Source: a virus. Taken from it: a stretch of DNA of 63,895 nt. Positions 1 through 63,895 of the stretch are shown one piece after another. The position numbers and the translations under genes are program-made. Positions within the stretch are counted from its first letter, which is position 1. Each line of letters begins with the position of its first letter. The notes under the pieces are model-generated. The model ran no database searches. It worked only from the letters and a program-made list of their open reading frames with translations, and was not told the origin of the DNA. The stretch lies in IMG/VR virus record IMGVR_UViG_3300021256_000015, positions 1 to 63,895 of that record; one strand, 5' to 3'.

Positions 1-127
1 AACTATGAGCAGAGATATTTACGGTAAGAGATTAAAGATTGAACGGCAAAGCAGGAATATCAGTTTAAGACAGCTTGCCGAATTGTCAGGAGTCAACAAA
101 ACGACAATCCAGCGCATTGAGAGCGGT
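1..127. repeat. Terminal overlap, copy 1 (identical to the window end)
   Basis: aactatgagcagagatatttacgg...cgcattgagagcggt recurs from 63768 to the end of the window. Confidence 0.9.
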
Positions 128-217
128 GAAGTTTCTCCATCGTTAGAGACATTCGAGAAGATATTAAATGCCATGTCGCTGTGTTTGAAGATTGAGAGTA
201 AACGAAAAAATACTTAA
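5..217 (+). CDS. XRE-family helix-turn-helix transcriptional regulator (70 aa, Cro/Aca-like)
   Basis: LRQLAELSGVNKTTIQRIESGE is a classic HTH_3 signature. Its 5' part is duplicated at the window end. Confidence 0.85.
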   Translation: MSRDIYGKRLKIERQSRNISLRQLAELSGVNKTTIQRIESGEVSPSLETFEKILNAMSLCLKIESKRKNT

Positions 218-285
218 TCTTTCAAATTACATCTTAACTATCAAATAAGCAAATATTTAACCCTAATTTTGGCACATTGCTAAAA

Positions 286-336
286 TTTGAGATTTCAAGG
301 AAATCGCACGGCGGTTTCCTTTTTATTTTATATTTG
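286..336 (+). promoter_or_regulatory. Late-class promoter 1: TTTGAGATTTCA box (286-297), 31 nt, then -7 box TATATTTG (329-336)
   Basis: The same box and the same 31-nt spacing occur at 13772 and 49170. This copy sits 23 nt upstream of the tail operon start. Confidence 0.6.
298..328 (+). terminator. Weak hairpin plus T-tract after the HTH gene
   Basis: aggaaa-N11-tttcct followed by ttttatttt. The stem is A/T-rich, so confidence is low. Confidence 0.35.
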
Positions 337-359
337 CCGAAAAGAGACCAAGTAAGACG

Positions 360-2507
360 ATGAGGACTAAATTCCATATCATAGCAGGCACCACTACCCA
401 TGAAATATCAACCACAGATATAAAGAACTGGGACGAGGTAAAATTCACGCTGGAGCGTAAGGACTACAGCGGCGTTACTCGCACATTTTCATCTCAGTTT
501 GAGTTTGTGGGTGAGGCATATAGCCTTTTGCGCGACATGTACCTTTCAGATGGTTTCCTTGCCAGTGCCAGTGTGGCTGTATCAACAAAGAATAACGACT
601 GGACATATACAGAGCAATTCCGTTGTCCACTTGATTTCTCAACCATTGAAATAGAGCATGGAGTGCTTACTATAAGCTCTATTGACAACACACTCGCAGG
701 ACTACTAAAGGCGAAGAAAAGCACTAAGTTTGAGTGGCCAGTGAGTGATTTCACGTTTCAACGAGTTAGCGTCGCTCGACTGGCTATTGTCAACAGTGCC
801 AATTTTAGATTTACTGAGTCATATACTTCCAACGCTGCTTTCTTTGAGCTTATAAGAACATCGGACGCAATCGTAACGACTGAATATATAGAGCCAAAGA
901 ACCAGACGCATATTGCACCGCTCAATGAGTTCTTTGCAAAAGTCACCTCACCTGGAGCGACATTAAAAGTCGTCGTTGAGGGTGTAGTGCGTTGCCCATT
1001 TTGCCCATATTATTGTGACGGTTACAATGATATCGCATATAACAACATCTCTGAAGTATCGAAACCAGCCGTAGCTGACGTACAGCTTTGTTACTACTAC
1101 ATCGACCCCAATGGGTTAAATAGTGGATTTCGCAAGTGGGCGACGATGTTCAATAACGATATTTACGATTTAGTGGTGCATGGATCTCACATCAACGCTC
1201 TCGTTAATTTCGTGCTTGAAAGTACATTCTTTTCACTTGACGCATTAAAGACAGCTGCAGCCGCTCGATGGGGCGCAAACATGGGAAGTGAGTATAACGG
1301 AGTGTTTGGAGTCGTAGGCAGTGAGACTGATTATAGTCACGCCTCATATTGGGAAAATAACACCGTCTATGAGTTCCAAAACGGGCAATGGATAAACAAA
1401 GGAGCTGCAAAATACTACTATCAGGACAGGAATATAATAGTAAGTTCCAGTATGCCGCCTACTGTACTCACTGGCGATAGTTATGCACAATTAAAGACCA
1501 TCAACGAGGTATATTTCAGAGATGGCTCTATGCACATCGAATGGGCAGACCCAATTAGAGCCGACATCTCTTGCCGGGCAATCCGTCCACTGGAACTTGC
1601 CACGAAGATAGTGCAAAGCATAAGTCCAACCGCAAGCGTCGAGATAGACACCAATGACGATGAGAGGTTTGCACAGACATTCATCGTCGCTGGCGAGGAA
1701 TTGAGGCAAATAGGGACTGCAAAGGTATATTCCACATTCCAGCAATTCACGGAGTGGATCGAGGCCGTATTTGGTTACTCCTACAAAATAGAGAATGAAA
1801 GCACCGTCCACTTCACACATCGCTCTAATCTCTTTGGCAGTAGCGTTGTCAAGGTGTTTGATTTCGTGAGTGACGTGAAATTCAGCATTGACACCGACCT
1901 CATCTATGCCGAGGTGCAGGCAGGGTATGCCAAAAAGGACTACGGCGAGATTAACGGCCGTTACGAAAAGAACTTCACCAACTACTATACTACTGGTTAC
2001 AATGCAACTGATAAGAAACTGCAGCTTATAAGCAAGTACAGAGCTGACGTATATGGCATCGAGTTCACTGCGAGAAAGAGCGAGAGCGAGACCAAAGACG
2101 ATAAGGCAGATGAGGATGTATTCGTATTGCAAGCATCTTCAAGCGGTGGCACTATCAGTTATGACAACACTAACACGATATTCAGTCCGGCTATGTGCAT
2201 TGACAGCAACAAGTCGTTTATAGCTGCACTTGGCAACGGCAAAGCCATCACACTCACCATGACATCGAGCGACGGAGACAATGAACTGAGTAATATCTCC
2301 ATCGTAGCTGGCACCGCTCTTTTTACTGCAAGCAAAATCGAGTTCAAAACTGACGATATGATAATCCCTGAGGATTGGGACGGTGTGTTGCAGTTCGACC
2401 ACGGAGGGTATCGCTTCAAGGGTTATATCTCCAAAGCCGAGGCGAGTTACGGACGGCAGAGTGGGGTTGAGTACACATTAATCGTCAAAAGCATCACGAA
2501 ACTATGA
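360..2507 (+). CDS. Tail/baseplate structural protein, putative (715 aa)
   Basis: First gene behind the late promoter and stop/start-coupled to the next structural genes. No recognisable motif. Confidence 0.6.
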   Translation: MRTKFHIIAGTTTHEISTTDIKNWDEVKFTLERKDYSGVTRTFSSQFEFVGEAYSLLRDMYLSDGFLASASVAVSTKNNDWTYTEQFRCPLDFSTIEIEHGVLTISSIDNTLAGLLKAKKSTKFEWPVSDFTFQRVSVARLAIVNSANFRFTESYTSNAAFFELIRTSDAIVTTEYIEPKNQTHIAPLNEFFAKVTSPGATLKVVVEGVVRCPFCPYYCDGYNDIAYNNISEVSKPAVADVQLCYYYIDPNGLNSGFRKWATMFNNDIYDLVVHGSHINALVNFVLESTFFSLDALKTAAAARWGANMGSEYNGVFGVVGSETDYSHASYWENNTVYEFQNGQWINKGAAKYYYQDRNIIVSSSMPPTVLTGDSYAQLKTINEVYFRDGSMHIEWADPIRADISCRAIRPLELATKIVQSISPTASVEIDTNDDERFAQTFIVAGEELRQIGTAKVYSTFQQFTEWIEAVFGYSYKIENESTVHFTHRSNLFGSSVVKVFDFVSDVKFSIDTDLIYAEVQAGYAKKDYGEINGRYEKNFTNYYTTGYNATDKKLQLISKYRADVYGIEFTARKSESETKDDKADEDVFVLQASSSGGTISYDNTNTIFSPAMCIDSNKSFIAALGNGKAITLTMTSSDGDNELSNISIVAGTALFTASKIEFKTDDMIIPEDWDGVLQFDHGGYRFKGYISKAEASYGRQSGVEYTLIVKSITKL

Positions 2508-3352
2508 TACTATCACCATTCACACCAATATTCTTTGAGCCACGCAAAGGACGCAATGGAGTCCCAAGCAACTACATTCAGACCTTTGCGCCAAGCGACC
2601 AGATAATGTTGCAGTTCATCGGAGTCACTGGAGAGGCACCACCAACCACACGGGTAATTGATGCCTATGATGACTCGGTGCTCTACACCATTGAGTGGAG
2701 CCTTTGGCAGATGAACCCTAATGACTTGCTATATTTCGTTGTGATTACCGGATTGAGCTGCGGCCACTACTATGTCACCATTGACGGCATAGGCACGAGT
2801 GAACCATTTAAAGTTACAGACTATGAGCCTGAACTTAACCAGACCACACTCATTCAATATGCGATGAAGGACAACAAGCAGCGGGACGACGCTGTATTCC
2901 TCATTGACAGTATGCCTACATTCTTTGACTTCCGTGTGCCTGGTGGCTTCAAGGATGGTGGTTGGCAATTTTCTGTGGAAAACGAGCAATTCGTCACGGA
3001 AGATGCCAATATCGTTGAGTTGTATGGCATGGAGAGTACCGCAAAGACTTTCACGATGGGAGAGGGTGACGGTGTACCTATATGGTTTGCCGAATTGCTC
3101 AATAGATTGCTCACTTGCCACTACGTCTATTTTGATGGAGTGCGCTTTGCGAGGAAAGAGAGCAACGTTCCCGAAGTCATTTCCAATGATGACTTGCTAA
3201 ACTCATTCGTAATAACACAGGTCGTGCAGAAAGTCACTTTGCTCAATCCTGCCATAGAGCGGTCAAACCACATAGCGATGAGGCGTGTTGACAATGAATA
3301 TTACAGAACGAGTGATATAGACAACGAAAATATTAATCGATTAATCATATAA
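2504..3352 (+). CDS. Tail/baseplate structural protein, putative (282 aa)
   Basis: ATGA overlap with the upstream gene; lies between large tail genes. Confidence 0.6.
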   Translation: MILSPFTPIFFEPRKGRNGVPSNYIQTFAPSDQIMLQFIGVTGEAPPTTRVIDAYDDSVLYTIEWSLWQMNPNDLLYFVVITGLSCGHYYVTIDGIGTSEPFKVTDYEPELNQTTLIQYAMKDNKQRDDAVFLIDSMPTFFDFRVPGGFKDGGWQFSVENEQFVTEDANIVELYGMESTAKTFTMGEGDGVPIWFAELLNRLLTCHYVYFDGVRFARKESNVPEVISNDDLLNSFVITQVVQKVTLLNPAIERSNHIAMRRVDNEYYRTSDIDNENINRLII

Positions 3353-3356
3353 AGAC

Positions 3357-6300
3357 ATGACAGCCGAAGAGAAACAAGAGATTATCAATGCCGTGCTTTC
3401 GTCAATCAGGACGAACAGTAAGACAATCACTCAGCTGACTCCCGTCACCGAACTCGCAGAAACTGACAGCTTCGAGATAAGTGGCGGCAAGCGAGTGACA
3501 TTTGGAGTGTTGAGTTCTCTCATCGCCTCGATGAGTGACACCGACACAGACGCATTGCTTGCCGCCATAGCGTTAAAGAGCCTCAAGTCTGTTTCTATCA
3601 CAACAACAGAGTCCACAGCCACTCTCACAATCAGCAATGCCGAGGACACCATAATATCATGCAGCGTGCCCATCGCTACTGAAAACAAAGCTGGCATTAT
3701 CACCGCAGCACAGAAAATAAAAATAGATAGTGCCTACACAAATTCACAGACAGCTCTCACGCAATCTAACGAGGCTAAGAACGCTGTAGCAAATATCAAC
3801 AACAAACTTGGTCAGCCCAATGGTATTGCCACGCTTGACGGTAATGGTAAGCTTGTGAGCAATCAAGTGCCAAGCAACATTCCAACTTTAACTAACGGAA
3901 AACTCAGTGAAAGTGTTATTCCTAACGGTGTGGCGACCCTTGATGAGAATGGGAAACTTGACAGTAATCAAATCCCTGAGGATGTTGCACGCCTTGATGA
4001 AGACGGGAAATTACAAGAGTCGCTGTTGCCTTCTAAAGCGCATGACACGTTGGAGTTCTATGGCATCCTTGACACAGCAACCATACTACCACAGAGCAAA
4101 GCGAAGTACAGCACAGACGAAGGTGTAAGGATTTACTACATACTATCTGCAAAGCAGTTTGCTTGCAGTGATGACGAGGGAGAGACATTCTACTCTAACT
4201 GGTTAGACCGAGGCCGATATAGTGATGCAAATTTTGCACCCTGGAGTAGCAAGGCTTACATTTGCACATCGACCGATGTACTTTATTACTGGAAGGCAAG
4301 TGCTGCCACTTTGCAACCTATGGGCAAGGACTTTACCAATGAAATAGCTCAGGTGCAGGAAAACATAGATGATGTTCAGAGCGATGTTGATAGAATAGAG
4401 ACTGACATCAGCAATATTAAGGCAAGTATCGCGCCACGGTTGATGTTTGACGGCAATTTGCTAACAGGTAATTCTGACAACAGCCTCACCTTGTCACAAT
4501 TCGTGGCACTAACCAACGCATCTGAAGATTATGCCCATGTCCGTAAAAGAGGTGTGGTAATCAACCTCACAACTCCTGACGGCTTGAAGTCGTATCAATG
4601 GAAAGGCACTACTTGGGCCGATGTGGAAGACTGGAAAGAGTACGGAGGAAGTGCCGCCGTGGGTAATTGCTACAATGTGACCAATGAGATACCCATAAGC
4701 GGATATTACGACCTTGCAAGTGCGATTGTGGCCACATACGGCAAAGGACTTGCAGCCATAGGTATGCAGATAACATTCGCCGTTGGTGCCTCGACGTGGA
4801 AGACATATCAGTACGTTGGTGCAAACGTTGCACAAGCCAACTTCACGAATGAGTCCAACTGGATTGATATGGCAGGTATGAGTGCCGGAAGCGAGCCTGT
4901 AATCAATGTCAATGCTTTATGTGGAGCGCCTGTCAGTGGTGGCTATTACACATTATCGAGTGCGAGAGATGCCATCAGCAATCTAACAGTACGCACTGGC
5001 ATCGACTACAAAAAGAGCGGACTTGTAATCACCTACCTCGTTGGCGAGAATGAGTGGGAAACCAAGCAGTTCAATGGTGTTGTTGAGGATTTTGCCAATG
5101 ATAATATGTGGAGTGTTTTCGGAGAGTCAGGCGAGACGATAGAGTTGAGTCCAACGCCAGCTCCAGCTACAGCGCAAGACCCACCAAAGGCATTCTCTAC
5201 AGAAGGAGCGTATGAGTACCTACCCGATAGTGTCACACCACTAACTGAGGAGGAAGTTGACGCACTCGACAACACCGATACTGAAAACTACAACTACTAC
5301 AAGTTCACTAACGCTGATGGTGATAAGATAGGCTCTGCATTTCCTTTGCCCAAAGGAGGTGGTGGCGGTGGCAGCGGTCAAGTGAAAGTCACAGCAATCG
5401 CTTTTCAGCAATCGCCAATAGCGGCTGCAGCTGGCAGTGACAACTTCGTAATCCATGCCTCAATTCGCTCTATGGTAGGTGAGATAGCATACGACATCCA
5501 CACCATACAAGTCGTTGACAATTCCACCAAACAGACGTTAATGACTTTGACACCTGACCAACCAAGTAGTGCAAGTGCCAGCGACTACTCTTTCACTATT
5601 GACGTGTCGCCATTCTGTAAAGAGGCAGGAACTCGATATATCAAGATTATCGCTACTGACAATTCGGACCAGGCAACCCAATTCAGCCGTACCATCACCG
5701 TCAAGTCAGTTGACGTGACAGTACGCACGATTGATAACCTCGCCGCTAATATGGTAAGCACAACCGACACTGGCAAGGTGTTGACACTTTACCAGTTCCC
5801 AAATAATCAGGGTAGCAATATTGAGGCAAAAGTCGATATTTACGTCAACAATACTTGGAAAAACCTTACCACCGCGACCGTAAGGGATAACTCCTTCCAT
5901 GCCATCACCATCAATGCCACCAATATAGGCAACGATGTTGCATTGGCTCATGGCAGTTATTTATTGCGTATTCAGGGCAGAGATTTGGATAGCAACGTGA
6001 CTGGCAACATCATCTACACATCTTTGCTGGTAGTGAACTCATCAAGCAGCGTGCCGGTGATAGCGTTACGTTATAATGACGTGAGCGGATCTGGCACCAT
6101 CAAGCAGTACGAGACACTGACGATGGAGATTGCCGCCTATGTCAACGACAGTCAAACTGTAGATGTCACTTTAAAAAAGAACACGGCCAATGTAAGCACT
6201 TTCACAGCAGTGCGCAATCGAACCTATGAGATTAGCCAGCAAGTTCAGGAGAGCGGTGACACTATATCGCCAACCACATTGGTATTCCAGGCTGTCAGTG

Positions 6301-9300
6301 GCACAGCTCATAGTGGAAATGTGACTGTGAATGTTGTAGGCAGTGCCATTGACGCTTCAATATATTCAGGCGCATTGTATGCCTTTGACTTCGCAACACG
6401 CTCCAATAGCGAGAGCGATCACACTATCAGTAACAACGGCAAAACGATGGCTGTTAATGGTGTCAACTGGAACTCCACTGGATTTGTGAAATACCTCGGT
6501 GCAACAGCGTTTCGCATTGCAGAGAAAGCTAAAGCGTCAATTAACCATGAACCCTACGCAGACGCAACATTGAAAGCTAACGGCATGGGTATCCTCTTTT
6601 CCTTTGCTGCAAACCACATTGCCGATGACTCCGCTAAACTCATCAGTTGTTATGACCCATCAAGCGGAGCTGGTTTCTATGTCAGTGGCTCAAAGATAGC
6701 GATATTCTGCAATTCAGGAAGTCCACAACTCGTAGAGCGCGGTTACAGCGTCGGTGAGAAAGTTACTGTAGGCATAGTAGTAGAGCCTAATACAAATGAC
6801 AATATAGTAAGTCAGCTCGGTGTCAACTACGCTTTGATGAAACTCTACATCAACGGCGAGGAGGCTGGATGTATAGGTTACAATCCCACAACCGCAGACC
6901 TCACACAATCCAACAACATATCATTTGACGGCACATATGGTGACTTGTATTTGTATTGGTTTATGGCATGGAATGAGGCTCAGGGTATTAACTGGCAGCA
7001 GTCATTCCACAACTACCTCGTTAAATGCACCGATACAGAGGCAATGATTGATGAGTATGAGTTTGAAGATGTATATACCAGCGTTATTGCCAATGGTCCC
7101 GACCGTGACGCAATATATAGTCGTGGAATGCCATACATCATTGAGAGTCCATTTTTGGGCAGCGACATTGAGTCACTTGATGGCACGATGTCAACAAAAG
7201 ATGCAATATTCATCACATTGCGATACTATGACCCAGCAAGGCCGTGGCGCAACTTTATTGCTTATGGTGTGCAGAAACGCAACCAGGGCACGACATCGGC
7301 AAAGCGTCCAGTGAAGAACGCACGTTACTATTTTGCTAAGAAGAAGGGCATGTCAGAGAACGGCACGCTTGTAGGTTATGACATCGTAAACGGTTTAACA
7401 CAACGCGGCACCACCTATCAAGGCGTGCACATGGAACTGTTGGAGCCCAACTATGCGGAAGACCACAACATCACTGACGCTGCAATTCTTGCCGATATTG
7501 CAATCACGAAATCCCTCATCGCAAAGAATAAAATCCGTGTTGGTGCAAGCACAATTCCAGTTGACCTCATTACAGTCAAAGTGGATTACTCGGACAGTAC
7601 CAACGCAAACGACTGCGCCGCTTGCAACCTTATGAATGCCACATATCGAATGTTAGGCAGTGAGTACATGACCCCTGCACAGCGTTACTATGATGGTACT
7701 TATAAGGTCAATGACGATTTGACTATTAATGGTTTGAACCTAAACCACTCGACCGCAAACCATCCAGTAGCGACATATCGCAGTCTCACAGAGGCAATCA
7801 ACGCCCCATATTTCTATGCAAAGGGCAACTGGAAGGAGGATAAGGGCGAGCAAGTCGCACTTGGTTTCAAAGATACTCCTGGTTACAACAAGGGTTGTTT
7901 GAACTATGGTGATTTCGTTGAGTTCATTGGCACGTCAAGTGAGACACTTACACAGACCGTTAATCGCTTCCTGAATGTGAACACGGAAAAAGATGAAAGT
8001 AAGATATATCTAATATCGCAATATTGTGGCAGTAGTTATAAGTTCTACCGTTGCATTGAAGGCACTTGGACAGACACCACCGGAACGATGCAGCAGGTGA
8101 ACGGCAAGTGGACAATAGCTGGTGACGTTCTCAATCCAGTAGAGGGATTTGAGCTTTTGACCTATCAGGGACTTTGCTGGTGGAAGGGAGTGAGCAGCGT
8201 GGCCGAGATGATGGACACATCTCTTGAAGACAAGTCGTCGTGGGTACAAAAGCTCATTGATGGAGGCAAGGTGCAAGCATCTGAAGTGCCACAATGGACT
8301 CGTTACTTCGAGTGTATGGTGGATGATGATGACCTCGCACTCGCTTACGCAAAGGGATTGAAAGTGCCATATTTCCTCTATAGGCTGCTTTGTTTCTGCC
8401 ATAGCGTTGACTATGCCACCGTTGCAGAGGCGACTTGGAAAGCGAACTGGCGTGCTAATGCCTACAAGTACATGAATGTGAAAGCACTCATGGTTTATTA
8501 CTTGTTCACTGACTATCTCGCTGCTGTGGACCAGCAAGCAAAGAATATGCAACCGATGTTTTTCCTCGACGATGGCGGCACAGTAATCAACGGCGTGTAT
8601 AACGATGAGAAATACATGAGAATGTACCCTAATAAGGTATATGACGCTGATACGCTCATGGGTAAGGACAACGATGGCGGTGACACTATAGACCCCGAAG
8701 TTGACGAGATGAAGGCATCGAACTTCAACGACCTCAATCCATTCATGGGTTATGGCAGTATCTTGTGGCAAGACCTCAACAGACAAACAGAGATGGTGTA
8801 TAATGCAAGTGGCAATATCATAACACTCTATCAGGTTGCCAGCCTCATGCGTGGCGGTACTACCGTTGTTGATGATAAGACCCTGAGTCCTTTCAGTCCA
8901 GATGGCTGCAAGTACTTTTTCCTTGACAAAATCATCAAGAAGTGGCAAAAGACTGTGAGCTCGTTTGATGGTGAGCATAAATTCATCAAGTCCGAAATTG
9001 ACCCAGCGAGCGGCTCAAGCAGTCCATACTTCTATGCGCTGCATGGTTTGCGTCTCACAGCATTGCCGTCCTTCATTGAGAAACGCTTTGCCTTCCGTGA
9101 CGCATACTACCATTGTGGCAGTTTCACAAGTGGAGTAATCGGTGGCCGTATCAACGCTCCTGATAACGCAAAGATACGCATTACCGCCGCTAAGGATGGT
9201 TTCTTTGCTTTTGGCAATGATGCAGGTGGCAGTGTCAGTGGCAGCGTGTATCTCGAGGCAGGTGACAGCTACGAGTTCAATGTAGGCACACAAAATAGCG

Positions 9301-10229
9301 GTAAGCTGTTGTACATCTATCAGGCACACCGACTGAAAGCCATTGACCTGAGTGAGTTGTCACTTGACAGTACTTGGGGTTTCGGCACTTGCGAGTTGAT
9401 TGAGTCGCTGAAGATTGGCAGTAACAGCCATTCGGAGATGGGTATGAGTGTCGGTACTGCATTGACATCTCCAGTAATCGGTGAGCTGCCATTCCTGAAA
9501 GAGATTGACATCCGTAACACTTCCATCACTTCGTTAGATTTGGGAGGGTGTCCGAGACTTGAGGAGGTACTTGCCAGTGGCACGTCACTGACTACTTTGA
9601 CACTTGCACAGACCTCGCCGATTGACACGCTCACTTTGCCGGCCACTATGACCTCGCTGAATTTCATAAACCTGCCAAGTCTAAAATATCCTGCATCGAG
9701 TGGGATCGGTTTGACTTTGAATGGAGTGACGGCAGTTGTCACATTGCGCATCGAGGGCTCTCCGAAAATCAACGCATCAACGCTTTTGAAAGCCATCCTA
9801 ACCGCTCAGAGCACAATCAACAGACTATCCCGATTGAGAATAGCCAATCAGACCATGAAGGGTGATGGTACAGACCTTGCCACTCTCATAACCCGCAACG
9901 TCCAGGGACTCGATAGTGCAGGTCAGGCAATGTCAAAGCCTGTAATCGAGAGCGATTACCACTTGACAAAACTATACGAGAAGTATGAGATTGACGCATG
10001 GGAGGCAGCTATCTATGGGCTCGCTGTGCTGACGGTGATTGACGCTTACATCACGCTCATCAATGAGGTTAACGCCGAGGACTACGGCGGCACGAGCGAG
10101 GTGGAGACCGTGACACTCGCCAATGTGGATGAGCTGGCGTTCAATTACTACAATGGCGAGGAGTATGACGAATATGTCGCCACCTATGCCTCTGACAATG
10201 CCGACATCAACGTAATTGTTAATTCATAA
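3357..10229 (+). CDS. Giant multidomain tail fibre / adhesin (2290 aa)
   Basis: Three phage-fibre repeats (GIATLDGNGKL..., GVATLDENGKL..., RLDEDGKL...), a LamG/ConA-like stretch (LMKLYINGEEAG) and a leucine-rich-repeat block (LDLGGCPRLEEVLASGTSLTTLTL...). Confidence 0.8.
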   Translation: MTAEEKQEIINAVLSSIRTNSKTITQLTPVTELAETDSFEISGGKRVTFGVLSSLIASMSDTDTDALLAAIALKSLKSVSITTTESTATLTISNAEDTIISCSVPIATENKAGIITAAQKIKIDSAYTNSQTALTQSNEAKNAVANINNKLGQPNGIATLDGNGKLVSNQVPSNIPTLTNGKLSESVIPNGVATLDENGKLDSNQIPEDVARLDEDGKLQESLLPSKAHDTLEFYGILDTATILPQSKAKYSTDEGVRIYYILSAKQFACSDDEGETFYSNWLDRGRYSDANFAPWSSKAYICTSTDVLYYWKASAATLQPMGKDFTNEIAQVQENIDDVQSDVDRIETDISNIKASIAPRLMFDGNLLTGNSDNSLTLSQFVALTNASEDYAHVRKRGVVINLTTPDGLKSYQWKGTTWADVEDWKEYGGSAAVGNCYNVTNEIPISGYYDLASAIVATYGKGLAAIGMQITFAVGASTWKTYQYVGANVAQANFTNESNWIDMAGMSAGSEPVINVNALCGAPVSGGYYTLSSARDAISNLTVRTGIDYKKSGLVITYLVGENEWETKQFNGVVEDFANDNMWSVFGESGETIELSPTPAPATAQDPPKAFSTEGAYEYLPDSVTPLTEEEVDALDNTDTENYNYYKFTNADGDKIGSAFPLPKGGGGGGSGQVKVTAIAFQQSPIAAAAGSDNFVIHASIRSMVGEIAYDIHTIQVVDNSTKQTLMTLTPDQPSSASASDYSFTIDVSPFCKEAGTRYIKIIATDNSDQATQFSRTITVKSVDVTVRTIDNLAANMVSTTDTGKVLTLYQFPNNQGSNIEAKVDIYVNNTWKNLTTATVRDNSFHAITINATNIGNDVALAHGSYLLRIQGRDLDSNVTGNIIYTSLLVVNSSSSVPVIALRYNDVSGSGTIKQYETLTMEIAAYVNDSQTVDVTLKKNTANVSTFTAVRNRTYEISQQVQESGDTISPTTLVFQAVSGTAHSGNVTVNVVGSAIDASIYSGALYAFDFATRSNSESDHTISNNGKTMAVNGVNWNSTGFVKYLGATAFRIAEKAKASINHEPYADATLKANGMGILFSFAANHIADDSAKLISCYDPSSGAGFYVSGSKIAIFCNSGSPQLVERGYSVGEKVTVGIVVEPNTNDNIVSQLGVNYALMKLYINGEEAGCIGYNPTTADLTQSNNISFDGTYGDLYLYWFMAWNEAQGINWQQSFHNYLVKCTDTEAMIDEYEFEDVYTSVIANGPDRDAIYSRGMPYIIESPFLGSDIESLDGTMSTKDAIFITLRYYDPARPWRNFIAYGVQKRNQGTTSAKRPVKNARYYFAKKKGMSENGTLVGYDIVNGLTQRGTTYQGVHMELLEPNYAEDHNITDAAILADIAITKSLIAKNKIRVGASTIPVDLITVKVDYSDSTNANDCAACNLMNATYRMLGSEYMTPAQRYYDGTYKVNDDLTINGLNLNHSTANHPVATYRSLTEAINAPYFYAKGNWKEDKGEQVALGFKDTPGYNKGCLNYGDFVEFIGTSSETLTQTVNRFLNVNTEKDESKIYLISQYCGSSYKFYRCIEGTWTDTTGTMQQVNGKWTIAGDVLNPVEGFELLTYQGLCWWKGVSSVAEMMDTSLEDKSSWVQKLIDGGKVQASEVPQWTRYFECMVDDDDLALAYAKGLKVPYFLYRLLCFCHSVDYATVAEATWKANWRANAYKYMNVKALMVYYLFTDYLAAVDQQAKNMQPMFFLDDGGTVINGVYNDEKYMRMYPNKVYDADTLMGKDNDGGDTIDPEVDEMKASNFNDLNPFMGYGSILWQDLNRQTEMVYNASGNIITLYQVASLMRGGTTVVDDKTLSPFSPDGCKYFFLDKIIKKWQKTVSSFDGEHKFIKSEIDPASGSSSPYFYALHGLRLTALPSFIEKRFAFRDAYYHCGSFTSGVIGGRINAPDNAKIRITAAKDGFFAFGNDAGGSVSGSVYLEAGDSYEFNVGTQNSGKLLYIYQAHRLKAIDLSELSLDSTWGFGTCELIESLKIGSNSHSEMGMSVGTALTSPVIGELPFLKEIDIRNTSITSLDLGGCPRLEEVLASGTSLTTLTLAQTSPIDTLTLPATMTSLNFINLPSLKYPASSGIGLTLNGVTAVVTLRIEGSPKINASTLLKAILTAQSTINRLSRLRIANQTMKGDGTDLATLITRNVQGLDSAGQAMSKPVIESDYHLTKLYEKYEIDAWEAAIYGLAVLTVIDAYITLINEVNAEDYGGTSEVETVTLANVDELAFNYYNGEEYDEYVATYASDNADINVIVNS

Positions 10230-10245
10230 AAATTCGCGAACTACT

Positions 10246-11028
10246 ATGAACAAAGAACAATCAGTGACGCTATTGCGTCAAAACAAGCGCAAGCAGGTCG
10301 AGGCTCTACAAAGCCTCGGCTTTGCTGGCGTAAGCGTCGCCACACGTGCAAGCTTGTTTGCCGACTACATCAAGTGGAGTGGAGGTTTGCTTGATGTGCG
10401 TGTGGCGATTGTGAGAATTTCGGATGGTGCTCATTTCTATCTCACAATTCAGGAATGGGAGAGCCTGACCAACGAGAACAAGGCCAAGTTTGTGAAGCAG
10501 GGCGTGCGCATCCGTGCATGTCAGGAGGACTTCATATTGTCGGCTATGGCTCTCGGTACGCTGGCATGGGGCGGTACCTATGACGTGGCAACAGTCCCAA
10601 ACTACGGACAGTCAGGCACATCAAGCGTCTATAATTACAGCGCACGAACTGCACTTGAACTGACAAACTACATCAACGATGCCTACGGCACGACGGTCAG
10701 AAACAGCGTGACCGGCTCCCCTGCCGCTAAAGCTGCGTTGGAGTACAAGGCATTCAAGCAAGCTATTGACGGCGTAGATGACGACAGCGACTGGTGCCTT
10801 CCTTTGCCCAAGCACTGCCTTATTCTATATCGTTACATCAACGAGATTAACGACGTGTTGCGCCGTGCGTGGTCAAGTGACAATATCCTCACCACATCGT
10901 CGTTGTGGACTTGCCTCGAATGCAGCAACGCCAATGCGTGGTATTTCATTATGAGTTACGGCGGTGTAGCTGACCAAGCCAAGACTACCCCAACTACCGT
11001 GCGCCCCATAACATTGTTGAACAGTTAA
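10246..11028 (+). CDS. Paralogue of the DGR variable protein, no intact VR (260 aa)
   Basis: Aligns along its length with CDS 11040-11825 (ADYIKWSGGLLDV / ADYMKWAGGLLDV; GVRIRACQEDFILS / GVRVRAERQDFLVS). Start set at the ATG after the stop of the fibre gene. Confidence 0.75.
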   Translation: MNKEQSVTLLRQNKRKQVEALQSLGFAGVSVATRASLFADYIKWSGGLLDVRVAIVRISDGAHFYLTIQEWESLTNENKAKFVKQGVRIRACQEDFILSAMALGTLAWGGTYDVATVPNYGQSGTSSVYNYSARTALELTNYINDAYGTTVRNSVTGSPAAKAALEYKAFKQAIDGVDDDSDWCLPLPKHCLILYRYINEINDVLRRAWSSDNILTTSSLWTCLECSNANAWYFIMSYGGVADQAKTTPTTVRPITLLNS

Positions 11029-11039
11029 ACAAAATCGAT

Positions 11040-11825
11040 ATGAGTACGACAGAAAACAACGCAAAACTGTTTGAGTTGAACTATAACGCTCAACTTGATG
11101 CCCTGCGCGAGATAGGTTTGCTTGGGGCTAACGAGACCTTGCCACTGGGCAAGATTGCCGACTACATGAAATGGGCCGGTGGTTTGCTTGATGTGCAACT
11201 CGCCAAGGTGGACAAGACCACAGGGCGACTCACGCTGTTCCCCACCGACGAGTGGGACGCGCTGAGCAGCAACCAACAGGGCAATTATCTTACACTTGGT
11301 GTTCGCGTGCGCGCCGAGCGTCAGGACTTCCTTGTAAGCAAGGACAACATGAAGACCAGTAGCGGTGCCTACACGATGCTGTGGTCAAGTGAGCGAGTGA
11401 ACGTTCCTGGCCTGACAGACTACGGAGCGGGCAGCACTGGCATCTATGAGGACTTTGACGCAGCTGGCATGACGGATGCCATTGTGGAACTTGCCGAGGC
11501 ACGTGGTGTGGCATACCTGCCCGCACAGCTGAGTCGCGCCTATAAAGCATGTAACGCCACGGACGATGGCGTTGATGACCCTGTTGTGTGGAGTATGGCC
11601 ACGCTTGCGCACCTGCGCATCCTGCACAAGTATAGAACGCAAATCAATGAAGTCATCAACACTTACATAGGCAGCTCTTTCAAACTTGCCGATGAGCGAT
11701 ACTGGGCAGCCAATGAGTATAGCGCAGATTATGCGTACTATATTCATCTTGGCTCCGGCTTTGTCTACTACAACTGCTACAAGAACATCTACAATTTTCG
11801 TGTTCGTGCAGTCTCCGCATTATAA
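11040..11825 (+). CDS. DGR variable (target) protein, DUF1566/C-type-lectin-like C-terminus (261 aa)
   Basis: The C-terminus YWAANEY...GSGFVYYNCYKNIYNFRVRAVSAL contains the VR. Pattern resembles WxLP...YWSS...vRaV of DUF1566. Confidence 0.85.
   Translation: MSTTENNAKLFELNYNAQLDALREIGLLGANETLPLGKIADYMKWAGGLLDVQLAKVDKTTGRLTLFPTDEWDALSSNQQGNYLTLGVRVRAERQDFLVSKDNMKTSSGAYTMLWSSERVNVPGLTDYGAGSTGIYEDFDAAGMTDAIVELAEARGVAYLPAQLSRAYKACNATDDGVDDPVVWSMATLAHLRILHKYRTQINEVINTYIGSSFKLADERYWAANEYSADYAYYIHLGSGFVYYNCYKNIYNFRVRAVSAL
11749..11818 (+). repeat. DGR variable repeat (VR)
   Basis: 70 nt matching TR 12397-12466, with 9 mismatches, all opposite TR adenines. Confidence 0.9.
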
Positions 11826-11865
11826 CCTGATATGCTCTTTTTCCCTTTGACTCTTTTTCTCTTTT

Positions 11866-11888
11866 AAAGCCGCGTTAGCGGCTTTTTT
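11866..11888 (+). terminator. Hairpin aaagccgc-gtta-gcggcttt plus T-run, 48 nt after the VR
   Basis: 8-bp stem, 4-nt loop, then tttt. Ends the late tail operon. Confidence 0.8.
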
Positions 11889-11890
11889 AT

Positions 11891-11921
11891 TTTGGCATGA
11901 AATCAAAATTAACTACCTTTG
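11891..11921 (+). promoter_or_regulatory. Promoter of the avd-TR-RT unit: -33 TTTG (11891-94), -7 TACCTTTG (11914-21)
   Basis: Matches the Bacteroides sigma-A consensus with 19-nt spacing. Sits 21 nt upstream of the avd ATG. Confidence 0.6.
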
Positions 11922-11942
11922 CGCCATTCAAACATCATCACA

Positions 11943-12305
11943 ATGGCACTTGCTGAGGATTTACCAGTATATAGAGCGATATACAAATTACTCAATATGA
12001 TACTTGACGCTCGTGAGCAGTTCCCCAAGGGTTACCGCTACGAGTTTGGGACGCATTTAATGATGCGTTGTGTTGAGTGTTGTGAACTGATACGCTATGC
12101 CAATAGCGACAAAGATAACAGAGCGTCATATTTGCAGGAGTTTCTTGTGAAGTTTGACGGATTGAGGTTACTACTTAGGGTATGTCAAGACAGAAAGTTA
12201 ATAACAATAAAGCAAGGTGCCGACATGGTTTTGCTTGTTCAGGAAATAGAACGGCAAGCTACTGGATGGCGCAATGCCTCAACTTTCCGCAAGCCAGTGC
12301 CATGA
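11943..12305 (+). CDS. avd: Avd-like accessory variability determinant (four-helix-bundle protein, 120 aa)
   Basis: FPKGYRYEFGTHLMMRCVECCELIRYAN...ASYLQEFLVKFDGLRLLL fits the 23S-IVS/four-helix-bundle family. Lies between VR and TR. Confidence 0.75.
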   Translation: MALAEDLPVYRAIYKLLNMILDAREQFPKGYRYEFGTHLMMRCVECCELIRYANSDKDNRASYLQEFLVKFDGLRLLLRVCQDRKLITIKQGADMVLLVQEIERQATGWRNASTFRKPVP

Positions 12306-12396
12306 GTGTTACGGTGCTCATGGGAGAGCAATTACTTCAGGTTATATTGGGTGTCCCCCTCTCTTGTAAGAGGTAAGATTTAAGTGGGCACATTAG

Positions 12397-12466
12397 TTGG
12401 CTCCGGCTATGTCAACAACAACAACAACAAGAACAACAACAATTATCGTGTTCGTGCAGTCTCCGC
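12397..12466 (+). repeat. DGR template repeat (TR)
   Basis: AAC-rich 70-mer (23 adenines) ending 1 nt before the RT start codon. Confidence 0.9.
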
Positions 12467-12467
12467 T

Positions 12468-13724
12468 ATGGAACCAGTAATCTACGACATACCCTTTTCC
12501 TCAATCGTTGAAGCCTACCGTGATTGTCTAAAAAATAAGCGAGGTACTAATTCCTACACCAAATTCACAATGTCCTATGAGGGGCAATTGGTATGGTTGT
12601 GGGAGCGCATAAAGACACGAACTTATAAGCCTGGCTATTCTTATACATTCATTGTGGACTATCCCGTGACGAGGGAGATTTTTGCCGCCTCGTTCATCGA
12701 CCGAGTGGTGCATCACTATATCGCCCTGCGTATAGAGCCAATACTTGATGCTCTGTTTGTTGAGCAGGGCAATGTGAGCAAGAACTGCCGTAAGGGAGAG
12801 GGCAATATGAAGATGGTGTATGAGGTTGCACAGATACTCCGTGAGGTAAGCGAGGATTACACTACTGATGCCTACATCTTCAAAGGTGACGTTGCTAATT
12901 TCTTTATGAGCATAGATAAGTCAATCCTTTGGGAAATGATTGACGATTTTGTTAGAGAGGAATATAAAGGAGATGACCTTGATTGCCTGTTGTACCTTTT
13001 AAATGTGGTCATTTTCCATTGCCCTCAAGATAGGTGCATCAGGAAATCGCCCATAAAGAAATGGAAGCCATTGCCAAAGCGTAAGAGTCTTTTTTATACA
13101 GAACGAAACAGAGGCATGGCAATCGGCAATTTGCCGAGCCAGCTACTCGCCAACTTCTTTGCATCGGCTTTTGACCAGTGGCTAAAGTATAACGGAGTTG
13201 ATTATTACCGTCGCTTTTGTGATGACTTTGTTATTGTCACAAAAGATAAAGATATGCTATTACAACTAATACCACAGATGGAGAAATACCTTGATGAGCA
13301 GTTGAAAATGTCGTTACATCCCGATAAACGCTATATCCAGCACTACACAAAAGGCGTGAAGATGGTAGGTACTGTAATCAAGCCAGGACGTATTTATGTC
13401 GCCAATCGTACAATAGGCAAATTCTATGAAAAGATTAGATACTATAACACTCTTGCCGATGAGGGTTTGCAGGAACAATACGTAGAGAAGTTCGTGCAGT
13501 CCATAAACAGCTACTATGGCATAATGAAGCATTACAACACATATAACATTCGTAAACGCATAGGCAATGACATGATATTGCCGAAGTGGGCTGGTTATCT
13601 ATATTTCTGCAAAGGGTGGAGTAAAGCGAGTGTAGTAAGGAAGTACAAGCCAATATATATGACACGAAAATCCTACCAGCGTGGCAAGGTGACATTTGCC
13701 CCCGAATTAGGCAAACGAAAATAG
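12468..13724 (+). CDS. DGR reverse transcriptase (418 aa)
   Basis: IGNLPSQ (the DGR-type IGxxxSQ motif), YRRFCDDFVIV (YxDD box) and FKGDVANFFMSID. The start is moved to ATG 12468 because 12384-12467 is the TR. Confidence 0.9.
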   Translation: MEPVIYDIPFSSIVEAYRDCLKNKRGTNSYTKFTMSYEGQLVWLWERIKTRTYKPGYSYTFIVDYPVTREIFAASFIDRVVHHYIALRIEPILDALFVEQGNVSKNCRKGEGNMKMVYEVAQILREVSEDYTTDAYIFKGDVANFFMSIDKSILWEMIDDFVREEYKGDDLDCLLYLLNVVIFHCPQDRCIRKSPIKKWKPLPKRKSLFYTERNRGMAIGNLPSQLLANFFASAFDQWLKYNGVDYYRRFCDDFVIVTKDKDMLLQLIPQMEKYLDEQLKMSLHPDKRYIQHYTKGVKMVGTVIKPGRIYVANRTIGKFYEKIRYYNTLADEGLQEQYVEKFVQSINSYYGIMKHYNTYNIRKRIGNDMILPKWAGYLYFCKGWSKASVVRKYKPIYMTRKSYQRGKVTFAPELGKRK

Positions 13725-13771
13725 TGTTTTTTACAAGTCCCTAATATATACTGAATTACCCGAAAATCAAA

Positions 13772-13822
13772 TTTGAGATTTCAGAAAATCGCTTGGAGTT
13801 AAAAAAGCCATATCTAATTTTG
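13772..13822 (+). promoter_or_regulatory. Late-class promoter 2: TTTGAGATTTCA (13772-83), 31 nt, then TAATTTTG (13815-22)
   Basis: Identical box and spacing to 286 and 49170. Sits 16 nt upstream of the holin ATG. Confidence 0.6.
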
Positions 13823-13838
13823 AGGAAAAAAGATAGAT

Positions 13839-14315
13839 ATGGAACATACACTTCAAGAACAATTAATTGTTGTGCTATTCGTAGTCACTGGATTACTCAT
13901 AGCACCCCTCATCTTTATTGCACTTGACTACTGGGCGGGCATCCGCAAAGCACGTCAGCGTGGAGAGAAGATAGTCAGTGACAAAATGAAGCGCACTATC
14001 AACAAAGTATCAAAATACTACAACGCTATTTTGGCAATGTTGGTGTTGGACTGTGTGCAGATTGCCGGTTTTGTCTTTCTACACACATTCAATGACTGGA
14101 GCGCAATCACATTCCCATTCTTCACGATGATTGCAGTATTCTTTGTTGCTGCTATAGAGATAAAGAGCATCGTTGAGCCTGCCGACGCAAAAGAGAGCAG
14201 ACAGATGAAAGAGGTGACTGAACTTGCCACTGCCATTGCAGCGCATCGCACAGACCCCAAAGAGATAGCCCAAGCCATTTCAGAGTATTTAGACGTTAAA
14301 AAAAGCGAGCAATGA
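13839..14315 (+). CDS. Holin (phage_holin_4-like, 158 aa)
   Basis: Several TM helices, LDYWAGIRKA...SDKMKRTINKV, and position directly upstream of two endolysins. Confidence 0.7.
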   Translation: MEHTLQEQLIVVLFVVTGLLIAPLIFIALDYWAGIRKARQRGEKIVSDKMKRTINKVSKYYNAILAMLVLDCVQIAGFVFLHTFNDWSAITFPFFTMIAVFFVAAIEIKSIVEPADAKESRQMKEVTELATAIAAHRTDPKEIAQAISEYLDVKKSEQ

Positions 14316-14716
14316 AATATTTTACAATTCAAGAACTGACAAAGAGTGCCACTGCCAGTCGCAGGGGCATTAACAACACTCCCGATGAGTCAGTTAAGCG
14401 CAACCTAAACTTGCTTGTTGACAACATCCTCGACCCACTGCGTGAGGCGTATGGCGCTCCCATCATCGTGACAAGCGGTTACAGATGTGGACGTTTGAAC
14501 AAGGCAGTAGGTGGTGCCGCAAAAAGTCAACACATGTACGGCCAAGCTGCTGACATCCGCACAGTGAGCGATAAACCATCAGACAACAAAAAGCTATTCG
14601 ACTTGATAAGGGAATTGAAACTCCCCTATGACCAGTTAATAGACGAGTATGGCTATAACTGGGTGCATGTAAGTTACAGTTCAAGACACAGACGACAAAT
14701 ACTACATATCAAATGA
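14312..14716 (+). CDS. Peptidase M15 endolysin (D-Ala-D-Ala carboxypeptidase-like metallopeptidase)
   Basis: SGYRC...SQHMYGQAADI...WVHVSY zinc-peptidase motifs. ATGA overlap with the holin. Confidence 0.85.
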   Translation: MKYFTIQELTKSATASRRGINNTPDESVKRNLNLLVDNILDPLREAYGAPIIVTSGYRCGRLNKAVGGAAKSQHMYGQAADIRTVSDKPSDNKKLFDLIRELKLPYDQLIDEYGYNWVHVSYSSRHRRQILHIK

Positions 14717-15312
14717 AAATTTTAATCGACAACGGACATAGCAAAGCCACTCCTGGCAAGTGCAGTCCTGACCGCTCTTTTTTCGAGTGGAAATTCAATA
14801 GAGAAATCGCAGTTCCCCTCGTTGAGGAATTGAAAAAGCGAGGTTACGATGCGGAGAGGATAGTCACTGAAGATAACCACGACGTGACACTCACAGAGCG
14901 TTGCAACCGCGTTAATAAGTGGTGCAAGGAACTTGGTACAAAGAACGTCATCTTTATCTCCATCCACGCTGACGCTGCACCCAAAGACAAGAAGTCAATT
15001 TGGAGCAAGGCACGAGGATTTACTGTCCATGTCGCCAAAAATGCAAGTGAAGCAAGCAAGAAACTTGCGCAGTCACTATATGAAGAGGCGATAAAGCGTA
15101 AGCTGCAGGGCGACCGTTCCGTTCCTAAATGCCACTACTGGGTAGATAACTTTACAGTAGTAGCAAAGACGCTCTGCCCCGCAGTGTTGACCGAAAATCT
15201 ATTTTATACCAATCAGGAAGATTTGAGGATTTTGCAGAGCGAGGAAGGCAAGAAGATGATTGTTGACCTACACGTTGAGGGTATTATCAACTACTTAAAC
15301 TCCCTGAAATGA
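14713..15312 (+). CDS. N-acetylmuramoyl-L-alanine amidase (Amidase_3) endolysin
   Basis: IDNGHS...FISIHADAA...PAVLTENLFYTNQED pattern. Confidence 0.85.
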   Translation: MKILIDNGHSKATPGKCSPDRSFFEWKFNREIAVPLVEELKKRGYDAERIVTEDNHDVTLTERCNRVNKWCKELGTKNVIFISIHADAAPKDKKSIWSKARGFTVHVAKNASEASKKLAQSLYEEAIKRKLQGDRSVPKCHYWVDNFTVVAKTLCPAVLTENLFYTNQEDLRILQSEEGKKMIVDLHVEGIINYLNSLK

Positions 15313-15431
15313 AAAAGCGAGAGAACTTGACGCCAGATGAAGAGGCAGAGGCTAAAGCGATAATCATCACGGCAGTTTTTTTGGTAATAGCAATGATAAT
15401 TTGCATTGTTTTAACGGTGTTGATGCTATGA
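15309..15431 (+). CDS. 40-aa membrane protein of the lysis cassette (absent from the ORF track)
   Basis: MKKRENLTPDEEAEAKAIIITAVFLVIAMIICIVLTVLML. ATGA overlaps on both sides. Confidence 0.55.
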   Translation: MKKRENLTPDEEAEAKAIIITAVFLVIAMIICIVLTVLML

Positions 15432-15964
15432 GGTGGATTATTGCCATATTGCCCTTATTGATGCTTTTTTGCGGGTGTAAGACCAAGTACATAGCTACCG
15501 ATGTGCATCACACCGATACACTTTCAATCCGTGATACGATGACAATTACCGATACGCTCTATTTGGAGCGCATTGTTAGCGTGAATGCCGAAAGAATGGA
15601 CAGCAACACCACCGATGAGTTTAAGGCCGCCACAATCAAAATAACGCACTTTGATAGCGTTGGGAGAGTGGCAAAGGTGACAGATATTGACCTCACCAGT
15701 GAGAAAAAGAGTAAGTCAGGAGGCAAATTGTCAACCTCGGCAAATGAAAGAAAAATCGAGCAAACAGGCCATAAAGAAGAGTCAAGCCATAAAGAGCAGT
15801 CAGGCAGTAAGACCGATATTAAGACTAAAGAAGTCAAAGTGCCTTACGTCCCCTGGTGGGTGACTGCTGCTGGCATTGCAATGATACTGGCAGTAATCTT
15901 TTTCCTTACAGTATCTTTAAAACGTTTGGTTAATAAAAATAGTAATACTGTAATCCGGCAATAA
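15428..15964 (+). CDS. Lipoprotein with C-terminal TM helix (unimolecular-spanin-like, 178 aa)
   Basis: Signal plus lipobox-like MRWIIAILPLLMLFCGC and C-terminal WWVTAAGIAMILAVIFFLTVSL. Last gene of the lysis cassette. Confidence 0.55.
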   Translation: MRWIIAILPLLMLFCGCKTKYIATDVHHTDTLSIRDTMTITDTLYLERIVSVNAERMDSNTTDEFKAATIKITHFDSVGRVAKVTDIDLTSEKKSKSGGKLSTSANERKIEQTGHKEESSHKEQSGSKTDIKTKEVKVPYVPWWVTAAGIAMILAVIFFLTVSLKRLVNKNSNTVIRQ

Positions 15965-15996
15965 AAGATTTTTTGAGTGAAATTAGAAAGTTTGTT

Positions 15997-16031
15997 AGCA
16001 GTTGCGCCCTCGTGATGAAGGTGCAACTGCT
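15997..16031. terminator. Bidirectional hairpin agcagttgc-N17-gcaactgct
   Basis: 9-bp stem between the convergent lysis operon (+) and RHH gene (-). T-rich on the + side. Confidence 0.6.
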
Positions 16032-16206
16032 ATTTATTCAAAGCAGCCTTGCGTATGGCAGCACAAATAAACTCGCTCTTATTTGTTGTCAATGAGTCTA
16101 AAATTTCAACTACGTCAGGTGTTGCAGAAAACATATAACGCTTGGCACAGCCTTTTTTTCGACCTGCACCCTCTCTTTTTCCTCCCCAAGTTTTTTTGTT
16201 TTCCAT
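16030..16206 (-). CDS. Ribbon-helix-helix-like small DNA-binding protein (58 aa; excisionase or regulator candidate)
   Basis: Own translation: MENKKTWGGKREGAGRKKGCAKRYMFSATPDVVEILDSLTTNKSEFICAAIRKAALNK. Below the 60-aa ORF-track cutoff. Confidence 0.55.
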   Translation of the reverse strand: MENKKTWGGKREGAGRKKGCAKRYMFSATPDVVEILDSLTTNKSEFICAAIRKAALNK

Positions 16207-16611
16207 ATTTGTTGTATTTTTGCATCACCAACCAAAAACCAATGGGGTGGTGTTTGTTCCACCCCTTGGATTTTTAGAGGGCTATCTCTATTTTCACCCT
16301 CAGTTTCCAAATCTTAATGATGATTGTTAGGCTCATAAGATTTTGGTTTTTGGTTGTTTTCCTACTCTTTTCAAGGTTTTCGGAATCCCCTTTGTAAACC
16401 CTCATCGTTTACATTACAAAGTTACTGCTTTATCTTGAATTATGCAAGAAAAAATCAAGTTTTTTTTAAAAAAAAGTGCTTTTTTTTGCTCAATTCAGTA
16501 TGAACTATTGTGCGGTATGGGAGTAATAAGAGCGAGCGTCTTGTGATGATGAATTGTGATGATGAGAGACGCTCAAGTGGGCGCGTCTGTGAAGATACGC
16601 CCATTATGGTA
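16207..16611. other. attP-candidate / regulatory non-coding region
   Basis: T8A8 palindrome 16460-16475, T8 at 16480-87, tandem TTGTGATGATGA x2 (16541-65) inside an inverted repeat, and an 8-bp IR ctttgtaa/ttacaaag (16390-16421). Adjacent to int. Confidence 0.4.
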
Positions 16612-16645
16612 CAAAAAAATGGCGCAGGGAACCACCCACTGCGCC
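16612..16645 (-). terminator. Integrase terminator (ggcgcag-N11-ctgcgcc, T-run on the - strand)
   Basis: 7-bp GC stem followed, on the - strand, by attttttt. Sits 93 nt after the int stop. Confidence 0.7.
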
Positions 16646-16737
16646 GTAAGTCAAACCAATGTAAACTGAAAGCAGCAAACATTGATAATGCAAAGGTAGT
16701 GATATTTTTCTAATCGGCAATACCTTTGCGCAAAAAA

Positions 16738-17910
16738 TCACTTTAAATTGTCAAGTACCAGCCTCACTGCATCCGTCGCTTGTTGTGGAGTGACTGATAT
16801 GTAGCTGTAGAGTGCGGTGCTCACTTTGTCCACTCTATGCCCCAGGATATAGTCCACAACGCTCTCACTAACTCCAAGTTGGAATGCGTGTTGAGCGAAT
16901 GACTTGCGGGCTGAATAGAAAATCAGATGTTTAATGCCTGCGGCCTCGGCAAGCTGTTTCATGTGATTGACGAAAACGTAATGCAGCCTATCTTTATTGT
17001 TGTACTTGCCAAATAAGAGGCGGCCATCTCTGCCTTTGTATTTGGCAATTAATGGTTTTGCCTCGTCAGGGATTGCGAACTCCACGAACTTGTTAAGTTT
17101 CGGTTTGTTCTTTGTCTTTGTCCTAACATAGTGGATGCGCTTGCAGTCAGTGAAGTCCACCGAGAGCAAGTCAATCGCATTGATGCCACCCAGGTAGTAA
17201 CTCAACATAAATGCGTCACGGCATATTTGCACACTACGCTTATCGCATTTGGCGTCACGGATCTGTCTTATCTCATCCACCGAGAGCCATGATTGCCTTA
17301 CCTCTTGGGCTGGTAGTTCAAAGCCAACGAAAGGGTCATATTGTGGCACTGCATACCTACACCGCTCTGCGAATTTGAGCAACACCATAATGAACACGAG
17401 TCGGTCACGTCGTGTATTAGGTGTGTAGTTGCGTTCCACCATAAACTTGTTAAAACCTACGAGAGTGAGGTGTGTTATGCGCTCAATTAGCATATTTTCG
17501 TCAATGAACGCTGTGATGCAGCGGTAGATTGTCCTATAGTTAATGCGAGTGCCGTTGGCTATGTTTGCCGTCTCAATGTACTTCTCATAGACTTCCTTGA
17601 ATGTCTTGTGGCGGTTGTATTCAGAGTGGGTGATTGCATAGACCAGTTCCGGGCACGTAAGACCGTCTATGTAATCCAGCTCATCGATTGCGTCCCGATA
17701 GTGTTGCACCATCTTCCGTAGTTTGGTATTGAGAAAGGCGGCGTCACCACGGTTAACGACAATGCCGTTTTTGAACTCGCGTACATTATCTATAATAATA
17801 GATGTTGGAATGTAGCGAGTTGTGCCATTGTGGGCGATGGAGATACGCACTTTGTGTTTACCCCCTTTAAGTACCTTAGTAGGTACAATGACAGTTCTAA
17901 TAGTTGCCAT
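16738..17910 (-). CDS. int: Tyrosine site-specific integrase (390 aa)
   Basis: Bacteroidetes-type N-terminus (KGGKHKVRISIAHNGTTRYIPT arm-binding-like). The C-terminal catalytic region includes SARKSFAQHA...ILGHRV...LYSY. Confidence 0.9.
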   Translation of the reverse strand: MATIRTVIVPTKVLKGGKHKVRISIAHNGTTRYIPTSIIIDNVREFKNGIVVNRGDAAFLNTKLRKMVQHYRDAIDELDYIDGLTCPELVYAITHSEYNRHKTFKEVYEKYIETANIANGTRINYRTIYRCITAFIDENMLIERITHLTLVGFNKFMVERNYTPNTRRDRLVFIMVLLKFAERCRYAVPQYDPFVGFELPAQEVRQSWLSVDEIRQIRDAKCDKRSVQICRDAFMLSYYLGGINAIDLLSVDFTDCKRIHYVRTKTKNKPKLNKFVEFAIPDEAKPLIAKYKGRDGRLLFGKYNNKDRLHYVFVNHMKQLAEAAGIKHLIFYSARKSFAQHAFQLGVSESVVDYILGHRVDKVSTALYSYISVTPQQATDAVRLVLDNLK

Positions 17911-18164
17911 AATTCGACAATAAATCGGTAATAAAATTGAGTGAAAAGATGATTTTTTGACAATTCCAGTGGTCCACCACTGGACGGTTTCTCGATTATT
18001 ATTACCCCTAAACTCCCGAATAGTTCGGCATTTAAGCGATTTATTGTGGAAATATCATCTAATTTTGGATAAATTAGTGATATTGCCGCCCTTATGCTTT
18101 GATACTGTGTACGTTTAGGATGTTTCGAGAAATCGAAGGGACAATAATTCGGTAATTATTGTGA

Positions 18165-18779
18165 TTACTTGACGCTATCTGTAGTTGATGGCGCATTGCT
18201 TACTACTTCTGTATTTTGTTTTTTTGCATCTCTATTTTCAGACACTCTTACTATTGCATTAACGGCAATCAGCAACACAACGCCACTGATAATCATTAAT
18301 ATCATGGCATTTTTTTTGTGCTTTTTCACGTCATTTGGATTTGCCTGCATAGTGGGAACGTCATAGTACTTATAACCTTGCACGGTTTGATATCCCCTGA
18401 CATTATTCCTATATCGCCTATCTATTATTGCCTCTTGCACTACTTCATATCTCCTATATCTTATTGTTTTCTTATTGTAGGATGAGAGGGATTTAAAAAA
18501 GCAGATGACAGCTGCCAGTCCAAATGTCAATACAATAGCGACGATCCACGCTATCATTCTATTGGTTGTGGTTTCAGGCACATACTCAAAATCACTATTA
18601 CCCGTTGGCATGGCATTGTTTGCCAATGGCGGTGGAGTGCCATTGCCTACGCCTCTGATTGGTGTGCTATGAGCATCGCCGAATGTTTGATTACTTACTA
18701 CACGTCCAGCGTCACGTCCTACCTGATTAACTGCGGAACGTACAAACCCTTTGCCGAGATTGCTCAGATAATTTCCCAT
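18165..18779 (-). CDS. Two-TM membrane protein co-transcribed with the repressor (204 aa)
   Basis: TM helices MIAWIVAIVLTFGLAAVICFF and AMILMIISGVVLLIAVNAIV. Starts 5 nt downstream of the repressor stop. Confidence 0.65.
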   Translation of the reverse strand: MGNYLSNLGKGFVRSAVNQVGRDAGRVVSNQTFGDAHSTPIRGVGNGTPPPLANNAMPTGNSDFEYVPETTTNRMIAWIVAIVLTFGLAAVICFFKSLSSYNKKTIRYRRYEVVQEAIIDRRYRNNVRGYQTVQGYKYYDVPTMQANPNDVKKHKKNAMILMIISGVVLLIAVNAIVRVSENRDAKKQNTEVVSNAPSTTDSVK

Positions 18780-18784
18780 AGTGC

Positions 18785-19141
18785 TTATTTGTTTTGATTT
18801 TTTAGATTTTCATTTTCTCTTTGCAGTGCATCAATCGTCCTTTGCTTTTCCTCGACGATTGATTGCATTTCGCCAATTGTGGCGATGAGTTTAGATAGCC
18901 GGTCATTTGTTTGACTGGCTATCTCTGTTTTGTACATGGGGCCATCCCCTCGCATGAGCCATTCGGCAGATACGTTTGGAAAACTCGCAAGTATTAATTC
19001 GATTGTGTCCAGCCCTAATGCACGGCGACCAGTGATGTAATTGTTGAGCGTGGTGTACTTAATCCCACAAGCGATTGCAAAAGCCCGACTGGTGAGGTTA
19101 TTTGCGATAATAAGCTCATTAATTCTCTTAATAATTTCCAT
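18785..19141 (-). CDS. CI-like HTH repressor (118 aa)
   Basis: LTSRAFAIACGIKYTTLNNYITGRR...AEWLMRGDGPMY plus a C-terminal coiled coil. Divergent from the early genes. Confidence 0.75.
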   Translation of the reverse strand: MEIIKRINELIIANNLTSRAFAIACGIKYTTLNNYITGRRALGLDTIELILASFPNVSAEWLMRGDGPMYKTEIASQTNDRLSKLIATIGEMQSIVEEKQRTIDALQRENENLKNQNK

Positions 19142-19194
19142 AATAAAAAAAACAAACTAACGTGTCCTAAAATGTAACCAAATGTTAAATATCT

Positions 19195-19254
19195 TCATTT
19201 GGCGATATTTTTTCTCAAAAAAATTTGCATATATCGTCATCTGGCGATACTTTT
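19195..19254. promoter_or_regulatory. Divergent control region with two TCATYTGGCGATAYTTTT operator-like repeats
   Basis: Repeats at 19195-19212 and 19237-19254 (42 bp apart). The second overlaps a TACTTTTG -7 box. Confidence 0.5.
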
Positions 19255-19335
19255 GCAACAACAAACAAACTTAGATGCAAATATAGTGCATTTGTTTGGA
19301 ATAACAATAAGTATCACTCAAAAAAAATTACCGCT

Positions 19336-19617
19336 ATGAACGAAAAGAAAAATGAGTCAATTGAGACCAAAGAGACTAACGAACAGACACCAGTAAATCA
19401 GTTGTCAAGGAATGAAATTGAGGCAACAGTTGATGAACTGCGAGCCTACAAGTGTGCGGCAGATGGGAAAATCGCATCCCTTGAAAAAGAAATCGAGAAA
19501 AAGAAGGAGTCCGTGAGCTACTGGATGGACTGCTACACCAAAGCGAGAACCGAATGCGACACACTCAAAGAGGAGATTGCAGCCATCGCCACCCTCGCTG
19601 CCAAACTCGCAAAGTAA
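19336..19617 (+). CDS. Coiled-coil protein (93 aa), first rightward gene
   Basis: ATG start after the control region; heptad-rich EKEIEKKKESV...LKEEIAAIATLAAKLAK. Confidence 0.55.
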   Translation: MNEKKNESIETKETNEQTPVNQLSRNEIEATVDELRAYKCAADGKIASLEKEIEKKKESVSYWMDCYTKARTECDTLKEEIAAIATLAAKLAK

Positions 19618-19644
19618 CCCGCGCCGATAAGTCAAACCACCATA

Positions 19645-19717
19645 GCGGCTTTAGCTCAGCGATGAGAGAGCGCTTACAAGAGGTAAGAGGTCATCGGTGC
19701 AATCCCGATAAGTCGCA
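19645..19717 (+). ncRNA. tRNA-shaped element 1 with a 5-nt (or atypical 7-nt) anticodon loop
   Basis: Hand fold gives acceptor gcggctt/aagtcgc, D stem gctc/gagc and T stem atcgg/ccgat. The anticodon arm is cttac-aagag-gtaag and the T loop is tgcaatc. Confidence 0.45.
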
Positions 19718-20005
19718 CAAAGCCCGAAAGGGCAACCAAAGTAGAGTTCCTTGACGTACTTGATTAATCCGCTGAAACCGCTATAAATCAGATGTGGCAA
19801 GTCAGCGATGAGCAATACACTGGAAGTAGCCTAACCGCCAAGACCCTATCAGGCGAGCGGTGAACGCAATAAGAGTGACATCCGAGCGAGAGCGAAAGGC
19901 AGTGATGCGAGAAACCCTGCAAATGCAGGTCACGAATATTGAGGCGTGTAAGACCTCAATAGAGTAAGAACTATCATTGCAAACAATGCAATCCAATTAT
20001 ATTTC
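19718..20005 (+). ncRNA. Structured non-coding RNA candidate (~290 nt) flanked by tRNA-shaped elements
   Basis: No credible ORF. Tetraloop hairpins gccc-gaaa-gggc, cctgc-aaat-gcagg, cattg-caaa-caatg and a 7-bp attgagg/cctcaat stem. Confidence 0.4.
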
Positions 20006-20089
20006 CGACGCAGGTAGTTAAGCATGGAGTGCCAAGTGCCAGAACGCCTCGACATCGAGGAAGTGCGAGTTCGAGCCTCGCCCTGCGTC
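20006..20089 (+). ncRNA. tRNA-shaped element 3 (canonical T arm, 8-bp acceptor, 4-nt 'anticodon' loop)
   Basis: Hand fold gives gacgcagg/cctgcgtc, T arm gcgag-ttcgagc-ctcgc and arm cctcg-acat-cgagg. The D region is expanded and contains the tandem agtgcca agtgcca. Confidence 0.45.
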
Positions 20090-20218
20090 CTAAACTAAAT
20101 TATATCGCTATGATAAAAGTCATAACACAAGCGTTCAAGCGTGATGAGGATGGAAGTTATCCCATAGTACTTGAACAACGCAAAATATATCTACTCGGTA
20201 TTCTAATCTACAAAAGAG

Positions 20219-20554
20219 TCAGAGAGATAAATACACCTGAAATGATACGGAATTGGAAGTCGCTTGCTGAGTAGTTTTTGCTGCTTTGGCTCCAATGTTG
20301 AAAGTACCAAAGAGCACTGACAACCCTCCACCACTATCTTGTTTGTCATCATGGGCGAGGGTTACGTTGAAGTCAACGACTGAAACTGGATATTGATTGA
20401 CGTTAGTCACATTGGCGATTACTGATTTTTCAGAGATATATTGTTGTGAACCTCTGACCAGATTACATTTCGCATCTTTAACGCCTTGATGTGCCTCATT
20501 CACACCCTCTGCAATCTGTACGAGGGTTTCCTTTACAAAAGTCTTTAAGTCCAT
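20219..20554 (-). CDS. Trypco2-like small protein (111 aa), opposite-strand moron
   Basis: MDLKTFVKETLVQIAEGVNEAHQ...VVDFNVTLAHDD...GG...SVSFQVYLSL resembles the trypsin-co-occurring domain 2 pattern. A - strand TAACTTTG box lies upstream. Confidence 0.45.
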   Translation of the reverse strand: MDLKTFVKETLVQIAEGVNEAHQGVKDAKCNLVRGSQQYISEKSVIANVTNVNQYPVSVVDFNVTLAHDDKQDSGGGLSVLFGTFNIGAKAAKTTQQATSNSVSFQVYLSL

Positions 20555-20682
20555 AGTATTTCTGAATTTGATAGTTAGCGATTGCAAAGTTAAGAAATAT
20601 CTCGGATAAATTAGACTTTTGCCACCGTGAAGCAATGCCCTGCCTCACGGTTTTTAACAGAATAACCAACACCTTTAATAAT

Positions 20683-20883
20683 ATGGAAAAAGTAAAAGAA
20701 CCAATCACCCCCAAGTTAAGAGCCATGCTAATCGGCGAAACTCTTACTTATCCCATTGGACGCTCCAACACCATCCGTAAGATTATATGGACTAATATGC
20801 TGAAAGAGCGTTCAGAGGGTATGCGGTTTTCGTGCAATAACGATATTGAGAAAAAAATCGTAATAGTGACGCGGATCGCATGA
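20683..20883 (+). CDS. Hypothetical protein (66 aa)
   Basis: ATG start; ATGA overlap with the next gene. Confidence 0.5.
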   Translation: MEKVKEPITPKLRAMLIGETLTYPIGRSNTIRKIIWTNMLKERSEGMRFSCNNDIEKKIVIVTRIA

Positions 20884-21143
20884 AACAGATGAACGCCCCT
20901 GCCATTCATCTTGAGAATATCTTGATGGCGATGGCAAACAAATCATTCTGCAAAACCACCGCCGCCGAGATTGTAGGCGGACGCACCCGGTTAGTGAGGC
21001 TTGTAGAGAGTGGCGAGATAAGGGCCACAAAGACATCCAGGCAACAGAACGGGCGATGGTATTGCAACGCAGCTGACGTGCTCAGGCACTGTAAGAACAT
21101 GAGAAAAAATCGTAAGTCAAACCAAAAACCAACAGAGAAATGA
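20880..21143 (+). CDS. Putative HTH DNA-binding protein (87 aa)
   Basis: TTAAEIVGGRTRLVRLVESGEIRA...GRWYCNAADVLRH resembles excisionase/MerR-type HTH. Confidence 0.45.
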   Translation: MKQMNAPAIHLENILMAMANKSFCKTTAAEIVGGRTRLVRLVESGEIRATKTSRQQNGRWYCNAADVLRHCKNMRKNRKSNQKPTEK

Positions 21144-21304
21144 GAACAATCAAAACCATCATCGCTGCAATATGCTTTTGCGGCTTGTTTTTCACACCCG
21201 ATGAAAATGCACCATTAAAGACCTATTTTGTATGGTTTTTCATCGAGTTAATATTAGTTACTGTTTGCTACCTCATCTTCAAGAGCGAGGAAAAGCAGTC
21301 ATAG
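21140..21304 (+). CDS. 54-aa membrane protein (absent from the ORF track)
   Basis: MRTIKTIIAAICFCGLFF...FVWFFIELILVTVCYLIF. ATGA overlap; leader motif at 21114-24. Confidence 0.5.
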   Translation: MRTIKTIIAAICFCGLFFTPDENAPLKTYFVWFFIELILVTVCYLIFKSEEKQS

Positions 21305-21312
21305 CACACATG

Positions 21313-21408
21313 GCCAGTGTAGTTTAATGCAGAACAGCAGCGCACTGTGCTTCATCTTGTTTACCAAAACTCCGCTGCAAGGTGTGAGTTCGTTACTCAC
21401 CACTGGCA
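21313..21408 (+). ncRNA. tRNA-shaped element 2 with a 30-nt loop in place of the anticodon loop
   Basis: Hand fold gives acceptor gccagtg/cactggc, D arm gtt-taatgcag-aac and stem gcagcg/cgctgc enclosing 30 nt. The T arm is gtgag-ttcgtta-ctcac. Confidence 0.4.
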
Positions 21409-21610
21409 CTAAAGTCCGTGAGGATTTATGATTTTCATATCAGAAAAAGTAAGTCATAAAAATTTAAATAGCAGAGCCCGAGAGGGTGAAGTTACTTGCA
21501 CAACAAAACAAACTAACGTTGCCCCATTCGTGGGGCACACCCATCACAGTGCGTGGCACACTGAAAAAAGCCACATGGGTAATTATTTTCATAAGTACGA
21601 GTTTGGTTAG

Positions 21611-21642
21611 GCATAGTGGCTGTGAGGTCACTATGCTTTTTT
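21611..21642 (+). terminator. Hairpin gcatagtg-N10-cactatgc plus T6
   Basis: 8-bp stem followed by tttttt. Confidence 0.75.
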
Positions 21643-21885
21643 AAGACACTACTAAACGTTCAACGATAACCCTCTAAACGAAGAACAAAGAGGGCTTCTT
21701 TAAATTTCTGCTATAACCGCAGTCATGGGTGCCACTAACAGAGAGGAGGTGGTTAAACACAAATGCCCATGACTGCACCATCACCACCAGCTGCGGTGGC
21801 AAATGCAGCGATAAATTGAATAGCGGAGCGCAAGAGTGCGCGTAAGAACCGCTCCAGTCGTGTACTGGAACATTCTAATAGCGGT

Positions 21886-21944
21886 GAGGTGTGGCAGCAA
21901 GCAAAGTCATTCCTAATTTTTTAAGTGGGCCACACCTCTTTTTT
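21886..21944 (+). terminator. Long hairpin gaggtgtggc...gccacacctc plus T6
   Basis: 10-bp stem with a 33-nt loop, followed by tttttt. Confidence 0.55.
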
Positions 21945-21969
21945 ATTTCATCATCAAATCATCATCACA

Positions 21970-22200
21970 ATGGAAGAGCCGATCACTTCAAAATCAGTCT
22001 TTGCCGGCACTCGCTGTTATCATTTTGACGCACGTGAAGATGTCCAAGGCGACCCATACCTGCAGATTGTTGAATGTCCGACAAAAGGCGGTAAAGGCAA
22101 ACGCCAGCGTATTTTCATCCATGCCCGCGACCTCGACAAATTCAGGGACGCAGTAGTGGAAATGACAGAGCGTTGCAAAGAGCATTTCGCAAAACGTTAG
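21970..22200 (+). CDS. PUR-alpha-like ssDNA/RNA-binding protein (DUF3276-like, 76 aa)
   Basis: AGTRCYHFDAREDVQGDPYLQIVECPTKGGKGKRQRIFIHARDLDKFRDAV fits the DUF3276 pattern. Confidence 0.55.
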   Translation: MEEPITSKSVFAGTRCYHFDAREDVQGDPYLQIVECPTKGGKGKRQRIFIHARDLDKFRDAVVEMTERCKEHFAKR

Positions 22201-22202
22201 TA

Positions 22203-22297
22203 AGAGTTAAGGCGCTAAAATGGCGTTCAATTTATTGCCTGTAACTTGCTAACAATGATTAAATTTGCATTGAATTAAATAACTATAAGTCAAACCA
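22203..22297 (+). promoter_or_regulatory. Early promoter cassette A
   Basis: AGAGTTAAGGCGCTAAAATGGCG box, TTG -33, TAAATTTG -7 (22260-67), leader AAGTCAAACCA (22287-97). Confidence 0.6.
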
Positions 22298-22313
22298 TTT
22301 AAACTGAATTGAC

Positions 22314-22958
22314 ATGGAACAAAACCCAGTTACATTCATGAGTGCCGAAATCAATGAGATTTCCGCTGCACTATCTGCTTTTCAGGGTACATTGAAACAG
22401 CCTGAGTTAAGCAAAGAAGTAAAAGTGAAGACTCGTCAAGGTGGCGAGTACAAGTTCAAGTATGCAGACCTCTCGACCTGCGTCAAAGCTGCCGCTCCCA
22501 CACTGAAGGAGAATGACCTTGCCGTTACACAGATAATTAGTAGTGGCACCCTCATCACCCTACTCACTCACAAGAGCGGGCAATGGTTTAGGAGTGAAGT
22601 TGGAATTGGCACCCCTGCCGATTACCAGGCACTCGGATCTGCAATCACCTACCTCAAGCGTTACAGCTATTGCGCCATCCTCGGAATTGTCGCTGACAGT
22701 GACGACGATGCAAATGCCGCTTGTGGCAATGAGGCTGACGTGACAGACAGAGGCGCGTCAAAGAGCCGTAAGACTTCCGGAGTGGCGTTCACTGGAGCGC
22801 AACTCAAGAAAGCAATCGCCGAAATTGAGGCGTGCACCACCAATTCCGAGTACACTGAGATTTGGGAAAAATACCAAAAGGAAATCCCAGCTCTGTGTGT
22901 CAAAGGCACCGAGTTCTATAACGCCTGCATCAAAAAAGCTAACGAGTTGCAGGGATGA
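22314..22958 (+). CDS. ERF-family single-strand annealing protein
   Basis: YKFKYADLSTCVKAAAPTL...GSAITYLKRYSYCAILGI matches the ERF superfamily core. Confidence 0.75.
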   Translation: MEQNPVTFMSAEINEISAALSAFQGTLKQPELSKEVKVKTRQGGEYKFKYADLSTCVKAAAPTLKENDLAVTQIISSGTLITLLTHKSGQWFRSEVGIGTPADYQALGSAITYLKRYSYCAILGIVADSDDDANAACGNEADVTDRGASKSRKTSGVAFTGAQLKKAIAEIEACTTNSEYTEIWEKYQKEIPALCVKGTEFYNACIKKANELQG

Positions 22959-24052
22959 GCAAGTTAGTATTACCCCAATCGCCAGTAGTCTTTGAGGAAA
23001 ATCCTCACGGCTACTGGCTGGAGGGTAAACGCTTGAGCGGTATCACTGGACTAATCCATGCGATACTTCAACTCGGTGTTTATCATGGAGCGAATGAGTT
23101 TGCCAAACAAGTTGCCATACCTCGTGCAGGTCACTATGGGACATCTGTCCACAATTCCATTGAGACTTACGACAAGTACGGCATCAAAGTGACAGCTTTC
23201 CCCGAAGTTTCATTCAAAACCAAGGACTATGGCCCAATAATCTGCGGTCCTTTTGATGTGTCGCAGGAACTTGAAACCTACATCAAACATCGTGAGGGCT
23301 TCGAGCCTATCGCCAATGAGTACACTGTAAGCGATGGAAAACAATATGCCAGTAATATTGATAACGTCTGGCGCAAGATTTCCACACAGGGTATTTGGCT
23401 TATTGACACAAAAACCAACAACCTCGATTATTACCCTGGCGGTGCTGAGGGCTTAAAGCAATACCTCTCATGGCAGTTATCAATATATGCGGTCTTATTT
23501 GAAGCCCAAACTGGATTGAAAGTCGAGGGACTTGCGTGCAACTGGTTAAGAAAGGACGCAGGAGAGTTTTGGGAAATCAAGCGTCAACCTGATGCACTTG
23601 TTAGAGCGTTGCTTGAGAACACCAAAGCCGAGTGGCGTGACTACACCATGCCACCGCCCCACGGTTGGAAGTACACATGGACAGCGAGCAGTGAACTTTG
23701 GTTGACATTGACCACTCCTGCGACAAAAGCACTTGCAGAATTAGAAGAGCAGAAACAAGTCGTAGGAGTCCAAGTAATCAATAAAATCACAGACCTATTG
23801 CGTCAAGAGAAGGAACTCAAAACCCTCATGGACAAGTTCAAAACACAACTGAAAGCAGCGATGAAAGCCAACGGCATCAAGTCATTTGAGTGTGCTACAT
23901 TCAAAGCCACCATCGGAGCTGACAGTTTCCCTATCACATTCAATACAAAGAAATTCAAAGAAGAGCACCCAGACCTTTACCACCAATATTCAAGTGAGGG
24001 TTTTCGTGCTGGAAGTTTCACTCTTAAATTAAAAGACAATGAGCGTAAATAA
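22955..24052 (+). CDS. PD-(D/E)XK-type exonuclease, putative partner of ERF
   Basis: IDNVW...IWLIDTKTN...LSIYA resembles the D...(D/E)xK core. Position is between the annealase and SSB. Confidence 0.55.
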   Translation: MSKLVLPQSPVVFEENPHGYWLEGKRLSGITGLIHAILQLGVYHGANEFAKQVAIPRAGHYGTSVHNSIETYDKYGIKVTAFPEVSFKTKDYGPIICGPFDVSQELETYIKHREGFEPIANEYTVSDGKQYASNIDNVWRKISTQGIWLIDTKTNNLDYYPGGAEGLKQYLSWQLSIYAVLFEAQTGLKVEGLACNWLRKDAGEFWEIKRQPDALVRALLENTKAEWRDYTMPPPHGWKYTWTASSELWLTLTTPATKALAELEEQKQVVGVQVINKITDLLRQEKELKTLMDKFKTQLKAAMKANGIKSFECATFKATIGADSFPITFNTKKFKEEHPDLYHQYSSEGFRAGSFTLKLKDNERK

Positions 24053-24665
24053 AGTCCTCCTTTTAGGGAATGTGGGCAAGCAGCCCGAAGTGAGAAATAG
24101 CAACGGAGTCAAGGTTGTAACGTTCAGTTTAGCAACTACCGACAAAGCTTACACTAAGCAAGATGGCACCCAAGTACCTGAACGCACCGAATGGCACAAC
24201 ATAGTCATGTTCAAGCGGAATGCCGAGGTTGCAGAGCGATACATCAACAAGGGGAGTCGCCTCTACATCGAGGGCAAGCTAAGAACTCGCGACTATGAGA
24301 GCAACGGCATCAAAAAGTATGTCACAGAGGTAATATGCGACTACTTTGAGATGTTAGGAGGTGGTCAGAGAAACGAGGCACCTGCACCACAGGCACAGCA
24401 GTACCAGCAGCCACAGCAGTACCAACAGCCATACCAGCAGCAAGCATATCAGCCGCAGTACCAGCAGCCACAATATCAGCCTGCACCACAACCTGCACCG
24501 ATGCCAGCCCCCACGCCAATGCCTACCTACCAACCTCAACCACAACCGCAGGCATACGCACCACAGCCACAGCCCGCACCACAACCACAAGTGCAGCAGC
24601 CACAGCCTCAACAGCAAGCGCAAAACGCTCCACTTGGAGTTGATGACCTCCCTTTCTCAAACTGA
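24039..24665 (+). CDS. ssb: Single-stranded DNA-binding protein
   Basis: OB-fold N-terminus (NKVLLLGNVGKQPEVR...TEWHNIVMF...LYIEGKLRTRDYE), Q/P-rich linker and a DDLPF tail. Confidence 0.95.
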   Translation: MSVNKVLLLGNVGKQPEVRNSNGVKVVTFSLATTDKAYTKQDGTQVPERTEWHNIVMFKRNAEVAERYINKGSRLYIEGKLRTRDYESNGIKKYVTEVICDYFEMLGGGQRNEAPAPQAQQYQQPQQYQQPYQQQAYQPQYQQPQYQPAPQPAPMPAPTPMPTYQPQPQPQAYAPQPQPAPQPQVQQPQPQQQAQNAPLGVDDLPFSN

Positions 24666-25087
24666 TGGAAACGTCAACCACACTCACTAAGTTAGACGGC
24701 AAAGTGAGCATGGATAAATCTTTCGATTATCTGTGCTCACTTTTGCGTAACGGTGTCTATGTCGTAAGCATCAAACGTAAGACTGAGCCTCGCACAGTAT
24801 CACAAAACGCTCTCATGTGGATGTGGTTTAAGTGCATGGAAGAGCATACTGGAACCGAGAAAAAGGACTGGCACGACTACTATTGCAGCAAGTTCCTTTT
24901 GCGTGAGACCGCAATTGGTAATAAGCGTTTCAGTGTAGTTGGTGGCACCAGTGGACTCAATACAGTGCAGATGTCGAACTTCATGGACAAAGTGCAAGCC
25001 GATGCCGCTGCTGAATGGGGAATAGTACTCCCATTGCCGGCCGATAGGCATTACCAAGAGTTTATTAATCATTATAGATACAGATAG
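24665..25087 (+). CDS. NinB/Orf-like recombination mediator, putative
   Basis: RTVSQNALMWMWFKCM...GGTSGLNTVQMSNFMDKVQADAAEWG parallels lambda NinB (RSLDQNRKLWACL...GQSTSRM...). Confidence 0.45.
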   Translation: METSTTLTKLDGKVSMDKSFDYLCSLLRNGVYVVSIKRKTEPRTVSQNALMWMWFKCMEEHTGTEKKDWHDYYCSKFLLRETAIGNKRFSVVGGTSGLNTVQMSNFMDKVQADAAAEWGIVLPLPADRHYQEFINHYRYR

Positions 25088-25089
25088 CT

Positions 25090-25644
25090 ATGAAAATTAC
25101 AAAAGCAAGATTGACCAAAGGAGGCTCATTGGAGGTCTCCTTTGTTGACGATGATGGCAATGATGTCACCATGAAGGGTAAGAACCCAGTACACAATGAC
25201 CTCAAAGAGCGACTGAACGCCCTAATTCCATTCTTTGCGGAGCTCACAGAGCAACGAGAAGTCCCGATGATTGATTGGGACCACTTAGATAGCGAAGAGA
25301 ACGAGGACTTGTTGCATCGCATTTCAGTGACTGGCGTTTCCATCAAAGGCGAAGAGGAGTGCAGCCAGTGCATGATAGTTGGCAAACGCACACTCTCTAC
25401 AAGCAAAGTACTGAGCCTTTGCAGTCCACTCACTGGTTTTGACCATGAGATAGAAACCTATGAGCGTTGTGACGATCTGAGGGACGCCGTTGATGCTTTT
25501 CTCTTTGAGGCAAAAGCCTATGTTAAAGATAAAAAGTGGCAAGTAGTCCACACTGAAATCAACTTCGACGGCAATCCTGATGACCCATTCGCTAATGTCG
25601 ATGTGACGGTAGAGGTGCCAGTTGATGATGCAGTACCAGCATGA
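25090..25644 (+). CDS. Hypothetical acidic protein (184 aa)
   Basis: ATG start 3 nt after the upstream stop; ATGA overlap downstream. Confidence 0.55.
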   Translation: MKITKARLTKGGSLEVSFVDDDGNDVTMKGKNPVHNDLKERLNALIPFFAELTEQREVPMIDWDHLDSEENEDLLHRISVTGVSIKGEEECSQCMIVGKRTLSTSKVLSLCSPLTGFDHEIETYERCDDLRDAVDAFLFEAKAYVKDKKWQVVHTEINFDGNPDDPFANVDVTVEVPVDDAVPA

Positions 25645-27377
25645 GGCCAATATTCGTAACAGAGACACCAAACACATTCAGACTCCAGTTTGACTACAAT
25701 CCCAAAATGATTGATGTCGTCAAGCGCATTCCGAGCAAGCCACGATGGGACGCAACCGATAAGGCGTGGATAGTACAGAAGTCACACCTATCATATCCCC
25801 CTGGACGTGATGCACGCTGGTATGTCTTTGCTCTCGCACAATGGGCGGTGAAATGCCACTATTGCAGCGATGTTAAGACGCGCAACGACGAAAAGGACAT
25901 CACCTATGAATTACCCACTTTGACCGGCATAGATGGCGACCACTATATGCTACTTGACCCATACAAGTACCAGTTAGAGGGTGTGCAGTATGCTTTGCAA
26001 CACAAGCGATGTATCTTTGGCGATCAGCCAGGACTCGGAAAGACGCTGCAAGCCATCTGCGCCGTCGTCAAAGCTCACAAAGAGGCAGAAACTTATGGAG
26101 ACTCGTCCCCAACGCTTATAATATGCCCTGCCAGTCTTAAAATCAACTGGCAGCGTGAGTTCAAGAAATTCGCTGGTAAAAACGCTATCATACTCGATGA
26201 CAGCAACCGTGACAACTGGCAATGTTTCCTCGATATGCGCAGGGGTGATGGTGAACCTCTATGTGATGTGTTCATTACTAACTATGAGAGCCTTAAAAAG
26301 TTCTTTGTAGTTGACATAAAAGAACACAACAAACTCACCTTGCGCCATATCGTCTTTGATGAGCGCATTAAGCTATTCAAGTCTGTAATCATCGACGAGA
26401 GCCACAAATGCAAATCCTCAAAGACACAGCAGAGCAAATTCGTAGAGGGTATTTGTAGAGGTAAGAAGTGGGTATTTGAGTTGACAGGCACACCAGTAGT
26501 CAACAATAACACAGACCTCATCCAGCAGCTGAAGATTTTAGATAGATTGGAGGATTTTGGTGGATATAGGAAATTTGTGGCGAGGTACTGTGATGGACCA
26601 AAGCAGTCGAGCAATATGAAAGAGCTTAATTGGCGGTTGTGGAATTGCTGCTTTTTCCGTAGAGAGAAAAAGGCGGTACTTACACAACTCCCTGACAAAA
26701 GCCGTCAGTATATCGAGTGTGACATCACCAATCGCCGTGAGTATGACGATGCAGAGCGTGACGTGATAAGTTATCTCAGGCAGTACAAGAACGCCAATGA
26801 TGACAAGATACAGCGTGCCATGCGTGGTCAGATTATGGTGCAAATGGGCATTTTGAAACAAGTAGCTGCGAGAGGCAAGATTAAAGCCGTAACGGAGTTC
26901 GTTCACGATGTCATTGACGGTGGTGAGAAGTTAATTCTTTTCGCCTACCTCAAAGATGTTGTTGACGCCCTCAAAGAGCAATTCCCTGATGCCGTTACCG
27001 TCACTGGCAGCGACAACGTGAGAGAAAAGCAGAGAGCAGTAGATAAGTTTCAGAATGACCCTGACTGCAAGTTGATAATCCTCAACTATAAGAGTGGCGG
27101 TACTGGTTTGACTTTGACCGCTGCGAGCCGAGTTGCGTTCATTGAGTTCCCCTGGACGTACAGTGACTGCGAGCAAGCTGAAGACAGAGCGCACCGCAAC
27201 GGCCAGAAGAACAACGTGAACTGCTATTATTTTTTGGGCAATAAGACCATTGACCGATATATGTACCGTGTCATACAGACCAAGAAAGATATAGCGAATG
27301 AAGTCACTGGCACCACCACTCAGATAGATGAGGACATAGTAAGCATCACAATGAACTTGTTTAGTGACCGTCTATGA
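25641..27377 (+). CDS. SNF2-family helicase
   Basis: GDQPGLGKT, IIDESHKCK, LTGTPVVNN and QAEDRAHRNGQ motifs. Confidence 0.9.
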   Translation: MRPIFVTETPNTFRLQFDYNPKMIDVVKRIPSKPRWDATDKAWIVQKSHLSYPPGRDARWYVFALAQWAVKCHYCSDVKTRNDEKDITYELPTLTGIDGDHYMLLDPYKYQLEGVQYALQHKRCIFGDQPGLGKTLQAICAVVKAHKEAETYGDSSPTLIICPASLKINWQREFKKFAGKNAIILDDSNRDNWQCFLDMRRGDGEPLCDVFITNYESLKKFFVVDIKEHNKLTLRHIVFDERIKLFKSVIIDESHKCKSSKTQQSKFVEGICRGKKWVFELTGTPVVNNNTDLIQQLKILDRLEDFGGYRKFVARYCDGPKQSSNMKELNWRLWNCCFFRREKKAVLTQLPDKSRQYIECDITNRREYDDAERDVISYLRQYKNANDDKIQRAMRGQIMVQMGILKQVAARGKIKAVTEFVHDVIDGGEKLILFAYLKDVVDALKEQFPDAVTVTGSDNVREKQRAVDKFQNDPDCKLIILNYKSGGTGLTLTAASRVAFIEFPWTYSDCEQAEDRAHRNGQKNNVNCYYFLGNKTIDRYMYRVIQTKKDIANEVTGTTTQIDEDIVSITMNLFSDRL

Positions 27378-27550
27378 GACACTTTCGAGTAATCAAATCT
27401 CACGAAAAGGTATATATACAACATTACCAGCCAACGCTATTCGGTAATAAATGGGTGACGTTGTGGCAATTTACTTCTGATTGCGAGAGTGATTGCCGTG
27501 AGATAGTGAGATTGCTTAACAAGTGCAACAATAAATCACAAGACCAATGA
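27374..27550 (+). CDS. 58-aa hypothetical protein (absent from the ORF track)
   Basis: MRHFRVIKSHEKVYIQHYQPTLFGNKWVTLWQF.... ATGA overlaps with both neighbours. Confidence 0.5.
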   Translation: MRHFRVIKSHEKVYIQHYQPTLFGNKWVTLWQFTSDCESDCREIVRLLNKCNNKSQDQ

Positions 27551-27996
27551 CAAAAGATGAGATATTGAAATTAGAGCGCAGCTACAGCGAAAGCAAGATA
27601 CAGCATACTTGTGTGTGTTGGTTTCGCATGACGTTCCCACACGTTGCGGATCTGTTGTTTGCAGTGCCGAATGGTGGCAAACGTGACCCTCGCACTGGAG
27701 CGATGATGAAGTATGAGGGAGCTGTGAGCGGTGTCGCTGATTTGATATTGCTTTTCCCTCATGGTGGCAAGGCAAGCTTATGTATCGAGATGAAAGTCCC
27801 GAAGCGCAAAGGCAGCAGCGCAGGAAATCAGAGCGAAAACCAACGTACCTGGCAGTCGCTTGTCGAAACTTACGGCAGCAAATATTGCGTATGCCACGGC
27901 ATTTTTGAATTTGTGACTGTTGTTTGTTCTTATCTTCACATTGACCCACGGCCACATATTGAACGAGTTTTAGAGCAATATGCAATTTTTAGGTAA
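27547..27996 (+). CDS. VRR-NUC domain nuclease
   Basis: VPNGGKR...GAVSGVADLILLFPHGGKASLCIEMKVPKRKG...QSENQRTW. Confidence 0.8.
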   Translation: MTKDEILKLERSYSESKIQHTCVCWFRMTFPHVADLLFAVPNGGKRDPRTGAMMKYEGAVSGVADLILLFPHGGKASLCIEMKVPKRKGSSAGNQSENQRTWQSLVETYGSKYCVCHGIFEFVTVVCSYLHIDPRPHIERVLEQYAIFR

Positions 27997-28763
27997 TGGC
28001 AAAGAAAGCTTTAATGTTATATCTTGACCAGCTGGAAGTCATAGATGCTATGGATGATGAGCAAGTAGGCAAATTGTTCAGAGCGTTAAAGGCATACCAG
28101 TTAGGCGACGATGTTGAACCATACCTGAGCGACCAAATAGTTAGAGTTGTCTTTATTCAGTTCAAAAGCGTCTTATCAACAGCCAATCGCAAATATGAAG
28201 AGATATGCGAGCGCAATAGGGCTAATGGGATAAAGGGAGGGCGACCTAAAACCCAAAATAACCCAGTGGGTTTTTCGGAAAACCCAGAAAAACCCAAAAT
28301 AACCCAGTCGGTTTTAGAAGAAACCCAAAAAACCCAAGTGGTTTTTTCAAAAACCCAAAAAAACCCTAAAGATAAGATAAGAGAAGATAAAGATATAAAA
28401 GAAAAGAAAGATAAAAGAAAAGAAAAACCTGACGGTTTTCTTTTTCCACCTCCAAAAGCTGCCAAAATTAAGACTGATGATTTTGTGCCTCCTTCACTAA
28501 AAGAAGTTGAGGCGTTTTTCAGGCAGTCAGCAGCGCAACTACCAACTTGGCAAGATGAGGCAAAAATTTTCTTTTATCACTACGACGGTTTAGGATGGCG
28601 AAACACTCACGGCGTAAAGATACGCAACTGGGATAGTTTTGCAAACAAATGGATATTTGACAAAATCAATGAGAATAAACGCAGGACTAATAGACAAAGC
28701 GATAAGCGAACAACAACGTCAGTCGAGCCTGACTGTGGACTTATCGAACCCCCGAGTGGTTAA
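27996..28763 (+). CDS. Replication initiator / replisome organiser (DUF6291-like N-terminus)
   Basis: DDEQVGKLFRALKAYQLG...NRANGIKGGRPK and a C-terminal FFYHYDGLGWRN...IRNWDSFANKW. Contains the iteron array. Confidence 0.6.
   Translation: MAKKALMLYLDQLEVIDAMDDEQVGKLFRALKAYQLGDDVEPYLSDQIVRVVFIQFKSVLSTANRKYEEICERNRANGIKGGRPKTQNNPVGFSENPEKPKITQSVLEETQKTQVVFSKTQKNPKDKIREDKDIKEKKDKRKEKPDGFLFPPPKAAKIKTDDFVPPSLKEVEAFFRQSAAQLPTWQDEAKIFFYHYDGLGWRNTHGVKIRNWDSFANKWIFDKINENKRRTNRQSDKRTTTSVEPDCGLIEPPSG
28248..28440. repeat. Putative origin of replication: AACCCA iterons plus a purine/AT-rich tract
   Basis: AAACCCAAAATAACCCAGTSGGTTTT x2 (28248-73, 28291-315) plus variants (8 ACCCA in total), then gataagataagagaagataaagatataaaagaaaag.... 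Confidence 0.6.
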
Positions 28764-28782
28764 CAATCTGAAGTGGCAGTTT

Positions 28783-29334
28783 ATGCGCAAGGCAAAAGAA
28801 ATATGCCCTGAGTTTACTGTCACCAATGAATTGAGACCCACGCTCAACGCACTCTTCAACTGGTGTGTCATGCTCCCAGCCCAGCTCAACCCACACAAAG
28901 GCCTATGGCTGTGGGGTAACATTGGCACCGGCAAAACAACCATGTTGAAGATTGTCCGTGCATTTTGCAATGACGTGCGGCCAATAAACATCGATGGATA
29001 CCGATACTCATTCAGGATTACGCCTGTGGGTGACGTGTGCAGGGACTTCATGGAAAATAATTACATGGGAGTTCAAGACTACATTGACAGCAACCGTCAG
29101 GCATTTGATGATTTGGGTGTAGAGCCTCAACCTTTGAGTTATTACGGCACTATGGTCAATGTCATGGAATATGTCCTACTTGCACGCTATGAGAGGCGCG
29201 ATGTGGCATTTACCCATGTAACATCCAACCTCTCACCAAAGCAGGTCGGGCAGATGTATGGAATGCGCGTCTATGACCGCACTAAAGAGATGTTCAATTT
29301 TGTAGAGATGGCAGGAGCCACATTCAGGAAATGA
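28783..29334 (+). CDS. DnaC/IstB-like AAA+ helicase loader
   Basis: Walker A LWLWGNIGTGKTTM; directly follows the initiator. Start set at the first ATG after the upstream stop. Confidence 0.7.
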   Translation: MRKAKEICPEFTVTNELRPTLNALFNWCVMLPAQLNPHKGLWLWGNIGTGKTTMLKIVRAFCNDVRPINIDGYRYSFRITPVGDVCRDFMENNYMGVQDYIDSNRQAFDDLGVEPQPLSYYGTMVNVMEYVLLARYERRDVAFTHVTSNLSPKQVGQMYGMRVYDRTKEMFNFVEMAGATFRK

Positions 29335-29555
29335 AAACTAAGTGCGTAGTATATTGGAAAAAAAGAGCCACACCTGAGGCGATTGAGGCCATTCGGAGAA
29401 AGTTCAACATTCCACACTATACGACTCTAAACGGAGAGAGTCCAGTGGAAGTTGATGAAGAGCAAATGAAACTGTTACGAGAGTGCGAGCGAAAGGAATT
29501 CCTACAGATACGCATGAAAAAATGGTGTAAAAATGGCGACCTTTTCGTTTTTTAA
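29331..29555 (+). CDS. Hypothetical protein (74 aa)
   Basis: ATGA overlap. Its 3' end carries the upstream box of promoter cassette F. Confidence 0.5.
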   Translation: MKTKCVVYWKKRATPEAIEAIRRKFNIPHYTTLNGESPVEVDEEQMKLLRECERKEFLQIRMKKWCKNGDLFVF

Positions 29556-29617
29556 TCTCGTAAATTATTACTAACTTTACGGTATTAAACAACTAAAAGT
29601 TTACATAAGTCAAACCA
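29524..29617 (+). promoter_or_regulatory. Early promoter cassette F
   Basis: GGTGTAAAAATGGCG box, TAACTTTA -7, leader AAGTCAAACCA (29607-17). Confidence 0.5.
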
Positions 29618-29632
29618 ATTATTTTTTTATTT

Positions 29633-31282
29633 ATGGAAGTACAGCAAATTCCAATCGGGCAGATAAAACCATCGCCCATGAACCCTCGCAAAACATTCGA
29701 CGAGGTTGAGCTGCAAGAGCTTGCTGACAGCATCAAGCATCAGGGGTTGTTGCAGCCTATTACCGTGCGACCAGTCAAGAACACTGACCCAGACCCATTC
29801 GCCGAAGGAGGCTATGAGATTGTGTGTGGTGAGCGTCGCTATCGTGCTTTATTAATCAACGCTGGAGGTAACGATGATTATCATGTAACCTGCATCGTGA
29901 GGAACCTCACCGATGAAGAGGCTTTCGACGCTATGATTACCGAAAATCTACAGCGTCAAGACGTTGATCCGATTGAAGAGGCTTTCGCTTTTGAGCAGCT
30001 TAAAAATCGTGGCTCCACCGTTGAAGAAATAGCTATGCGGTTTGGTAAATCCAATCGCTTTGTTGCTGAACGTATCAAGTTAAACAGCCTAATTCCCGAG
30101 CTACTTTTAAGGGTCAAGGATGGCAGTATGGCAATCAGTGCCGGCTTGATGATAAGCAAACTTGAGGAAGATGACCAGCGCAAATTCCAGGAACGTTATT
30201 CAACGTGGGATAAAATCGGCAAAGAGAATGCCGTGAGATATTGCAATGAGGTTTTCCAGTTCATAGGAAATTCGCCGTGGTATCAAGATGACCGAGTTGA
30301 TTTTGACGGTGGTTGTGGAGTTAAATGCAGTCAGTGTCAATTCAACAACATCAACGCTGGATGCTTATTCTACGAGATGAAAGCGGAAAAGTCCACGGCC
30401 AAATGCACCAACAAGGCAAAATTCCAGGAAAAGAAATTTGCCTACATGATGAGCCTTATTGACGTTCACGCTGACAGTATAGTCAAGATAGGCGAGTCGA
30501 TGGAGCAAGGCAAAATTGCACTGGTGAGCGACATCTCAAGTTACTGCAATGACAGAGCCACCGTCGATAAGTTCCTTGAACTATGTAAGTCAAAAGGCTA
30601 TGAGGTTTTCAAATGTGAAGATGTATTTGAGAGATACAGCAGCTACGATGAAGATGATGAGCGGTTACAAGAAAAACTCGCAAATCATGAAGTATATCAC
30701 TGTCTTTGCATCAAGTCGTGGTACAACTCAATAGAAGTTGAAAATCTATATTACGAGTTCAAGAAAAATATGGAAGGCGTTGACAATGCCACCATTCAAG
30801 AGGGCGCCACCGTTGCAAAACTTACACAAAAATATAAGGATATATGCTCAAAGTGTCGTGATAAACGTGACCTTGAAGTGGCTGGACTATTCTCATTCAG
30901 CAACAGCGAAATAAGCAACGATGACCTCACCGAAGAGGAAAACGATGCGGTTTTCATGTACCTGCTTGCATCTACCAGTTGGGAGTACAGGCGTGACGTG
31001 ATGAAAAAGTCGCACAGGTTGCCATTAGAGGAATATTACGAATATGTTGTGAGTCATCCCGATGAGAGGAACAAAATCTTGCGTGAGTGGTTGCGTTGCA
31101 ATCTCAATCGTGTTGATGACCTTGGAGGATGCTCTGGGCAGTTTGTCGTTGCAAACCAGTGGCATCCTACTGAACTTGCCGAAATCATGGATAAGTTCAA
31201 CACTGACCTTGAGAAAAAGACCAGCAAGATAGTCAAACAACTTGACGAGCTGGGTTATACCACTGACGGTCACAAGAAGTAA
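29633..31282 (+). CDS. ParB N-terminal-domain protein (549 aa)
   Basis: IPIGQIKPSPMNPRK...LADSIKHQGLLQPITVRP...IVCGERRYRA. Confidence 0.85.
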   Translation: MEVQQIPIGQIKPSPMNPRKTFDEVELQELADSIKHQGLLQPITVRPVKNTDPDPFAEGGYEIVCGERRYRALLINAGGNDDYHVTCIVRNLTDEEAFDAMITENLQRQDVDPIEEAFAFEQLKNRGSTVEEIAMRFGKSNRFVAERIKLNSLIPELLLRVKDGSMAISAGLMISKLEEDDQRKFQERYSTWDKIGKENAVRYCNEVFQFIGNSPWYQDDRVDFDGGCGVKCSQCQFNNINAGCLFYEMKAEKSTAKCTNKAKFQEKKFAYMMSLIDVHADSIVKIGESMEQGKIALVSDISSYCNDRATVDKFLELCKSKGYEVFKCEDVFERYSSYDEDDERLQEKLANHEVYHCLCIKSWYNSIEVENLYYEFKKNMEGVDNATIQEGATVAKLTQKYKDICSKCRDKRDLEVAGLFSFSNSEISNDDLTEEENDAVFMYLLASTSWEYRRDVMKKSHRLPLEEYYEYVVSHPDERNKILREWLRCNLNRVDDLGGCSGQFVVANQWHPTELAEIMDKFNTDLEKKTSKIVKQLDELGYTTDGHKK

Positions 31283-31304
31283 TCAATCCACATCATCACA
31301 AATT

Positions 31305-31335
31305 GAGTACCGGCTTGATAGTCGGTACTCTTATT
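31305..31335 (+). terminator. Hairpin gagtaccg-N10-cggtactc plus ttatt
   Basis: 8-bp stem after the ParB gene. Confidence 0.6.
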
Positions 31336-31346
31336 AATGTACCAAT

Positions 31347-33545
31347 ATGGAATACTTAGAATTTCTTGAGACAAAGAAGATAACCGTCAAAAAGAGTGGT
31401 TTTGACGTACAAGAATGCGACCTAAACCCAAAGCTTTTTGACTTTCAAAGATTTTGCGTTCGTAAGATGTTGAAGAATGGTAAGGGCGCAATCTTCGCTG
31501 GTTGTGGAAACGGCAAAACACTCATGCAGCTTGAATGGGCACAAAAAGTCGCAGATCACGAGGAACGTCCAGTACTCATCCTTGCCCCATTATCAGTCAG
31601 TCGCCAGACGATTGCCGAAGGGTGTCGCTTTGGTTACTCTGTTCAATTGTACCGAGATATGACGATTGGTAGTAAGATTGTCATTACCAACTATGAGCAG
31701 ATAGAGAACATAGACATTGACCTTTTCGTGGGCATAGTCCTCGATGAAAGTTCCATTCTCAAAAATTTCACTGGCCACTATAGGCGGTTATTGACTGAGC
31801 GTTTCAAGCACACTCCCTACAAGCTATGCTGTAGTGCCACACCATCACCTAACGACCTCAACGAGATAGGAAACCATAGTGAGTTCCTTGACGTGTTGGA
31901 CGCTCAGGATATGCGTTCCAAGTGGTTTGTGCGTGATGAAGGCATGAACAACTATCGCCTGAAAGGACATGCCAAAGCTGACTTTTACGGATGGATAGCG
32001 AGTTGGGCAATCATGTTTGAAAACCCAGCCGATATCGGTTTTGTGGAGACGGGCAAGCTGTTCAAGCTGCCAAAACTCAACTACTATGAGCACGCCGTCG
32101 AAGTAGCACCGCAAGATGGTCAGTTGTTTGCCAGTGGCATAGTCAACGCCACAAACTTCAATTCCGAGTTACGCAAGACCATGAGCCAACGACTGGAGCT
32201 CGTCGCCAAGCTTGCCCGAGAGACTGAGGGACAAGTCCTCATTTGGGTGAAACAAAACAAAGAGGGCGAGGAGTTGAGGAAACTATTGCCTGAGGCAGTC
32301 GAGGTCAAAGGCAATGACAGTGACAGCCATAAAGAGAAATCACTACTGGACTTTGCCGACGGCAAAATAAGAATATTAATCAGCAAGGCAAAGATTTGCG
32401 GTTACGGCATGAATTTCCAGTCATGCGGAACTCAGATATTCGCAGCTCCTGATTTTTCTTTTGAGGACTTCTACCAGCAGGTACGCCGCTCTTACCGCTT
32501 CGGGCGCAAGGGTGATGTCAACATTCACTTAGTAATCACCGACACAATGAGCAACACAAGAGACATCATTTTGAAGAAACAGAAGGCATTTGAGGAAATG
32601 CAACATGAGATAAACGCCAACATCAATGAGCGTAAATATGGCCTATTGAACGACTACGACTATCGTGAGTATAGAGACGATAAAGTTTTCTTGATGAAAG
32701 GGGACACCACGATAGAGATTAAGAGAGTCCCTGACAACAGCGTGGACTTGATTATTTTTTCCCCCCCCTTCAGCTCCTTGTTTACCTATTCAAACTACAT
32801 CCACGATATGGGTAACAATGAGACACACGAGGACTTTTTTCGGCAATATGCCTTCCTGCTTAAAGAGTTGTATCGCATTTTAAAGCCTGGTAGGTTGATG
32901 TGCTGTCACACTAAGGACTTAGGAGTTTACAAGAACTCGTCGGGCTACACTGGCATGTATGACTTCACTGGAGAGCATACTCGGCACGTCGAGGAAGCAG
33001 GTTTTAAACTCCATTCAAAAATAACAATCTGGACAGATCCAGTCCTTGAAATGCAACGCACCAAAACCCAGCGACTGCTTTACAAGCAAGTTACAAGTGA
33101 CAGTAGTAAGACAGGCATCGGTATGGCTGAGTACATGACAATCTTCAAAAAGTGGGAGGGCGACGAAAAAGACTGGGAGCCAATCGTGGCACTTGACAAA
33201 CAGAACTTTCCGCTTGAGACCTGGCAACGTTGGGCAAGTCCTGTGTGGATGGATATACGACGCACCGACGTGCTGACAGCCAACGAGGGCACAGAGATGG
33301 GTGATGAGAAACACATCTGCCCTCTCCAGCTTGGGGTAATTGAGAGATGCGTCCACCTTTGGAGCAATCCAGGCGAGATTGTGTTTACCCCATTCCTCGG
33401 AATTGGCAGCGAAATCTACGAGGCTGTGAAAGCAGACCGCCGTGGCATTGGCTGTGAGTTAAAAGACAGTTATTTCGACGTGGCAGTAAAGAACATCCGC
33501 AAGGCAGAACTTACTGCAAAACAACCTACACTTTTCGATTTCTAA
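31347..33545 (+). CDS. Helicase-domain / N6-or-N4 DNA methyltransferase fusion (732 aa)
   Basis: The N-terminal SF2 helicase part has FAGCGNGKT and VLDESSILKN. The C-terminal beta-class MTase part has DLIIFSPPF (motif IV) and FTPFLGIGSE (motif I). Confidence 0.8.
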   Translation: MEYLEFLETKKITVKKSGFDVQECDLNPKLFDFQRFCVRKMLKNGKGAIFAGCGNGKTLMQLEWAQKVADHEERPVLILAPLSVSRQTIAEGCRFGYSVQLYRDMTIGSKIVITNYEQIENIDIDLFVGIVLDESSILKNFTGHYRRLLTERFKHTPYKLCCSATPSPNDLNEIGNHSEFLDVLDAQDMRSKWFVRDEGMNNYRLKGHAKADFYGWIASWAIMFENPADIGFVETGKLFKLPKLNYYEHAVEVAPQDGQLFASGIVNATNFNSELRKTMSQRLELVAKLARETEGQVLIWVKQNKEGEELRKLLPEAVEVKGNDSDSHKEKSLLDFADGKIRILISKAKICGYGMNFQSCGTQIFAAPDFSFEDFYQQVRRSYRFGRKGDVNIHLVITDTMSNTRDIILKKQKAFEEMQHEINANINERKYGLLNDYDYREYRDDKVFLMKGDTTIEIKRVPDNSVDLIIFSPPFSSLFTYSNYIHDMGNNETHEDFFRQYAFLLKELYRILKPGRLMCCHTKDLGVYKNSSGYTGMYDFTGEHTRHVEEAGFKLHSKITIWTDPVLEMQRTKTQRLLYKQVTSDSSKTGIGMAEYMTIFKKWEGDEKDWEPIVALDKQNFPLETWQRWASPVWMDIRRTDVLTANEGTEMGDEKHICPLQLGVIERCVHLWSNPGEIVFTPFLGIGSEIYEAVKADRRGIGCELKDSYFDVAVKNIRKAELTAKQPTLFDF

Positions 33546-33581
33546 AATGACAATGAACCCATACAGACCACCTCCTAACTC

Positions 33582-33947
33582 TTGCATATCAGTAAAGCGA
33601 GAGAAATAATTAATAACAACCCAAAACATAGTCACGACGATGCGATGATAAAGTTAAATATATATGCCATGAAAGCTCATGGCCAGGCAATCGCACGAGG
33701 CGATTACCGTGAGGAGAGTTCAGCGATGGTGCCATTATGCCTCGCCAGTGTCAAGTGGCGAAAGTTGCATCAGGCGCAGATGGACTATCGAAAGAACCCA
33801 TACCAGCCGTCACGCCTTGACAATTACACTCTGCGTGAAGAGCTGGCGTGTGAGCAGATAGTCCGACTGATAGAGTACCTGCAACATATAGGCTGCAAAG
33901 ATATAGAGGGGGGCATCAGGCAGATTATCGATAGAGACCTCAAGTAG
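33582..33947 (+). CDS. Hypothetical protein (start uncertain; weak MazG-like C-terminus)
   Basis: The ORF opens with TTG; internal ATGs are possible. REELACEQIVRLIEYL is only weakly suggestive. Confidence 0.4.
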   Translation: MHISKAREIINNNPKHSHDDAMIKLNIYAMKAHGQAIARGDYREESSAMVPLCLASVKWRKLHQAQMDYRKNPYQPSRLDNYTLREELACEQIVRLIEYLQHIGCKDIEGGIRQIIDRDLK

Positions 33948-33963
33948 TGGCGATGTCGAGTTG

Positions 33964-33993
33964 TTAAGTGATGATGATTTAAGTGATGATGAT
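33964..33993 (+). repeat. Perfect tandem 15-mer TTAAGTGATGATGAT x2
   Basis: Lies 8 nt upstream of the ParB-like gene. The GTGATGATGA core is shared with 16541-65 and 21948-67. Confidence 0.9.
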
Positions 33994-34001
33994 AAACAAC
34001 A

Positions 34002-34661
34002 ATGACAAAGAACATACCAATATCACAACTGGACTACAACAAGGGCCAGTTGAAAGGACTTCCAAGAAATCCACGGTTTGTCCGAGACAACCGCTACGAG
34101 GCGATGAAAAGGAGCATTGAGGAATGCCCTGAGATGCTTGAATTGAGGGAGCTCATAGTGTTTCCATACATGGACGGCAAATATATCGTCGTTTGTGGCA
34201 ATCTCCGACTGAGAGCCTGCAGGGAACTCGGAATGTTTACCGAATTGCCATGCAAGGTGCTTAGTGAGAAGACCAAGCCAAAGAAACTGCGAGAATATGC
34301 CGCTAAAGACAATGTGAGCTTTGGCGAAAACGACGTGGACATCATAGAAAATGAGTGGGACAGAAACGAGTTGCAGGATTGGGGCTATGAATTTGCTCCT
34401 GAAAAGAAGAAGGACGAATTTAAAGAGCGTTTCGATGCCATCACCGATGACACGGCACTCTACCCTCTAATCCCCAAATATGACGAGAAATATGAGCTGT
34501 TCATAATCCAGTCTGCAAATGAAGTAGATAGTAATTGGCTACGAGAGCGGCTGGGGATGCAGCGCATGAGGTCATATAAGACCGGCAAAGTGAGCAAGTC
34601 GAATGTAGTTGACATAAAAGACGTGAGAAATGCCCTTGAGAATAGTAATCCCAAGCCATAA
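34002..34661 (+). CDS. ParB-like nuclease-domain protein (219 aa)
   Basis: LPRNPRFVRDNRYEAMKRSIEE...IVVCGNLRLRACRELG. Confidence 0.7.
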   Translation: MTKNIPISQLDYNKGQLKGLPRNPRFVRDNRYEAMKRSIEECPEMLELRELIVFPYMDGKYIVVCGNLRLRACRELGMFTELPCKVLSEKTKPKKLREYAAKDNVSFGENDVDIIENEWDRNELQDWGYEFAPEKKKDEFKERFDAITDDTALYPLIPKYDEKYELFIIQSANEVDSNWLRERLGMQRMRSYKTGKVSKSNVVDIKDVRNALENSNPKP

Positions 34662-35382
34662 GCGTCACGACAGGGTTATGTCCAAGCGACTTGTCGTTGA
34701 CCCGATAATCTGCGTGGCGGAGAGCCAGGCCGATTTGTACAAAGAGCATAATCCCGAATGTGAGATAGTCACCCATCCCGATAGCGTGATAGGACTGATA
34801 CCTAAACGCAATTGGATGGCAAAGCACTTTGGAGATTTGTTTATGCTCGACGATGATGTTCACGTAGTCAAGAACCTCAACGCCGAACGTGGCGAGAGTG
34901 GAGTTATCCGAGACCCTAAGAAGATAACTCATATCATTGAGAGTCTATATGAACTGGCGTGCATGTTAGACGTGCATCTGTTTGGTTTCACCAGCCGTAT
35001 TAGTCCAGTGATGTACGATGAGAGCGGCTATTACTCATTGAGCAAGATGATAACTGGTTGTGCCTACGGAGTCCGCTACAATAAAAACGTGTGGTGGAAT
35101 GACGAAATCAAGCTCAAGGAGGATTTTTGGATAAGCTGCTATATGAAGTACAAAGAGCGTCGCATATTGACTGACTTGCGTTACAACTTTTCCCAGAAGG
35201 GGACTTTTGTCAACGCCGGTGGTTTGGCGGCGTTCCGTAACCAGGAGGAAGAGCGTCGTTCGATATTGTTCATTAAAAAACATTTCGGTGACAGCATCCA
35301 ACTCAAGGGAGCGACCAACAACGGCAAAGATAAGACACGTTCAATGGTCCAGTATAACATTACTTGCAAATTCAAATACTAA
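34630..35382 (+). CDS. Glycosyltransferase-like protein (GT-A-like, DxD), putative
   Basis: RIVIPSHKRHDR...FMLDDDVHVV resembles the IPSYKR...DDD pattern of phage DNA/sugar glycosyltransferases. Assignment is weak. Confidence 0.35.
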   Translation: MPLRIVIPSHKRHDRVMSKRLVVDPIICVAESQADLYKEHNPECEIVTHPDSVIGLIPKRNWMAKHFGDLFMLDDDVHVVKNLNAERGESGVIRDPKKITHIIESLYELACMLDVHLFGFTSRISPVMYDESGYYSLSKMITGCAYGVRYNKNVWWNDEIKLKEDFWISCYMKYKERRILTDLRYNFSQKGTFVNAGGLAAFRNQEEERRSILFIKKHFGDSIQLKGATNNGKDKTRSMVQYNITCKFKY

Positions 35383-35390
35383 CGTTACAA

Positions 35391-35476
35391 AGAGTTAAGG
35401 CGTTGAAATGGTGGCAATCCTGTTGCCTGTAATCAGAATAAAATGCCTAACTTTATATGTTAAAAGACTACAAGCT
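35391..35476 (+). promoter_or_regulatory. Early promoter cassette B (no AAGTCAAACCA leader)
   Basis: AGAGTTAAGGCGTTGAAATGGTGG box, TTG, 22 nt, TAACTTTA. Confidence 0.5.
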
Positions 35477-36007
35477 ATGATACTGAGGACTATTAACGGA
35501 TATGATTTCTTTGAGTGCTCATCTGCCATGCAGAAGGCAATCCGCCGTGCAGATGTGCGAGTCGCTGGTTTCTTTGCACTTGAATTGTGGTCAAGCGGAT
35601 ATCGTGACTATGTGTGGAAACGGTTATTTACCATCAGTGCCGAGGACTGCTACGGCTTGATAACAGCCGAGATTGAGGCATTGTGGCAAGGGCACGAGTT
35701 GGTCAACAAGACGGCCAAAGAGCCCAAAGGACGCATTTTTGTGAGCAAGGCCGTGCTGCTGCTGTGTGACTGTCGTAAGTGCCGTGATGCGGATCATCTT
35801 CAAAATTTCATCTATGACCGCAAGGATGTGGATGTGGAGTATTGGATTGAGAACGTGAGAGCCGAACCACTGCCAGTGCCAGAATATACCTTTGACGTTC
35901 ACACCCGAAAGGGCAAGAAGAGAGGGCGGACGAAGGAGGAGTTTTTCAGGGAAGAACTTGAGGCACTCCACCCTCGTCAACCTGGACTATTTGACGAATT
36001 AGTTTAA
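35477..36007 (+). CDS. Stand-alone MgsA/WRNIP C-terminal-domain-like protein (176 aa)
   Basis: YDFFECSSAMQKAIRRADVRVAGFFALELWSSGYRDYVWKRLFTISAEDCYGL parallels HYDLISA..KS.RGSD..AALYW...RRL...ASEDIGLA. The start is moved off the promoter box. Confidence 0.45.
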   Translation: MILRTINGYDFFECSSAMQKAIRRADVRVAGFFALELWSSGYRDYVWKRLFTISAEDCYGLITAEIEALWQGHELVNKTAKEPKGRIFVSKAVLLLCDCRKCRDADHLQNFIYDRKDVDVEYWIENVRAEPLPVPEYTFDVHTRKGKKRGRTKEEFFREELEALHPRQPGLFDELV

Positions 36008-36018
36008 TATTAATACCT

Positions 36019-36050
36019 GTACCGCCGCCTAAACGTGGCGGTACATTTTT
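36019..36050 (+). terminator. Hairpin gtaccgcc-N10-ggcggtac plus T5
   Basis: 8-bp GC-rich stem followed by attttt. Confidence 0.75.
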
Positions 36051-36057
36051 CTTAATC

Positions 36058-36618
36058 ATGGCAAAAGAACCGATATTCAGTGAATGGATGCTCCAAGCCA
36101 AAGCCTACGCAGTTGTCGAAAAAGCGATTGGTGTTGAAAAGTGGGTAAGTGTGAGTTATTACATTGACATCCCAGAAAAGGAAGATGGTGCGGTATGTAT
36201 ACTGTCGCATGGCTCACAGTGGACTAAGCGTGTTTTCCTATATGATATGCCACGGCATCAATACGAGCGTTATATGTGGGTATTGCGTTGGAGGCTTGCC
36301 AAGCTGATTTGCCTATACCCGAGGAATAACGTCCAGCAGTATATTTGCTTCTATGACAAGAAAACTGGACTTGAATTAGGATTTGGCAAGCCACTTAGTA
36401 AGTTGATTGGAGCGAAATCTTTGCTTACAAGGTACAGGAATAGACTAAAAAACTACATTGACAGCCAATCAAGCAACCTATTTTTCAATGGCAGTGATGA
36501 GATTGTAGAGAAATTTAATACAAAAATCAGTGCCACCGAGGAAAAGATTGACCAATTGGAAAAACAAATCAAAGATATGGTTGAGTCTCAAAAGCCCAAC
36601 GATACTGACCCATTCTAA
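36058..36618 (+). CDS. Hypothetical protein (186 aa)
   Basis: ATG start after the terminator; C-terminal coiled coil. Confidence 0.55.
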   Translation: MAKEPIFSEWMLQAKAYAVVEKAIGVEKWVSVSYYIDIPEKEDGAVCILSHGSQWTKRVFLYDMPRHQYERYMWVLRWRLAKLICLYPRNNVQQYICFYDKKTGLELGFGKPLSKLIGAKSLLTRYRNRLKNYIDSQSSNLFFNGSDEIVEKFNTKISATEEKIDQLEKQIKDMVESQKPNDTDPF

Positions 36619-36627
36619 TCGTTATCA

Positions 36628-36719
36628 AGAGTTAAGGTGTTAAAATGGTGGGGGCAAACGCTTGCAAACCTCGTAATTATACGCTAACTTTATAGTAGAT
36701 AATTAAATAAGTCAAACCA
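36628..36719 (+). promoter_or_regulatory. Early promoter cassette C
   Basis: AGAGTTAAGGTGTTAAAATGGTGG, TTG, 20 nt, TAACTTTA, leader 36709-19. Confidence 0.6.
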
Positions 36720-36736
36720 ATAAAATTGAAAGAGTT

Positions 36737-37294
36737 ATGAAAACTACAGCGACCACCACCATTCCAGTAGAGATTTACAAAGAGTTGTATGACTATCTTT
36801 GCGACATCATCGCCGAAAATGGCGAGTGCGACGAGGATGGACGTTGCAAAGACTACTTCGAGTTTGAGAGCAAGGATGGCAAGTATTATATCAGCGGCGA
36901 GGTTGAGGCATACTTCGAGTATGTGGATGATAGTTTTGACCACGCATTCGGAACTGAATACTGCGGACACTGGGAATTTGACAAACTCGATGATGTGACC
37001 GTGGAGACTTGCATCTACACTGACGATGATGAGAATGAGACCGAAATCGAGTTTGATGGAGAGGTGTTTGACCATCTGCATGATGAGACCACCATCAAGC
37101 GTGGTGGCATTGAAATCAATCAAGGCGATGAGGTGATTGCAAAGCCACGATTTTTACGCTGGACAGCTTGCAAGTTCCTCTATTTTGACACCATTGACCG
37201 TCTATATTATGTTGAAATCGGGAAGTACAAATATAGCTGTGAAAAACTACTTCCAGCAACAGAGAAAAACCGCCAACTCATTGGCACCTATTAA
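36737..37294 (+). CDS. Highly acidic hypothetical protein (185 aa)
   Basis: D/E-rich N-terminal two thirds (ENGECDEDG..., DDDENETEIEFDGE). Confidence 0.6.
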   Translation: MKTTATTTIPVEIYKELYDYLCDIIAENGECDEDGRCKDYFEFESKDGKYYISGEVEAYFEYVDDSFDHAFGTEYCGHWEFDKLDDVTVETCIYTDDDENETEIEFDGEVFDHLHDETTIKRGGIEINQGDEVIAKPRFLRWTACKFLYFDTIDRLYYVEIGKYKYSCEKLLPATEKNRQLIGTY

Positions 37295-37320
37295 GTCAAA
37301 CCAATAAAAACCAACCAACA

Positions 37321-37701
37321 ATGTTAAACGGATTTGAAAAGCAGACAGAGCCATTGACTGACTACGAGAGCAACGTTTTATTGCCTTTAGTCATTCGAGG
37401 GCTCAAAATCAGATTTGGCGAAAAGAACGCCATCACTAACAGAAAGATGACTGTGGTTTTGAGAAATCAGGGTTACGAAATCTCGGAGGCGAGAGTCCGT
37501 AAGATAATAAACCACATCAGGAACCATGCCCTTATTGAGCGACTGATTGCCACCAGTAAGGGCTACTATATCGCTACCAGCATCGAGGAAATGGGCAATT
37601 ACATTGACTCGTTACGAGGGAGAGAGAATGCAATCGGTGTCATGCGTGAGAGCATGGAGAAACAATATAATGAATGGCTATGGGAAAAGACAAAGCAATA
37701 A
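37321..37701 (+). CDS. Putative winged-helix DNA-binding protein (126 aa)
   Basis: Leader motif at 37293-303. NRKMTVVLRNQGYEISEARVRKIINHIR is wHTH-like. Confidence 0.45.
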   Translation: MLNGFEKQTEPLTDYESNVLLPLVIRGLKIRFGEKNAITNRKMTVVLRNQGYEISEARVRKIINHIRNHALIERLIATSKGYYIATSIEEMGNYIDSLRGRENAIGVMRESMEKQYNEWLWEKTKQ

Positions 37702-38261
37702 TAAGCGTCAAGCAACGTGAGATAATGAATATCAACAACAAGTTGGAGTTGATTAGGAAAAACCTTGAAGTGTATGAGCGTTCAGGACTGCGTAAGAGCA
37801 AAGAGGCACGCAAGCTGGTTGGAGATTTGAACGAGTTAATCTTTGAGCGTGACGAGTTGATCAAGGAAGATATTAGAGACCGCCGTGACTGCATCGCATA
37901 TCTGTTGCTGTGTATCGCAGCGGCCGACTTTTCCAGGGAGGCGTGCGACATGCTTGAGGATAAGTTGAAAAAGACTTACGGCAAAGTGCAAGAGGGGCAA
38001 CTTGACTTCTTGACCCTACTTCGTGAGTTCTCTGAGCACTTCGGCAGTCTGGTATCTATGATAGACAGCGTTAAAGATGAGCGTTTCAGCCTGAACTTCG
38101 CTGCGATGAGTGATGAGATGATGGACACCATGACTGAAATCAACCTTGCCGAGGCGCGGGCGATAGTCCACCGTCACCACGATGCAGGCAACGGCCACAA
38201 TATAGAGTTCAAGCCTAATGAGCAATACTATGAGCTCAAGCGCAAAGCAAAAAGTCAGTAA
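37674..38261 (+). CDS. Hypothetical coiled-coil protein (195 aa)
   Basis: ATG start overlapping the upstream gene by 28 nt. Confidence 0.5.
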   Translation: MAMGKDKAIISVKQREIMNINNKLELIRKNLEVYERSGLRKSKEARKLVGDLNELIFERDELIKEDIRDRRDCIAYLLLCIAAADFSREACDMLEDKLKKTYGKVQEGQLDFLTLLREFSEHFGSLVSMIDSVKDERFSLNFAAMSDEMMDTMTEINLAEARAIVHRHHDAGNGHNIEFKPNEQYYELKRKAKSQ

Positions 38262-38263
38262 AT

Positions 38264-38352
38264 GTTAAGGTGCTAAAATGGTGGTTATTTCATTGCCCGT
38301 AATCCGCCAATAATGACTATCTTTATAGTACAATAAACAATAAGTCAAACCA
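38264..38352 (+). promoter_or_regulatory. Early promoter cassette D
   Basis: GTTAAGGTGCTAAAATGGTGG, TTG, 22 nt, TATCTTTA, leader 38342-52. Confidence 0.6.
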
Positions 38353-38367
38353 TTAAAACTGAAAGTA

Positions 38368-38523
38368 ATGAAAAGGTATTATTTTAGAATTTACCAATGT
38401 GGAGATCCAGACGGCTCAAATGTTTGGGTTGACGCTACAAGCGAGAGTGAGGCAAAGTCGGAGATAATGAGTGAGTACCACTCTATCGACAGAATAGAGT
38501 TAATCAAAAGCGAGAAATTATGA
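38368..38523 (+). CDS. 51-aa hypothetical protein (absent from the ORF track)
   Basis: MKRYYFRIYQCGDPDGSNVWVDATSESEAKSEI.... Lies 15 nt after the leader motif; ATGA overlap downstream. Confidence 0.5.
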   Translation: MKRYYFRIYQCGDPDGSNVWVDATSESEAKSEIMSEYHSIDRIELIKSEKL

Positions 38524-38873
38524 TTAAAGTGTCAACTACAATAAGACAGTCCAAGCGACTACTTGAAGCTGGCATTGACAGACACACCGCTGATTTTGCA
38601 ATTCCTACCGGCAACACACCTGCATGGAGTGTGGTTGCATTGCTTGAATTAATGCCTGTCAAGCTCAATGGCTGTGATGGTGAGGAGTTCAATTTAGTAA
38701 TTCACAAGTGGCATGACCCTGAGGAAGACGAGATTTTCTATGATATCGGCTATGACGATTACCACAACTTTACACTCAAAGGGTTTGAGTGTTACAAGCA
38801 TCTACTTGATGCTGTTGTGGATATGATGGAGTGGTTATTATCGACTGGCAACGTGAAGAAAGGAGGCAAGTAA
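38520..38873 (+). CDS. Hypothetical protein (117 aa)
   Basis: Coupled operon member. Its 3' end encodes KGGK and embeds AGGAGG for the next gene. Confidence 0.55.
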   Translation: MIKVSTTIRQSKRLLEAGIDRHTADFAIPTGNTPAWSVVALLELMPVKLNGCDGEEFNLVIHKWHDPEEDEIFYDIGYDDYHNFTLKGFECYKHLLDAVVDMMEWLLSTGNVKKGGK

Positions 38874-39256
38874 TGATATACACGAAAGAAGAATTCAAAC
38901 GATTGTGGGAAGCCAACTCATGTGGTTCCGGCATCACCTATGATGACATTGCCGAATGCGCAAAAGCATGGGGCATATCGAGTCATCCGAGAACACATCC
39001 GATTGACGAAATAACGTACAGAGTGCTTAAAGCCGCACAAACGAATGATGCGGAAGAGTACAATCCCAAGCCTGCATCGCAATGCGAGGGACGCATTATG
39101 ATAGACTTAAATGATGCTTGTGAATGGCTTAAATCACACGCAAGCCAATATGGTTCATTGCTTTTTCTTCCCGAGAGCGATTACCCTCAACCGGATGTTG
39201 AAGTAGAAAGTTTAGTTAATGCCTTCACACAAGCAATGAAAGGAGGTGATGTATGA
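38873..39256 (+). CDS. Hypothetical protein (127 aa)
   Basis: AGGAGG 6 nt upstream of the ATG; TAATG overlap. Confidence 0.55.
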   Translation: MIYTKEEFKRLWEANSCGSGITYDDIAECAKAWGISSHPRTHPIDEITYRVLKAAQTNDAEEYNPKPASQCEGRIMIDLNDACEWLKSHASQYGSLLFLPESDYPQPDVEVESLVNAFTQAMKGGDV

Positions 39257-39492
39257 ACCCTTTTGAGCAAGACATCGCTTATGCAGTTCAACGTGCTTGT
39301 AACAATATATCCGACCATTTGACCAGCGATTGTGTCAACTGGGAGCAACGTCGCTACGAGATTGCGAAAGATGCGCTTTGTGCTATCATATCCAGCGACA
39401 ACCATAACGAGATAACGCTTGATTGCATTACAGCGGTGAATATTGCCGACGAACTGATTAAGCAACTGAAAGGAGGCAAGGATGAAAAATAA
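39253..39492 (+). CDS. Hypothetical protein (79 aa)
   Basis: AGGAGG 6 nt upstream; ATGA overlap. Confidence 0.55.
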   Translation: MNPFEQDIAYAVQRACNNISDHLTSDCVNWEQRRYEIAKDALCAIISSDNHNEITLDCITAVNIADELIKQLKGGKDEK

Positions 39493-39718
39493 ACGTGCCT
39501 ATCGATTGGCCCACTGGATTATCATGCTTGCACTCGCCATTTGTGTGTCGATAGTGGTGTATGTGTCGAGAAACTCACCAACACCATCCAGCGACAATGA
39601 ACAGACCTTAAACCTCGACTCTTTGAGAGAGGTGCACCGCAATCTTTACTATCGTCTGAGAGAGGATAGTTTAAAGACACTTGAAGATAGCGTCCACGAG
39701 TTTGAGGACGGATTTTAA
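39482..39718 (+). CDS. Hypothetical membrane protein (78 aa)
   Basis: AGGAGG 5 nt upstream; TM helix WIIMLALAICVSIVVYV. Confidence 0.55.
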   Translation: MKNKRAYRLAHWIIMLALAICVSIVVYVSRNSPTPSSDNEQTLNLDSLREVHRNLYYRLREDSLKTLEDSVHEFEDGF

Positions 39719-39809
39719 CTTAAAAGGCGGTTGCTAAAATTATTATTAACCAAAGTATTAGTAAGAACGAGTTATTGTGACCGCCTTTTTTAAAAAAACT
39801 TATTCATTA

Positions 39810-40085
39810 ATGAAACCTGACAAATTCCATCGTAGATGCTGCTATAATTGCACCCATCATCTTGCCTACCACATGAACGGCCAGTATAAAGAAACCGTCG
39901 TTTGCTCATTGAGAGCAGCCAAAATATACACCACACCATCAGGCATGACGTATGAGGGTGTTGACTATTCTCAGCGCATTCCAGCCGATAATCCTCCGTG
40001 TGACAAATGGAAGGAAGACACCAACGTGCCGAGCGGTTTCAAGTGGGAATTTGAAAGGACTAAACAGCTAACATTGAAACTATGA
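39810..40085 (+). CDS. Cys-rich hypothetical protein (91 aa)
   Basis: Start moved to ATG 39810 because 39777-39809 lies in a hairpin/T-tract. Contains RRCCYNCTHH...PPCDKW. Confidence 0.5.
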   Translation: MKPDKFHRRCCYNCTHHLAYHMNGQYKETVVCSLRAAKIYTTPSGMTYEGVDYSQRIPADNPPCDKWKEDTNVPSGFKWEFERTKQLTLKL

Positions 40086-40360
40086 CTTTAGAAGAATTAG
40101 ACCGCCTAAACAAAGGCAATAAACTTGATAAAAAAATCAGAGATTTAAAGAAAATCGCCAACGACCTCGACAAAGGAGTTGTCTATCTTTGCGATGTCTG
40201 TTTCAGCTCAATTCAAGGTGGATTTGTTGAAAGTGGCTGCAACGCAGATTACAAATATGCCCTCAATACCGATGCGTTTAGAGGTGAGTTGAAGGCATTT
40301 GTGATGGACTATTTGAAACGCAAAATCGAGTATTATAAATCAGAATTTGAGAAACTATGA
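40082..40360 (+). CDS. Hypothetical protein (92 aa)
   Basis: ATGA overlaps on both sides. Confidence 0.5.
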   Translation: MTLEELDRLNKGNKLDKKIRDLKKIANDLDKGVVYLCDVCFSSIQGGFVESGCNADYKYALNTDAFRGELKAFVMDYLKRKIEYYKSEFEKL

Positions 40361-40686
40361 CACAAGAAACAAGAATAACAGAAATGCACCTCATCATAAC
40401 AGAATATGAATGGGGCAAGCTGGAGATAGAATGCGACTTCACCGATGGCGATATGCTTAGTGAGGAAGTTCATAACGCATTATGGAGCAAAATCAAAGAA
40501 GTTGAAGATAATTGGAACGAAAAAATACAGACTATGAGCAACAAACCAAAAAAGATACGTAAGAACGAATTGAGAACGTCCAATAGCACAGCTCAACAAA
40601 AGAGCGTGTTGGAAGAGATTGCGATGAGGGAGGCAAAGGAACTTTCCAGACGAAAATATAAACAACTCAAAAGAGAGATGAAATGA
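40357..40686 (+). CDS. Hypothetical protein (109 aa)
   Basis: ATGA overlaps on both sides. Confidence 0.5.
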   Translation: MTQETRITEMHLIITEYEWGKLEIECDFTDGDMLSEEVHNALWSKIKEVEDNWNEKIQTMSNKPKKIRKNELRTSNSTAQQKSVLEEIAMREAKELSRRKYKQLKREMK

Positions 40687-40967
40687 CATTCAGAGAGATG
40701 CTTGAACGCTTGTCGCTTGATGGACTGCTTGCAATCATTCCTGCAAGTATCGAGTATCGTGGCAAGAAGTACGACTTTGAGATGGCCAAAAGGACTCAAG
40801 GCAGAAAAAATTATTACTCATGCTGTTACAAGTCGCGTGACGTGAAACCATTTGAGCTTCATCATCACGAAGTTTCAGACTTAATGCGTGACGCTGTGAT
40901 AGATATGCTTGTTTGGCTTGAGGAAATGGCATTTATTGACCACTATCAGGAAGGAGGTAAATTATGA
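40683..40967 (+). CDS. Hypothetical protein (94 aa)
   Basis: ATGA overlap. Its 3' end (QEGGKL) embeds AGGAGG. Confidence 0.5.
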   Translation: MTFREMLERLSLDGLLAIIPASIEYRGKKYDFEMAKRTQGRKNYYSCCYKSRDVKPFELHHHEVSDLMRDAVIDMLVWLEEMAFIDHYQEGGKL

Positions 40968-41332
40968 CACAAGCACAAATCATCAAAGAGTATAACAAAC
41001 TCGTATCGGAAATCGAGCCCACACGAATGTATGACGGACGTGGTGAATACAACGGCTATACTTGTGACAAATGTGGCTTTATTACAGTGACATTATACAA
41101 GGCAAAAGGCGTAACACCATTCATCTTAAAATGCCCTAAATGTGGAGGTACATCCGTACACAATATAACAAGTCGCAACCCACCTCCATACATTCCTGAA
41201 CTTTATTCAGAAGTTAAGAATTGGGTTAGACCAACGATAAAGCAATTACTAAAAATGCACCCTGCAACCATCGAACACGTCCTCAATGGCGGATTAGTAT
41301 TTGAAGAAGAATTGGAAGGAGGTAAGATATGA
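40964..41332 (+). CDS. Zinc-ribbon protein (122 aa)
   Basis: CDKCG...CPKCGG; AGGAGG 6 nt upstream. Confidence 0.55.
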   Translation: MTQAQIIKEYNKLVSEIEPTRMYDGRGEYNGYTCDKCGFITVTLYKAKGVTPFILKCPKCGGTSVHNITSRNPPPYIPELYSEVKNWVRPTIKQLLKMHPATIEHVLNGGLVFEEELEGGKI

Positions 41333-41613
41333 GCTGGGCAGAAGAGCAGGACTGGTTTGGAATGGAGGACGCTTTGGCATTGCGTGGTTTCGACGATCCA
41401 GAAGATGCCATTGAACGAGGCTATTGGATAATGTCAGATTGGGAGCCCATCCGCATTACAGCGATGACAGACAAACACCTCGCAAACTCCATTCGCATGA
41501 TTGAGGAAGGCAGACTCAACCGCAAATGGGCATTGCCTTACCTCTACAAAGAACGTGAGCGAAGAAAGAAAAATCATGAGTACAAGCATCAGAATAGCAG
41601 ACCTGCCACTTGA
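41329..41613 (+). CDS. Hypothetical protein (94 aa)
   Basis: AGGAGG 6 nt upstream; ATGA overlap. Confidence 0.55.
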   Translation: MSWAEEQDWFGMEDALALRGFDDPEDAIERGYWIMSDWEPIRITAMTDKHLANSIRMIEEGRLNRKWALPYLYKERERRKKNHEYKHQNSRPAT

Positions 41614-42052
41614 CGCAAAGTGCTATGTGGTGAAAATCACCATCTCCATGCTCAAATATCATGGAGTCGGTGAGGAAGTCGTTTACTACCGCCGTCAAAT
41701 GAGACTTGAAAACCTCATCCGATGGCGGTGGTACTTTGAATACCTCGCCGCCCTCGTCAAAGTCCACAACCCTCATCGAAGAGTTGTGCTATTCGCAGGG
41801 CGTGATGAGTACATGAGCGAGAGTGAGGAAATCGAGAGAAAGGCGAACAGCCTACTATCGAGCAAACTCAGACAGATAAAGCGACTGCGAGCCATGCCAG
41901 TTCAAGATGACTTGTTTGGTTATGCCCAGGAGTCGCATGATAAAAAGATTGAGAGAATAAACAGTGAGATTGACAGCATCCAGCGTGGTGAGGTCAATTT
42001 TTACTATCCAGTGGAACAGATTAACAACGTTAAGAGATGGATAAAGAATTAA
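41576..42052 (+). CDS. Hypothetical protein (158 aa)
   Basis: First ATG in the frame (MSTSIRIADLP...). Overlaps both neighbours. Confidence 0.5.
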   Translation: MSTSIRIADLPLDAKCYVVKITISMLKYHGVGEEVVYYRRQMRLENLIRWRWYFEYLAALVKVHNPHRRVVLFAGRDEYMSESEEIERKANSLLSSKLRQIKRLRAMPVQDDLFGYAQESHDKKIERINSEIDSIQRGEVNFYYPVEQINNVKRWIKN

Positions 42053-43749
42053 GCCTTCTTTACATAGACTTATTTTGTGGAGCTGGTGGCACTTCGACCG
42101 GAGTAGAGTTTGCGACACTCAATGGTAGGAAGTGTGCTAAAGTTATAGCCTGCGTCAATCACGATGCCAATGCGATTGCCAGCCATGCAGCCAATCACCC
42201 CAACGCACTGCACTTCACGGAGGACATCCGAACGCTTGAGCTGACTCCGTTGGTCCGCCATGTGAATGCGATGCGACGACCAGGCACACGCGTTGTGCTT
42301 TGGGCTTCGCTGGAATGTACCAATTTCAGCAAGGCGAAAGGTGGACTGCCTCGCGATGCAGACAGCAGGACTCTTGCTGAGCACCTATTCAGATACATCG
42401 ACGCAATCAATCCTGACTACATACAGATAGAGAATGTAGAGGAGTTCATGTCATGGGGCGAACTTGATGAGAATGGACACCCAGTGAGTCGTGACAAAGG
42501 CAAATCTTATCTTAAATGGGTAAGGCAGGTTTGCTCTTATGGATATGACTTTGACTGGCGAATTCTCAATGCAGCTGACTATGGCGCTTACACTTCACGT
42601 CGTCGATACTTCGGGCAGTTTGCGAAGAAAGGACTGCCAATCGTTTTTCCAGAGCCGACCCACGCTAAAGTAATACCAAAAGAGAATATACTGTTCAAAG
42701 ATGATATTAAGCCGTGGAAACCAGTGCGAGAGGTACTCAACCTCAACGACGAGGGAGAGAGCATCTTCACACGAAAAAAGCCGCTCGTTGAGAAAACTTT
42801 GGAGCGCATTTATGCCGGGCTCATCAAGTTTGTTGCTGGTGGTAAAGAGGCATTCATTGTGAAATACAACAGCGTGAATGGTAAGACTGGAAAGTATGTG
42901 CCACCGAGCATTGACGAGCCTTGCCCAACCGTTGCTTGCCAGAACCGCCTCGGCATGGCAAAGGTACATTTCCTCTCCAAACAGTATGGAGGAGCCCCAA
43001 GCGGAAAGAACATCAGTGTTGATGAACCGGCAGGAACTGTTACTTGCCGTGACCATCACGCATTTGTTTCTGCACACTATGGCAAAGGGTTCAACACTTC
43101 CATTGACGCACCAGCACCAACACTCACCACAAAGGACAGACTCGGACTTGTTACAAGCAACTTCCTTGAAATGCAGTACGGCAATGGAACTGCTGCAAGC
43201 ACGAATGAGCCGGCACCAACTGTCACAACCAACCCAAAGCACAACCTGGTAAGTGTCAAGCCGTGGATCATGAACACGAGTTTTGGCAATGTCGGCAGTT
43301 CCATAGACGAGCCGTCACAGGTTATTACTGCAAATAGGAAGTGGCACTATCTCATGAACCCTCAATTCGCCTGTAAAGGCGGTAGCATCGACAAGCCATG
43401 CTTCACGCTAATTGCGCGCATGGATAAGATGCCGCCTTACTTGGTCAGTACAGAAGAGGGACTTGCCATCGAGGTGTACGAGACCGACAGCCCAATGACG
43501 ATGCGCATAAAAGAATTTATGGCCCTTTACTGCATCGCCGACATTCGTATGCGTATGCTCCGCATCAAGGAACTCAAGCGCATTATGGGCTTTCCCGAGG
43601 ACTACACCCTCATCGGCACTCAGGCAGAACAAAAGAAATTTATCGGCAACGCCGTAGAGGTCAACATGGCGCGTGTCCTTTGCGAGGCATTATGTAAAAC
43701 ATTATCAAAACAACAAAAAACAAGACAAAATGAGACCAAATCAATGTAA
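42037..43749 (+). CDS. DNA cytosine-5 methyltransferase with ~6 tandem TRD-like repeats (570 aa)
   Basis: Motif I DLFCGAGG, motif IV-like SLECTNFS, motif VI QIENV, motif X GNAV. Six (S/T)(I/V)D(E/A/K)P..T(V/L/I) repeats lie between them. Confidence 0.85.
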   Translation: MDKELSLLYIDLFCGAGGTSTGVEFATLNGRKCAKVIACVNHDANAIASHAANHPNALHFTEDIRTLELTPLVRHVNAMRRPGTRVVLWASLECTNFSKAKGGLPRDADSRTLAEHLFRYIDAINPDYIQIENVEEFMSWGELDENGHPVSRDKGKSYLKWVRQVCSYGYDFDWRILNAADYGAYTSRRRYFGQFAKKGLPIVFPEPTHAKVIPKENILFKDDIKPWKPVREVLNLNDEGESIFTRKKPLVEKTLERIYAGLIKFVAGGKEAFIVKYNSVNGKTGKYVPPSIDEPCPTVACQNRLGMAKVHFLSKQYGGAPSGKNISVDEPAGTVTCRDHHAFVSAHYGKGFNTSIDAPAPTLTTKDRLGLVTSNFLEMQYGNGTAASTNEPAPTVTTNPKHNLVSVKPWIMNTSFGNVGSSIDEPSQVITANRKWHYLMNPQFACKGGSIDKPCFTLIARMDKMPPYLVSTEEGLAIEVYETDSPMTMRIKEFMALYCIADIRMRMLRIKELKRIMGFPEDYTLIGTQAEQKKFIGNAVEVNMARVLCEALCKTLSKQQKTRQNETKSM

Positions 43750-43909
43750 GGACTGCCCAAACGTGCACATAGTTCCGAATGAGAACAAGAACCGCACTCG
43801 GTACTACTGTGCCGCTACTGGCAAACGTGGCGGTAAGTATAAAGCAATCGTGAAGATACAAAAGTGTTGGAGCTTTACCCAACGTCAGAGAGGGGGTGAG
43901 ATAGTGTGA
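43730..43909 (+). CDS. Small Cys-containing protein (59 aa)
   Basis: MRPNQCKDCPN...YYCAATGKRGG.... GTGA overlap with the next gene (a GTG start at 43906 overlapping the TGA stop). Confidence 0.4.
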   Translation: MRPNQCKDCPNVHIVPNENKNRTRYYCAATGKRGGKYKAIVKIQKCWSFTQRQRGGEIV

Positions 43910-44202
43910 CAACACCAAATCAAATCATCACAGAGTGCGCATTGTTTTTCAACGTGAGCACTGAAGATATTATATCATCATCACGAAAGGGTTACGGTGT
44001 AACCGATGCAAGAGCAGTTGCGTGCTACATCATCTACCGTAAGATGGGAAAAAGCAGCACAGAGACAGGCAGGTTATTCTATCGTGACCATTCCACTGTA
44101 CTTGCAGCTGTAAAGAAGTGTGAGCGGTGGTTGTCATTTCCTAAAGCCAACCCCACCGCAGTCAAGGCAATAAACTACATCGAAAACAAATACTTCAACT
44201 GA
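43906..44202 (+). CDS. DnaA C-terminal-domain-like HTH protein (98 aa)
   Basis: ISSSRKGYGVTDARAVACYIIYRKMGKSSTETGRLFYRDHSTVLAAVKK matches the DnaA domain IV pattern. Confidence 0.6.
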   Translation: MTTPNQIITECALFFNVSTEDIISSSRKGYGVTDARAVACYIIYRKMGKSSTETGRLFYRDHSTVLAAVKKCERWLSFPKANPTAVKAINYIENKYFN

Positions 44203-44203
44203 C

Positions 44204-44491
44204 ATGGCAAACTACATTCATGCTATCATACGAGGAAACAGCAACCTCGAAAAATACTGCATCAAGCGATTTGGTGAGTCCCCCCACTTCGTTGAGACCA
44301 TCGGCCGAGTCGGTAATGCGAAAGTATATCTGCGCTACTGGCACAGTCCGACCGACGACGGCTACTATGACTATTATGTTCTAATCATGGAACATGAAAA
44401 TGGAAAATACTATTCGCAACCTCAACAACAAATAATACAAGAGTGCCGTGAAGCTGTTGAAACTGGAAAAGCTCGTTTGCTCACTCCGTGA
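44204..44491 (+). CDS. Hypothetical protein (95 aa)
   Basis: ATG 2 nt after the upstream stop. Confidence 0.5.
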   Translation: MANYIHAIIRGNSNLEKYCIKRFGESPHFVETIGRVGNAKVYLRYWHSPTDDGYYDYYVLIMEHENGKYYSQPQQQIIQECREAVETGKARLLTP

Positions 44492-44648
44492 GGAATACGA
44501 ACTTGGCGACGATGCCGAAATATTAGTAGCTGACGATGCCGGTTGGCTGCATGAGTTTAAACTTGAGTACTTCCCTGAGGTGTTTGACGGTTTCGACACC
44601 GCCTACCCAGCGGGATTGAAGATAGTAACAACAAAAGACGAAGAATAA
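44448..44648 (+). CDS. Hypothetical acidic protein (66 aa; non-ATG start, uncertain)
   Basis: No in-frame ATG; GTG/TTG starts only. Ends in TAATG with the next gene. Confidence 0.35.
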   Translation: MKLLKLEKLVCSLREEYELGDDAEILVADDAGWLHEFKLEYFPEVFDGFDTAYPAGLKIVTTKDEE

Positions 44649-45220
44649 TGAAAGATAAAGACTTAGCGATGTATCTAAACGAACTGCGTAAAGAGGCTTT
44701 AGCTCATGCGATTGCCGCTGGTTTTCATGATACATACCACTCCATCGAGCACTACCTCTGCCTCGTTGTCAGCGAACTAATGGAAGCTGTTGAGGCAGAC
44801 CGTAAAGACAGACATTGCACGCTTGACTTCGACATCGACATTCTTTTTGACATTGAGAATAAAGTAGCATTTCAAATTACTTTCGAAGATAAAGTAAAAG
44901 ACACCGTAGAGGATGAACTTGCCGACACAGTAATCAGGCTGCTTGACTTCGCGGGGCTTACAGGGCTATCAATAATTCGACTCGTACCAATAGATATTCA
45001 AAAACAAGAATTTACAGATTGGGCATTTATCGCAGTAAGAGCCGTACAGAGAATAGCTGATACAAAATCGACGATTATTAGAAAAGAGTTTGCATTGAGT
45101 GAGGCAATTGCATGGATTTTCAGTGCCGCAAAGTGGCTCAAATTCGACCTCATTAAGCACATTGAGCTAAAAATGATATACAACAGCATGAGACCTCACA
45201 TGCACGGAAAGAGATATTAA
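44648..45220 (+). CDS. MazG-like nucleotide pyrophosphohydrolase, putative
   Basis: LVVSELMEAVEA and VEDELADTVIRLLDFAG resemble the ExxE...ExxD all-alpha NTP-PPase motifs. Confidence 0.55.
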   Translation: MKDKDLAMYLNELRKEALAHAIAAGFHDTYHSIEHYLCLVVSELMEAVEADRKDRHCTLDFDIDILFDIENKVAFQITFEDKVKDTVEDELADTVIRLLDFAGLTGLSIIRLVPIDIQKQEFTDWAFIAVRAVQRIADTKSTIIRKEFALSEAIAWIFSAAKWLKFDLIKHIELKMIYNSMRPHMHGKRY

Positions 45221-45244
45221 CTAACAATAAAAAACAAAAACGAC

Positions 45245-45448
45245 ATGAGAGTAATGGCTATTATCGCGTCGGTGATATTGATAATATTCCCGACGGCAAG
45301 CTTTATCCTCGGACTGGTAGCAGGTAAGAGGAAAGCTCACACAAAGAGAGAGTTTGTAATCGCCGAGTTGATACCCGGCATAGTGATGTACATCGGCACG
45401 CTTGTAATCTACTGGTTTGCGGGCGTGTTTAAAAACTTCGGACTATGA
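45245..45448 (+). CDS. Small two-TM membrane protein (67 aa)
   Basis: MAIIASVILIIFPTASFILGLVAG and IPGIVMYIGTLVIYWFAGV; ATGA overlap. Confidence 0.55.
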   Translation: MRVMAIIASVILIIFPTASFILGLVAGKRKAHTKREFVIAELIPGIVMYIGTLVIYWFAGVFKNFGL

Positions 45449-46239
45449 ATATCAAAGGAAAGAAATTCATTGTAACTGGCAGCGAAGGTTTTATTGGTAA
45501 GGCCCTCGTAGCTTTTTTGAAGAGCAAGGGAGCGCATGTAATCGGCATTGACAGAAAGACTGACACAGAGTGTAGCGCATTGCCTGACATCCTGAAAAAA
45601 GAAAGCGACATCGAGTGTGTGTTCCACCTGGCAGCTCAAACATCGGTGTTCAATAGCAACATCGAGCAGATCCGCAAAGACAATATTGACACTTTCATTT
45701 TGGTGTGTGATGCCTGCCGTGAGCACAACGTCAGGCTGGTATATGCCTCATCGTCCACAGCGGCCGACGGCAACACTACTTCAATGTATGGCATCTCCAA
45801 GCAGTTCAACGAGGCGTATGCCAAACTATACAACCCCAACGCAATCGGTGTGAGGCTTCACAATGTCTATGGCCCAGAGCCGCGCAAAGGAACTCTACTT
45901 TGGTACCTGATTAATCATCCCATCGTGCAGCTCTACAACATGGGCTTGAACGAGCGACACTTCACCTACATTGACGATGCAGTCCAAGGATTGATGTTTG
46001 CTTACTCGTTAGACTCCAGCGGACTGACATACAAAGTAATCAATGTGGCAAATCCTGAAAGAATGATTACTACTGAATTTGCAGCCAAAGTAAGTCAGCG
46101 AAACGGCGTGGCAGTGCGTTTTGAGAAGTCAAAGCGAGACCATGACAATTCAACACAAGCATTGCAGAAAGACATTTATTATGTATCTTTGCCGTACAAA
46201 ACCGTGGAGGAAGGATTGGACTTGATTTTTGGAGAGTGA
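45445..46239 (+). CDS. NAD-dependent epimerase/dehydratase (extended SDR)
   Basis: TGSEGFIGKALV Rossmann motif, YGISK catalytic YxxxK, RLHNVYGP. Confidence 0.85.
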   Translation: MNIKGKKFIVTGSEGFIGKALVAFLKSKGAHVIGIDRKTDTECSALPDILKKESDIECVFHLAAQTSVFNSNIEQIRKDNIDTFILVCDACREHNVRLVYASSSTAADGNTTSMYGISKQFNEAYAKLYNPNAIGVRLHNVYGPEPRKGTLLWYLINHPIVQLYNMGLNERHFTYIDDAVQGLMFAYSLDSSGLTYKVINVANPERMITTEFAAKVSQRNGVAVRFEKSKRDHDNSTQALQKDIYYVSLPYKTVEEGLDLIFGE

Positions 46240-46249
46240 TACTATTTCA

Positions 46250-46396
46250 GTCGTGGGCGGTTGTGATGACTGCCCACGACATTCTAAAATCGGGAGTAGG
46301 AACGGGAAACGCATAAAAAATAATGTAAAAATCGGGTGAAAGCACAAAAAACAAGCACAATGGAACGTTTTGACGCTGTTTTGACACGTTTTTTGT
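46250..46396. promoter_or_regulatory. Repeat-rich non-coding region upstream of terminase (pac/promoter candidate)
   Basis: 9-bp hairpin gtcgtgggc/gcccacgac (loop contains ttgtgatgac); AAAATCGGG x2 (46286, 46328); GTTTTGAC x2 (46367, 46378). Confidence 0.4.
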
Positions 46397-46460
46397 TAAT
46401 TTCAGCACATAAATAACGCTTTTTTATGCACACAATACCCCCTAAACTATACGCACAACT

Positions 46461-47015
46461 ATGAACAAGAAAGACAAACAACCTAAGCCTAAAGAACAAC
46501 GCCTGACACCAAAGCAGGAATTGTTCTGTCAGCACTATGTCGATATCGGAATAGCAAGTGAGGCTTACCGACTCGCATACGACTGCACAAACATGAAACA
46601 AGCGACTGTTTGGCGCAACGCAAGTGCAATGCTTAGTAACAACAAGGTTTCAACAAGGATAAAAGAGATAGAGGCACAGCGAGCCGAAGAGTCAAAAGTT
46701 GAACGTAAAATAGTCGAGAAAGTACTAATGGACATCATTCAAGTAGATCCAGCCGAATTGTATATTATCGATGAGGCGACTGGCAAAGTCAGGACAAAGA
46801 ACCCTACTCAGATGCCCAAGAGGATTAGGAACGCCCTGAAGAAGATAAAGAACAAGCGTGGCGAGGTGACTTACGAGTTCAACGGGAAAGTGGATGCAGC
46901 GCGTTTGCTTGCATCTATGAACTCATGGGAGGCCCCCAAAGAGGTTAATATGAATGTCAACGACCCAACTAAAAAAGTAATGAATTTCGGATTTGAGCAA
47001 GATAATGAAAAGTGA
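46461..47015 (+). CDS. terS: Terminase small subunit
   Basis: LTPKQELFCQHYVDIG...AYRLAY...NASAMLSNNKV is the Terminase_2 signature. Confidence 0.85.
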   Translation: MNKKDKQPKPKEQRLTPKQELFCQHYVDIGIASEAYRLAYDCTNMKQATVWRNASAMLSNNKVSTRIKEIEAQRAEESKVERKIVEKVLMDIIQVDPAELYIIDEATGKVRTKNPTQMPKRIRNALKKIKNKRGEVTYEFNGKVDAARLLASMNSWEAPKEVNMNVNDPTKKVMNFGFEQDNEK

Positions 47016-47076
47016 CGAATAGAAACTTTTACCACCTCTTTTGCTTATAATCCGTGAAATTAGGAGTACTTACAAA

Positions 47077-49098
47077 ATGTTAGAAGAAGTCCACAATTAC
47101 AACTACAAGCAATTCAACCCTAATGCCTGGCAGTTACTCAAGTTCCTGCGGGATGTTACCGTGCGTTTCATTGTGTTGTATGGTGGCAGTTCCAGCGCAA
47201 AGTCCTACTCGACTGCTCAGGTCATGTTGATGATGGCACTGTATGACGGCGAGAACACTCTAATCTTCCGTAAGTATGGCAGCACGATTGAGAAGTCCAT
47301 CTATGAGGATTACCGTGTAGCGTGTCGCCAGCTTGGAATGATGGAGTACTTCAAATTCAACCGCAACTCAATCCGGTGCGTCAACGGAGCGAGGATTGAC
47401 TTCACCGGACTTGACGATGAGGAAAAGATTAAGGGAATATCGAATTACAAGCGAGTGCAGCTTGAAGAGTTGAGCGAGTTCGAAGAGGTTGACTTCAAGC
47501 AAATCCGCAAGCGTTTGAGAGGTAAAGAGGGCCAACAGATAGTAGCGACATTCAACCCAGTGAGAGAGACGCACTGGATAAAGCGTGACTGGTTTGATAG
47601 TGAGCAATGGCATGACGTTTCGATGGAAGTGACTCTCGACGGCAATAAGATACCATTGAAGTACACAACCATCAAGTCACTGCGGATGAACTCTGCAAAG
47701 ACATTCCTCGACCCTCGCACTGGAGATATGATAGACCACGCTCCAGATACTGTACTGATACAATCCACCTACCTCAATAACTTTTGGGTAGTCGGCAGTC
47801 CTGATGGTGATTTCGGTTACTTCGACCAACAGTGCATCGCTGACTATGAGAAAGACAGACTGAAAGACCCAATCTATTATCAGATATATGCGCTTGGTGA
47901 GTGGGGAGTAATCAGGACTGGCAGTGAGTTTTTCGGATCGTTCAACGTGGGCAAACACACGGCAGCTGTGCAATATGACTCTAATTACCCAATACATATC
48001 AGCGTCGATAACAACGTACTTCCATATATTTCCGTATCTATGTGGCAGTATGTAGGCACGGATGATTTACAGCAAGTTAAGCAGATTGGCGAGATATGCG
48101 CCGACAGTCCTAACAACACCGTCAAGCGTTCGGCAAAGCTCGTTGCAAGCCGATTGAGGGATATGAAGTACTTTGACAAACTATATCTTCACGGTGACGC
48201 AAGTACCAGGGCGGCCAACACCATTGACGATGAGAAACGCTCGTGGCTTGACTTGTTCATCTACACTCTCGAGTGCGAGGGTATCGATGTAGTTGATTGC
48301 GTTGGTAATAAGAACCCAAACGTGGCGTTGACGGGTGAGTTCATCAACGCAATCTTTGACGGTGGTGTTGATGGATTGAGCATAACAATCGGCGATGAGT
48401 GCCGTAACTCCATTGATGACTATCTTAGCGTTCAGAAAGACGCTAACGGAGCCATCCTCAAAACCAAAGTAAAGAACAAAGTGACAAATCAGACTTACGA
48501 AGAGCATGGCCACCTTTCAGACACATTTCGTTATCTCATAGCTGATATTTGGAAAGAGCAATACACGATATTCAGCAACCGCCGTCGCCGTAACATCTAC
48601 GCCCGAGGCGGTGTCAACTTCTACAATCCCGATGGCAAGTTTGAGTACGCCAACAAAGTACTCTATCTATTGCCAAACTATAATGGCAGGGTGTGCCTCA
48701 TCGAAGGGTGCAAGGTTGGTGACAATTGGCATGTCATTGACGTGGTTTATCACATCAATGACTCCACCGACGAGATACTGAAGTGCGTCAAGAAAAGAAA
48801 GAGCGACATCTGCATTGTCGAGTGTGGCGAAGCTTATTACCAGTTCGTGCGTAAGTTGAGGGAGTCCGTAACCATGCCAGTGAGGGTGTGCGATGAAGAG
48901 CATGACCCAAAACGGCGTATAGCGGCAACAAGCGACTTTGTTAAGTCAAACGTGCAGTTCAATGAGAGTGCCACCGATGACAATGGCGACTACTCCAACT
49001 TCATAACTCATCTACTCGACTACAACACCGATAAGGATTACGACATTGAGGCAAGTGTAGCGTTGAGTGGCTTTGTTTCGTATGTGGTGAAAATTTAA
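47077..49098 (+). CDS. terL: Terminase large subunit
   Basis: VLYGGSSSAKSYS Walker A-like motif; size and position fit the PBSX/Terminase_3-like class. Start set at the first ATG. Confidence 0.9.
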   Translation: MLEEVHNYNYKQFNPNAWQLLKFLRDVTVRFIVLYGGSSSAKSYSTAQVMLMMALYDGENTLIFRKYGSTIEKSIYEDYRVACRQLGMMEYFKFNRNSIRCVNGARIDFTGLDDEEKIKGISNYKRVQLEELSEFEEVDFKQIRKRLRGKEGQQIVATFNPVRETHWIKRDWFDSEQWHDVSMEVTLDGNKIPLKYTTIKSLRMNSAKTFLDPRTGDMIDHAPDTVLIQSTYLNNFWVVGSPDGDFGYFDQQCIADYEKDRLKDPIYYQIYALGEWGVIRTGSEFFGSFNVGKHTAAVQYDSNYPIHISVDNNVLPYISVSMWQYVGTDDLQQVKQIGEICADSPNNTVKRSAKLVASRLRDMKYFDKLYLHGDASTRAANTIDDEKRSWLDLFIYTLECEGIDVVDCVGNKNPNVALTGEFINAIFDGGVDGLSITIGDECRNSIDDYLSVQKDANGAILKTKVKNKVTNQTYEEHGHLSDTFRYLIADIWKEQYTIFSNRRRRNIYARGGVNFYNPDGKFEYANKVLYLLPNYNGRVCLIEGCKVGDNWHVIDVVYHINDSTDEILKCVKKRKSDICIVECGEAYYQFVRKLRESVTMPVRVCDEEHDPKRRIAATSDFVKSNVQFNESATDDNGDYSNFITHLLDYNTDKDYDIEASVALSGFVSYVVKI

Positions 49099-49142
49099 TG
49101 AATTGTTGAAAATCTAATCAAAGCAAACAATATCAAGAAGTT

Positions 49143-49170
49143 AAGGGGCATTTTCGCCCCTTTGTCATTT
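49143..49170 (+). terminator. Hairpin aaggggc-N6-gcccctt plus T-rich tail
   Basis: Follows terL and immediately precedes late box 3. Confidence 0.6.
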
Positions 49171-49220
49171 TTGAGATTTCAAAAAAAAGCAACAACCGAG
49201 AAACCATATTTTTAAATTTG
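49170..49220 (+). promoter_or_regulatory. Late-class promoter 3: TTTGAGATTTCA (49170-81), 31 nt, then TAAATTTG (49213-20)
   Basis: Sits 17 nt upstream of the portal ATG. Confidence 0.6.
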
Positions 49221-49237
49221 CGCAAAAGAGCAGCGCA

Positions 49238-50734
49238 ATGGATCTTATTCAAAAAATATTCGGTGTTTCGATGAGACGCAAGGACGATGAGGCGAAAGTC
49301 ACAGTGCCCAAGCCTGTCACTAATGCGCCTGAGCAATCACCAAAATACCAGATTACGGACGAGCAGCTTGACGGCATACTGCATCCGAAATATGCAAGTG
49401 CCAATTTCCTCGAATTATTCAGGACTGTGCCCGAGGTATATTGGCCTATTGACTTTCTTGCAAGTCGCATAGCAGGTGCAAACTACGTCGTTAAACGTTC
49501 ATCTGACGATAGTATTGTGTGGCGTTTCAGTCATCCAGTCAACGGTATCTTGAACAATCCAAACTGCCTCATGGGGTGGTATGAGTTCATATACAACCAT
49601 TTCGTTTACAAGCTCGCCACTGGCAATGCCTTTGTGCGTGCGGCGATGGGTGACCACCTAACTCCCGATGCGCTCAAATGGAAGTATTGCGATACTTATT
49701 GGAACCTCCCCAGCGACAAAGTGACAATAGAGAAGGCAAAAGGCAGGACAATTCCTTTGTTCGGTTTCACTACCGCCGGGATAGATGATATTATTGACTG
49801 CTATAAGCTCTCTTTCACTGGCATAAATGAAATGATACCGTCGTGGCAGGTATGGCATGACCGCGACGGCCTGCCAAGCTATACTGGCGTTAACGGTTTC
49901 TTGAAAGCGGTAAGCAGATTAGCCCCATTGCGCAAGCCCATAGGCAACCTCATTGCGGTTTATGAGGCGCGTAATGTCATATACCTAAAGCGTGGCGCAT
50001 TGGGTTTCATTGTCTCGCAAATGAGTGATAAGACCGGCGCGATAGCTTTGACACCTCAAGAGCGTAAAAAAATGTTGAAGGAGATGACAGAGACCTATGG
50101 CGTAGGCGATGACCAATTCCCATTCGGCGTTTCATCATTCCCCTTGGGATTTGTGAGGACAAACCTCTCAATAACTGAGTTACAGCCATTCGATGAGACC
50201 CTTGCAGACGCAATCGCCATAGCAGGCGCATACGGCATCCCCAGCGTGCTTGTACCTCGCAAAGACCAGTCCACATTCAGCAATCAGGCCACAGCGGAAA
50301 AGGCTGTATATTCATCGGTAGTTATTCCGCTTGCAAAGCGTTTCTGCAAAGACTTCACTGTATTCCTGAAGATGGAAGATGGTGGCACCAAGTACTATCT
50401 TGACTGCGAGTTTAACGATGTCGATTGCCTGCAGGTAGGACTGAAAGAGGCAGAAGAAGTGAAGAAGTTAGTCAACAGCCGCTGCAGTGAGCAATTCAAC
50501 AAAGGCCTAATCACCCTCAATGACTGGCGTGCCCAGATTGGCGAGGCTATGATTGATGAGGCTGAATTGCCGCTTGCGAGCAAACTCAAATGGCAGATGA
50601 CCGACGATGAGCTTGCACAGATTAATCGAGTATTCAACTCAATGATATTAAGTAACAACAATAGTAATAACCAACAACAACAGGAAGATGGGAAAGACCA
50701 ACAACCAAGAAAAGACGATGACGTACAAGAGTAA
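49238..50734 (+). CDS. Portal protein
   Basis: 498 aa directly after the terminase; YKLATGNAFV-type portal motif. Confidence 0.75.
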   Translation: MDLIQKIFGVSMRRKDDEAKVTVPKPVTNAPEQSPKYQITDEQLDGILHPKYASANFLELFRTVPEVYWPIDFLASRIAGANYVVKRSSDDSIVWRFSHPVNGILNNPNCLMGWYEFIYNHFVYKLATGNAFVRAAMGDHLTPDALKWKYCDTYWNLPSDKVTIEKAKGRTIPLFGFTTAGIDDIIDCYKLSFTGINEMIPSWQVWHDRDGLPSYTGVNGFLKAVSRLAPLRKPIGNLIAVYEARNVIYLKRGALGFIVSQMSDKTGAIALTPQERKKMLKEMTETYGVGDDQFPFGVSSFPLGFVRTNLSITELQPFDETLADAIAIAGAYGIPSVLVPRKDQSTFSNQATAEKAVYSSVVIPLAKRFCKDFTVFLKMEDGGTKYYLDCEFNDVDCLQVGLKEAEEVKKLVNSRCSEQFNKGLITLNDWRAQIGEAMIDEAELPLASKLKWQMTDDELAQINRVFNSMILSNNNSNNQQQQEDGKDQQPRKDDDVQE

Positions 50735-51764
50735 GTGGTACGACATCAAGGCGAAGGATGTTGACGAGCAGGAGGGAATTGTCACTGTTGCAGTCAACGG
50801 ATTAGGCATCAAGGACGCTCAAGGCGATATCTCCATGCCTGGCAGTTTCACGAAGACATTAAAAGAGGGTTTGAAACGCATGAAGTGGTTTTTAGATCAC
50901 GACGTGCACAAGCAGATAGGCGTGCCTATCAGTGGGCAGGAGATAGACAATCACCTCGTCATGACCGGCAAGATAGCTAAGAATACTGCACTCGGTCACG
51001 ATGTTTTGGAGCTGTACAAGCTGAATGCCGAATGCGGCCACACGATGGAACACTCTATCGGTGTGACTGCCATCAAGCGTGACGAGGAAGACCCTGCAAA
51101 GGTGTTAGAGTGGCGCATGTACGAGTATTCGACACTCATGGGATGGGGCGCAAATCCATCTACATTCCTCGTTGACATCAAGAGCGCAAGCGATGAGCAA
51201 GTGCGCCATTCCGTGGAATACTTGCGGCAGGCATTGACCAAGTGCAACCTATCAGACCAGTTAAACAAGCAATTCGACATGGATTTAACTCTATTGCTCA
51301 AAGCCCTCAATGGCGGCAATATCGTTACTTGCCCCCATTGCGGCCATCAATTCGACTTTGATGCAGAAGAATTGCACTCCTTGCAGCAGCAAGTCCTCGA
51401 CTCGGTCAACTATTACATAGGATGGCTTGTTGACGATGTAGCCTATGAGAGAGTGCAGGAACTTGCCCCTGAAATCCGCGCCGAGGTGATTGCCTTGATT
51501 GATGCAGTTGCGTCGAAAGAGGGAAGTCTGAAAAACATCACCACTAAGAGCTTTGAGGATTTCATGAACTATGTGCGTTGCCCTCATTGCTGGGGCAAGG
51601 TGTATCAAGCTAACAAGATTATTCAGGACACCCCCGATGAGGGAGGCAGTGACGAGGAGCCGTCAAGCGACACTCCTAAAAGCGAGCATCCCGAAGTTGA
51701 AAACAAAGGAGCCGCCGACAAAGGCACTCAGTCGTTTTGGGAGAGCCTTAATAGCACGATTTAA
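50718..51764 (+). CDS. HK97-type prohead protease with a C-terminal double-CxxC extension
   Basis: GIKDAQGDISMPGSFTKTL (S78/U35-like), then CPHCGHQ...CPHCWGK and an acidic tail. An alternative start exists at 50688. Confidence 0.7.
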   Translation: MTYKSKWYDIKAKDVDEQEGIVTVAVNGLGIKDAQGDISMPGSFTKTLKEGLKRMKWFLDHDVHKQIGVPISGQEIDNHLVMTGKIAKNTALGHDVLELYKLNAECGHTMEHSIGVTAIKRDEEDPAKVLEWRMYEYSTLMGWGANPSTFLVDIKSASDEQVRHSVEYLRQALTKCNLSDQLNKQFDMDLTLLLKALNGGNIVTCPHCGHQFDFDAEELHSLQQQVLDSVNYYIGWLVDDVAYERVQELAPEIRAEVIALIDAVASKEGSLKNITTKSFEDFMNYVRCPHCWGKVYQANKIIQDTPDEGGSDEEPSSDTPKSEHPEVENKGAADKGTQSFWESLNSTI

Positions 51765-51787
51765 TAACCACTTAAATTTGTATTTAC

Positions 51788-53329
51788 ATGAACGAAGAAT
51801 TAAAGAAACAGCAAGAGGAGTTCCTCGTCAAGATGGAAGCCAAGATGCAGTCCATTGTTGACAATGCCATTAAGGGTGTCATCACAAAAGAAGACGTGAG
51901 TGCCCAGGTCAACGAGGCAATTAAAGCCTTTGAGGGCAAGTTCAAAGTAAAAGCCTCGGAGGAGGTCAATGAGCTTGCCAAGCAGGTGAAGACTCTCGGA
52001 GAGAACATCGCAAAGATGAAATCTAATGGTTTCACCAACGAGAACATCAGTCAGTTTGCCGCTAAGGTTGACGAGATGATGGAGAGTGAGCAGTACAAGA
52101 ACTTCGTGGCAAACCGCTGCAAGTCCACTGGACGTTTCGACAACCTCACCATGAAGGACGTTAGCATGACTAACGACTATCAGGGCAATGTCCTTATCGC
52201 TCAACAGAGTGACCGCATCGTGTCGCAGGTTGGCCACAACAAGCAGCACATGAAAGATGTGATTACCACACTTGACATTGAGCCTGAGCACACCAGCATT
52301 GCCTACACACAAATCTATCACGTTGACCGCAATGCCCGCTATGCCGCAGAGAACGGCACTCTGCCCGAAAGCTCATTCAAGACTAAGGAGATGACTGCTG
52401 GTCTTAACCGTGTAGGACATCACATCCGCATCTCTAAGCGAATGTTGAAGAGCCGTGCATATGTGCGCTCATTCATCCTCAATCTCATGCCCGAGGCTGT
52501 GTTCAACGCTATGGACGCACAAATCCTCTTTGGTGACGGCAGCGGTGACAACCCACTCGGCATCACCCGATATGAGGGTGTGCTGCCTGTCGAGAACATC
52601 ATCAGCCAGGCAATCTATACTGGTGCAGCTGGTAGTGTTGACTCCATTGAGACACGCGCCAACAACACCGGCATTGTTGTAGTGCTCAAAGACCCGATTG
52701 ACATCATGCGTGACGGCATGCAGATTACGTTTGGTGCAAGTGACGACACCATTACCTACAAGAGTGCACTTAACGGCAAGACATTCGAGGTGATTAAGGA
52801 GACTGACACACGACTCATCATTGACGGTGTAGCCTTTAGTGGTGCAGAGGCTCATCCCGAGCTCATTACATTCACCATCAATCACGGAGCGTTCAAGAGC
52901 GTTGAGACCCCCAACAGTCAGGACGCACTTGAGGCTGCTGTGGCAGTTATGACCTATGGCGAGTTTGTGCCATCGGCAATCGTGATGAACCCCATCACTC
53001 TCTTCCAGATGCAGACCGAGAAAGACACCACTGGCCGTCGTCTCGAATTTGTGAAGGACGCTTTTGGCAACCTGGTTGCAGGAGGTGTGCCAGTAATCAG
53101 CACTAACGCAGTGCCTACTGGCAAGTATTTCATCGGTGACTTCCGTAACGGTGTGAACCTCGTCACCTACACACAGCTCAATATCGAGTTCGCTGAAGGT
53201 GTTAATGAGAAGCTGAGAAATCAGACCGTTTGCATCGCTCAAATGGAGCTGATGATGCCAGTTTACTGCCCCTGGGCGTTCGCCTACGGCAGTGTAAGCG
53301 CACTGAAAACCGCTCTAACAAAAGCCTAA
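51788..53329 (+). CDS. Major capsid protein (HK97 fold) with an N-terminal coiled-coil delta domain
   Basis: 513 aa after the protease; K/E-rich N-terminus of about 100 aa. Confidence 0.8.
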   Translation: MNEELKKQQEEFLVKMEAKMQSIVDNAIKGVITKEDVSAQVNEAIKAFEGKFKVKASEEVNELAKQVKTLGENIAKMKSNGFTNENISQFAAKVDEMMESEQYKNFVANRCKSTGRFDNLTMKDVSMTNDYQGNVLIAQQSDRIVSQVGHNKQHMKDVITTLDIEPEHTSIAYTQIYHVDRNARYAAENGTLPESSFKTKEMTAGLNRVGHHIRISKRMLKSRAYVRSFILNLMPEAVFNAMDAQILFGDGSGDNPLGITRYEGVLPVENIISQAIYTGAAGSVDSIETRANNTGIVVVLKDPIDIMRDGMQITFGASDDTITYKSALNGKTFEVIKETDTRLIIDGVAFSGAEAHPELITFTINHGAFKSVETPNSQDALEAAVAVMTYGEFVPSAIVMNPITLFQMQTEKDTTGRRLEFVKDAFGNLVAGGVPVISTNAVPTGKYFIGDFRNGVNLVTYTQLNIEFAEGVNEKLRNQTVCIAQMELMMPVYCPWAFAYGSVSALKTALTKA

Positions 53330-53331
53330 CT

Positions 53332-53694
53332 ATGGTTTATATACTAAGCGGAAATCCCGTAGAGGTAGAAAGAGTATTACGTGAGCAACGCGTGCGTGTC
53401 GCAAGAGGGGTCATTAAGTTGACCCCCATCGACACCACTCTTTCAAGCCTCAAGGCGGCAGTGAATGATTTGGAGAAGGCAAAAAACACAGAGCCAGCTC
53501 CAGTCGATGACGACAAAGTAGTGCCACCTGTTGACGACAAAGAAAAGACTCCAGAAGTGGACGATAAAACCGTTGAAGTCGATGGTGACAGCAAAGAAGT
53601 GAAAGCCGATGACAGCAAAGAAGTTCAAGCAGTGGACGATAAGAAGACTGCAAAGACTGAGAGTACTAAGTCAAAGGCAAATACTAAAAAGTAA
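53332..53694 (+). CDS. Head-associated protein with a VDDK-repeat acidic tail (120 aa)
   Basis: ATG 3 nt after the capsid stop; PVDDDKVVPPVDDKEKTPEVDDKTVEVDGD. Confidence 0.55.
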   Translation: MVYILSGNPVEVERVLREQRVRVARGVIKLTPIDTTLSSLKAAVNDLEKAKNTEPAPVDDDKVVPPVDDKEKTPEVDDKTVEVDGDSKEVKADDSKEVQAVDDKKTAKTESTKSKANTKK

Positions 53695-53702
53695 GAGTAA
53701 CC

Positions 53703-54215
53703 ATGCTTATAGATGTTTCATATTTCATACTCGGGCCGAGGCATATTCAAAACGCTACAATTAGTGCTACCCAATCGCAGAACTCGTTGAGCGTTAACGC
53801 AGCCATCTTAGGTTACGTCAGGCACTACCAGCTCGCGTTCCTTTGCGAGATGTTAGGCGATGAACTTGCAGTGTCGGTGGATGACTACCTCAACGAAAAA
53901 GAGCAAGCGGAAAAGGAAAACACGAAGTTTGCAGTCAATGAGCAATACGAATTACTTTGCTCAAAGCTGCGTGAGTCCTTTGCCGATTATGTCTTTTTCC
54001 ACATCTTGCGAGACAGCAACACCGAGGCCACGACCACTGGACTTGTTGTCCTCAAAAGTGAAAATGAGAAAGTAGCCCCAATCCACCGTCAAGTGTCGAT
54101 ATGGAACGAGATGGTAATGCGAAACATCCGCTTTAAGTCGTGGGCGGCTGGCAACATGCCGTCCGTGTCGGTATCTTCCAACATGACCCATAATATTAAC
54201 CAGTTCAATTTATGA
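53703..54215 (+). CDS. Head-tail connector/adaptor, putative
   Basis: Assigned from position and size only. Confidence 0.45.
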   Translation: MLIDVSYFILGPRHIQNATISATQSQNSLSVNAAILGYVRHYQLAFLCEMLGDELAVSVDDYLNEKEQAEKENTKFAVNEQYELLCSKLRESFADYVFFHILRDSNTEATTTGLVVLKSENEKVAPIHRQVSIWNEMVMRNIRFKSWAAGNMPSVSVSSNMTHNINQFNL

Positions 54216-54808
54216 GCAGCGAGATAGTAGATATTTTCGCCGATGTGGTGAGTAAGGTAAGTCAAGGATTGGTAATCACAATGCCAAACGCCCTCGACCC
54301 AGCCACATTCATAGAGGTCAACAGTCCTGACATCTCTTATATCTTCGGAAATGCACGATATTTCAAAGACGACTTGGACGATAAGAGCAAGGCAGAGGTA
54401 ACGAGCGTCAAGAAGTTCCCTGTCGTGTGTCTTTTCGCACCAATCAAGGAGAAACGCAATCAGGAAGACCCATTGAAAAAGCAGTACTATACCACTGCGA
54501 GGGTTAGTCTGCTAATCGCTTGTTCAAGTGTGAAGGACTGGACCAACGAGCAGCGCAAAGTCTATTCATTCGAGAATATCTTGCGGCCTATATACTTCAA
54601 GCTGCTTGAGGTATTGGAGAATGACCCACGCCTCGACTGGGGGTATGGTGGCAAGATACCGCACGAATACTCTGAAAACTATTCCTATGGCAAGTATGGT
54701 GCATATACTGACAGTACAGGTAACGCTATCAGTGAGCCCATAGATGCCATCAACATCGTTAACTTACAATTAAAAATAAAACCAATTAATAACTGTAGAA
54801 GAAAATGA
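54212..54808 (+). CDS. Head-tail joining/tail terminator, putative
   Basis: ATGA overlap; assigned from position only. Confidence 0.45.
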   Translation: MSSEIVDIFADVVSKVSQGLVITMPNALDPATFIEVNSPDISYIFGNARYFKDDLDDKSKAEVTSVKKFPVVCLFAPIKEKRNQEDPLKKQYYTTARVSLLIACSSVKDWTNEQRKVYSFENILRPIYFKLLEVLENDPRLDWGYGGKIPHEYSENYSYGKYGAYTDSTGNAISEPIDAINIVNLQLKIKPINNCRRK

Positions 54809-55644
54809 GAAAAATCCGTAAATGTACTGGAGGCAACCTCGACACTGGAGTGTCGAAATGCCCTCTTGACCTCGCCAACGTTATTGGCGCGATTGTCGTT
54901 GAGCCCGGCACCATATTCCCAGCTAATGCCACAGCGTCATCTATTGAGGAGGCGTGCCATGCAGACCGTCCCGACCGTCTAATGCCGGTGATGCTCTTTG
55001 TCGAGTATGCAAAGGATGGCGGAGAGCCTAACGTGAGTGCTGTGGGCTATGGTGGCAACCAAGTCACCAACGTAGGCGCTCGTACTGACACTTTCACCCT
55101 CGACAAGTGCTATACTGACCTTGCCGCGTCCTTGAGCAAGTGCATGAACCGCAAGTTCGAGGTGTTCTATTTTGATGAGAACAACGTAGTTTATGGCTTG
55201 CAGAAAGGCGACAATCTGCGAGGTTTCCCCATCACCACGCTCTATCCGACCGTCACACCCCATCCCACAAGTGGCAACCCTGCCACTCTCACGGTATCTT
55301 TCGCGTTCGAGAACGCACGAGATGCCATTGAGCATTTCGATTTCCTTGAACTTGACTTCAACCTCAAGGACTCCCTTGTGGGCCTGACATCCGTTCAGCT
55401 TGTGAGCACTGGCACAGAGAACACTTACAAGATTATTGAGAAGCAGGGAGGATATGATGTCACTTCCAAGTTTGGCAGTGCCATCGCTACCGCTCCCACT
55501 GGTATCATCAGCAACGTAACAGCGGCCACCTACGATAGCGAGACAGATACCTTGACGCTTACCGTCACCAACGGCAAGACCCCATCGCTCAAGGCACCGT
55601 CAGCTCTGTATCAGGCCGGCATTAAAGGCATCGTAGCGGCATGA
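54805..55644 (+). CDS. Major tail protein, putative
   Basis: 279 aa. A terminator hairpin lies about 180 nt downstream, and the gene is upstream of the chaperone/tape-measure genes. Confidence 0.5.
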   Translation: MRKIRKCTGGNLDTGVSKCPLDLANVIGAIVVEPGTIFPANATASSIEEACHADRPDRLMPVMLFVEYAKDGGEPNVSAVGYGGNQVTNVGARTDTFTLDKCYTDLAASLSKCMNRKFEVFYFDENNVVYGLQKGDNLRGFPITTLYPTVTPHPTSGNPATLTVSFAFENARDAIEHFDFLELDFNLKDSLVGLTSVQLVSTGTENTYKIIEKQGGYDVTSKFGSAIATAPTGIISNVTAATYDSETDTLTLTVTNGKTPSLKAPSALYQAGIKGIVAA

Positions 55645-55820
55645 TAATCGAGGGAGTGTTTTTCGTCGTCGAGGAATGCCGGAAGATGACAAAAGAGGAG
55701 TTCGTTGATAACTTCATTGATGTCTTTTGGTTGAACAGACCTCGCAAGGAGCGAAAGAAGATGTTGAATGACGCTTACGCTCTGATTAATCCGCCCTCAA
55801 GAGTGGAGAAGAGTAAATAA
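55641..55820 (+). CDS. 59-aa hypothetical protein (absent from the ORF track)
   Basis: MIIEGVFFVVEECRKMTKEEFVDNF...; ATGA overlap. Confidence 0.45.
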   Translation: MIIEGVFFVVEECRKMTKEEFVDNFIDVFWLNRPRKERKKMLNDAYALINPPSRVEKSK

Positions 55821-55825
55821 CCATC

Positions 55826-55858
55826 GGGCGGTGTACCAAATGCACCGCCCATATTTTT
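55826..55858 (+). terminator. Hairpin gggcggtg-N9-caccgccc plus T-tract inside the tail module
   Basis: 8-bp GC stem followed by atattttt. Confidence 0.7.
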
Positions 55859-55865
55859 AACAACT

Positions 55866-56387
55866 ATGGCAACGTTTGATGAAGTTTATGATGCTGTAAA
55901 AAAATGGGAGAATGGATTTGACGAGAAGTGCCTTGAGTGCATGGACAGCAACCAGTCCGTGTTTGTGCGTTCCATCCGTGAGCAGATATACAGCGGTTTG
56001 AAGGGTGATGGCACCCACATATCGCCGTCCTACGATGATGATCCATTCTTTGAAGAGCCTGGCAACTGGTATCATGGCAGTGACCGTTACAAGGCATGGA
56101 AAGCCGAGATAACACCTCCTGAGGCAGGAACAATGTTAGGACTGCCCCCTCGTCCCTACAACACTCCAAACCTATTCATCAACGGCAAGTTCCATAGTGA
56201 GATATTTTCGGCGAAAGGTGACAGACAGATAGATGTGAAAGTAGTAGAGAGTGGCGACGGTCCCGATATTGTGGGCAAGTATGGTGATGAGCTTTTGACC
56301 ATCGGCGAGCGTGCCACAGAGTATTTCAATGAGACCTATCTAACGCCCTATTTAGAGGATTTCTTTAATGATTGCGGATTACTATGA
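55866..56387 (+). CDS. Tail assembly chaperone candidate (173 aa)
   Basis: Position directly upstream of the tape measure. Confidence 0.4.
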   Translation: MATFDEVYDAVKKWENGFDEKCLECMDSNQSVFVRSIREQIYSGLKGDGTHISPSYDDDPFFEEPGNWYHGSDRYKAWKAEITPPEAGTMLGLPPRPYNTPNLFINGKFHSEIFSAKGDRQIDVKVVESGDGPDIVGKYGDELLTIGERATEYFNETYLTPYLEDFFNDCGLL

Positions 56388-56572
56388 GTTGTGGTTGTGA
56401 GAACAAGAAGATAGCCAGTGAGCGTGAGCGCATCGCTTCACTGGCAAAGAAATGCGCCGTAATGGAGCAGTGCATTATGGAACTGCGACTAAAGGACGAT
56501 GGCACATACACCTTCAACCGTGTAGGCGTTGAGGGAAGCGGAAAGATTATAGAGTACATTCATTATTTGTAA
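56384..56572 (+). CDS. Small tail-module protein (62 aa)
   Basis: ATGA overlap; MSCGCENKK.... Confidence 0.45.
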   Translation: MSCGCENKKIASERERIASLAKKCAVMEQCIMELRLKDDGTYTFNRVGVEGSGKIIEYIHYL

Positions 56573-56582
56573 AATAAACGTT

Positions 56583-59500
56583 ATGGGAATAAAGATAACC
56601 GACTTAGTTGACATGAATGCAAGGCAGCAGCTCACTGACTTGCTAACGACTTTTGATGAAGTGAGGTCAAAGTACGTTCAGATCGCCAATGAACTTGTTA
56701 ATGGCATCAACATCAAAGTGACCATCATAGGCGATTTGGAGAAACTTGACAATCTTGTGCGTGTCCAGTCACGTCAGTTGGTGCAGGCCACGCAGCAGAT
56801 GCAGTCAGCGGTTGCACAGCAAAACACCGTACTCGGAAATACCACCAACACCATCTCCCGCGCCCTCGCAGAGCAGGAAAAACTAAACAAACAGTACCGC
56901 GTAACGGAGAGTGTCACTACCAGTTGGAAACAAGCTACAGACGCTGCCCTTGGCACCAATCAACAGAATATAGCCTTACTTGTTGAATATGAGCAGCGTT
57001 TAAAAGAAATAAATGCCTCAATAAAGCAAGTGGAGGCAAGTCAAAAAGCTCAAACAATATCTGACGAAGATGCTAAGGAACGACTCACTGCATTAAAGGC
57101 TGAGTCCATTGAGTTGAAGATTGCTAAGCAGGAACTACAGAAAATCATCAACAATGAAGAAAAGGCCAATCAAGCCGCAGAGGGTAGTTACAAACAACTA
57201 TCGTTGGAGTTGGAGCGAATGAGGATGGCTTATAAAGAGATGAACGAAGCTGAAAAGCAAAGCGATGCAGGTCAGGAGTTAGCTACCAACATTACAATCC
57301 TCGATAATCAACTCAAAGATGCTGCTGCTGATATGGGCGAGTTCCAGCGTAACGTAGGTAACTATGCCATCGCAGCGCAATCGGGAGTGAGCAATACCGA
57401 TGCATTGGCAAAGGCTCTCAGCACGGAGGCCACCGATGCAAAAACCGCTGCAGAGCAAAACGTCATCTTGCGTGAAGCCCTCGAAAAGATAAGACAGACC
57501 ACCCCAACCGCCACGGAGCAAATCAACCAGCTATCTCAAAAGATACAACAGAATGAGCAAGTAATCAAATCTCACACGCAGGCGAGCGAAGGACTTGTCA
57601 ACACGATGGGCAAGATGTTAGGTGTAAATGGCAAGTTCGGAAGTTCTTTGCAGTCACTCGCAGCCAATGCCAGCAACGGAGGAAGTGTAATTACTGGTTT
57701 GACCGGCAAGATAGGCGCATTAGGTAAGACCTTGATGGGGTTGCTTGCTAACCCTTACGTTCTTGCATTTCTGGGGATAGCTGGAGTAGTAGCTGGTGTT
57801 AAGTGGTGGTATGACTATAACAAAGGACTTGTAGAGGCAAGCCGTCAAACAAAATACTTCACTGGATTGACTGGTGATGCCATGAAATCAGTCCGTGACA
57901 ACGTGCAAGCAGTTGCCGACACATTCAATCAGGACTTTACAAACACGTTGCACAGTGCTAACGCCATTGCGCAAAACTTCGGCATATCTGTAAACGATGC
58001 GACTGACCTGATTGCAAAGGGGTTTGCCGCCGGCGGTACTAACAGTGAGCAGTTCCTCTCCAATCTTGAGCGTTTTGCACCCACGATGCAAAAGATGGGA
58101 ATGAGTGCAGAGGAGATGGTTGCGACCCTCTCACAGATTGACAAAGCTGGAGTGAACTCACAGAGGGCATTGACTGCTATGGGTAAGGCATCATTGCAGT
58201 TGCGTACTATGAATGATGGCACATCAAAGAGCCTTAAGCAAATTGGCATTGACGCTAATGAAATGAGCAAGGCGATCCAAGATGGCTCTATGAGTGTCAA
58301 CGCAGCTATGGGAACTATTGCGCAGAAACTGCAAGAAGTCGGCACCAACAGCCAAGAAGCAGCCGTAGTCATGAAGGACTTGTTTGGTGCGAGAGGTGAG
58401 AGTGCCATCGGTGAGGGCTTTATTGATTTCCTTGCTGAGAGCAACAAAGGCATGGAGGAATTACTTGGCAAAGAGGACAGCCTTCAACGTCTAAAACTTC
58501 AAGAAGTTGAAGTTGACAAAGAGTTGAATGATGTTATGGCATCTCTCTTTGATATGACTGGAGGCGGTTTCGAGAGCATAACCACTCGATGCAAGATATG
58601 GATCAAGCAGGGACTAATCGCTGCTATAAAGTGGGTAGTTGACCTCATCAATTATTTCATTGACTGGTATAATGAGAGTCTTACTTTGCGTGCCGTAATT
58701 CAGTGGATTGTACTCGGATTTAAACAGATGTGGGAGGCGGCAAAACTTGCCTGTAATCTCATTGTAGATGCACTAAAAGGAGTTGGCCGTTTCTTGCAAG
58801 GTTTAGGTGATATGGTGGAGGGTGTGTTTACTCTCAATACTGATAAAATCACTGGAGGATGGGACAAACTCATGCAGAATTACAAAACAACATTTAAAGA
58901 AGCTTGGGGCGATATTGAGAATTTCGGCAAAGCTACAGCACAGAATGTTGCAGACGCATGGGTAAACACGATGAAACAAACCCACATTGCCCACCTCAAC
59001 TATAGTGCCGTCGGTGATGCAGATGTCAGTGGCGGTGGCAACGGCAAACCAACTCCCAAAGGGACTGGTGGTAACGGTGGAGGTGGCGGTGGCGGCGGTG
59101 GCAGCGACGCGTCATCAAAGAGGCAAAAAGAAATTCAGAAAATGAACAAAGATGCCGAGAAAGCAGCTCAGGATGCAGCAAAAGCCGCTGAACAACTCGA
59201 AGAGGCACAAATACAAGCGATGGAAGAGGGATTGACAAAAACTCTTGCACTCATCCGCTTGCAGTACAAAAAGAAGATTGAAGCGATTAAAGGCAATAGT
59301 GAGAATGAGAAAAAACTGCGCCTACAATATCAAAAAGATATGGATAGGGACCTTGCCAACGCCACAACAAAATATCTTGTAAACCAGTATAAAATTAATC
59401 TTGAAAATAGACTTGCAGCCGCTAAAGAGGCAAGTAAAGAAGAATATGACCTCAAATTTGAGAAATTACAAAACGAGTACCAGGCAGAGCTCGCCAGTGC

Positions 59501-60893
59501 AAAAGCGACTGGAGCTGATACTCATTTGATAGATGAAAAATACAAAAAACTATCGCTTGACTTAATGAATGACTATTATGGCAAACGACTCGCAAAGATG
59601 CAAGAAACGGCGGCCACTGCGCAAATCGTAATGGACAACCAACTCAAAACAGAGTTAAACGCCCTGAATGAGCAACAAGCGCAGGAACTCGAGATGGCAG
59701 GTAATAATGCAGAGAAAATTGCAGCCATCAAAGAAAAGTACCAAAACAAATCAGCAGAATTGCAGGAAAAATATGCCATTACCACAGCTCAAGCGCAAAT
59801 GCAAGCGTTGAAAGACCAACTGACAGCATTTAATATTGCCGATGGTGAGATTAGCGATTTACTTGACAAAATCAGTCAAGGTGAGATTGACGCTGCCGCT
59901 GCCGTACTTGAGGCAAAAGGATTTGAGCACGATGACGCATTGAACCTTGCCAAGTCACTTGCATCCGCTGAGGTACAGATTGACGATGCTGTCACAGCCC
60001 ACAAACTCGCAAACATGGAGCGGGTGACTGACGCTGCAACTAAGGCAAGAGATGCACGAATTGCCAACGCTGAAAAGTGGCTTAATGCCGTTGGTGAGGC
60101 TTGCAACAACATTAATGACCTTATAAGCACTCTTTTTGATGCTCAAATCGCAAAGATAGAGGAACAGCAAGAGGCAAACCAGCAACAGCATGACGCTGCA
60201 ATAGCCAATATCGATGATGAGTATAATAAGGGTTTGATAACTCAGGAAGAGTCCGAAATCCGCAAGCGTGAAATCGAAGAGGCCACCGCAAAACGTGAGG
60301 CGGAACTTCAAAAGAAGAAGGCGCAAGCTGAATACAAGCAAGCCCTTGCAGAGAAGGCAAACAACATATCTCAAATCGTAATCGCCACCTCGTTAGGCAT
60401 TATGAAGGCATCGCCTAACTGGGTGAATATGGCACTTGTGGCAGCGATGGGAGCGATACAGCTTGCAACGGCAATCGCACAGCCGATTAAAGCCTACAAG
60501 CGTGGTACTGACTACCACCCAGGCGGACTCGCTATCGTTGGTGATGGTGGCAAACGTGAGGTAGTTGAGACCAACGGAAAGTACTGGATAACACCAAAAG
60601 TGCCCACATTGGTTGAAATGCCCGAGGGCTCAAAGGTATTTCCTGACTATCTTGACTTCATCGCCAATGAGCCTCCAGTGAATTACGGTGACTTGCTTGC
60701 TGCATTGCCATTACCAGATATCAGTCCTTTGCTATTCGCACAGAATAAGCCAAAAGTAATCGTGAACAACGATTACCGCGCCCTGCAACGTGAGTTGGTT
60801 GAAAACAACCGACTTATGAAAGCTATGATTAAGCAACAGCATCGAGACGCTGCACGCTTTAAATATGACCAGTACAGAGCAGAGAGGATATGA
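56583..60893 (+). CDS. Tape measure protein (1436 aa)
   Basis: Very long coiled-coil-rich ORF with central TM-like segments and a Gly run. Confidence 0.9.
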   Translation: MGIKITDLVDMNARQQLTDLLTTFDEVRSKYVQIANELVNGINIKVTIIGDLEKLDNLVRVQSRQLVQATQQMQSAVAQQNTVLGNTTNTISRALAEQEKLNKQYRVTESVTTSWKQATDAALGTNQQNIALLVEYEQRLKEINASIKQVEASQKAQTISDEDAKERLTALKAESIELKIAKQELQKIINNEEKANQAAEGSYKQLSLELERMRMAYKEMNEAEKQSDAGQELATNITILDNQLKDAAADMGEFQRNVGNYAIAAQSGVSNTDALAKALSTEATDAKTAAEQNVILREALEKIRQTTPTATEQINQLSQKIQQNEQVIKSHTQASEGLVNTMGKMLGVNGKFGSSLQSLAANASNGGSVITGLTGKIGALGKTLMGLLANPYVLAFLGIAGVVAGVKWWYDYNKGLVEASRQTKYFTGLTGDAMKSVRDNVQAVADTFNQDFTNTLHSANAIAQNFGISVNDATDLIAKGFAAGGTNSEQFLSNLERFAPTMQKMGMSAEEMVATLSQIDKAGVNSQRALTAMGKASLQLRTMNDGTSKSLKQIGIDANEMSKAIQDGSMSVNAAMGTIAQKLQEVGTNSQEAAVVMKDLFGARGESAIGEGFIDFLAESNKGMEELLGKEDSLQRLKLQEVEVDKELNDVMASLFDMTGGGFESITTRCKIWIKQGLIAAIKWVVDLINYFIDWYNESLTLRAVIQWIVLGFKQMWEAAKLACNLIVDALKGVGRFLQGLGDMVEGVFTLNTDKITGGWDKLMQNYKTTFKEAWGDIENFGKATAQNVADAWVNTMKQTHIAHLNYSAVGDADVSGGGNGKPTPKGTGGNGGGGGGGGGSDASSKRQKEIQKMNKDAEKAAQDAAKAAEQLEEAQIQAMEEGLTKTLALIRLQYKKKIEAIKGNSENEKKLRLQYQKDMDRDLANATTKYLVNQYKINLENRLAAAKEASKEEYDLKFEKLQNEYQAELASAKATGADTHLIDEKYKKLSLDLMNDYYGKRLAKMQETAATAQIVMDNQLKTELNALNEQQAQELEMAGNNAEKIAAIKEKYQNKSAELQEKYAITTAQAQMQALKDQLTAFNIADGEISDLLDKISQGEIDAAAAVLEAKGFEHDDALNLAKSLASAEVQIDDAVTAHKLANMERVTDAATKARDARIANAEKWLNAVGEACNNINDLISTLFDAQIAKIEEQQEANQQQHDAAIANIDDEYNKGLITQEESEIRKREIEEATAKREAELQKKKAQAEYKQALAEKANNISQIVIATSLGIMKASPNWVNMALVAAMGAIQLATAIAQPIKAYKRGTDYHPGGLAIVGDGGKREVVETNGKYWITPKVPTLVEMPEGSKVFPDYLDFIANEPPVNYGDLLAALPLPDISPLLFAQNKPKVIVNNDYRALQRELVENNRLMKAMIKQQHRDAARFKYDQYRAERI

Positions 60894-61474
60894 AAGAAAA
60901 GCTAAGTGATTTGACTCTTGCCGAGTTCATAGATATGGAGTGTGGCGATTTGAATGTGCTCAAAGAAAAGCATGAGATAGTAACTCCTGAGATGCTTGCA
61001 AAGAGACGCAGTGAGTTGTCTCACGAGTTCCAATCAATCGCCAGTCCCTCGTCATTCAAATCTATGCTCATTGACCGTGACCGTAAAGGCAAGATGCGTG
61101 TGAAAGCAATGTTTTTCGGCGTGCTTAAGTCTTTAATCAAGATTGACGGATTTAGTGACGTGCGGGATCTGCTCACTAAATATGGTGTCGATTGTCGAGA
61201 CCGTGACGACGCATGGATAGAGCGTGAAGTTATTACGCAACTCAACTCCGTGACCTTTGAACTTAAACGCATGGGTGTTGAGATAAAGGAAGAAGGGCAA
61301 AGCACTCCCGATGAGATACGCCGTAGATACGAGGGCATGGTTGCCGATTTGATGATAGCAAACAAAATGAGTATTGACATTGACAGCATACGAGCGAGTG
61401 TGTTTGCCTCAATGATACACAAAGCTAATGAGATAGCAAAAGAGCTTAACGCAAAGATTAAGTCCCTCAAATAG
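60890..61474 (+). CDS. Tail-associated hypothetical protein (194 aa)
   Basis: ATGA overlap with the tape measure; last gene before the terminator. Confidence 0.5.
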   Translation: MKEKLSDLTLAEFIDMECGDLNVLKEKHEIVTPEMLAKRRSELSHEFQSIASPSSFKSMLIDRDRKGKMRVKAMFFGVLKSLIKIDGFSDVRDLLTKYGVDCRDRDDAWIEREVITQLNSVTFELKRMGVEIKEEGQSTPDEIRRRYEGMVADLMIANKMSIDIDSIRASVFASMIHKANEIAKELNAKIKSLK

Positions 61475-61494
61475 TGAATGTCCATTTTTAGTTG

Positions 61495-61531
61495 AGGCTG
61501 TAAGGTTTGAGTATCTTGCAGCCTTTTTTTT
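61495..61531 (+). terminator. Hairpin aggctg-N18-cagcct plus T8
   Basis: Ends the head/tail late operon. Confidence 0.65.
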
Positions 61532-61588
61532 AATGTTGTATGAACTTTTCTGAGCTTGAACGGTAATAGACCTGTAAACAGTAATATT

Positions 61589-61777
61589 ATGAAGTACAAC
61601 ATCAAAAGAGACATTCGCCGCCTCTCTGTGAGGATGGCTGTGATAGAACAGAAGTGCGACCTTATAATGGCGCAATTGTCATCCATGAAGATTGGGCATG
61701 ACTTAGATGAGTTGATAGAGAGAATGCACCGCCACGCTCGTTCGATGCGTGATGACTCGAAAAGGGCAAAGCCATGA
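61589..61777 (+). CDS. Small helical protein upstream of the sigma factor (62 aa)
   Basis: First ATG; ATGA overlap with the sigma gene. Confidence 0.45.
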   Translation: MKYNIKRDIRRLSVRMAVIEQKCDLIMAQLSSMKIGHDLDELIERMHRHARSMRDDSKRAKP

Positions 61778-62238
61778 GTGACATTGAGAGTGAGATTGCA
61801 CACCTTTACTCCTGGATTAGAGGTGTGGCGTGTCGCATATCTTGTGACGTGATGGATGGTGAGGATTTGGCGCATGACACAATAATAAAAGCATTACTCA
61901 ATGCGAGTCGGTTTCATGCCAGCAGGGACTTAAAACCGTGGTTAATGGCGATAATGGCAAACACCTACAAAAGCAAGATGCGCCATGTCGCTAAAATTCC
62001 ATTTTGCCCATTGCAGGATGAGTGGACGCCGTTCAGCCGTGCAGATCCAGATGACTATCTTAATTGCAAGTCGATAATAGCCCTCATGCAGTCCGACTCA
62101 CGTCTGCAATCGTTGTGGCTTTATGCAAGCGGTTACGACTATGATGAGATAGCGGTCATGTTGGGCATCAAGCCTGGCACCGTCAAAAGTAGGATTTACT
62201 ATGCACGAAAGCGGTTAAAGTCACTATTGGGCATTTAA
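61774..62238 (+). CDS. ECF-type sigma-70 family factor (154 aa)
   Basis: Region 2 is EDLAHDTIIKALLNASRF...KPWLMAIMANTYKSKMR. Region 4 is LWLYASGYDYDEIAVMLGIKPGTVKSRIYYARKRLKSLL. Confidence 0.8.
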   Translation: MSDIESEIAHLYSWIRGVACRISCDVMDGEDLAHDTIIKALLNASRFHASRDLKPWLMAIMANTYKSKMRHVAKIPFCPLQDEWTPFSRADPDDYLNCKSIIALMQSDSRLQSLWLYASGYDYDEIAVMLGIKPGTVKSRIYYARKRLKSLLGI

Positions 62239-62250
62239 AATGTCAGTAAA

Positions 62251-62339
62251 AGTTAAGGTGTAAAAATGGAGTTCATTCTGTTTGCACACCTCGACAATAT
62301 ACGCTAACTTTACAGTAGATAATTAAATAAGTCAAACCA
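62251..62339 (+). promoter_or_regulatory. Early promoter cassette E
   Basis: AGTTAAGGTGTAAAAATGGAG, TTG, 20 nt, TAACTTTA, leader 62329-39. Confidence 0.6.
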
Positions 62340-62356
62340 TTTAAAATTGTAAAGCT

Positions 62357-62692
62357 ATGCAGACAAAAACAAACTTCCGAGTGAGAGTCATGAACTATGC
62401 TCACCACATCTTCGAGACCCAAAACTACACATGGAGTGCAGCCCTGAAAAAAGCGTGGACGCTCTACCGACTTGTAAAGGCCATGCGCAAAGGCGTTGTT
62501 AAGTTCTACTTCGAGAAAGTAGATGGCAGTGCGAGAGTTGCCTATGGCACCCTCTGCAATCTTCCTGCCGGCATCACTTTCCGTAAAAGGAGTGCCAAAG
62601 CTCCCAACTATAGCACTCTATGCTATTGGGACACCAAAAAGAACGCCTTCCGTTCATTCCGAGTTGAAAACTTCATCGCCGTTGCCGTATGA
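62357..62692 (+). CDS. DUF2693-like (SH3 beta-barrel) protein
   Basis: VVKFYFEKVDGSARVAYGTLCNL...YWDTKKNAFRSFRVENF. Confidence 0.5.
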   Translation: MQTKTNFRVRVMNYAHHIFETQNYTWSAALKKAWTLYRLVKAMRKGVVKFYFEKVDGSARVAYGTLCNLPAGITFRKRSAKAPNYSTLCYWDTKKNAFRSFRVENFIAVAV

Positions 62693-62956
62693 AAGGCTTA
62701 CTCATTACTCCCGAGGCGAGCGTGACCGAGTTAGTCCCTGCGAACGGCAGGGACTTCACGCTTGAAGAGTTGCAGAAGAGCGTTGATGGGTGCATCGAAA
62801 TCATCGACCTCACACCGAAGACCATAATGATTGTGAATGAGGACGGCAAAGGCAGGATGTACCCCGACAGTCATCGCCAAAGGGTGCCGGGCAATATTCC
62901 CGAATGACTACATCGCTGGCAATGCCGTAATGTGTCCAAGTGAAATGGTTAAGTGA
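62689..62956 (+). pseudogene. DUF3846-like gene split by a +1 frame change at the C4 run 62862-65
   Basis: Frame 1 (62689-62907) gives MKGLLITPE...LEELQKSVDGCIEIIDL...VNEDGKGRMYP. The +1 frame continues PTVIAKGCRAIFPNDYIAGNAVMCPSEMVK to 62956. Confidence 0.45.
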
Positions 62957-62963
62957 TTTCAAT

Positions 62964-63005
62964 AGGCGGTTTTCCTAAAAAAAGGTTAAAAAACCGCCTT
63001 TTCTT
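62964..63005 (+). terminator. Hairpin aggcggtttt-N16-aaaaccgcct plus T-tract
   Basis: 10-bp stem. Confidence 0.7.
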
Positions 63006-63097
63006 AAAAATAATTGGGTGCAAATTTGCACACAAAGAAAAAAGGCATTATCTTTGTCACAGAAAAATTAAGTCAAACCAATCAAACTTTTAGAATT

Positions 63098-63283
63098 ATG
63101 ACAGCAACAGCAATTAAAATCCGTTTTGTGGTAGTTGACACAATTACCGGTGGAGAGGTTACAAATCCAGTTCGCTTCGAGAGTGAGGCACTTGCTCAAA
63201 TCCCAGAGTTAGAGAAAAACGACAAAGAGTGCGGATGCTATGAGCCAAACACCTACAAAGTTGAGAGAATTGAGATAATCTAA
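63098..63283 (+). CDS. Hypothetical protein (61 aa)
   Basis: ATG 17 nt after leader motif 63070-80. The upstream part of ORF 63014 covers a TATCTTTG promoter. Confidence 0.55.
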   Translation: MTATAIKIRFVVVDTITGGEVTNPVRFESEALAQIPELEKNDKECGCYEPNTYKVERIEII

Positions 63284-63290
63284 AATCAAC

Positions 63291-63306
63291 GGGGGCGCAA
63301 GCCCCC
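63291..63306 (+). other. GC hairpin gggggc-gcaa-gccccc (no U-tract)
   Basis: Near-twin of the hairpin at 63740-55. Confidence 0.7.
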
Positions 63307-63347
63307 CTCCAAAAACAAAAAGTCAAACCAATTAAACAACCACAACT

Positions 63348-63734
63348 ATGTTACAGCATGAATTTGAGGCCCTGACGGGCAAGAGAGTTGAAACCGAGGA
63401 CTACAACAGCATCATTGACCCCATGTATATGTCAACAGACATGGACAAGCAAGATTTCTGCAAAGACTTCATCAAGCACAAACTATTGGACTCGACAGTT
63501 GCCAATGAACTGACAAACCAAGTGAACAAACTCCGCAAGAGCGTTCAGCGTATGAGTGACGAGCGCAAAGAAGTAGTTTTGTTACTTCTCAAAGCCGCAG
63601 GCGGTGAGGAAAATGAACTCTCACGGGCGGCTGTTAAGATGGTAGGCCACAAAGAAGTAATCAAACTCAAGTTGCTTAATGGATGGCAACTGAGCGACAG
63701 TGACAAAGCCTACATCACAGAAAACATCGCATAA
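63348..63734 (+). CDS. Hypothetical protein (128 aa)
   Basis: ATG 17 nt after leader motif 63320-30. Confidence 0.6.
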   Translation: MLQHEFEALTGKRVETEDYNSIIDPMYMSTDMDKQDFCKDFIKHKLLDSTVANELTNQVNKLRKSVQRMSDERKEVVLLLLKAAGGEENELSRAAVKMVGHKEVIKLKLLNGWQLSDSDKAYITENIA

Positions 63735-63739
63735 TAATC

Positions 63740-63755
63740 AGGGGGCAATTGCCCC
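63740..63755 (+). other. GC hairpin gggggc-aatt-gccccc (no U-tract)
   Basis: Follows the 128-aa gene and precedes the HTH gene across the circular junction. Confidence 0.7.
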
Positions 63756-63767
63756 CTTCTAATACTT

Positions 63768-63895
63768 AAACTATGAGCAGAGATATTTACGGTAAGAGAT
63801 TAAAGATTGAACGGCAAAGCAGGAATATCAGTTTAAGACAGCTTGCCGAATTGTCAGGAGTCAACAAAACGACAATCCAGCGCATTGAGAGCGGT
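63768..63895. repeat. Terminal overlap, copy 2 (repeats positions 1-~127, including the 5' part of the HTH gene)
   Basis: Base-for-base identical by eye to the window start. Confidence 0.9.

Follow-up and report, generated by a model that had tools for sequence, protein, structure and literature searches.

The window (the whole stretch of DNA analysed, 63,895 nt) comes from a temperate tailed gut phage. Its circular genome measures 63,768 bp, and both a circular assembly and a prophage junction were found. Genes for portal, tape measure, holin, two endolysins and integrase were found, and the host is probably a member of the Bacteroidota. A target gene closes the tail module, with a very large tail-associated protein encoded on one side of it and lysis genes on the other; it is followed by avd, a repeat (TR) and a reverse transcriptase (RT) gene (Table 1). 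A sequence-only reading of this DNA had proposed a complete diversity-generating retroelement (DGR) at this place. The module paralog-target-avd-TR-RT is conserved across the family, and of 14 distinct loci that are more distant, 13 contain adenine-specific TR/VR pairs.

Table 1. Features of the retroelement locus (positions in the window)
Feature	Position	Strand	Basis or details
Non-diversified target paralog, 260 aa, without VR	10246-11028	+	BLASTP to target
DGR target (variable protein), 261 aa	11040-11825	+	ORF; carries VR at 3' end
VR, 70 nt	11749-11818	+	Ungapped comparison with TR, offset 648
IMH-like 3' boundary (by analogy)	11798-11831	+	TR/VR alignment
Array of four 8-nt CT-rich units, CYCTTTNN	11835-11866	+	Starts 11835, 11843, 11851, 11859; between VR and hairpin
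GC-rich inverted repeat (8-bp stem, 4-nt loop GTTA) and T-run	11866-11895	+	Terminator scan; hairpin 11866-11885
Candidate Bacteroidota-type promoter for avd-TR-RT	11891-11921	+	TTTG 11891-11894, 19-nt spacer, TACCTTTG 11914-11921
avd (accessory variability determinant), 120 aa	11943-12305	+	Pfam bAvd, PHROG, fold
TR, 70 nt, 23 adenines	12397-12466	+	Ungapped comparison with VR, offset 648
DGR reverse transcriptase, 418 aa	12468-13724	+	Pfam RVT_1, PHROG 1423, 8ub7_A; IGNLPSQ 13122-13142, FCDD 13215-13226

The repeat pair and the genes of the cassette

DGRs contain a near-repeat, TR and VR, whose differences are confined to TR adenines. VR lies in the coding sequence of the target, usually at its 3' end, and the TR adenines occupy positions 1 and 2 of AAY codons. 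Aligning the two regions recovered the repeats announced by the sequence-only reading, which differ at nine positions (VR 11761, 11766, 11769, 11775, 11776, 11778, 11788, 11790 and 11797). All nine coincide with a TR adenine (hypergeometric P = 1.3e-5, for 23 A in 70 nt), and VR carries T at eight of them and G at one. The codon string proposed for TR in the VR frame, TAT GTC AAC AAC AAC AAC AAC AAG AAC AAC AAC AAT TAT, was likewise reproduced. Each difference falls in codon position 1 or 2 of AAC/TAT codons of the target CDS. More generally, 20 of the 23 TR adenines belong to AAC/AAG/AAT codons, and 22 stand at position 1 or 2 of AAC, AAT, AAG or TAT codons. VR encodes residues ~237-260 of the target, with the diversified codons at residues 241-253, and the CDS closes 7 nt past VR; TR ends 1 nt ahead of the RT start codon (ATG). 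A search with N at the TR adenines detected no third copy in the window beyond VR and TR, and 100 shuffles gave 0 matches to this pattern.

The variable proteins of DGRs display their variable residues on a C-type-lectin (or Ig) fold. In the present target, an N-terminal helical/beta part precedes a C-terminal DUF1566/Lcl_C-type lectin-like domain bearing VR. The earlier assignment of such a fold is partly supported: it agrees with PF07603 being recorded on 16 homolog clusters and with the predicted structure (AF2, pLDDT 92), whereas the target's own score against Pfam Lcl_C (1.5e-3, 19.2 bits) stays under the cut-off of 34.9. The best PDB fold matches of the model, of modest quality (E 4e-3 to 6e-3, TM 0.3-0.6), are 4eps, a Bacteroides ovatus fimbrial tip (pilus-tip) protein, and 8q4e, the Lcl C-terminal domain; BFVD matches are DUF1566 proteins and the C-termini of phage tail-fibre proteins (E 3e-10).

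The target had also been placed immediately behind a 2290-aa fibre. This point has to be corrected, since a 260-aa paralog of the target (29% identity, BLASTP E 3e-28) intervenes. No TR-like sequence was found in the paralog, and each of the 11 related loci tested has an ortholog of it (37-72% identity) immediately ahead of the target. As to the 2290-aa protein, it matched a PHROG of unknown function and, weakly and at its N-terminus, a 'minor tail' family, with no family assignment past those matches; the 'fibre' label is a supposition drawn from gene position and fold.

An Avd or another accessory gene adjoins TR and RT in DGRs. The small gene between VR and TR, previously described as encoding an Avd-like four-helix bundle, scores above the cut-off of 40 for Pfam bAvd (3.9e-14, 53.5 bits) and matches PHROG 3206 ('Avd protein of DGR', 1.8e-30); with the NCBIfam equivalog DivGenRetAVD, it reaches 51 bits, under the cut-off of 80. 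The protein is basic (pI 9.0), and its AF2 model (four helices, pLDDT 88) matches PDB 4dwl and chains B-E of 8ub7 (TM 0.72-0.86).

DGR reverse transcriptases carry [ILV]GxxxSQ in place of the QGxxxSP of group II/retron enzymes, together with a catalytic [YF]xDD box. Both motifs predicted for the RT directly past TR, IGNLPSQ and FCDD, were found, and they align with IGSLTSQ and YMDD of the BPP-1 Brt. A longer GTG-started ORF from 12384 is a mere read-through of TR. The RT exceeds the cut-off for Pfam RVT_1 and matches PHROG 1423 (4e-72). Among solved structures, the BPP-1 DGR RT comes nearest to it (8ub7_A, E 9e-17), as compared with 1e-4 to 3e-3 for retron-like/group II RTs. The tblastn matches include DGR-bearing Bacteroides phages and Bordetella phages, and identity to the RTs of the cultured DGR phages Bacuni_F1, F2, F4 and BS-TP1 is 37-43%. 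Motifs and similarity searches together indicate that this RT belongs to the DGR clade, away from the group II intron and retron enzymes that would have contradicted the sequence-only reading.

Two other element classes were tried and rejected. A group II intron has an RT with a maturase (X) domain inside a structured intron RNA (domains I-VI); NCBIfam group_II_RT_mat gave 69.5 bits over the palm region only, with a cut-off of 300, and a group II intron RNA was not detected in the window by Rfam. A retron combines a retron-type RT with an msr/msd non-coding RNA and an effector; the NCBIfam retron RT model gave 39 bits with a cut-off of 235 and the PADLOC retron RT models at most 43 bits, and no msr/msd-type RNA was detected in the window, where Rfam at gathering thresholds, within the families that it holds, returned only DUF805b.

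Sequences downstream of VR

In DGRs, an IMH at the 3' end of VR is paired with a non-identical IMH* at TR, and a GC-rich inverted repeat often lies downstream of VR only. By analogy, we designate the 3' boundary of VR as IMH-like, an assignment modelled on the IMH of known DGRs (PMC5758913). Over its first 21 nt, VR and TR agree fully (CGTGTTCGTGCAGTCTCCGC with the T before it); then follow ~13 nt of imperfect match (ATTATAACCTGAT in VR versus TATGGAACCAGTA in TR), which tell VR from TR. The repeat extended in this way covers 79 nt with 84% identity. The stretch contains a single, silent TR adenine (VR 11810), and this position is unchanged in all 11 VRs.

Between this boundary and the hairpin lies a CT-rich octamer array that is unique in the window; each of 21 fetched loci has one copy of it, in the matching position. 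Three CTT triplets spaced by 8 nt show no variation in an alignment of 12 diverged relatives, and the proteins of relatives sharing the array at this position are only 32-43% identical. It might mark the target site in cis, or else act in termination as a rut-like element. The stronger proposal, that in this DGR lineage these three to four octamers constitute a novel element acting in cis, is speculative and in our opinion probably wrong; if true, the array could mark VR, not TR, as the cDNA recipient, thereby extending or replacing the classical IMH.

The hairpin follows VR only, not TR, and relatives have a hairpin at an equivalent position; the DNA fold of the region gave z = -2.75. With the T-run added, it has the appearance of an intrinsic terminator for the target operon, and it may be the counterpart of the inverted repeat that other DGRs have downstream of their IMH. 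A candidate promoter for avd-TR-RT is given in Table 1. Bacteroides promoters have a TAnnTTTG-type consensus, and a box of this type is found upstream of avd in most of the 12 aligned relatives (exact in the window, L020, L030, L036, L011 and others).

Natural variation and proposed role

The population comparison relied on public assemblies, from which 12 near-identical phage contigs were compared with the window (13 sequences in total), so that the differences are differences between samples. TR was 100% identical in the 11 of 11 related contigs that reach it, while the RT genes differed from that of the window by 51-58 nt among the contigs scored. The 13 sequences contained 11 distinct VRs. 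In the eight VRs of 70 nt, 69 of 184 A-templated cells were changed (G 30, T 23, C 16) as opposed to 0 of 376 non-A cells (Fisher P = 1.4e-38). The three longer VRs differed from TR solely by in-frame extra NNC codons and A-site changes. Such length variants, which arise at AAC repeats, have already been described. Polymorphism among these natural variants is confined to TR-adenine positions, in agreement with the expectation of the sequence-only reading, for which variation elsewhere in VR would have been contrary evidence.

Outside VR, the target gene differs by just 0.3-5% among the genomes with these 11 VRs. The P0001 cluster, made up of near-identical target proteins from different gut metagenomes, has 15 of its 21 variable columns inside or beside aa 241-253. 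Four IMG/VR contigs terminate within VR, as expected if VR is heterogeneous within samples. Two assemblies of one lineage (L002 and L003) carry a +1 T frameshift in RT and have kept a diversified VR, indicating that the element is not intact everywhere. Read indirectly from these natural between-sample variants, mutagenic retrohoming appears unidirectional, with TR constant and VR rewritten, and the DGR of the window is complete and apparently active.

On this basis, positions 11040-13724 and the partner gene upstream very probably constitute a DGR of a temperate, probably Bacteroidota-infecting tailed phage that diversifies a probable virion tip protein. In the mechanism that we propose, avd, TR and RT would be transcribed as a unit from the candidate promoter just past the putative terminator of the target gene. 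By homology with the BPP-1 bRT-Avd, an RT-Avd complex would reverse-transcribe the TR RNA, inserting random nucleotides opposite the 23 template adenines, and the target gene would receive the cDNA in place of the VR at its 3' end. How far replacement reaches on the 3' side would be set by the IMH-like invariant stretch together with the sequences beyond it. TR itself stays unchanged, as seen in the natural variants. In this way, 12 residues (aa 241-253) of a DUF1566/C-type-lectin-like domain could take up to ~8e12 forms. Most likely, the target is a virion tip protein that binds a receptor or ligand, in which case diversification would alter what the phage can adsorb to; the fold, the gene position and the precedent of the Bacuni phages point to such altered adsorption via VR. 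A more speculative and improbable idea is that the constant and variable paralogs form a heteromeric tail tip.

The DGR could be real and its variable protein nevertheless be something other than a host-receptor binder, either an accessory adhesin for mucus, glycans or non-host surfaces or a protein with a role in the lysogen, like the Bacteroides pilus-tip-like DGR targets. The fold match to 4eps is in line with this, and in a survey of Bacteroides DGRs such targets fall into a 'pilin-like' group, 70% of which is encoded by prophages (Macadangdang et al., bioRxiv 10.1101/2024.11.15.621889); moreover, the constant paralog could be the actual receptor-binding protein. We consider this explanation unlikely, though the most serious of those weighed here. 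The target gene ends the tail module directly ahead of the lysis cassette, its BFVD matches are tail-fibre C-termini, and no signal peptide or lipobox was seen by eye at its N-terminus. In addition, the Bacuni_F1, F2 and F4 phages of Bacteroides uniformis, whose DGR is arranged in the same way, show differences almost exclusively in VR, and their host ranges, which are not the same, vary with the VR differences (Hedzet et al. 2021, PMC8143477).

The frameshifted lineage shows that diversified VRs outlive RT function, and the cassette might accordingly be a relic here, with old VR differences and no further retrohoming. However, RT, Avd and TR are all intact in the window, 11 distinct VRs coexist with an otherwise little-diverged target gene, and a perfectly conserved TR with no change at non-A VR positions is a pattern unlike decay after inactivation; a relic is therefore quite improbable. 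It is scarcely conceivable that the RT is that of a different type of retroelement or of a defence system (group II intron, retron, DRT/Abi), the 70-nt repeat having arisen by ordinary duplication of the target 3' end. Models of other RT classes do match the palm/fingers, including PADLOC RT/DRT models at up to 88 bits, but the NCBIfam group II and retron scores are far under their cut-offs, and in a like-for-like phmmer comparison BPP-1 Brt reached 64.5 bits versus 20-24 bits for group II/retron-like RTs. Neither RNA was found by Rfam, an avd gene adjoins the RT, and adenine-only substitutions across 11 VRs are impossible from ordinary duplication.

Comparison with known DGRs

The experimental prototype of these systems is the Bordetella phage BPP-1 (mtd-avd-TR-brt), in which the target is the 381-aa Mtd and TR measures 134 nt. 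The order target-avd-TR-RT is the same here, RT and Brt are homologs that share the IGxLxSQ and [YF]xDD motifs, and Avd has the same four-helix fold. In both, TR codons are AAC-rich, VR encodes the C-terminus of a tail protein with a lectin fold, and an inverted repeat rich in GC lies downstream of VR. However, RT similarity amounts to only ~64 bits, the present target is a shorter protein with a DUF1566/Lcl_C-type domain, not Mtd, and TR has 70 nt. There is no TR-RT spacer, so any Sp-like priming region would fall inside the RT coding sequence. The IMH-like stretch lacks an opening G/C-only 14-mer, and a CT-rich 8-nt repeat array is inserted between VR and the hairpin.

The Bacuni phages share with ours the order of a small DUF1566/'fimbrial-tip-like' target, avd, TR abutting or overlapping the RT start, RT, lysis genes and integrase/recombinase, as well as a VR at the extreme 3' end with adenine-specific changes and a hairpin 3' of VR; the RTs of Bacuni_F1, F2 and F4 are 41-43% identical to ours. 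In contrast, their backbone is 40 kb instead of 63.8 kb, without nucleotide similarity, and the targets are just 28% identical over the C-terminal 149 aa. They have two VRs where we found a single, shorter one of 70 nt, the Bacuni VR coding for the last 35 aa (PMC8143477), and no counterpart of the conserved, non-diversified upstream paralog was detected in Bacuni_F1 ORF 48.

'Domain group 1' of the Bacteroides survey comprises pilin-like, 4EPS-type variable proteins that are prophage-encoded (Macadangdang et al.). The present DGR resembles it in being prophage-borne, in having an Avd-like protein, in its occurrence in gut metagenomes and in the best fold match of its target. However, the target falls well short of the pilus-tip proteins in length, and its match is limited to the C-terminal part of these (TM normalised to target 0.25).

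Hankyphage and Quimbyvirus, temperate Bacteroides gut phages (Benler et al. 2018 PMC6199706; 2021 PMC8008677), also possess DGRs. Our phage has no detectable nucleotide similarity to them or to any other GenBank phage record, and its one VR and single-ORF RT differ from the two targets and the RT split over three frames of Quimbyvirus. As here, their DGRs target lectin-fold proteins downstream of tail genes, and the evidence is of the same kind, namely adenine-specific variation among near-identical genomes. The element is a clear further example of a well-known type of system, whose layout is well described in Bacteroides and gut phages.

Repeat pair, Avd and reverse transcriptase

Compared at a constant offset of 648 nt, the variable repeat (VR) and the template repeat (TR) are identical at 61 of their 70 positions, and all nine differences fall on a TR adenine, the VR carrying T at eight of them and G at one. 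With 23 adenines in the 70 nt of the TR, the probability that nine random mismatches would all fall on A is 1.3e-5. Read in the frame of the target gene, the TR gives TAT GTC (AAC)5 AAG (AAC)3 AAT TAT, and every difference lies at codon position 1 or 2. Both the mismatch positions and this frame reproduce those of an earlier sequence-only reading, which had proposed a complete diversity-generating retroelement (DGR). A pattern with N at each TR adenine matched only the VR and TR sites in the 63.9 kb when three mismatches were permitted, and shuffled sequences gave 0 matches (n=100). An exact-pattern scan of IMG/VR (VR/TR, N at adenines) gave 0 matches, and neither the VR/TR pattern nor a close match of the reverse transcriptase (RT) led to a near-identical copy of the phage in this database. 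The idea that the clade retains a 'frozen' 5' part of an ancestrally longer VR was rejected as unsupported, the variation there among relatives extending beyond the former adenine-templated positions.

Features of the DGR cassette and of its surroundings in the phage genome
Feature	Position	Description
Paralog	10246-11028	260 aa, without VR
Target	11040-11825	261-aa variable protein
VR	11749-11818	70 nt
IMH	11798-11831 region	putative 3' boundary element of the VR, assigned by analogy
Octamer array	11835-11866	four CT-rich octamers CYCTTTNN, exact 8-nt spacing, right after stop codon
Hairpin	11866-11895	8-bp, followed by a T-run; DNA fold z -2.75
TTTG and TACCTTTG boxes	3' of hairpin, then avd	19 nt apart (from sequence)
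avd	11943-12305	120 aa, pI 9.0
TR	12397-12466	70 nt
RT	12468-13724	418 aa from the most plausible start, ATG 12468
58-aa ORF	16030-16206	same strand as DUF805b motif; begins MENKKTWGGKREGAGRKKG
DUF805b RNA motif	16359-16393 (minus)	Rfam, 50.2 bits, gathering 35.6
Integrase	16738-17910 (minus)	tyrosine integrase
Terminal repeat	1-127 and 63769-63895	identical

The gene between the repeats had been described as an Avd-like (accessory variability determinant) four-helix bundle, and this is supported: the protein scores 53.5 bits against Pfam bAvd (gathering 40) and 1.8e-30 against the PHROG family 'Avd protein of DGR', while staying below the strict NCBIfam equivalog cut-off. Folded alone, it is predicted to form four long helices (pLDDT 88), which align structurally with Avd of BPP-1 (crystal structure 4dwl) and with the Avd chains in the DGR ribonucleoprotein 8ub7, with TM scores of 0.72-0.86. 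Searching PDB sequences by phmmer with the target or with Avd returned nothing, so fold comparison was required for both.

The start of the RT is most plausibly the ATG listed in the table, because the TR ends one base before it and a longer GTG-initiated ORF merely reads through the TR. Of the proteins with a solved structure, the one closest to it in sequence is 8ub7_A (E 9e-17), which we checked to be Brt of Bordetella phage BPP-1, and in this alignment IGNLPSQ corresponds to IGSLTSQ and FCDD to YMDD. CRISPR-associated, retron-like and group II RTs do appear in the same search, at 1e-7 to 3e-3; the NCBIfam group II and retron models score far below their cut-offs, the PADLOC and NCBIfam RT models give generic sub-threshold RT matches only, and Rfam detected no intron or retron RNA in the window. 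The DGR-type assignment made from sequence is thus borne out. Among GenBank phages, the RT has its closest relatives in an uncultured faecal phage (49% identity), in Bacteroides phages F2, F4 and Bacuni_F1 (41-43%), in BS-TP1 (37%) and also in Bordetella phages. The RNA spanning the avd 3' end, the TR and the RT 5' end (12296-12600) folds no more stably than shuffles (z +1.28), so that there is no evidence for a structured DGR RNA around the TR.

Natural variation among related contigs

As a proxy for population data we used public assemblies, in which the target protein has 47 homolog clusters. In the homolog alignment a hypervariable stretch, HLGSGxVxxxxxKxxxxxRVRAVSAL, stands out from a conserved scaffold. 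The closest cluster consists of near-identical proteins from different gut metagenomes, one of them identical to the protein of the window, and 15 of its 21 variable columns lie in or beside aa 241-253. Twelve encoding contigs of this cluster were fetched. The TR is identical over 70/70 nt in all 11 contigs that reach it, and the compared contigs carry 11 distinct VR sequences. In the eight VRs of 70 nt, substitutions affect 69 of the 184 cells templated by adenine (to G 30, T 23, C 16) and 0 of the 376 other cells (Fisher P 1.4e-38). The polymorphism check proposed in the sequence-only reading therefore gives, between samples, the expected result: VR substitutions occur only at TR-adenine sites and the TR is constant.

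Not all template adenines vary. In the eight 70-nt VRs, the two adenines of AAG, the two of AAT and a silent adenine in the 3' invariant stretch are unchanged; in three longer VRs the AAT adenines are changed, and the AAG codon and the silent adenine are again unchanged. The AAG codon (VR 11781-11783, TR 12429-12431) encodes Lys248, is unchanged in 11/11 VRs and is nearly invariant across the family. Because lysine can be encoded only with adenines, its constancy argues for selection, and many homing products must presumably be lost to selection at this codon. By analogy with other DGRs, the constancy of the silent 3' adenine points to a boundary effect as reported for them.

The three longer VRs (L010 3710-3782, L018 2496-2571 and L019 2241-2313, L numbers denoting related contigs or loci from other assemblies) exceed their own, unchanged 70-nt TR by 3 or 6 nt. 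The additions are NNC codons inside the (AAC)n tracts, and protein P0054 is linked to them. In-frame differences in length between TR and VR are likewise seen in L023, L025, L028 and Bacteroides phage BS-TP1, and the TRs of L014 and L015 differ by 9 nt. TR/VR indels beside AAC, with RT slippage proposed as their origin, were described by Wu et al. 2018 (PMC5758913); we therefore discarded AAC-repeat length variants as a novelty, and the VR length variants are consistent with the slippage on AAC repeats proposed there.

The RT genes of the scored contigs differ from that of the window by 51-58 nt, about 4%, whereas in the adjacent avd-TR region (11826-12466) 1-8 nt separate the window from the near-identical contigs, and none in the TR itself. 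The window's RT allele is more divergent than the adjoining avd-TR region, which suggests a recombinational mosaic within the cassette. In two independent assemblies of one lineage (L002 and L003), T7 replaces T6 at window position about 13084-13090, so that the RT is read as two ORFs, one of 269 aa and one of 148 aa; 14 adenine sites still distinguish their VR from the TR. The extra T could be a genuine variant that inactivates the RT or acts as a switch, and a frameshifted DGR RT has been reported in Quimbyvirus, or it could be a homopolymer error. Four of 20 related IMG/VR contigs (L024, L026, L029 and L031) stop inside the VR, at target residues 240-245, and Logan contig L008 stops 34 nt before the TR, as expected of assembly breaks where the repeat is heterogeneous within a sample.

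Target protein, VR flank and phage context

The AF2 model of the target (pLDDT 92) has as best PDB matches 4eps, a Bacteroides ovatus fimbrial tip protein, and the C-terminal domain of Legionella Lcl, which has the DUF1566 fold. Its matches in BFVD are the C-terminal ends of tail-fibre and DUF1566 proteins of phages (E 3e-10, TM about 0.6). A profile search found 419 clusters at 50% identity (E <1e-10), many of them longer proteins with the module at their C-terminus. The DUF1566 assignment made earlier stands on these fold matches and on PF07603 in many homologs; the target's own Pfam Lcl_C match is sub-threshold. In the Bacuni phages of differing host ranges, the VR is nearly the sole difference (PMC8143477). 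From its fold, its gene position and this precedent, we infer a receptor-binding role for the target.

Upstream of the target gene are a gene for the tape measure, several genes for structural proteins, one for a 2290-aa protein of unassigned family and that of the 260-aa paralog. The paralog shares 29% identity with the target (E 3e-28); in all relatives examined an ortholog is the gene immediately before the target, and these orthologs make up a lineage of their own (37-72% identity). The two paralogs, one constant and one variable, may function as a pair.

The octamer array 3' of the VR is unique in the window genome and occurs once, in the same place, in 21 fetched loci; arrays of 3-4 units at the same position are present in L001-L010, L017-L019, L022, L025, L028, L032, L034-L037 and L039. 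Within an alignment of otherwise poorly conserved intergenic regions from 12 diverged relatives, three CTT triplets with 8-nt spacing are invariant. Bacuni_F1, BS-TP1 and a distant MAG likewise have CT-rich tracts downstream of the VR, though weaker ones, with a hairpin before or after them. The array is a candidate for a cis element by which VR and TR are told apart, or for a pyrimidine-rich termination signal. Beyond the hairpin, the TTTG and TACCTTTG boxes resemble the -33 and -7 promoter elements of Bacteroides, and form a candidate promoter.

Downstream of the target lie genes for a holin, an M15 peptidase and an amidase, and for a tyrosine integrase whose arm-binding and SAM-like domains are of Bacteroidota type. 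The identical 127-nt ends indicate a circular assembly and a genome of 63,768 bp. Collinearity between the window and metagenome contig L017 (144.8 kb) ends at 18077, shortly after the integrase; from there the contig runs on into bacterial genes, with an IS110 transposase and a murI-like racemase. This indicates a prophage junction, and thus that the phage integrates, with a putative attP near 17.9-18.1 kb. The host probably belongs to the Bacteroidota, judging from the integrase domain types, the boxes that resemble a promoter, the closest RT relatives from cultured phages and the gut/faecal origin (record name and one GenBank source field). Neither the cassette nor 24 kb of the structural region had a megablast match among GenBank phages, and the GTDB species-representative genomes contained RTs at 36-38% identity but no close prophage. 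The DUF805b motif lies in the intergenic region beside the integrase, about 150 nt upstream of the 58-aa ORF, which is not a DUF805 protein.

Wider family and comparison with known systems

The paralog-target-avd-TR-RT module is kept in IMG/VR and GenBank relatives, with target identities of 32-77%, and 13 of the 14 distinct loci analysed have adenine-specific TR/VR pairs. The best downstream match to the VR of L035 (4492-4601) is not A-rich, has 12 non-adenine differences and looks like a second VR-like copy, not a TR. Some 80-100 nt 3' of the VR, the more distant relatives L022, L023, L025, L027, L030, L032, L034 and L038 have a mini-hairpin in common, with GAA as its loop and compensatory changes in its stem (CCGC-GAA-GCGG, CCGGC-GAA-GCCGG, CTCGC-GAA-GCGAG, CCCGC-GAA-GCGGG). 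Upstream of it, distant relatives have a larger conserved inverted repeat around CCCCGACGAWAGGAGGGG; the window's clade has another hairpin, GCCGC-GTTA-GCGGC.

Every defining feature of a DGR that can be tested in silico is present, the IMH as a candidate assigned by analogy, and the original identification is correct and well supported. The phage that carries this apparently active DGR is a temperate gut phage, uncultured, and its circular genome (63.8 kb) is complete. Public assemblies already provide an experiment done by nature, in which a single invariant template stands beside 11 different variable regions; this clean dataset could show which template adenines are tolerated, as with the constant lysine AAG, and bears on the slippage at AAC repeats that adds codons and on the flanking DNA that marks the target.

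DGRs of gut Bacteroides phages and prophages have been abundantly described (PMC6199706, PMC8008677, bioRxiv 10.1101/2024.11.15.621889). Our results leave the knowledge of DGRs unchanged and offer a good model candidate, not a new system. The prototype is the DGR of BPP-1, and the nearest characterised system is that of Bacuni_F1, whose gene order agrees with the present one as far as the lysis genes and integrase.

What the first reader, a model, noticed from the sequence alone, without database searches (positions are those of the whole stretch)
16648..63330. Eleven + strand copies of AAGTCAAACCA at a fixed 15-17 nt from start codons, plus one copy in front of a tRNA-shaped RNA
Copies start at 16648, 19629, 21114, 22287, 29607, 36709, 37293, 38342, 62329, 63070 and 63320. 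Nine sit 15-17 nt upstream of an ATG and are followed by an A-rich tail such as WTTAAAMTGAAAG. Their distance to the -7 boxes varies from 13 to 27 nt. Some copies have no promoter at all: they overlap a stop codon (37293), lie inside a coding region (21114) or follow a hairpin (63320). The motif therefore tracks the start codon rather than the promoter. One copy ends 5 nt before tRNA-shaped element 1. One (16648) is an orphan next to the int terminator. This suggests a 5'-UTR element for translation, RNA processing or regulator binding, in a lineage that rarely uses Shine-Dalgarno sites.
Basis: seen in the sequence. Interest (0 to 1): 0.65.

Follow-up and report, generated by a model that had tools for sequence, protein, structure and literature searches.

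The report
Phage small RNA and its targets
The repeated 11-base motif in front of ten phage genes is most likely the docking site for a small antisense RNA encoded next to the integrase gene, which would let this gut/rumen Bacteroidales phage switch off a block of its growth genes at the RNA level.

Summary
AAGTCAAACCA occurs 11 times on the + strand, where 0.02 copies are expected by chance. Nine copies lie 15-17 nt upstream of an ATG.

The "orphan" copy at 16648 is not an orphan. On the - strand it is the seed of a predicted ~73-nt small RNA (sRNA). The sRNA has a Bacteroidota-type promoter (TTG-N19-TACCTTTG), a covarying 5' stem-loop, a single-stranded seed (UGGUUUGACUU) and an intrinsic terminator. 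It lies just downstream of the integrase gene.

The same cassette occurs in at least 120 viral contigs and in Bacteroidales MAGs. The seed and the 5'-UTR motifs change together from genome to genome: CCA, CAT and CAA endings, and changes at positions 2 and 5. The sequence beyond the core is also more complementary within a genome than between genomes (p = 5e-5).

The motif sits in front of recombination/replication and accessory genes and one tRNA-like RNA. It does not sit in front of structural genes.

Best reading: the copies are target sites of a phage sRNA that blocks translation initiation of lytic-phase genes. This resembles the antisense-RNA immunity of phages P1 (c4) and P4 (CI). The family is new, has many targets, and is found in Bacteroidota. 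Expression and the direction of regulation are inferred, not shown.

The parts
16612..16686 (-). Predicted sRNA transcript (~73 nt): 5' stem-loop, single-stranded seed, terminator
   Evidence: It folds into a 5' hairpin, a single-stranded UUGACUUAC and a terminator; MFE -28.5 kcal/mol, z = -4.9. It is the only strong hit of covariance model R1 in the window: 73.1 bits, E = 5.6e-12. The window sequence was in the training set, so this shows uniqueness, not independent detection. Twenty-four homologues lie immediately downstream of int in other loci, all on the int strand. The 5' stem-loop covaries, with many G-U pairs, so the - strand is the RNA strand. The 75-codon ORF here is not conserved: in L093 the frame hits a stop inside the seed (sequences).
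16691..16698 (-). -7 promoter box TACCTTTG of the sRNA (the -33 TTG is at 16718-16720, spacer 19 nt)
   Evidence: T, A and TTTG are invariant in 22 aligned homologues. All 113 pattern-scan instances with full flanks have TAnnTTTG 25-70 nt upstream of the seed. It is one of only 11 strict TTG-N17-22-TAnnTTTR matches on the whole - strand.
   Evidence: The core GTTTGAC is invariant in 30 homologues while the flanks vary. The mean predicted unpaired probability of the 8-nt core is 0.93 in 37 distinct homologues.
16613..16645 (-). Intrinsic terminator: hairpin 16621-16645 and U-run 16613-16619. It also serves int.
   Evidence: Terminator-like site found on the - strand. Of 113 instances, 112 have a T-run. 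Stem sequences differ between homologues while pairing is kept (sequences).
19629..19639 (+). Target site 5 nt upstream of tRNA-shaped RNA 1 (about 19645-19717)
   Evidence: The same arrangement is seen in L031:1710 (5 nt) and L097:8196 (16 nt). Predicted duplex with the sRNA: -23.3 kcal/mol.
21114..21124 (+). Target site inside ORF 20880-21143, 15 nt before the ATG at 21140 (54-aa protein)
   Evidence: Orthologous sites occur in L040:8650, L095:929 and L097:7233. Duplex -22.3 kcal/mol.
22287..22297 (+). Target site 16 nt before the ATG at 22314 (Erf-like recombinase, first gene of the recombination/replication operon)
   Evidence: Duplex of 26 pairs, -27.2 kcal/mol, reaching the start codon. 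Conserved in relatives.
29607..29617 (+). Target site 15 nt before the ATG at 29633 (ParB-like protein)
   Evidence: The exact motif lies in front of the orthologue in 14 of 30 fetched relatives, with variant motifs in L002, L004 and L012. Duplex -18.5 kcal/mol.
36709..36719 (+). Target site 17 nt before the ATG at 36737
   Evidence: Duplex of 27 pairs, -30.1 kcal/mol.
37293..37303 (+). Target site overlapping the stop codon of ORF 36737-37294, 17 nt before the ATG at 37321
   Evidence: Duplex -20.7 kcal/mol.
38342..38352 (+). Target site 15 nt before the ATG at 38368 (first gene of a long operon of small genes that ends with a DNA methyltransferase)
   Evidence: Duplex of 24 pairs, -31.4 kcal/mol.
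62329..62339 (+). Target site 17 nt before the ATG at 62357 (WYL_2 / Sm-like fold protein)
   Evidence: Duplex -26.3 kcal/mol.
63070..63080 (+). Target site 17 nt before the ATG at 63098 (61-aa protein)
   Evidence: Duplex -21.5 kcal/mol.
63320..63330 (+). Target site after a GC hairpin, 17 nt before the ATG at 63348
   Evidence: Duplex -21.4 kcal/mol.
27104..27114 (-). Twelfth copy, on the - strand inside helicase gene 25641-27377; status uncertain, probably not part of the system
   Evidence: No start codon follows it. No - strand copy exists in any relative.

Best explanation
The ten + strand copies are target sites of a phage-encoded, trans-acting antisense sRNA. The eleventh copy (16648) is the seed of that sRNA's gene, read on the - strand.

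The sRNA is about 73 nt (16686 to 16612, - strand). It starts from a host-type Bacteroidota promoter just after the integrase stop codon. It consists of a 5' stem-loop, a single-stranded seed (UGGUUUGACUU) and a terminator.

The seed pairs perfectly with AAGUCAAACCA at about -28 to -16 of nine cistrons. In the operon-leading targets, pairing continues through the A-rich tail almost to the start codon. The host lineage rarely uses Shine-Dalgarno sites, and initiation there depends on an open, A-rich leader. Such a duplex should therefore keep the 30S subunit off the mRNA and silence these cistrons. In front of the tRNA-like RNA it may interfere with processing.

The sRNA gene sits in the lysogeny module, on the same strand as int and an HTH repressor. 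The likely role is a post-transcriptional lock on recombination/replication and accessory genes in the lysogen, and possibly immunity against related phages.

Shown here: the motif statistics, the sRNA gene anatomy and its conservation, seed-target covariation, and predicted duplexes.
Inferred: that the sRNA is expressed, that pairing occurs in vivo, that the effect is repression, and when it acts.
For: 1. Gene anatomy on the antisense strand. There is a -33/-7 promoter, a seed, a hairpin and a U-run. All 113 IMG/VR instances have the -7 box and 112 of 113 have the T-run. The promoter box and GTTTGAC are the only invariant blocks in 22-30 homologues.

2. It is a structured RNA on that strand. 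The 5' stem-loop covaries: 89.7% of cells are paired against 71.4% in shuffles (0 of 500 reached it). The covariation score is 0.487, against at most 0.107 when partners are slid. Six of six inner pairs show changes on both sides, with many G-U pairs. The seed core is predicted unpaired with p = 0.93 in 37 homologues.

3. Position. The gene lies directly downstream of int in 26 of 28 viral relatives and 18 of 28 MAG loci, with integrases only 39-81% identical.

4. Genome-specific matching. Genomes whose sRNA complement ends in CCA have 25 gene-start sites ending CCA and none ending CAT or CAA. CAT genomes have 12 CAT, 2 CAA and 0 CCA. The CAA genome (L100 and L002, one contig) has 4 CAA. L043 (position 5 C>T) and L098/L099 (position 2 A>T) carry the same change in both the sRNA gene and its targets.

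5. Beyond the core. The complementarity between the sRNA 5' part and the target tails averages -6.55 kcal/mol within a genome and -3.99 when genomes are swapped (permutation p = 5e-5). Within the CCA class alone p = 0.007. The genome's own sRNA ranks first of 12 in 7 of 12 genomes.

6. In the window. Predicted duplexes have 14-27 pairs and -18.5 to -31.4 kcal/mol. The nine motif-bearing starts rank 1-7, 9 and 13 of 88 gene starts. Target sites are more accessible than the same region of other genes (0.69 against 0.55, p = 0.012).

7. One-mismatch target variants lean towards G-U-compatible changes: 6 of 13 overall, and 5 of 7 internal sites that look genuine.

8. All copies are on the sense strand of the downstream gene: 54 to 0 exact copies in the first 30 loci, and 13 to 0 in the pattern-scan loci.
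Against: There is no expression data of any kind. The transcription start, the transcript and the pairing are all predictions.

Covariation among same-sense DNA copies would also be expected if all copies, including the one next to int, bound one protein whose specificity drifted. It would also be expected if gene conversion homogenised the copies.

The G-U test is weak (n = 13).

The 11-nt core lies 12-17 nt from the ATG, at the upstream edge of a typical 30S footprint. Five of the ten sites (21114, 29607, 37293, 63070, 63320) have only a short or interrupted extension towards the start codon, so direct occlusion is less certain for them.

The near-universal core GTCAAAC across distant clades, and a conserved A at position -2 that does not pair with the sRNA, hint at an extra constraint that pairing alone does not explain.

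Several MAG loci show the sRNA gene but no target within 10 kb.

Bacteroidota lack Hfq and ProQ (my own knowledge), so any chaperone is unknown.
Confidence: 0.65

Rival explanations
1. Intrinsic translation signal. The motif plus its A-rich tail would be a ribosome standby or enhancer element, bound by the 30S subunit, protein S1 or rRNA. It would replace Shine-Dalgarno in this lineage. The sRNA, if real, would then simply be an anti-RBS.
For: The gap to the ATG is narrow, 12-17 nt, in 76 of 98 unique instances. The copies are sense-strand only. The leaders are A/C-rich and accessible. The core GTCAAAC and an A at -2 are conserved across clades whatever the sRNA flanks are.
Against: The motif is absent from all structural and late genes of the same phage, which need the most translation. 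It is absent from other phage groups that carry a related Erf gene. Its spelling differs between related phages and always matches that phage's own sRNA gene, whereas a ribosomal partner would be expected to be constant across these related hosts. One copy precedes an untranslated tRNA-like RNA. Complementarity to host 16S rRNA could not be tested here.
Confidence: 0.12
2. DNA-level element. The motif would be a promoter or -10-like box for the phage's own ECF sigma factor (gene 61774-62238), or an operator or roadblock site for a phage DNA-binding protein. The copy next to int would then fire antisense into int.
For: The phage encodes an ECF-type sigma (Sigma70_r2 1.6e-8, r4_2 1.8e-9). GTCAAA resembles the -10 box of sigma-E-type promoters (my recollection). 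The conserved terminator loop reads GGAACC 15 nt upstream of the 16648 copy. The tRNA-like RNA starts 5 nt after the motif, where a transcription start could lie.
Against: There is no -35-like conservation upstream of the motif in 82 gene-associated instances: at most 0.4 bit per position from -50 to -11. Conservation extends downstream instead. The motif precedes replication-type genes and not the late operons that a phage sigma usually drives. The late-region intergenic stretches share a different repeat, TTTGAGATTTCA (three copies). Six copies already have a host-type promoter 13-27 nt upstream. A DNA site has no reason to keep a fixed distance to the ATG. This model also does not explain the invariant antisense -7 box or the covarying 5' stem-loop with G-U pairs on the opposite strand.
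Confidence: 0.08
3. RNA processing site. An endoribonuclease, from host or phage and possibly guided by the sRNA (RNase III acting on the duplex), would cut at the motif. This would give defined 5' ends for monocistronic mRNAs and for the tRNA-like RNA.
For: Copies lie at cistron junctions inside operons (21114, 37293, 63320) and 5 nt before a tRNA-like RNA. The distance to the downstream gene is fixed.
Against: No nuclease candidate was found among the proteins scanned; not every ORF was scanned. On its own this does not explain the sRNA gene or the seed-target covariation. As an sRNA-guided cleavage it is a variant of the main explanation rather than a rival.
Confidence: 0.08

Closest known systems
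c4 antisense RNA of phages P1/P7 (Rfam C4, RF01695) and the related CI RNA of satellite phage P4
   Same: A small phage-encoded RNA in the immunity/lysogeny region pairs with short complementary sites upstream of lytic genes, including a ribosome-binding region, and keeps them silent (my own knowledge of the P1 and P4 literature).
   Different: c4 and CI are processed from the same transcript as their targets, have 2-3 target sites, and occur in Proteobacteria. Here the RNA has its own promoter and terminator next to int, has about 10 dispersed target sites at a fixed register before the start codons, and belongs to phages of Bacteroidales, a lineage that largely lacks Shine-Dalgarno sites. 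There is no sequence or structure similarity: Rfam gave no hit at gathering score or at E<=5.
Multi-target trans-acting sRNAs with a conserved single-stranded seed and a Rho-independent terminator (for example RybB and GcvB in enterobacteria; GibS in Bacteroides)
   Same: The architecture is stem-loop, open seed, terminator. The seed is the most conserved part. The targets are translation initiation regions of several mRNAs.
   Different: Those regulate host regulons with imperfect, shorter matches. Here the targets are the phage's own genes, with a perfect match of 11 nt or more, and the sRNA and its targets travel together on one mobile genome.
T4 RegA (translational repressor) and RegB (endoribonuclease)
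   Same: A shared short signal in the translation initiation regions of one class of phage genes lets a single phage factor switch the whole class off (my own knowledge).
   Different: In T4 the effector is a protein. Here the predicted effector is an RNA.
Prophage-encoded sRNAs of E. coli (DicF; svsR, PMC12803456; anti-sRNAs AgvB/AsxR, PMC4104026)
   Same: They are sRNAs carried by prophages and expressed from the prophage (papers listed).
   Different: Those act on host mRNAs or sRNAs, or against unrelated phages. None is described as controlling about ten cistrons of its own genome through one repeated site.

Membership tests
Trans-acting base-pairing sRNA with intrinsic terminator | Own promoter on the strand of the RNA | tested here: met
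   TTG-N19-TACCTTTG on the - strand. The -7 box is invariant in alignment A1. It is present in 113 of 113 instances.
Trans-acting base-pairing sRNA with intrinsic terminator | Stable hairpin followed by a U-run at the 3' end | tested here: met
   (terminator-like site on the - strand), (hairpins of -16 to -27 kcal/mol; 112 of 113 have a T-run).
Trans-acting base-pairing sRNA with intrinsic terminator | Conserved, single-stranded seed | tested here: met
   GTTTGAC is invariant. The predicted unpaired probability is 0.93 over 37 homologues.
Trans-acting base-pairing sRNA with intrinsic terminator | Secondary structure supported by covariation on the RNA strand | tested here: met
   5' stem-loop: covariation score 0.487 against 0.166 in shuffles and at most 0.107 when slid; G-U pairs are present. 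Caveat: the alignment was fitted to the model.
Trans-acting base-pairing sRNA with intrinsic terminator | Complementary target sites at translation initiation regions that co-vary with the seed | tested here: met
Trans-acting base-pairing sRNA with intrinsic terminator | The RNA is expressed and changes target expression | not testable with these tools
   No transcriptome or genetics is available. No cultured relative is in INPHARED.
C4 antisense RNA (Rfam RF01695; P1 c4 / P4 CI) | Match to the family covariance model | tested here: not met
   Rfam 15 gave no hit at gathering score over the whole window, and none at E<=5 over 16300-22300.
Shine-Dalgarno site | Purine-rich GGAGG-like core 5-10 nt from the start codon, complementary to the CCUCC of 16S rRNA | tested here: not met
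   The motif has no GGAG-like core and ends 12-17 nt from the ATG.
ECF-sigma-dependent promoter | Conserved -35 element at a fixed spacing upstream of the -10-like box | tested here: not met
   At most 0.4 bit per position from -50 to -11 in 82 instances.
tRNA (the element downstream of 19629) | Recognised by ARAGORN or by the Rfam tRNA model; 7-nt anticodon loop | tested here: not met
   ARAGORN finds 0 genes in the window. Rfam gives no tRNA hit at E<=5. The fold shows a cloverleaf with a 5-nt loop.

The most novel reading that the evidence does not exclude
A previously undescribed RNA-based lysis/lysogeny lock is shared by a large family of temperate phages of gut and rumen Bacteroidales. 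One ~70-nt sRNA, encoded next to int (or next to a DUF5053 gene in another clade), has a near-frozen seed. It silences about ten lytic-phase cistrons at a fixed register upstream of start codons that lack a Shine-Dalgarno site. The core seed is shared by more than 100 otherwise divergent phages, so a resident prophage would also silence incoming relatives. That would amount to a broad, sequence-programmable superinfection immunity. The CCA, CAT and CAA variants would then be emerging immunity groups.
Probability: 0.35. Interest if true: 0.85.

Novelty: new variant of a known kind. Interest (0 to 1): 0.75.

Why it matters
Post-transcriptional control in Bacteroidota is poorly understood. The lineage has no Hfq or ProQ and largely ignores Shine-Dalgarno sites (my own knowledge). 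Almost nothing is known about how its abundant temperate phages decide between lysogeny and lysis.

If this reading is right, it provides three things. The first is a natural sRNA regulon with about ten clean targets and built-in covariation, which is an ideal system for learning how an sRNA blocks initiation without a Shine-Dalgarno site. The second is a candidate RNA-based immunity determinant for a phage family that is common in human gut and rumen metagenomes. The third is a compact, programmable repression module (seed plus 11-nt tag) for Bacteroides genetics.

It also shows that an "orphan" copy of a repeated motif can be the gene of the regulator.

Tried and rejected
1. tRNA 3' end or attP core. 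The motif ends in ACCA and one copy is next to int. Rejected: the CAA and CAT variants break the CCA, and the upstream hairpin is not a T-arm.

2. ECF-sigma promoter (GTCAAA as a -10 box, GGAACC in the terminator loop as a -35 box). Rejected: the other copies have no -35 element.

3. Lambda-Int-type arm sites, which share AAGTCA by my recollection. Rejected: there is only one copy near int and the rest are at gene starts.

4. ops/RfaH-like or nut-like antitermination sites. Rejected: there are too many copies, some inside operons, all at a fixed distance to the ATG. No NusG-like protein was seen among the scanned ORFs.

5. Another anti-motif inside the tRNA-like/ncRNA cluster. A search with G-U allowed found none.

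6. Technical dead ends. RNAalifold on the 30-sequence MAFFT alignment gave no structure because the hairpins were misaligned. A loop-anchored ungapped count and a column-wise DP for the terminator stem both failed because of bulges and register shifts. Terminator covariation is therefore argued from the sequences only.

7. Searches that found nothing. Literature searches for the motif, the seed and the concept found nothing relevant. INPHARED gave no match by megablast or blastn. Rfam gave no family.

8. Complementarity to host 16S rRNA was not tested, because no host rRNA sequence was in hand.

Full report
**1. The observation**

AAGTCAAACCA occurs 12 times in the 63,895-nt window, against 0.02 expected. 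Allowing one mismatch adds only two sites, both on the - strand.

Nine + strand copies end 15-17 nt before an ATG that opens a plausible gene. Six copies have a Bacteroidota-type -7 box (TAnnTTTG/A) 13-27 nt upstream, and five of those six also have a -33 TTG. Five copies have no such box. One copy overlaps a stop codon, one lies inside an ORF, and one follows a hairpin. The copy at 19629 ends 5 nt before an RNA that folds like a cloverleaf. Neither ARAGORN nor Rfam calls that RNA a tRNA.

**2. What the window is**

The window is a circular contig with a 127-nt terminal overlap. It is a temperate siphovirus-like phage. The gene map is:
- integrase, 16738-17910 (-)
- HTH_3 repressor-like gene, 18785-19141 (-)
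- Erf, SSB, helicases, VRR-NUC and a ParB-like protein
- methyltransferases and a TAGT glycosyltransferase
- terminase, portal, major head protein and tape measure protein
- a 2,290-aa tail protein
- an ECF-type sigma factor, 61774-62238

Relatives occur in rumen and gut Bacteroidales MAGs: Prevotellaceae, Muribaculaceae and Porphyromonadaceae. The promoters are of the Bacteroidota -33/-7 type. The motif precedes recombination/replication and accessory genes and one tRNA-like RNA. It never precedes a structural gene.

**3. Relatives**

Loci were fetched through the ParB-like, Erf and integrase proteins. The exact 11-mer sits in front of the orthologous genes even where the proteins are only 36-45% identical. 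Among 98 unique instances, 76 have an ATG 12-17 nt downstream. All exact copies are on the sense strand of the downstream gene. The distance from the -7 box varies from 8 to 38 nt. Conservation extends 3' of the motif (ATAAAAC) and not 5' of it.

**4. The turning point**

The 12 instances without a downstream ATG include a conserved class: a hairpin with loop GGAACCACC, then the motif, then 30-40 nt, then GCAAAGGTA. Read on the other strand, this is TTG-N19-TACCTTTG, a perfect -33/-7 promoter. It is followed by about 25 variable nt, then UGGUUUGACUU, then a GC hairpin and a U-run.

In the window this predicts an RNA of about 73 nt from about 16686 to 16612 (-), starting 40-50 nt after the integrase stop codon. 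It folds into a 5' hairpin, a single-stranded UUGACUUAC and a terminator, with z = -4.9. The scan tool finds the terminator on the - strand.

The same cassette follows int in 26 of 28 viral relatives and in 18 of 28 MAG loci. These integrases are only 39-81% identical to the window's.

In alignments of 22-30 homologues the only invariant blocks are the -7 box and GTTTGAC.

All 113 instances with full flanks have the -7 box, and 112 have the T-run.

A covariance model finds exactly one strong hit in the window, and that hit was a training member. It finds 24 hits in the int-linked loci, all on the int strand.

The 5' stem-loop covaries, with 0 of 500 shuffles reaching the observed values. The score is 0.487, against at most 0.107 for slid partners. 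It contains many G-U pairs, which fixes the - strand as the RNA strand.

The seed core is predicted unpaired with p = 0.93 across 37 homologues.

The 75-codon ORF that overlaps the sRNA in the window is not conserved (sequences).

**5. Does the sRNA go with the motif?**

The spelling of the 5'-UTR motif differs between genomes and matches the sRNA gene of the same genome.

| sRNA complement in the genome | Gene-start sites found in that genome |
|---|---|
| ends CCA | 25 CCA, 0 CAT, 0 CAA |
| ends CAT | 12 CAT, 2 CAA, 0 CCA |
| ends CAA (L100 and L002, one contig) | 4 CAA |
| L043, position 5 C>T | same change in the sRNA gene and its gene-start sites |
| L098/L099, position 2 A>T | same change in the sRNA gene and its target |

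The match extends beyond the core. The 5' part of the sRNA is complementary to the tails between motif and ATG. The window clade has AAACUGAAAG, another clade AUAAAACCA, and the CAT class UUUAAUUCA. With the 11-nt core excluded, the duplex energy averages -6.55 kcal/mol within a genome and -3.99 between genomes (p = 5e-5). Within the CCA class alone p = 0.007.

In the window the predicted duplexes have 14-27 pairs and -18.5 to -31.4 kcal/mol. The motif-bearing starts rank at the top of all 88 gene starts. The target sites are more accessible than the same region of other genes (p = 0.012).

One-mismatch target variants lean towards G-U-compatible changes, but n is small.

**6. Mechanism**

Shown: the anatomy, conservation, structure and strand of the sRNA gene, and its co-variation with the targets.

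Inferred: the sRNA is made by host RNA polymerase, in lysogens and early in infection. It pairs at about -28 to -16 of its targets, and further towards the ATG in the four operon-leading targets. This blocks 30S binding on leaders that lack a Shine-Dalgarno site. The block may be helped by cleavage of the duplex.

The location of the gene, in the lysogeny module on the strand of int and the HTH repressor, argues for repression of lytic-phase genes. This would be a second, post-transcriptional lock alongside a classical repressor-operator pair. Two TCATYTGGCGATA repeats flank or overlap the first rightward promoter.

I put 0.65 on "target sites of this sRNA". About 0.6 of that weight is on repression of translation as the outcome.

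**7. Rivals**

*Intrinsic translation enhancer.* This is unlikely as the sole function. Late genes lack the motif, its spelling is phage-specific, and one copy precedes an untranslated RNA. The universal GTCAAAC core and the A at -2 leave room for a second constraint.

*ECF-sigma promoter or DNA operator.* There is no -35 element, and late intergenic regions carry a different repeat. This model explains neither the fixed distance to the ATG nor the antisense promoter and covarying stem-loop.

*RNA processing site.* This is possible mainly as an sRNA-guided variant of the main model.

*The - strand copy at 27104.* It is not conserved in any relative and is probably chance.

**8. Comparison with what is known**

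The closest systems are the antisense-RNA immunity of P1/P7 (c4) and P4 (CI), and multi-target seed-type sRNAs. It works like them but is not a member of the C4 family, since Rfam gives no hit.

It differs from them in four ways. It has its own promoter and terminator next to int. It has about ten dispersed targets with a perfect match of at least 11 nt at a fixed register. Its host lineage largely lacks Shine-Dalgarno sites. It is widely distributed among uncultured Bacteroidales phages.

No paper in the searchable library mentions the motif, the seed or such a system in Bacteroidota phages. No cultured phage in INPHARED carries it.

**Verdict**

The best explanation is a new variant of a known kind. 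Interest is 0.75.

Noticed in passing
window 19645-19717, about 20007-20092, about 21313-21408 (+): There is a cluster of tRNA-shaped RNAs with non-canonical anticodon loops. Element 1 folds as a cloverleaf with a 5-nt loop. ARAGORN and Rfam reject all of them. In relatives ARAGORN calls 'tRNA-???' with 2-nt or 4-nt anticodons at the equivalent place (L120, L095, L033, L038).
   Followed up: partly
window 61774-62238 (+): The phage encodes an ECF-type sigma factor (Sigma70_r2 plus r4_2). It lies after the tape-measure region and just upstream of the 62329 promoter and motif. Its promoters were not identified.
   Followed up: partly
window 22206, 35394, 36631, 38264, 62252 (+): An 18-nt element, GTTAAGGYGYTAAAATGG, has five copies where 0.01 are expected. 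It lies about 20 nt upstream of the -33 element of four motif-bearing promoters and one further site. It is also present in relatives (AAAATGGTGG). It is probably an activator or repressor site of the delayed-early promoters.
   Followed up: partly
window 286, 13772, 49170 (+): TTTGAGATTTCA occurs three times exactly, each in an intergenic stretch of the structural/late region. It is a candidate late-promoter element, possibly the target of the phage sigma.
   Followed up: no
window 19195-19207 and 19237-19249 (+): Two direct repeats, TCATYTGGCGATA, lie 42 bp apart between the HTH repressor gene and the first rightward gene. The second overlaps the -7 box TACTTTTG. They are likely operators.
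   Followed up: no
window 16359-16393 (-): There is a strong match to the Rfam DUF805b RNA motif (50.2 bits, E = 2.5e-11) upstream of a 66-aa - strand ORF (16110-16310) that has no Pfam hit. It lies between the sRNA and the tail genes, near where attP is expected.
   Followed up: no
window 27104-27114 (-): A twelfth exact motif copy lies on the opposite strand inside the helicase gene, so the helicase mRNA carries the sRNA seed sequence. It is not conserved in relatives. It may be chance (about 1-2%) or a window-specific sponge.
   Followed up: partly
window 1-127 and 63769-63895: A 127-nt terminal direct overlap shows that the window is a circularly closed contig, a complete genome of about 63.8 kb.
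   Followed up: yes
loci L149, L160, L161 and 32 others from the IMG/VR pattern scan: In another large phage clade, mostly from human gut samples, the same sRNA cassette follows a DUF5053-domain gene (Pfam 7e-29) instead of an integrase. The promoter-seed-terminator cassette therefore moves as a module.
   Followed up: partly
L138:9989 (+): In one MAG prophage of the CAT class, a motif copy (AAGTCAAACAT) sits 1 nt before the integrase start codon itself. There the int mRNA may also be a target.
   Followed up: no
window 21970-22200 (+) and 62357-62692 (+): Two small proteins have folds linked to nucleic-acid binding: DUF3276/PurA-like (1.1e-9), just upstream of the Erf promoter, and WYL_2 with an Sm-like fold (7e-24), which is itself encoded behind a target site. 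They are candidate helpers of the sRNA. This is pure speculation.
   Followed up: no
sRNA terminator loop, window 16628-16638: In all CCA-class sRNAs the terminator loop is invariant (GGGUGGUUCCC) and displays UGGUU, which is identical to the 5' end of the seed and complementary to the AACCA of the target. The CAT class has a different loop. This may be a kissing contact, or a second function on the other strand.
   Followed up: no

Follow-up and report, generated by a model that had tools for sequence, protein, structure and literature searches.

The locus

The window analysed here is the whole 63,895-nt stretch of viral DNA held in IMG/VR record IMGVR_UViG_3300021256_000015; unless stated otherwise, features are on the plus strand. 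Positions 19645–20089 are non-coding and are composed, in this order, of a tRNA-like cloverleaf (19645–19717), a structured core of 288 nt and a second tRNA-like element (20007–20089). Upstream, a candidate early promoter was read from the sequence at 19224–19255 (TTTG at 19224–19227 and TACTTTTG at 19248–19255, 20 nt apart), which we take to be of the Bacteroidetes type by the Bacteroides consensus TTTG/TAnnTTTG. It overlaps two TGGCGATA repeats (19200–19207 and 19242–19249) that could act as operators. From this arrangement we infer that the promoter may drive the gene for a 93-aa protein and the RNA as one transcript; no terminator-like site was found in 19100–20700.

In almost all relatives, the RNA is directly followed by phrog_21219 and the HTH_17-like phrog_18744, which occupy 20635–20883 and 20880–21143 in the window. 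There, they begin approximately 545 nt beyond the RNA, and this interval contains a minus-strand gene for a 138-aa protein (20219–20635). PDB sequence searches with the products of the two phrog genes returned nothing useful. An integrase gene lies 1.7 kb from the RNA locus, and a TET-associated glycosyltransferase is also encoded by this phage.

A preliminary description, made from the sequence alone, had read the region as a structured RNA of about 290 nt between two tRNA-shaped elements unable to decode. This architecture is borne out and is common to the whole family described below. The absence of a credible coding frame was likewise confirmed: no ORF is conserved across homologues, indels between them are not multiples of three, and a core ORF was rejected, as the longest ORFs of subtypes A and B use different frames over the same nucleotides.

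The ARAGORN and Rfam comparisons proposed in that description came back empty for tRNA, tmRNA, introns, GOLLD and ROOL, and no ordinary decoding tRNA was called. Indeed, an ARAGORN scan of the whole window yielded neither tRNA nor tmRNA genes, and Rfam gave no match to RF00005 (tRNA) in the window even at E ≤ 10 (gathering threshold 29 bits). As both elements have the features of a cloverleaf but fall short of ARAGORN and of the 29-bit Rfam threshold, we regard them as tRNA-derived, yet outside RF00005. For tmRNA, Rfam gave no match either, and the core carries no conserved tag frame. The Rfam group I intron models found nothing in the window, and an intron interrupting a single tRNA was rejected because both flanks form full cloverleaves, each closed by an acceptor stem of its own. 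The GOLLD and ROOL models did not match at gathering thresholds, nor at E ≤ 10 in sub-searches of 571–751 nt. The suggestion that the RNA belongs to a known class of large tRNA-associated RNAs is thus not upheld, the models for GOLLD, ROOL, tmRNA and group I introns all being empty; what it shares with such RNAs is a genomic habit only, namely residence in a phage beside tRNAs. Among GenBank phages, blastn with the window region gave no match, and with a subtype-A relative only generic tRNA similarity.

The flanking tRNA-like elements

Element 1 (19645–19717) has a 7-bp acceptor stem (GCGGCTT/AAGTCGC), a D arm (GCTC..GAGC), a 5-bp ‘anticodon’ stem (CTTAC/GTAAG) closed by the 5-nt loop AAGAG, and a T arm (ATCGG-TGCAATC-CCGAT) whose T loop, UGCAAUC in the RNA, is non-canonical. 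Both its coordinates and its anatomy are as first described, and its counterpart in L007 scores 51 bits on RF00005. Element 2 (20007–20089) has an acceptor stem of 8 bp (GACGCAGG/CCTGCGTC, including a G-1:C73 pair), a short D stem (3 bp) that bears an insertion of 23 nt, a capped ‘anticodon’ stem (CCTCG/CGAGG with the 4-nt loop ACAT, ACAU in the RNA; 20047–20060) and a canonical T arm (GCGAG-TTCGAGC-CTCGC, 20065–20081). The fold originally drawn for this element, there counted as the third, holds in its acceptor, T loop and ACAT loop; only its start moves, from 20006 to 20007.

Across the 19 aligned homologues of element 2, the G-1:C73 pair is retained in 17, the pair adjoining U8 covaries (GC in 13, AU in 6), and compensatory changes are found in T-stem and acceptor pairs. 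The ‘anticodon’ stems covary as well (CAGGA/UCCUG, CCGGG/CCCGG, CGGGU/ACCCG, CUGUU/AACAG, ACGC/GCGU, CCUCG/CGAGG). As for the downstream loops they close, 14 out of 19 have 4–6 nt (e.g. GAAA, GCAA, ACAC, ACAU); four have 7 nt with G33 or A33 replacing U33, and that of L014 is ambiguous. Upstream, Ser-like homologous elements carry C33 and not U33. Hence the claim that the elements cannot decode stands, with loops of 5 and 4 nt in the window and no U33 in any of the 7-nt downstream loops read. In relatives, the flanks are either near-canonical tRNAs or score 30–59 bits on RF00005. In subtypes A and B, 21 of 25 members have 4 nt between the end of the upstream acceptor and the motif CCAAAG, and the others have 2–5 nt.

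A loss of decoding, with acceptor arms, T arms and elbow retained under covariation, would fit a release of the core by RNases P and Z. Three roles had been envisaged for the flanks: RNase P/Z punctuation, decoys for anticodon nucleases, or attachment to a known class of large RNA. Judged by sequence comparison, punctuation appears to fit best, because acceptor and T arms covary while the anticodon loops decay, because the 4-nt gap is fixed and because relatives are near-canonical. We therefore lean, with some reserve, towards flanks that serve as processing or end-defining signals. A point against it is that the CCA end is encoded in approximately 40% of the upstream elements, and RNase Z of B. 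subtilis is inhibited by CCA.

Anatomy of the core

The core begins with hairpin P1 (GCCC-GAAA-GGGC, with a GNRA loop; 19722–19733), which occupies this position in window-type members only. Its pairs are GC or CG, with one compensatory change from CG to UA, and its loop is GAAA, GCAA or GUAA except in L007. The next segment, S1 (ACCAAAGUAGAGUUCCUUGAC, 19735–19755), is the most conserved of the family and is predicted to be unpaired for the most part. As P1 stands between it and element 1, the window-type S1 is not at the very 5′ end. Helix P2 (19770–19807) joins CGCUGA (19770–19775) to UCAGCG (19802–19807) and contains P2a (CCGC 19778–19781 with GUGG 19794–19797); over 24 sequences, P2 is 95.8% paired with compensatory changes in four of its six pairs, and helix 2 of the window-type core alignment has six compensatory pairs. 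The P2–P3 junction GAUGAG (19807–19812) is invariant in all 24 aligned sequences. The possibility that CUGA...GAUGAG forms a hammerhead or a box C/D (k-turn) motif was rejected, since CUGA sits in the covarying P2 and is not conserved in subtype B.

In the P3 domain (19812–19908), the closing helix (GCAAUAC 19812–19818 with GUGAUGC 19902–19908) is the weakest, with 77.6% paired and three compensatory pairs; inner helix 4 reaches 91.4%, and the sub-helices include ACCGC (19834–19838) with GCGGU (19857–19861). The following junction, GAGAAAC (19909–19915), corresponds to GGUAAGAAA / GAUAAGAAA of subtypes A and B, where it forms a pseudoknot with the P4 loop, AUAAG:CUUAU changing to AUAGG:CCUAU in three sequences; no equivalent pairing of junction and P4 loop was found in the window. 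The two pseudoknots of subtypes A and B appear less firmly backed than the flanking cloverleaves and P2, P4 and P5. P4 itself (CCUGC-AAAU-GCAGG, 19916–19929; helix 7 of the window-type alignment) is 100% paired with three compensatory pairs in window-type members, and four of its seven pairs are compensatory in subtypes A and B. P5 (UAUUGAGG-CGUGUAAGA-CCUCAAUA, 19937–19961; helix 8) is 98.4% paired in window-type members, with compensatory changes in six of nine pairs. Within 19962–20006, the conserved tail GAGUAAGAAC (19962–19971) is followed by the variable hairpin P6 (CAUUG-CAAA-CAAUG, 19975–19988) and an A/U-rich linker that reaches element 2. P1, P4 and P6 are the GAAA, AAAT and CAAA tetraloop hairpins that had already been noticed by eye.

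Two further pairings proposed by RNAalifold were discarded. One, for subtype A, would join CUUGAC of S1 to the distant P5 loop (GUUGAG), but L013 and L014 disrupt it and show no compensating change; in window-type members, that of S1 GUAG with CUGC shows no covariation and competes with P3.

An RNA family of Bacteroidales phages

Neither the 93-aa nor the 138-aa protein encoded beside the RNA led to relatives in IMG/VR; these were recruited through an ERF recombinase encoded 2 kb downstream, their genomes being read as fragments of up to 16 kb. From ERF-linked and pattern-derived loci, nhmmer recovered 40 distinct cores. The homologues counted as distinct, about 35, come from phages known only uncultivated and from prophages in Muribaculaceae, Prevotellaceae, Porphyromonadaceae and Bacteroides. 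A motif-plus-spacer pattern run on GTDB matched 17 times, each time (17/17) in metagenome-assembled genomes of Bacteroidales or in unclassified ones. As a rule, a tRNA or tRNA-like element comes first, then the core, then a tRNA-like element, both flanks being resolved in about two-thirds of the homologues with full flanks; exceptions are three subtype-A members, in which a longer insert replaces element 2. In prophages, on bacterial contigs as long as 181 kb, the unit is complete and lies internally.

With a mean column identity of 48%, the homologues cannot be recent duplicates of a single sequence; six contigs whose proteins are identical have an identical RNA as well and are therefore uninformative on covariation. 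Folded singly, the sequence gains modestly over shuffles (z = −2.07). Covariation, which the preliminary description had called for in homologous phages, is present in both cloverleaves and in the core. Pairing and compensatory pairs amount to 96.8% and 8 of 21 for the element 1 cloverleaf (six window-type homologues), to 95.7% and 11 of 17 for that of element 2 (19 homologues), and to 93.6% and 20 of 56 for the core (seven window-type homologues). In every case, none of 500 shuffles matched the observed paired percentage or covariation score, and structures displaced by 1–3 columns were only 29–58% paired. This is almost certainly a genuine structured RNA family; it is a previously uncatalogued phage family of 200–320 nt.

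Complementarity of S1 to an epimerase gene

Over 19735–19752, S1 is the perfect 18-nt complement of positions 45887–45904 (AAGGAACUCUACUUUGGU), in the mRNA of the phage's own nucleotide-sugar epimerase, 26 kb away. This match is the most informative feature of the region and lay beyond the reach of the preliminary description. This predicted target encodes (K)GTLLW(Y) in the NAD-dependent epimerase gene (45445–46239), which lies directly upstream of the genes for the small and large terminase subunits and the portal protein; the site is mid-ORF, away from the ribosome-binding site. Within the window, only two S1 sites exist at three mismatches or fewer, against none expected by chance. In thermodynamic folds, S1 is only moderately more accessible than the remainder, with a mean unpaired probability of 0.58 versus 0.43 elsewhere.

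Six of eight further genomes have a 15- to 21-nt complement to their own epimerase. In three window-type cases (L007/L210, L145/L212 and L082/L247), the Watson–Crick runs are 15–16 nt, extending to 18–21 bp with G-U pairs; these epimerases were recovered through protein homology and are unbiased at the nucleotide level. A shorter S1 pattern had missed the window-type targets on account of G-U-compatible differences, and protein homology was the only route that recovered them; scanning window-type contigs with that pattern revealed no second S1-like copy. In subtype B, L089/L123, L161/L086 and L138/L147 show perfect 21-nt matches, which carry an ascertainment bias as they were located with the S1 pattern itself.

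The two degenerate positions of S1 correspond to the wobble bases of the target Leu and Gly codons, and the variable positions of S1 follow these bases in seven other phages checked, L014 and L015 being the exceptions. The states that agree within a genome are (T,T), (T,C), (A,T) and (A,A); a fifth, (A,C), is seen in L012 with epimerases from the same two samples. Cognate S1–target pairs outscore pairs made between lineages. In L014 and L015 the scaffold is kept and S1 is degenerate, with 5–9 nt complementary to the resident epimerase (12 nt in L013). Within S1, the 3′ half (CCUUGAC) stays the same in phages whose target codons differ, indicating that S1 is under a further constraint. The lineages behind these S1–target data that can be called independent are few, four or five.

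The pairing of S1 with the epimerase mRNA is, in our judgement, probably functional. An accessible seed whose complementarity co-varies with its target is what is generally expected of a trans-acting antisense sRNA, and S1, with its moderate accessibility, behaves as such a seed outside L014 and L015.

A 20-nt S1 pattern also retrieved two protein-coding families from IMG/VR, namely the epimerases, later seen as the target, and SNF2-type proteins with the motif TKEECLDLP. The latter matches come from unrelated environmental phages and were set aside, being consistent with the roughly three chance events estimated for a pattern with 18 specified bases in so large a collection. In sense orientation, S1 resembles a segment of the SNF2 helicase gene of the same phage (31873–31900).

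Proposed mechanism and alternative explanations

We put forward a tRNA-punctuated antisense regulator, representing a new RNA family of temperate gut and rumen Bacteroidales phages; as a composite, this model has in our view an even chance of being right. The RNA would be transcribed within the early rightward operon of these phages, presumably together with its neighbours. At element 1, the host RNase Z (or some other enzyme with the corresponding 3′ activity) would cleave on the downstream side, and at element 2 RNase P would cleave on the upstream side, both cuts excising from the polycistronic transcript a core with defined ends. The conserved S1, left unpaired, would then base-pair over 16–21 nt with the epimerase mRNA. 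Given that the target gene heads the block of packaging and late genes, the likely effect would be a modulated expression or stability of that mRNA. The folded body P2–P5, with the pseudoknots in subtypes A and B, may provide stability or a platform for proteins.

The function could instead reside in the fold itself, through sequestering or scaffolding of proteins or a self-assembly like that of ROOL and GOLLD, with flanks that excise or protect the RNA and an epimerase match that is incidental or a relic. The ornate covarying body, with its many GNRA loops and, in subtypes A and B, two pseudoknots, speaks for it, as do the invariance of the 3′ half of S1 whatever the target and the persistence of the scaffold without complementarity in L014 and L015. 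Moreover, the sense resemblance of S1 to a helicase motif indicates that short coincidences with coding motifs do happen, and GOLLD and ROOL are also phage-borne and tRNA-adjacent without a known function (PMC5737381). However, a perfect 18-nt complement within one 64-kb genome, where about none is expected, runs counter to an incidental match; all three epimerases found by protein homology alone display Watson–Crick runs of 15–16 nt, and agreement at the wobble bases in four or five states would hardly arise unless pairing were selected for. We hold this explanation to be rather unlikely. Far less probable is a cis-acting processing or leader cassette that sets the mRNA 5′ end, stability or translation of phrog_21219 and phrog_18744, with no function in trans. 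It would account for the strict synteny of the RNA with both genes and for the end of element 2 falling 10–25 nt before the ATG of the ~70-aa gene in nearly all relatives. Yet in the window these genes are 545 nt off, behind a convergent gene, and the RNA is still fully conserved; other inserts or genes follow the RNA in L093, L119, L120, L139, L011 and L140, and the S1 complementarity is left unexplained.

A natural tRNA–guide RNA cassette has also to be considered, in which an RNA released by tRNA-processing enzymes, with a 5′-proximal guide of about 20 nt and a large scaffold as in IscB ωRNA or single-guide RNA, would bring a putative, probably nuclease-dead effector of phage or host to the epimerase gene or transcript. 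The perfect matches of guide-like length (16–21 nt), the fixed position 4 nt after the tRNA 3′ end in subtypes A and B, the pseudoknotted scaffold of 200–300 nt and a layout equal to that of engineered polycistronic tRNA–gRNA arrays all point that way. Against this, no Cas, IscB, TnpB or Argonaute-like protein lies near the RNA at any locus examined, where the neighbours are proteins of ~70 and ~80 aa and variable upstream genes, and Pfam scans of ORFs from the middle of the window revealed no such effector. Furthermore, a phage would harm itself by cutting its own DNA, and the guide hardly varies between phages, unlike in programmable systems. The cassette thus seems very improbable, and the broader notion of a natural counterpart of engineered tRNA–guide arrays, with S1 programming a putative, probably non-cleaving effector onto the epimerase/late-operon locus, only slightly less so; if true, Bacteroidales phages would possess RNA-guided regulation of a new class.

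The decoy role would make the flanks tRNA mimics that absorb host anticodon nucleases or tRNA-binding enzymes, the core being a spacer or accessory. It draws on the two well-preserved tRNA folds in each unit, on some loops that are Asn (GUU)- or Ser (GCU/ACU)-like with position 33 changed, and on the G-1:C73 pair reminiscent of tRNA-His. Nevertheless, the loops conserve neither sequence nor length (4–8 nt) and many are simple GNRA caps, hence offering no conserved nuclease substrate; the upstream element swaps among several tRNA types, and the most conserved sequence is in the core, not in the flanks. This role is accordingly disfavoured, to the point of being highly improbable. Finally, tRNA genes are frequent integration sites of phages, which often carry pieces of tRNA, and an integrase is encoded 1.7 kb away, so the elements might be tRNA genes in decay, or a tRNA fragment of the attP type, with a spacer between them by accident and no functional unit. 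This is scarcely credible and already contradicted by the covariation results: compensatory changes maintain all arms in distant relatives, the unit is intact and internal in prophages, and conservation is highest in the supposed spacer. Exact-match searches with the 3′ half of element 2 came back empty from IMG/VR and from 185,579 reference genomes, which shows that no host tRNA end was copied here and led us to abandon the attP hypothesis.

Comparison with known systems

The antisense regulator that we favour has its closest parallels in the CI immunity RNA of satellite phage P4, a tRNA-mimic RNA excised by RNase P that pairs with an mRNA of its own phage. Similarly, RNase P releases the C4 antisense RNA of P1 and P7 from a longer transcript, part of the RNA mimicking a tRNA, and C4 then base-pairs with an mRNA of its phage (PMC5320573, reviewing Hartmann et al. 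1995). With both, our family shares its nature as a phage RNA with tRNA mimicry and a target, here predicted, in an mRNA of the same phage, the cleavage being in our case presumed. However, C4 has about 77 nt and three stem-loops, against 250–320 nt, pseudoknots and two complete flanking cloverleaves here; it pairs by two short loops at a ribosome-binding site, as opposed to one stretch of 16–21 nt inside an ORF; and the host phylum differs. The Rfam C4 model (three stem-loops with a′/b′ loops) has no match in the window. The complementarity to an own mRNA, over 18 nt in the window, would thus support a mode of action like that of C4, and not membership of C4.

Embedded tRNA folds act as RNase P/Z signals that set the ends of neighbouring RNAs in MALAT1–mascRNA and MEN-beta and in mitochondrial polycistronic transcripts. 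Those systems are eukaryotic or organellar, whereas here both ends of a non-coding RNA of a bacterial virus would be so defined, by cleavages that we presume. In the T4 tRNA cluster, species 1 and 2 are stable non-tRNA RNAs co-transcribed with, and processed from, the tRNA array; they have ~140 nt, are tRNA-like themselves and lack a known antisense target, and we found no similarity to them by sequence or model. In synthetic polycistronic tRNA–gRNA arrays, tRNA processing frees precise ends. IscB ωRNAs and single-guide RNAs resemble our RNA in having a 5′-proximal target complement of ~20 nt followed by a large structured scaffold; they differ in that no effector protein was found at our loci, the target is an own gene and the guide is nearly invariant.

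GOLLD and ROOL reside in phages and prophages, often adjacent to tRNAs and possibly co-transcribed with them, and have GNRA loops, pseudoknots and no known biochemical role (PMC5737381; PMC12286853). Phage location, tRNA adjacency, GNRA loops and pseudoknots are also found in this family, but GOLLD and ROOL are larger (~580 and ~800 nt), occur mainly outside Bacteroidales and have no known antisense target, and their covariance models do not match here. The DUF2693 RNA (RF02956), a Bacteroidales/phage sRNA candidate likewise found in Bacteroidales phage contexts, has an unpaired 5′ consensus (UCUUUGACAUAcUUGAU) that resembles S1 and its flank (UCCUUGACGUACUUGAU). Against the window it scores 14.5 bits (gathering threshold 81.3; E = 3.2), with only its 5′ 25 nt aligned and none of the model helices matched; in a divergent gut-phage relative it has no match, and the neighbouring proteins are not DUF2693. 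Taken as a whole, the preliminary interpretation survives in its structural part and, among its three roles, in RNase P/Z punctuation as the best fit, and not in the decoy or the known-class role.

Significance

Bacteroidales phages dominate gut and rumen viromes and their regulatory RNAs are almost unknown, a gap that this family fills in part. To our knowledge, Bacteroidales have no classical Hfq/ProQ sRNA machinery. The family would offer an example, from a bacterial virus, of tRNA folds kept for processing or end definition after the loss of decoding, for which precedents are few and small (C4 of P1/P7). It also cautions annotators that tRNA-like matches with odd anticodon loops in phages can be non-coding RNA cassettes rather than pseudogenes. 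Unlike orphan phage RNAs such as GOLLD and ROOL, it comes with a concrete functional hypothesis, in the form of a segment of 16–21 nt that co-varies with an epimerase gene. As the phage encodes a TET-associated glycosyltransferase and the predicted target adjoins the packaging genes, the RNA may time DNA hypermodification or late expression.

The RNA locus and its phage context

The window is the genome of a temperate phage, identical copies of which are present in rumen and gut metagenome assemblies. It carries an integrase gene (16738–17910, − strand) and a cI-like HTH repressor gene (18785–19141, −); genes for ERF recombinase, exonuclease, SSB and helicases follow rightward of the RNA region, and terminase and portal genes occupy 46.4–50.7 kb. 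A 93-aa gene (19336–19617, +) is the left neighbour of the RNA region and a convergent 138-aa gene of no assigned function (20219–20635, −) its right neighbour. A candidate Bacteroidetes-type promoter, TTTG...TACTTTTG (19224–19255), precedes the 93-aa gene in the interval that separates the repressor gene from the divergent early genes; no terminator-like site was found after it up to 20700, an arrangement consistent with co-transcription of the 93-aa gene and the RNA. Two TGGCGATA repeats (19200–19207 and 19242–19249) overlap this promoter and are probably operator sites. In what looks like the tail region, a reverse transcriptase ORF (12384–13724, +; PF00078, 35.7 bits) adjoins ORFs 3357–10229 and 10216–12305, the former encoding 2290 aa; this could be a diversity-generating retroelement.

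The preliminary description had reported two tRNA-shaped elements with short loops around a spacer of tetraloop hairpins, and all of these are present. Element 1 (19645–19717) folds as a cloverleaf whose ‘anticodon’ loop has 5 nt; element 2 (20007–20089) combines an acceptor of 8 bp and a canonical T loop, UUCGAGC, with an ACAU loop of 4 nt; the 288-nt spacer between them holds GAAA, AAAU and CAAA hairpins. In the searches proposed at that stage, ARAGORN called no gene anywhere in the window, and the only Rfam match above the gathering threshold was a DUF805b motif elsewhere. That motif (RF02914; 16359–16393, −; 50.2 bits, E = 2.5e-11) directly follows the integrase gene, in the area expected to hold attP. 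At E ≤ 10, the Rfam scan of the RNA region returned only noise and a weak 14.5-bit DUF2693 RNA match. The 23-nt D-arm insertion of element 2 contains a tandem direct repeat, AGTGCCA-AGTGCCA (20028–20041), with AATGCCA-AGTGCCA at the same place in the homologous locus L007.

A family of RNAs in Bacteroidales phages

Six contigs encoding the same proteins were uninformative because their RNA is identical to that of the window. Diverged copies of the region were found in loci fetched via the ERF gene, and their most conserved 20-mer, CCAAAGnAGAGTnCCTTGAC, used as an IMG/VR query, retrieved many more. A motif-plus-spacer pattern gave 17 matches in GTDB genomes, those with a named taxon all being Bacteroidales (Muribaculaceae, Prevotellaceae, Porphyromonadaceae, Bacteroides), and a profile search yielded 40 distinct cores, the core being the structured spacer RNA, in three subtypes: W (window-like), A and B. 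No similar sequence was found in GenBank phages. Membership of a known class had been suggested; nothing similar occurs in Rfam 15, and the RNA is a new family.

The order is constant: a tRNA or tRNA-like element, a core of about 200–320 nt, a second tRNA-like element and, usually 10–25 nt on, the ATG of phrog_21219, a gene of ~70 aa, with the HTH_17-like phrog_18744 (~80 aa) behind it. The exceptions are three subtype-A loci (L093, L119, L120) with a longer insert instead of element 2; in several other members, the cloverleaf finder left the downstream element unassigned. As the preliminary description had judged for this region, the core is not coding, no reading frame being conserved across homologues. 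Subtype A/B loci (L092, L093, L011 and others) carry a conserved hairpin CCCCGAAAGGGG, then UUGCAAAC, just upstream of element 1; window-type members place a similar GNRA hairpin after element 1 instead and have a leader with GUAAGUCAAACC.

More distant relatives form an abundant human-gut phage branch (L058, 4528–4920; also L033, L038 and L040). Their upstream element is a genuine tRNA-Arg(CCU) (59 bits), and a diverged version (CUAAAAAAGAGUUCUUUGAC) of S1, the most conserved unpaired core segment (19735–19755 in the window), starts 2 nt after its acceptor-plus-discriminator end. A different body, a T-arm-like element and the same ~70-aa gene family follow.

Covariation in the core and its flanks

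The fold predicted from the window sequence alone outperforms shuffled versions by only a modest margin (z = −2.07), so the relatives have to carry the argument. Covariation, which the preliminary description had proposed to test in homologous phages, was found in both flanks and in the core. The window-type element 1 cloverleaf (six sequences) had 96.8% of cells paired and compensatory changes at 8 of 21 pairs; the values were 95.7% and 11 of 17 for element 2 (19 sequences), 95.8% and 4 of 6 for helix P2 (24 sequences), 96.7% and 8 of 20 for P4, P5 and the two pseudoknots of subtypes A and B (17 sequences), and 93.6% and 20 of 56 for the whole window-type core (seven sequences). In every test, 0 of 500 shuffles reached the paired percentage or the covariation score of the real alignment, and structures slid by 1–3 columns were 16–73% paired (29–58% for the three main structures). 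In pseudoknot 1 the junction AUAAG pairs with CUUAU of the P4 loop (AUAGG:CCUAU in three sequences); in pseudoknot 2 GUCC of the P5 loop pairs with GGAC of the tail. GNRA caps are common; the weakest element is the P3 closing helix (77.6% paired).

The 8-bp acceptor of element 2 is a family feature, its G-1:C73 pair being kept in 17 of 19 homologues. Its ‘anticodon’ stem, CCUCG/CGAGG in the window, covaries strongly (CAGGA/UCCUG, CCGGG/CCCGG, CGGGU/ACCCG, CUGUU/AACAG, ACGC/GCGU, GACCC/GGGUC). The loop it closes has 4–6 nt in 14 of the 19 aligned sequences (GAAA, GCAA, ACAC, ACAU, UUAG, CAAUC and others) and 7 nt in four, which look like Asn GUU loops except that G or A stands at position 33 in place of U; the L014 loop is ambiguous. 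At the upstream position several kinds of element are interchangeable, four of them seen among homologues: a type II fold resembling Ser(GCU), with C33; a form of 77 nt whose ACU/ACG loops have no U33; a mini form of 65 nt; and forms of 90–103 nt. T loops that deviate from UUC (to AGCAAAG) go together with D loops that deviate from GG, which suggests that the tRNA elbow is maintained. These comparisons indicate that the flanks are retained as folds rather than decoders. The distance from the end of the upstream acceptor strand to the core, in subtypes A and B, is 4 nt for 21 of 25 members and 2–5 nt for the others. Covarying folds, degraded loops and a near-constant core start would be expected of modules that RNase P and RNase Z recognise, or that protect RNA ends, and would not be expected of decoders or of decoys for anticodon nucleases; of the roles first proposed, RNase P/Z punctuation is the best fit, cleavage itself being inferred.

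Complementarity to an epimerase gene

When the window was scanned for partners of S1, a perfect 18-nt complement of 19735–19752 was found at 45887–45904, on the same strand, within ORF 45445–46239. This ORF encodes an NAD-dependent epimerase (PF01370, phrog_540), and the genes directly after it are those for the two terminase subunits, small and large, and the portal. A 23-mer search allowing up to three mismatches gave only two sites in the window and 0 in 100 shuffles. One of the two coding families matched by the IMG/VR pattern is the epimerase on the opposite strand (motif HNVYGPxPRxGTLLW). S1 is degenerate at two positions, and these fall on the wobble bases of the target's Leu and Gly codons.

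Each RNA was then set against the epimerase of its own contig, over few independent lineages; the paired handles give the RNA locus first and the epimerase locus second. With S1 variable positions (T,T), the window forms 18 Watson–Crick pairs and L007/L210 20 bp including one G-U; with (T,C), L145/L212 forms 16 (21 with G-U) and L082/L247 16 (18 with G-U). Twenty-one Watson–Crick pairs form in L089/L123 and L161/L086, both (A,T), and in L138/L147 (A,A). L013/L167 and L014/L157 reach 12 and only 5–9. L012 is (A,C), as are epimerases of its two source samples, on other contigs. All three window-type epimerases (L210, L212, L247) pair with their own S1 and, having been obtained by protein homology, are unbiased at the nucleotide level; the subtype-B pairs carry a bias, the S1 pattern having been used to find them. 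Among the unbiased epimerases, codons ACT-CTN-CTT-TGG vary far less than the codons on either side. The gut-phage branch presents a joint change, S1 becoming ..GAGUUCUUUGAC and the target Gly codon Arg AGA, the pair not having been located on one contig.

Two further resemblances were recorded. Segment 31873–31900 (+) of an SNF2-type helicase gene (31347–33545), encoding NHSEFLDVLD, resembles S1 and its flank in sense orientation (14-nt exact identity, GAGTTCCTTGACGT; ~24 of 28 positions against the subtype A/B S1 consensus), and unrelated environmental SNF2 genes (TKEECLDLP) likewise match the 20-nt S1 pattern; the resemblance could be fortuitous, or the segment could be the source of S1 or a further partner. 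In the window phage only, a palindrome, TGATTAATCA (45908–45917), lies directly 3′ of the target and GATTAATC (19762–19769) 3′ of S1, not colinear with the main duplex.

Interpretation

These sequences are most economically read as a tRNA-punctuated antisense RNA, which extends the partly supported initial interpretation by the match to the phage's own epimerase gene. It is unlikely, though worth keeping in mind, that the RNA works through its covarying fold and that the complementarity is incidental: L014 and L015 are exceptions to the pairing, while cognate S1–epimerase combinations pair better than cross-lineage ones. Whatever the target, no variation is seen in the 3′ half of S1. A guide RNA for some effector seems improbable.

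A cis-acting leader is about as improbable; the RNA usually precedes phrog_21219, and in the window that gene and phrog_18744 (20635–21143) are displaced behind an insertion. Relative to relatives, this insertion (20090–20635) holds an uncalled 54-aa ORF (20110–20274) and the convergent 138-aa gene, through which early transcription would need antisense read-through. Decoys for anticodon nucleases, also proposed initially, would account for tRNA shapes, but kept folds with degraded, variable loops are not as expected of them, and we consider decoys very improbable. Decayed tRNAs or an attP site, beside compensatory changes in both flanks, are scarcely credible.

The kinds of system involved, tRNA-enzyme-processed phage antisense RNAs and tRNA-punctuated ncRNAs, are already known. 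The closest functional precedent for an antisense RNA of this sort is the C4 RNA of P1/P7, which is processed by RNase P (PMC5320573); the present RNA is much larger, with complete non-decoding cloverleaves on both sides.

The epimerase may be part of a DNA-hypermodification pathway, given that the phage also has genes for DNA methyltransferases, a pyrophosphatase and a TET-associated glycosyltransferase (PF20691). The set formed by the glycosyltransferase (34630–35382), a large DNA methyltransferase (42037–43749), the pyrophosphatase (44648–45220) and the epimerase (45445–46239) suggests TET-type cytosine hypermodification with a sugar donor, the predicted target of the RNA included. For this family there is a specific hypothesis on the target, the epimerase gene, that can be tested; speculatively, the RNA may time the DNA-hypermodification pathway or the adjacent late operon.
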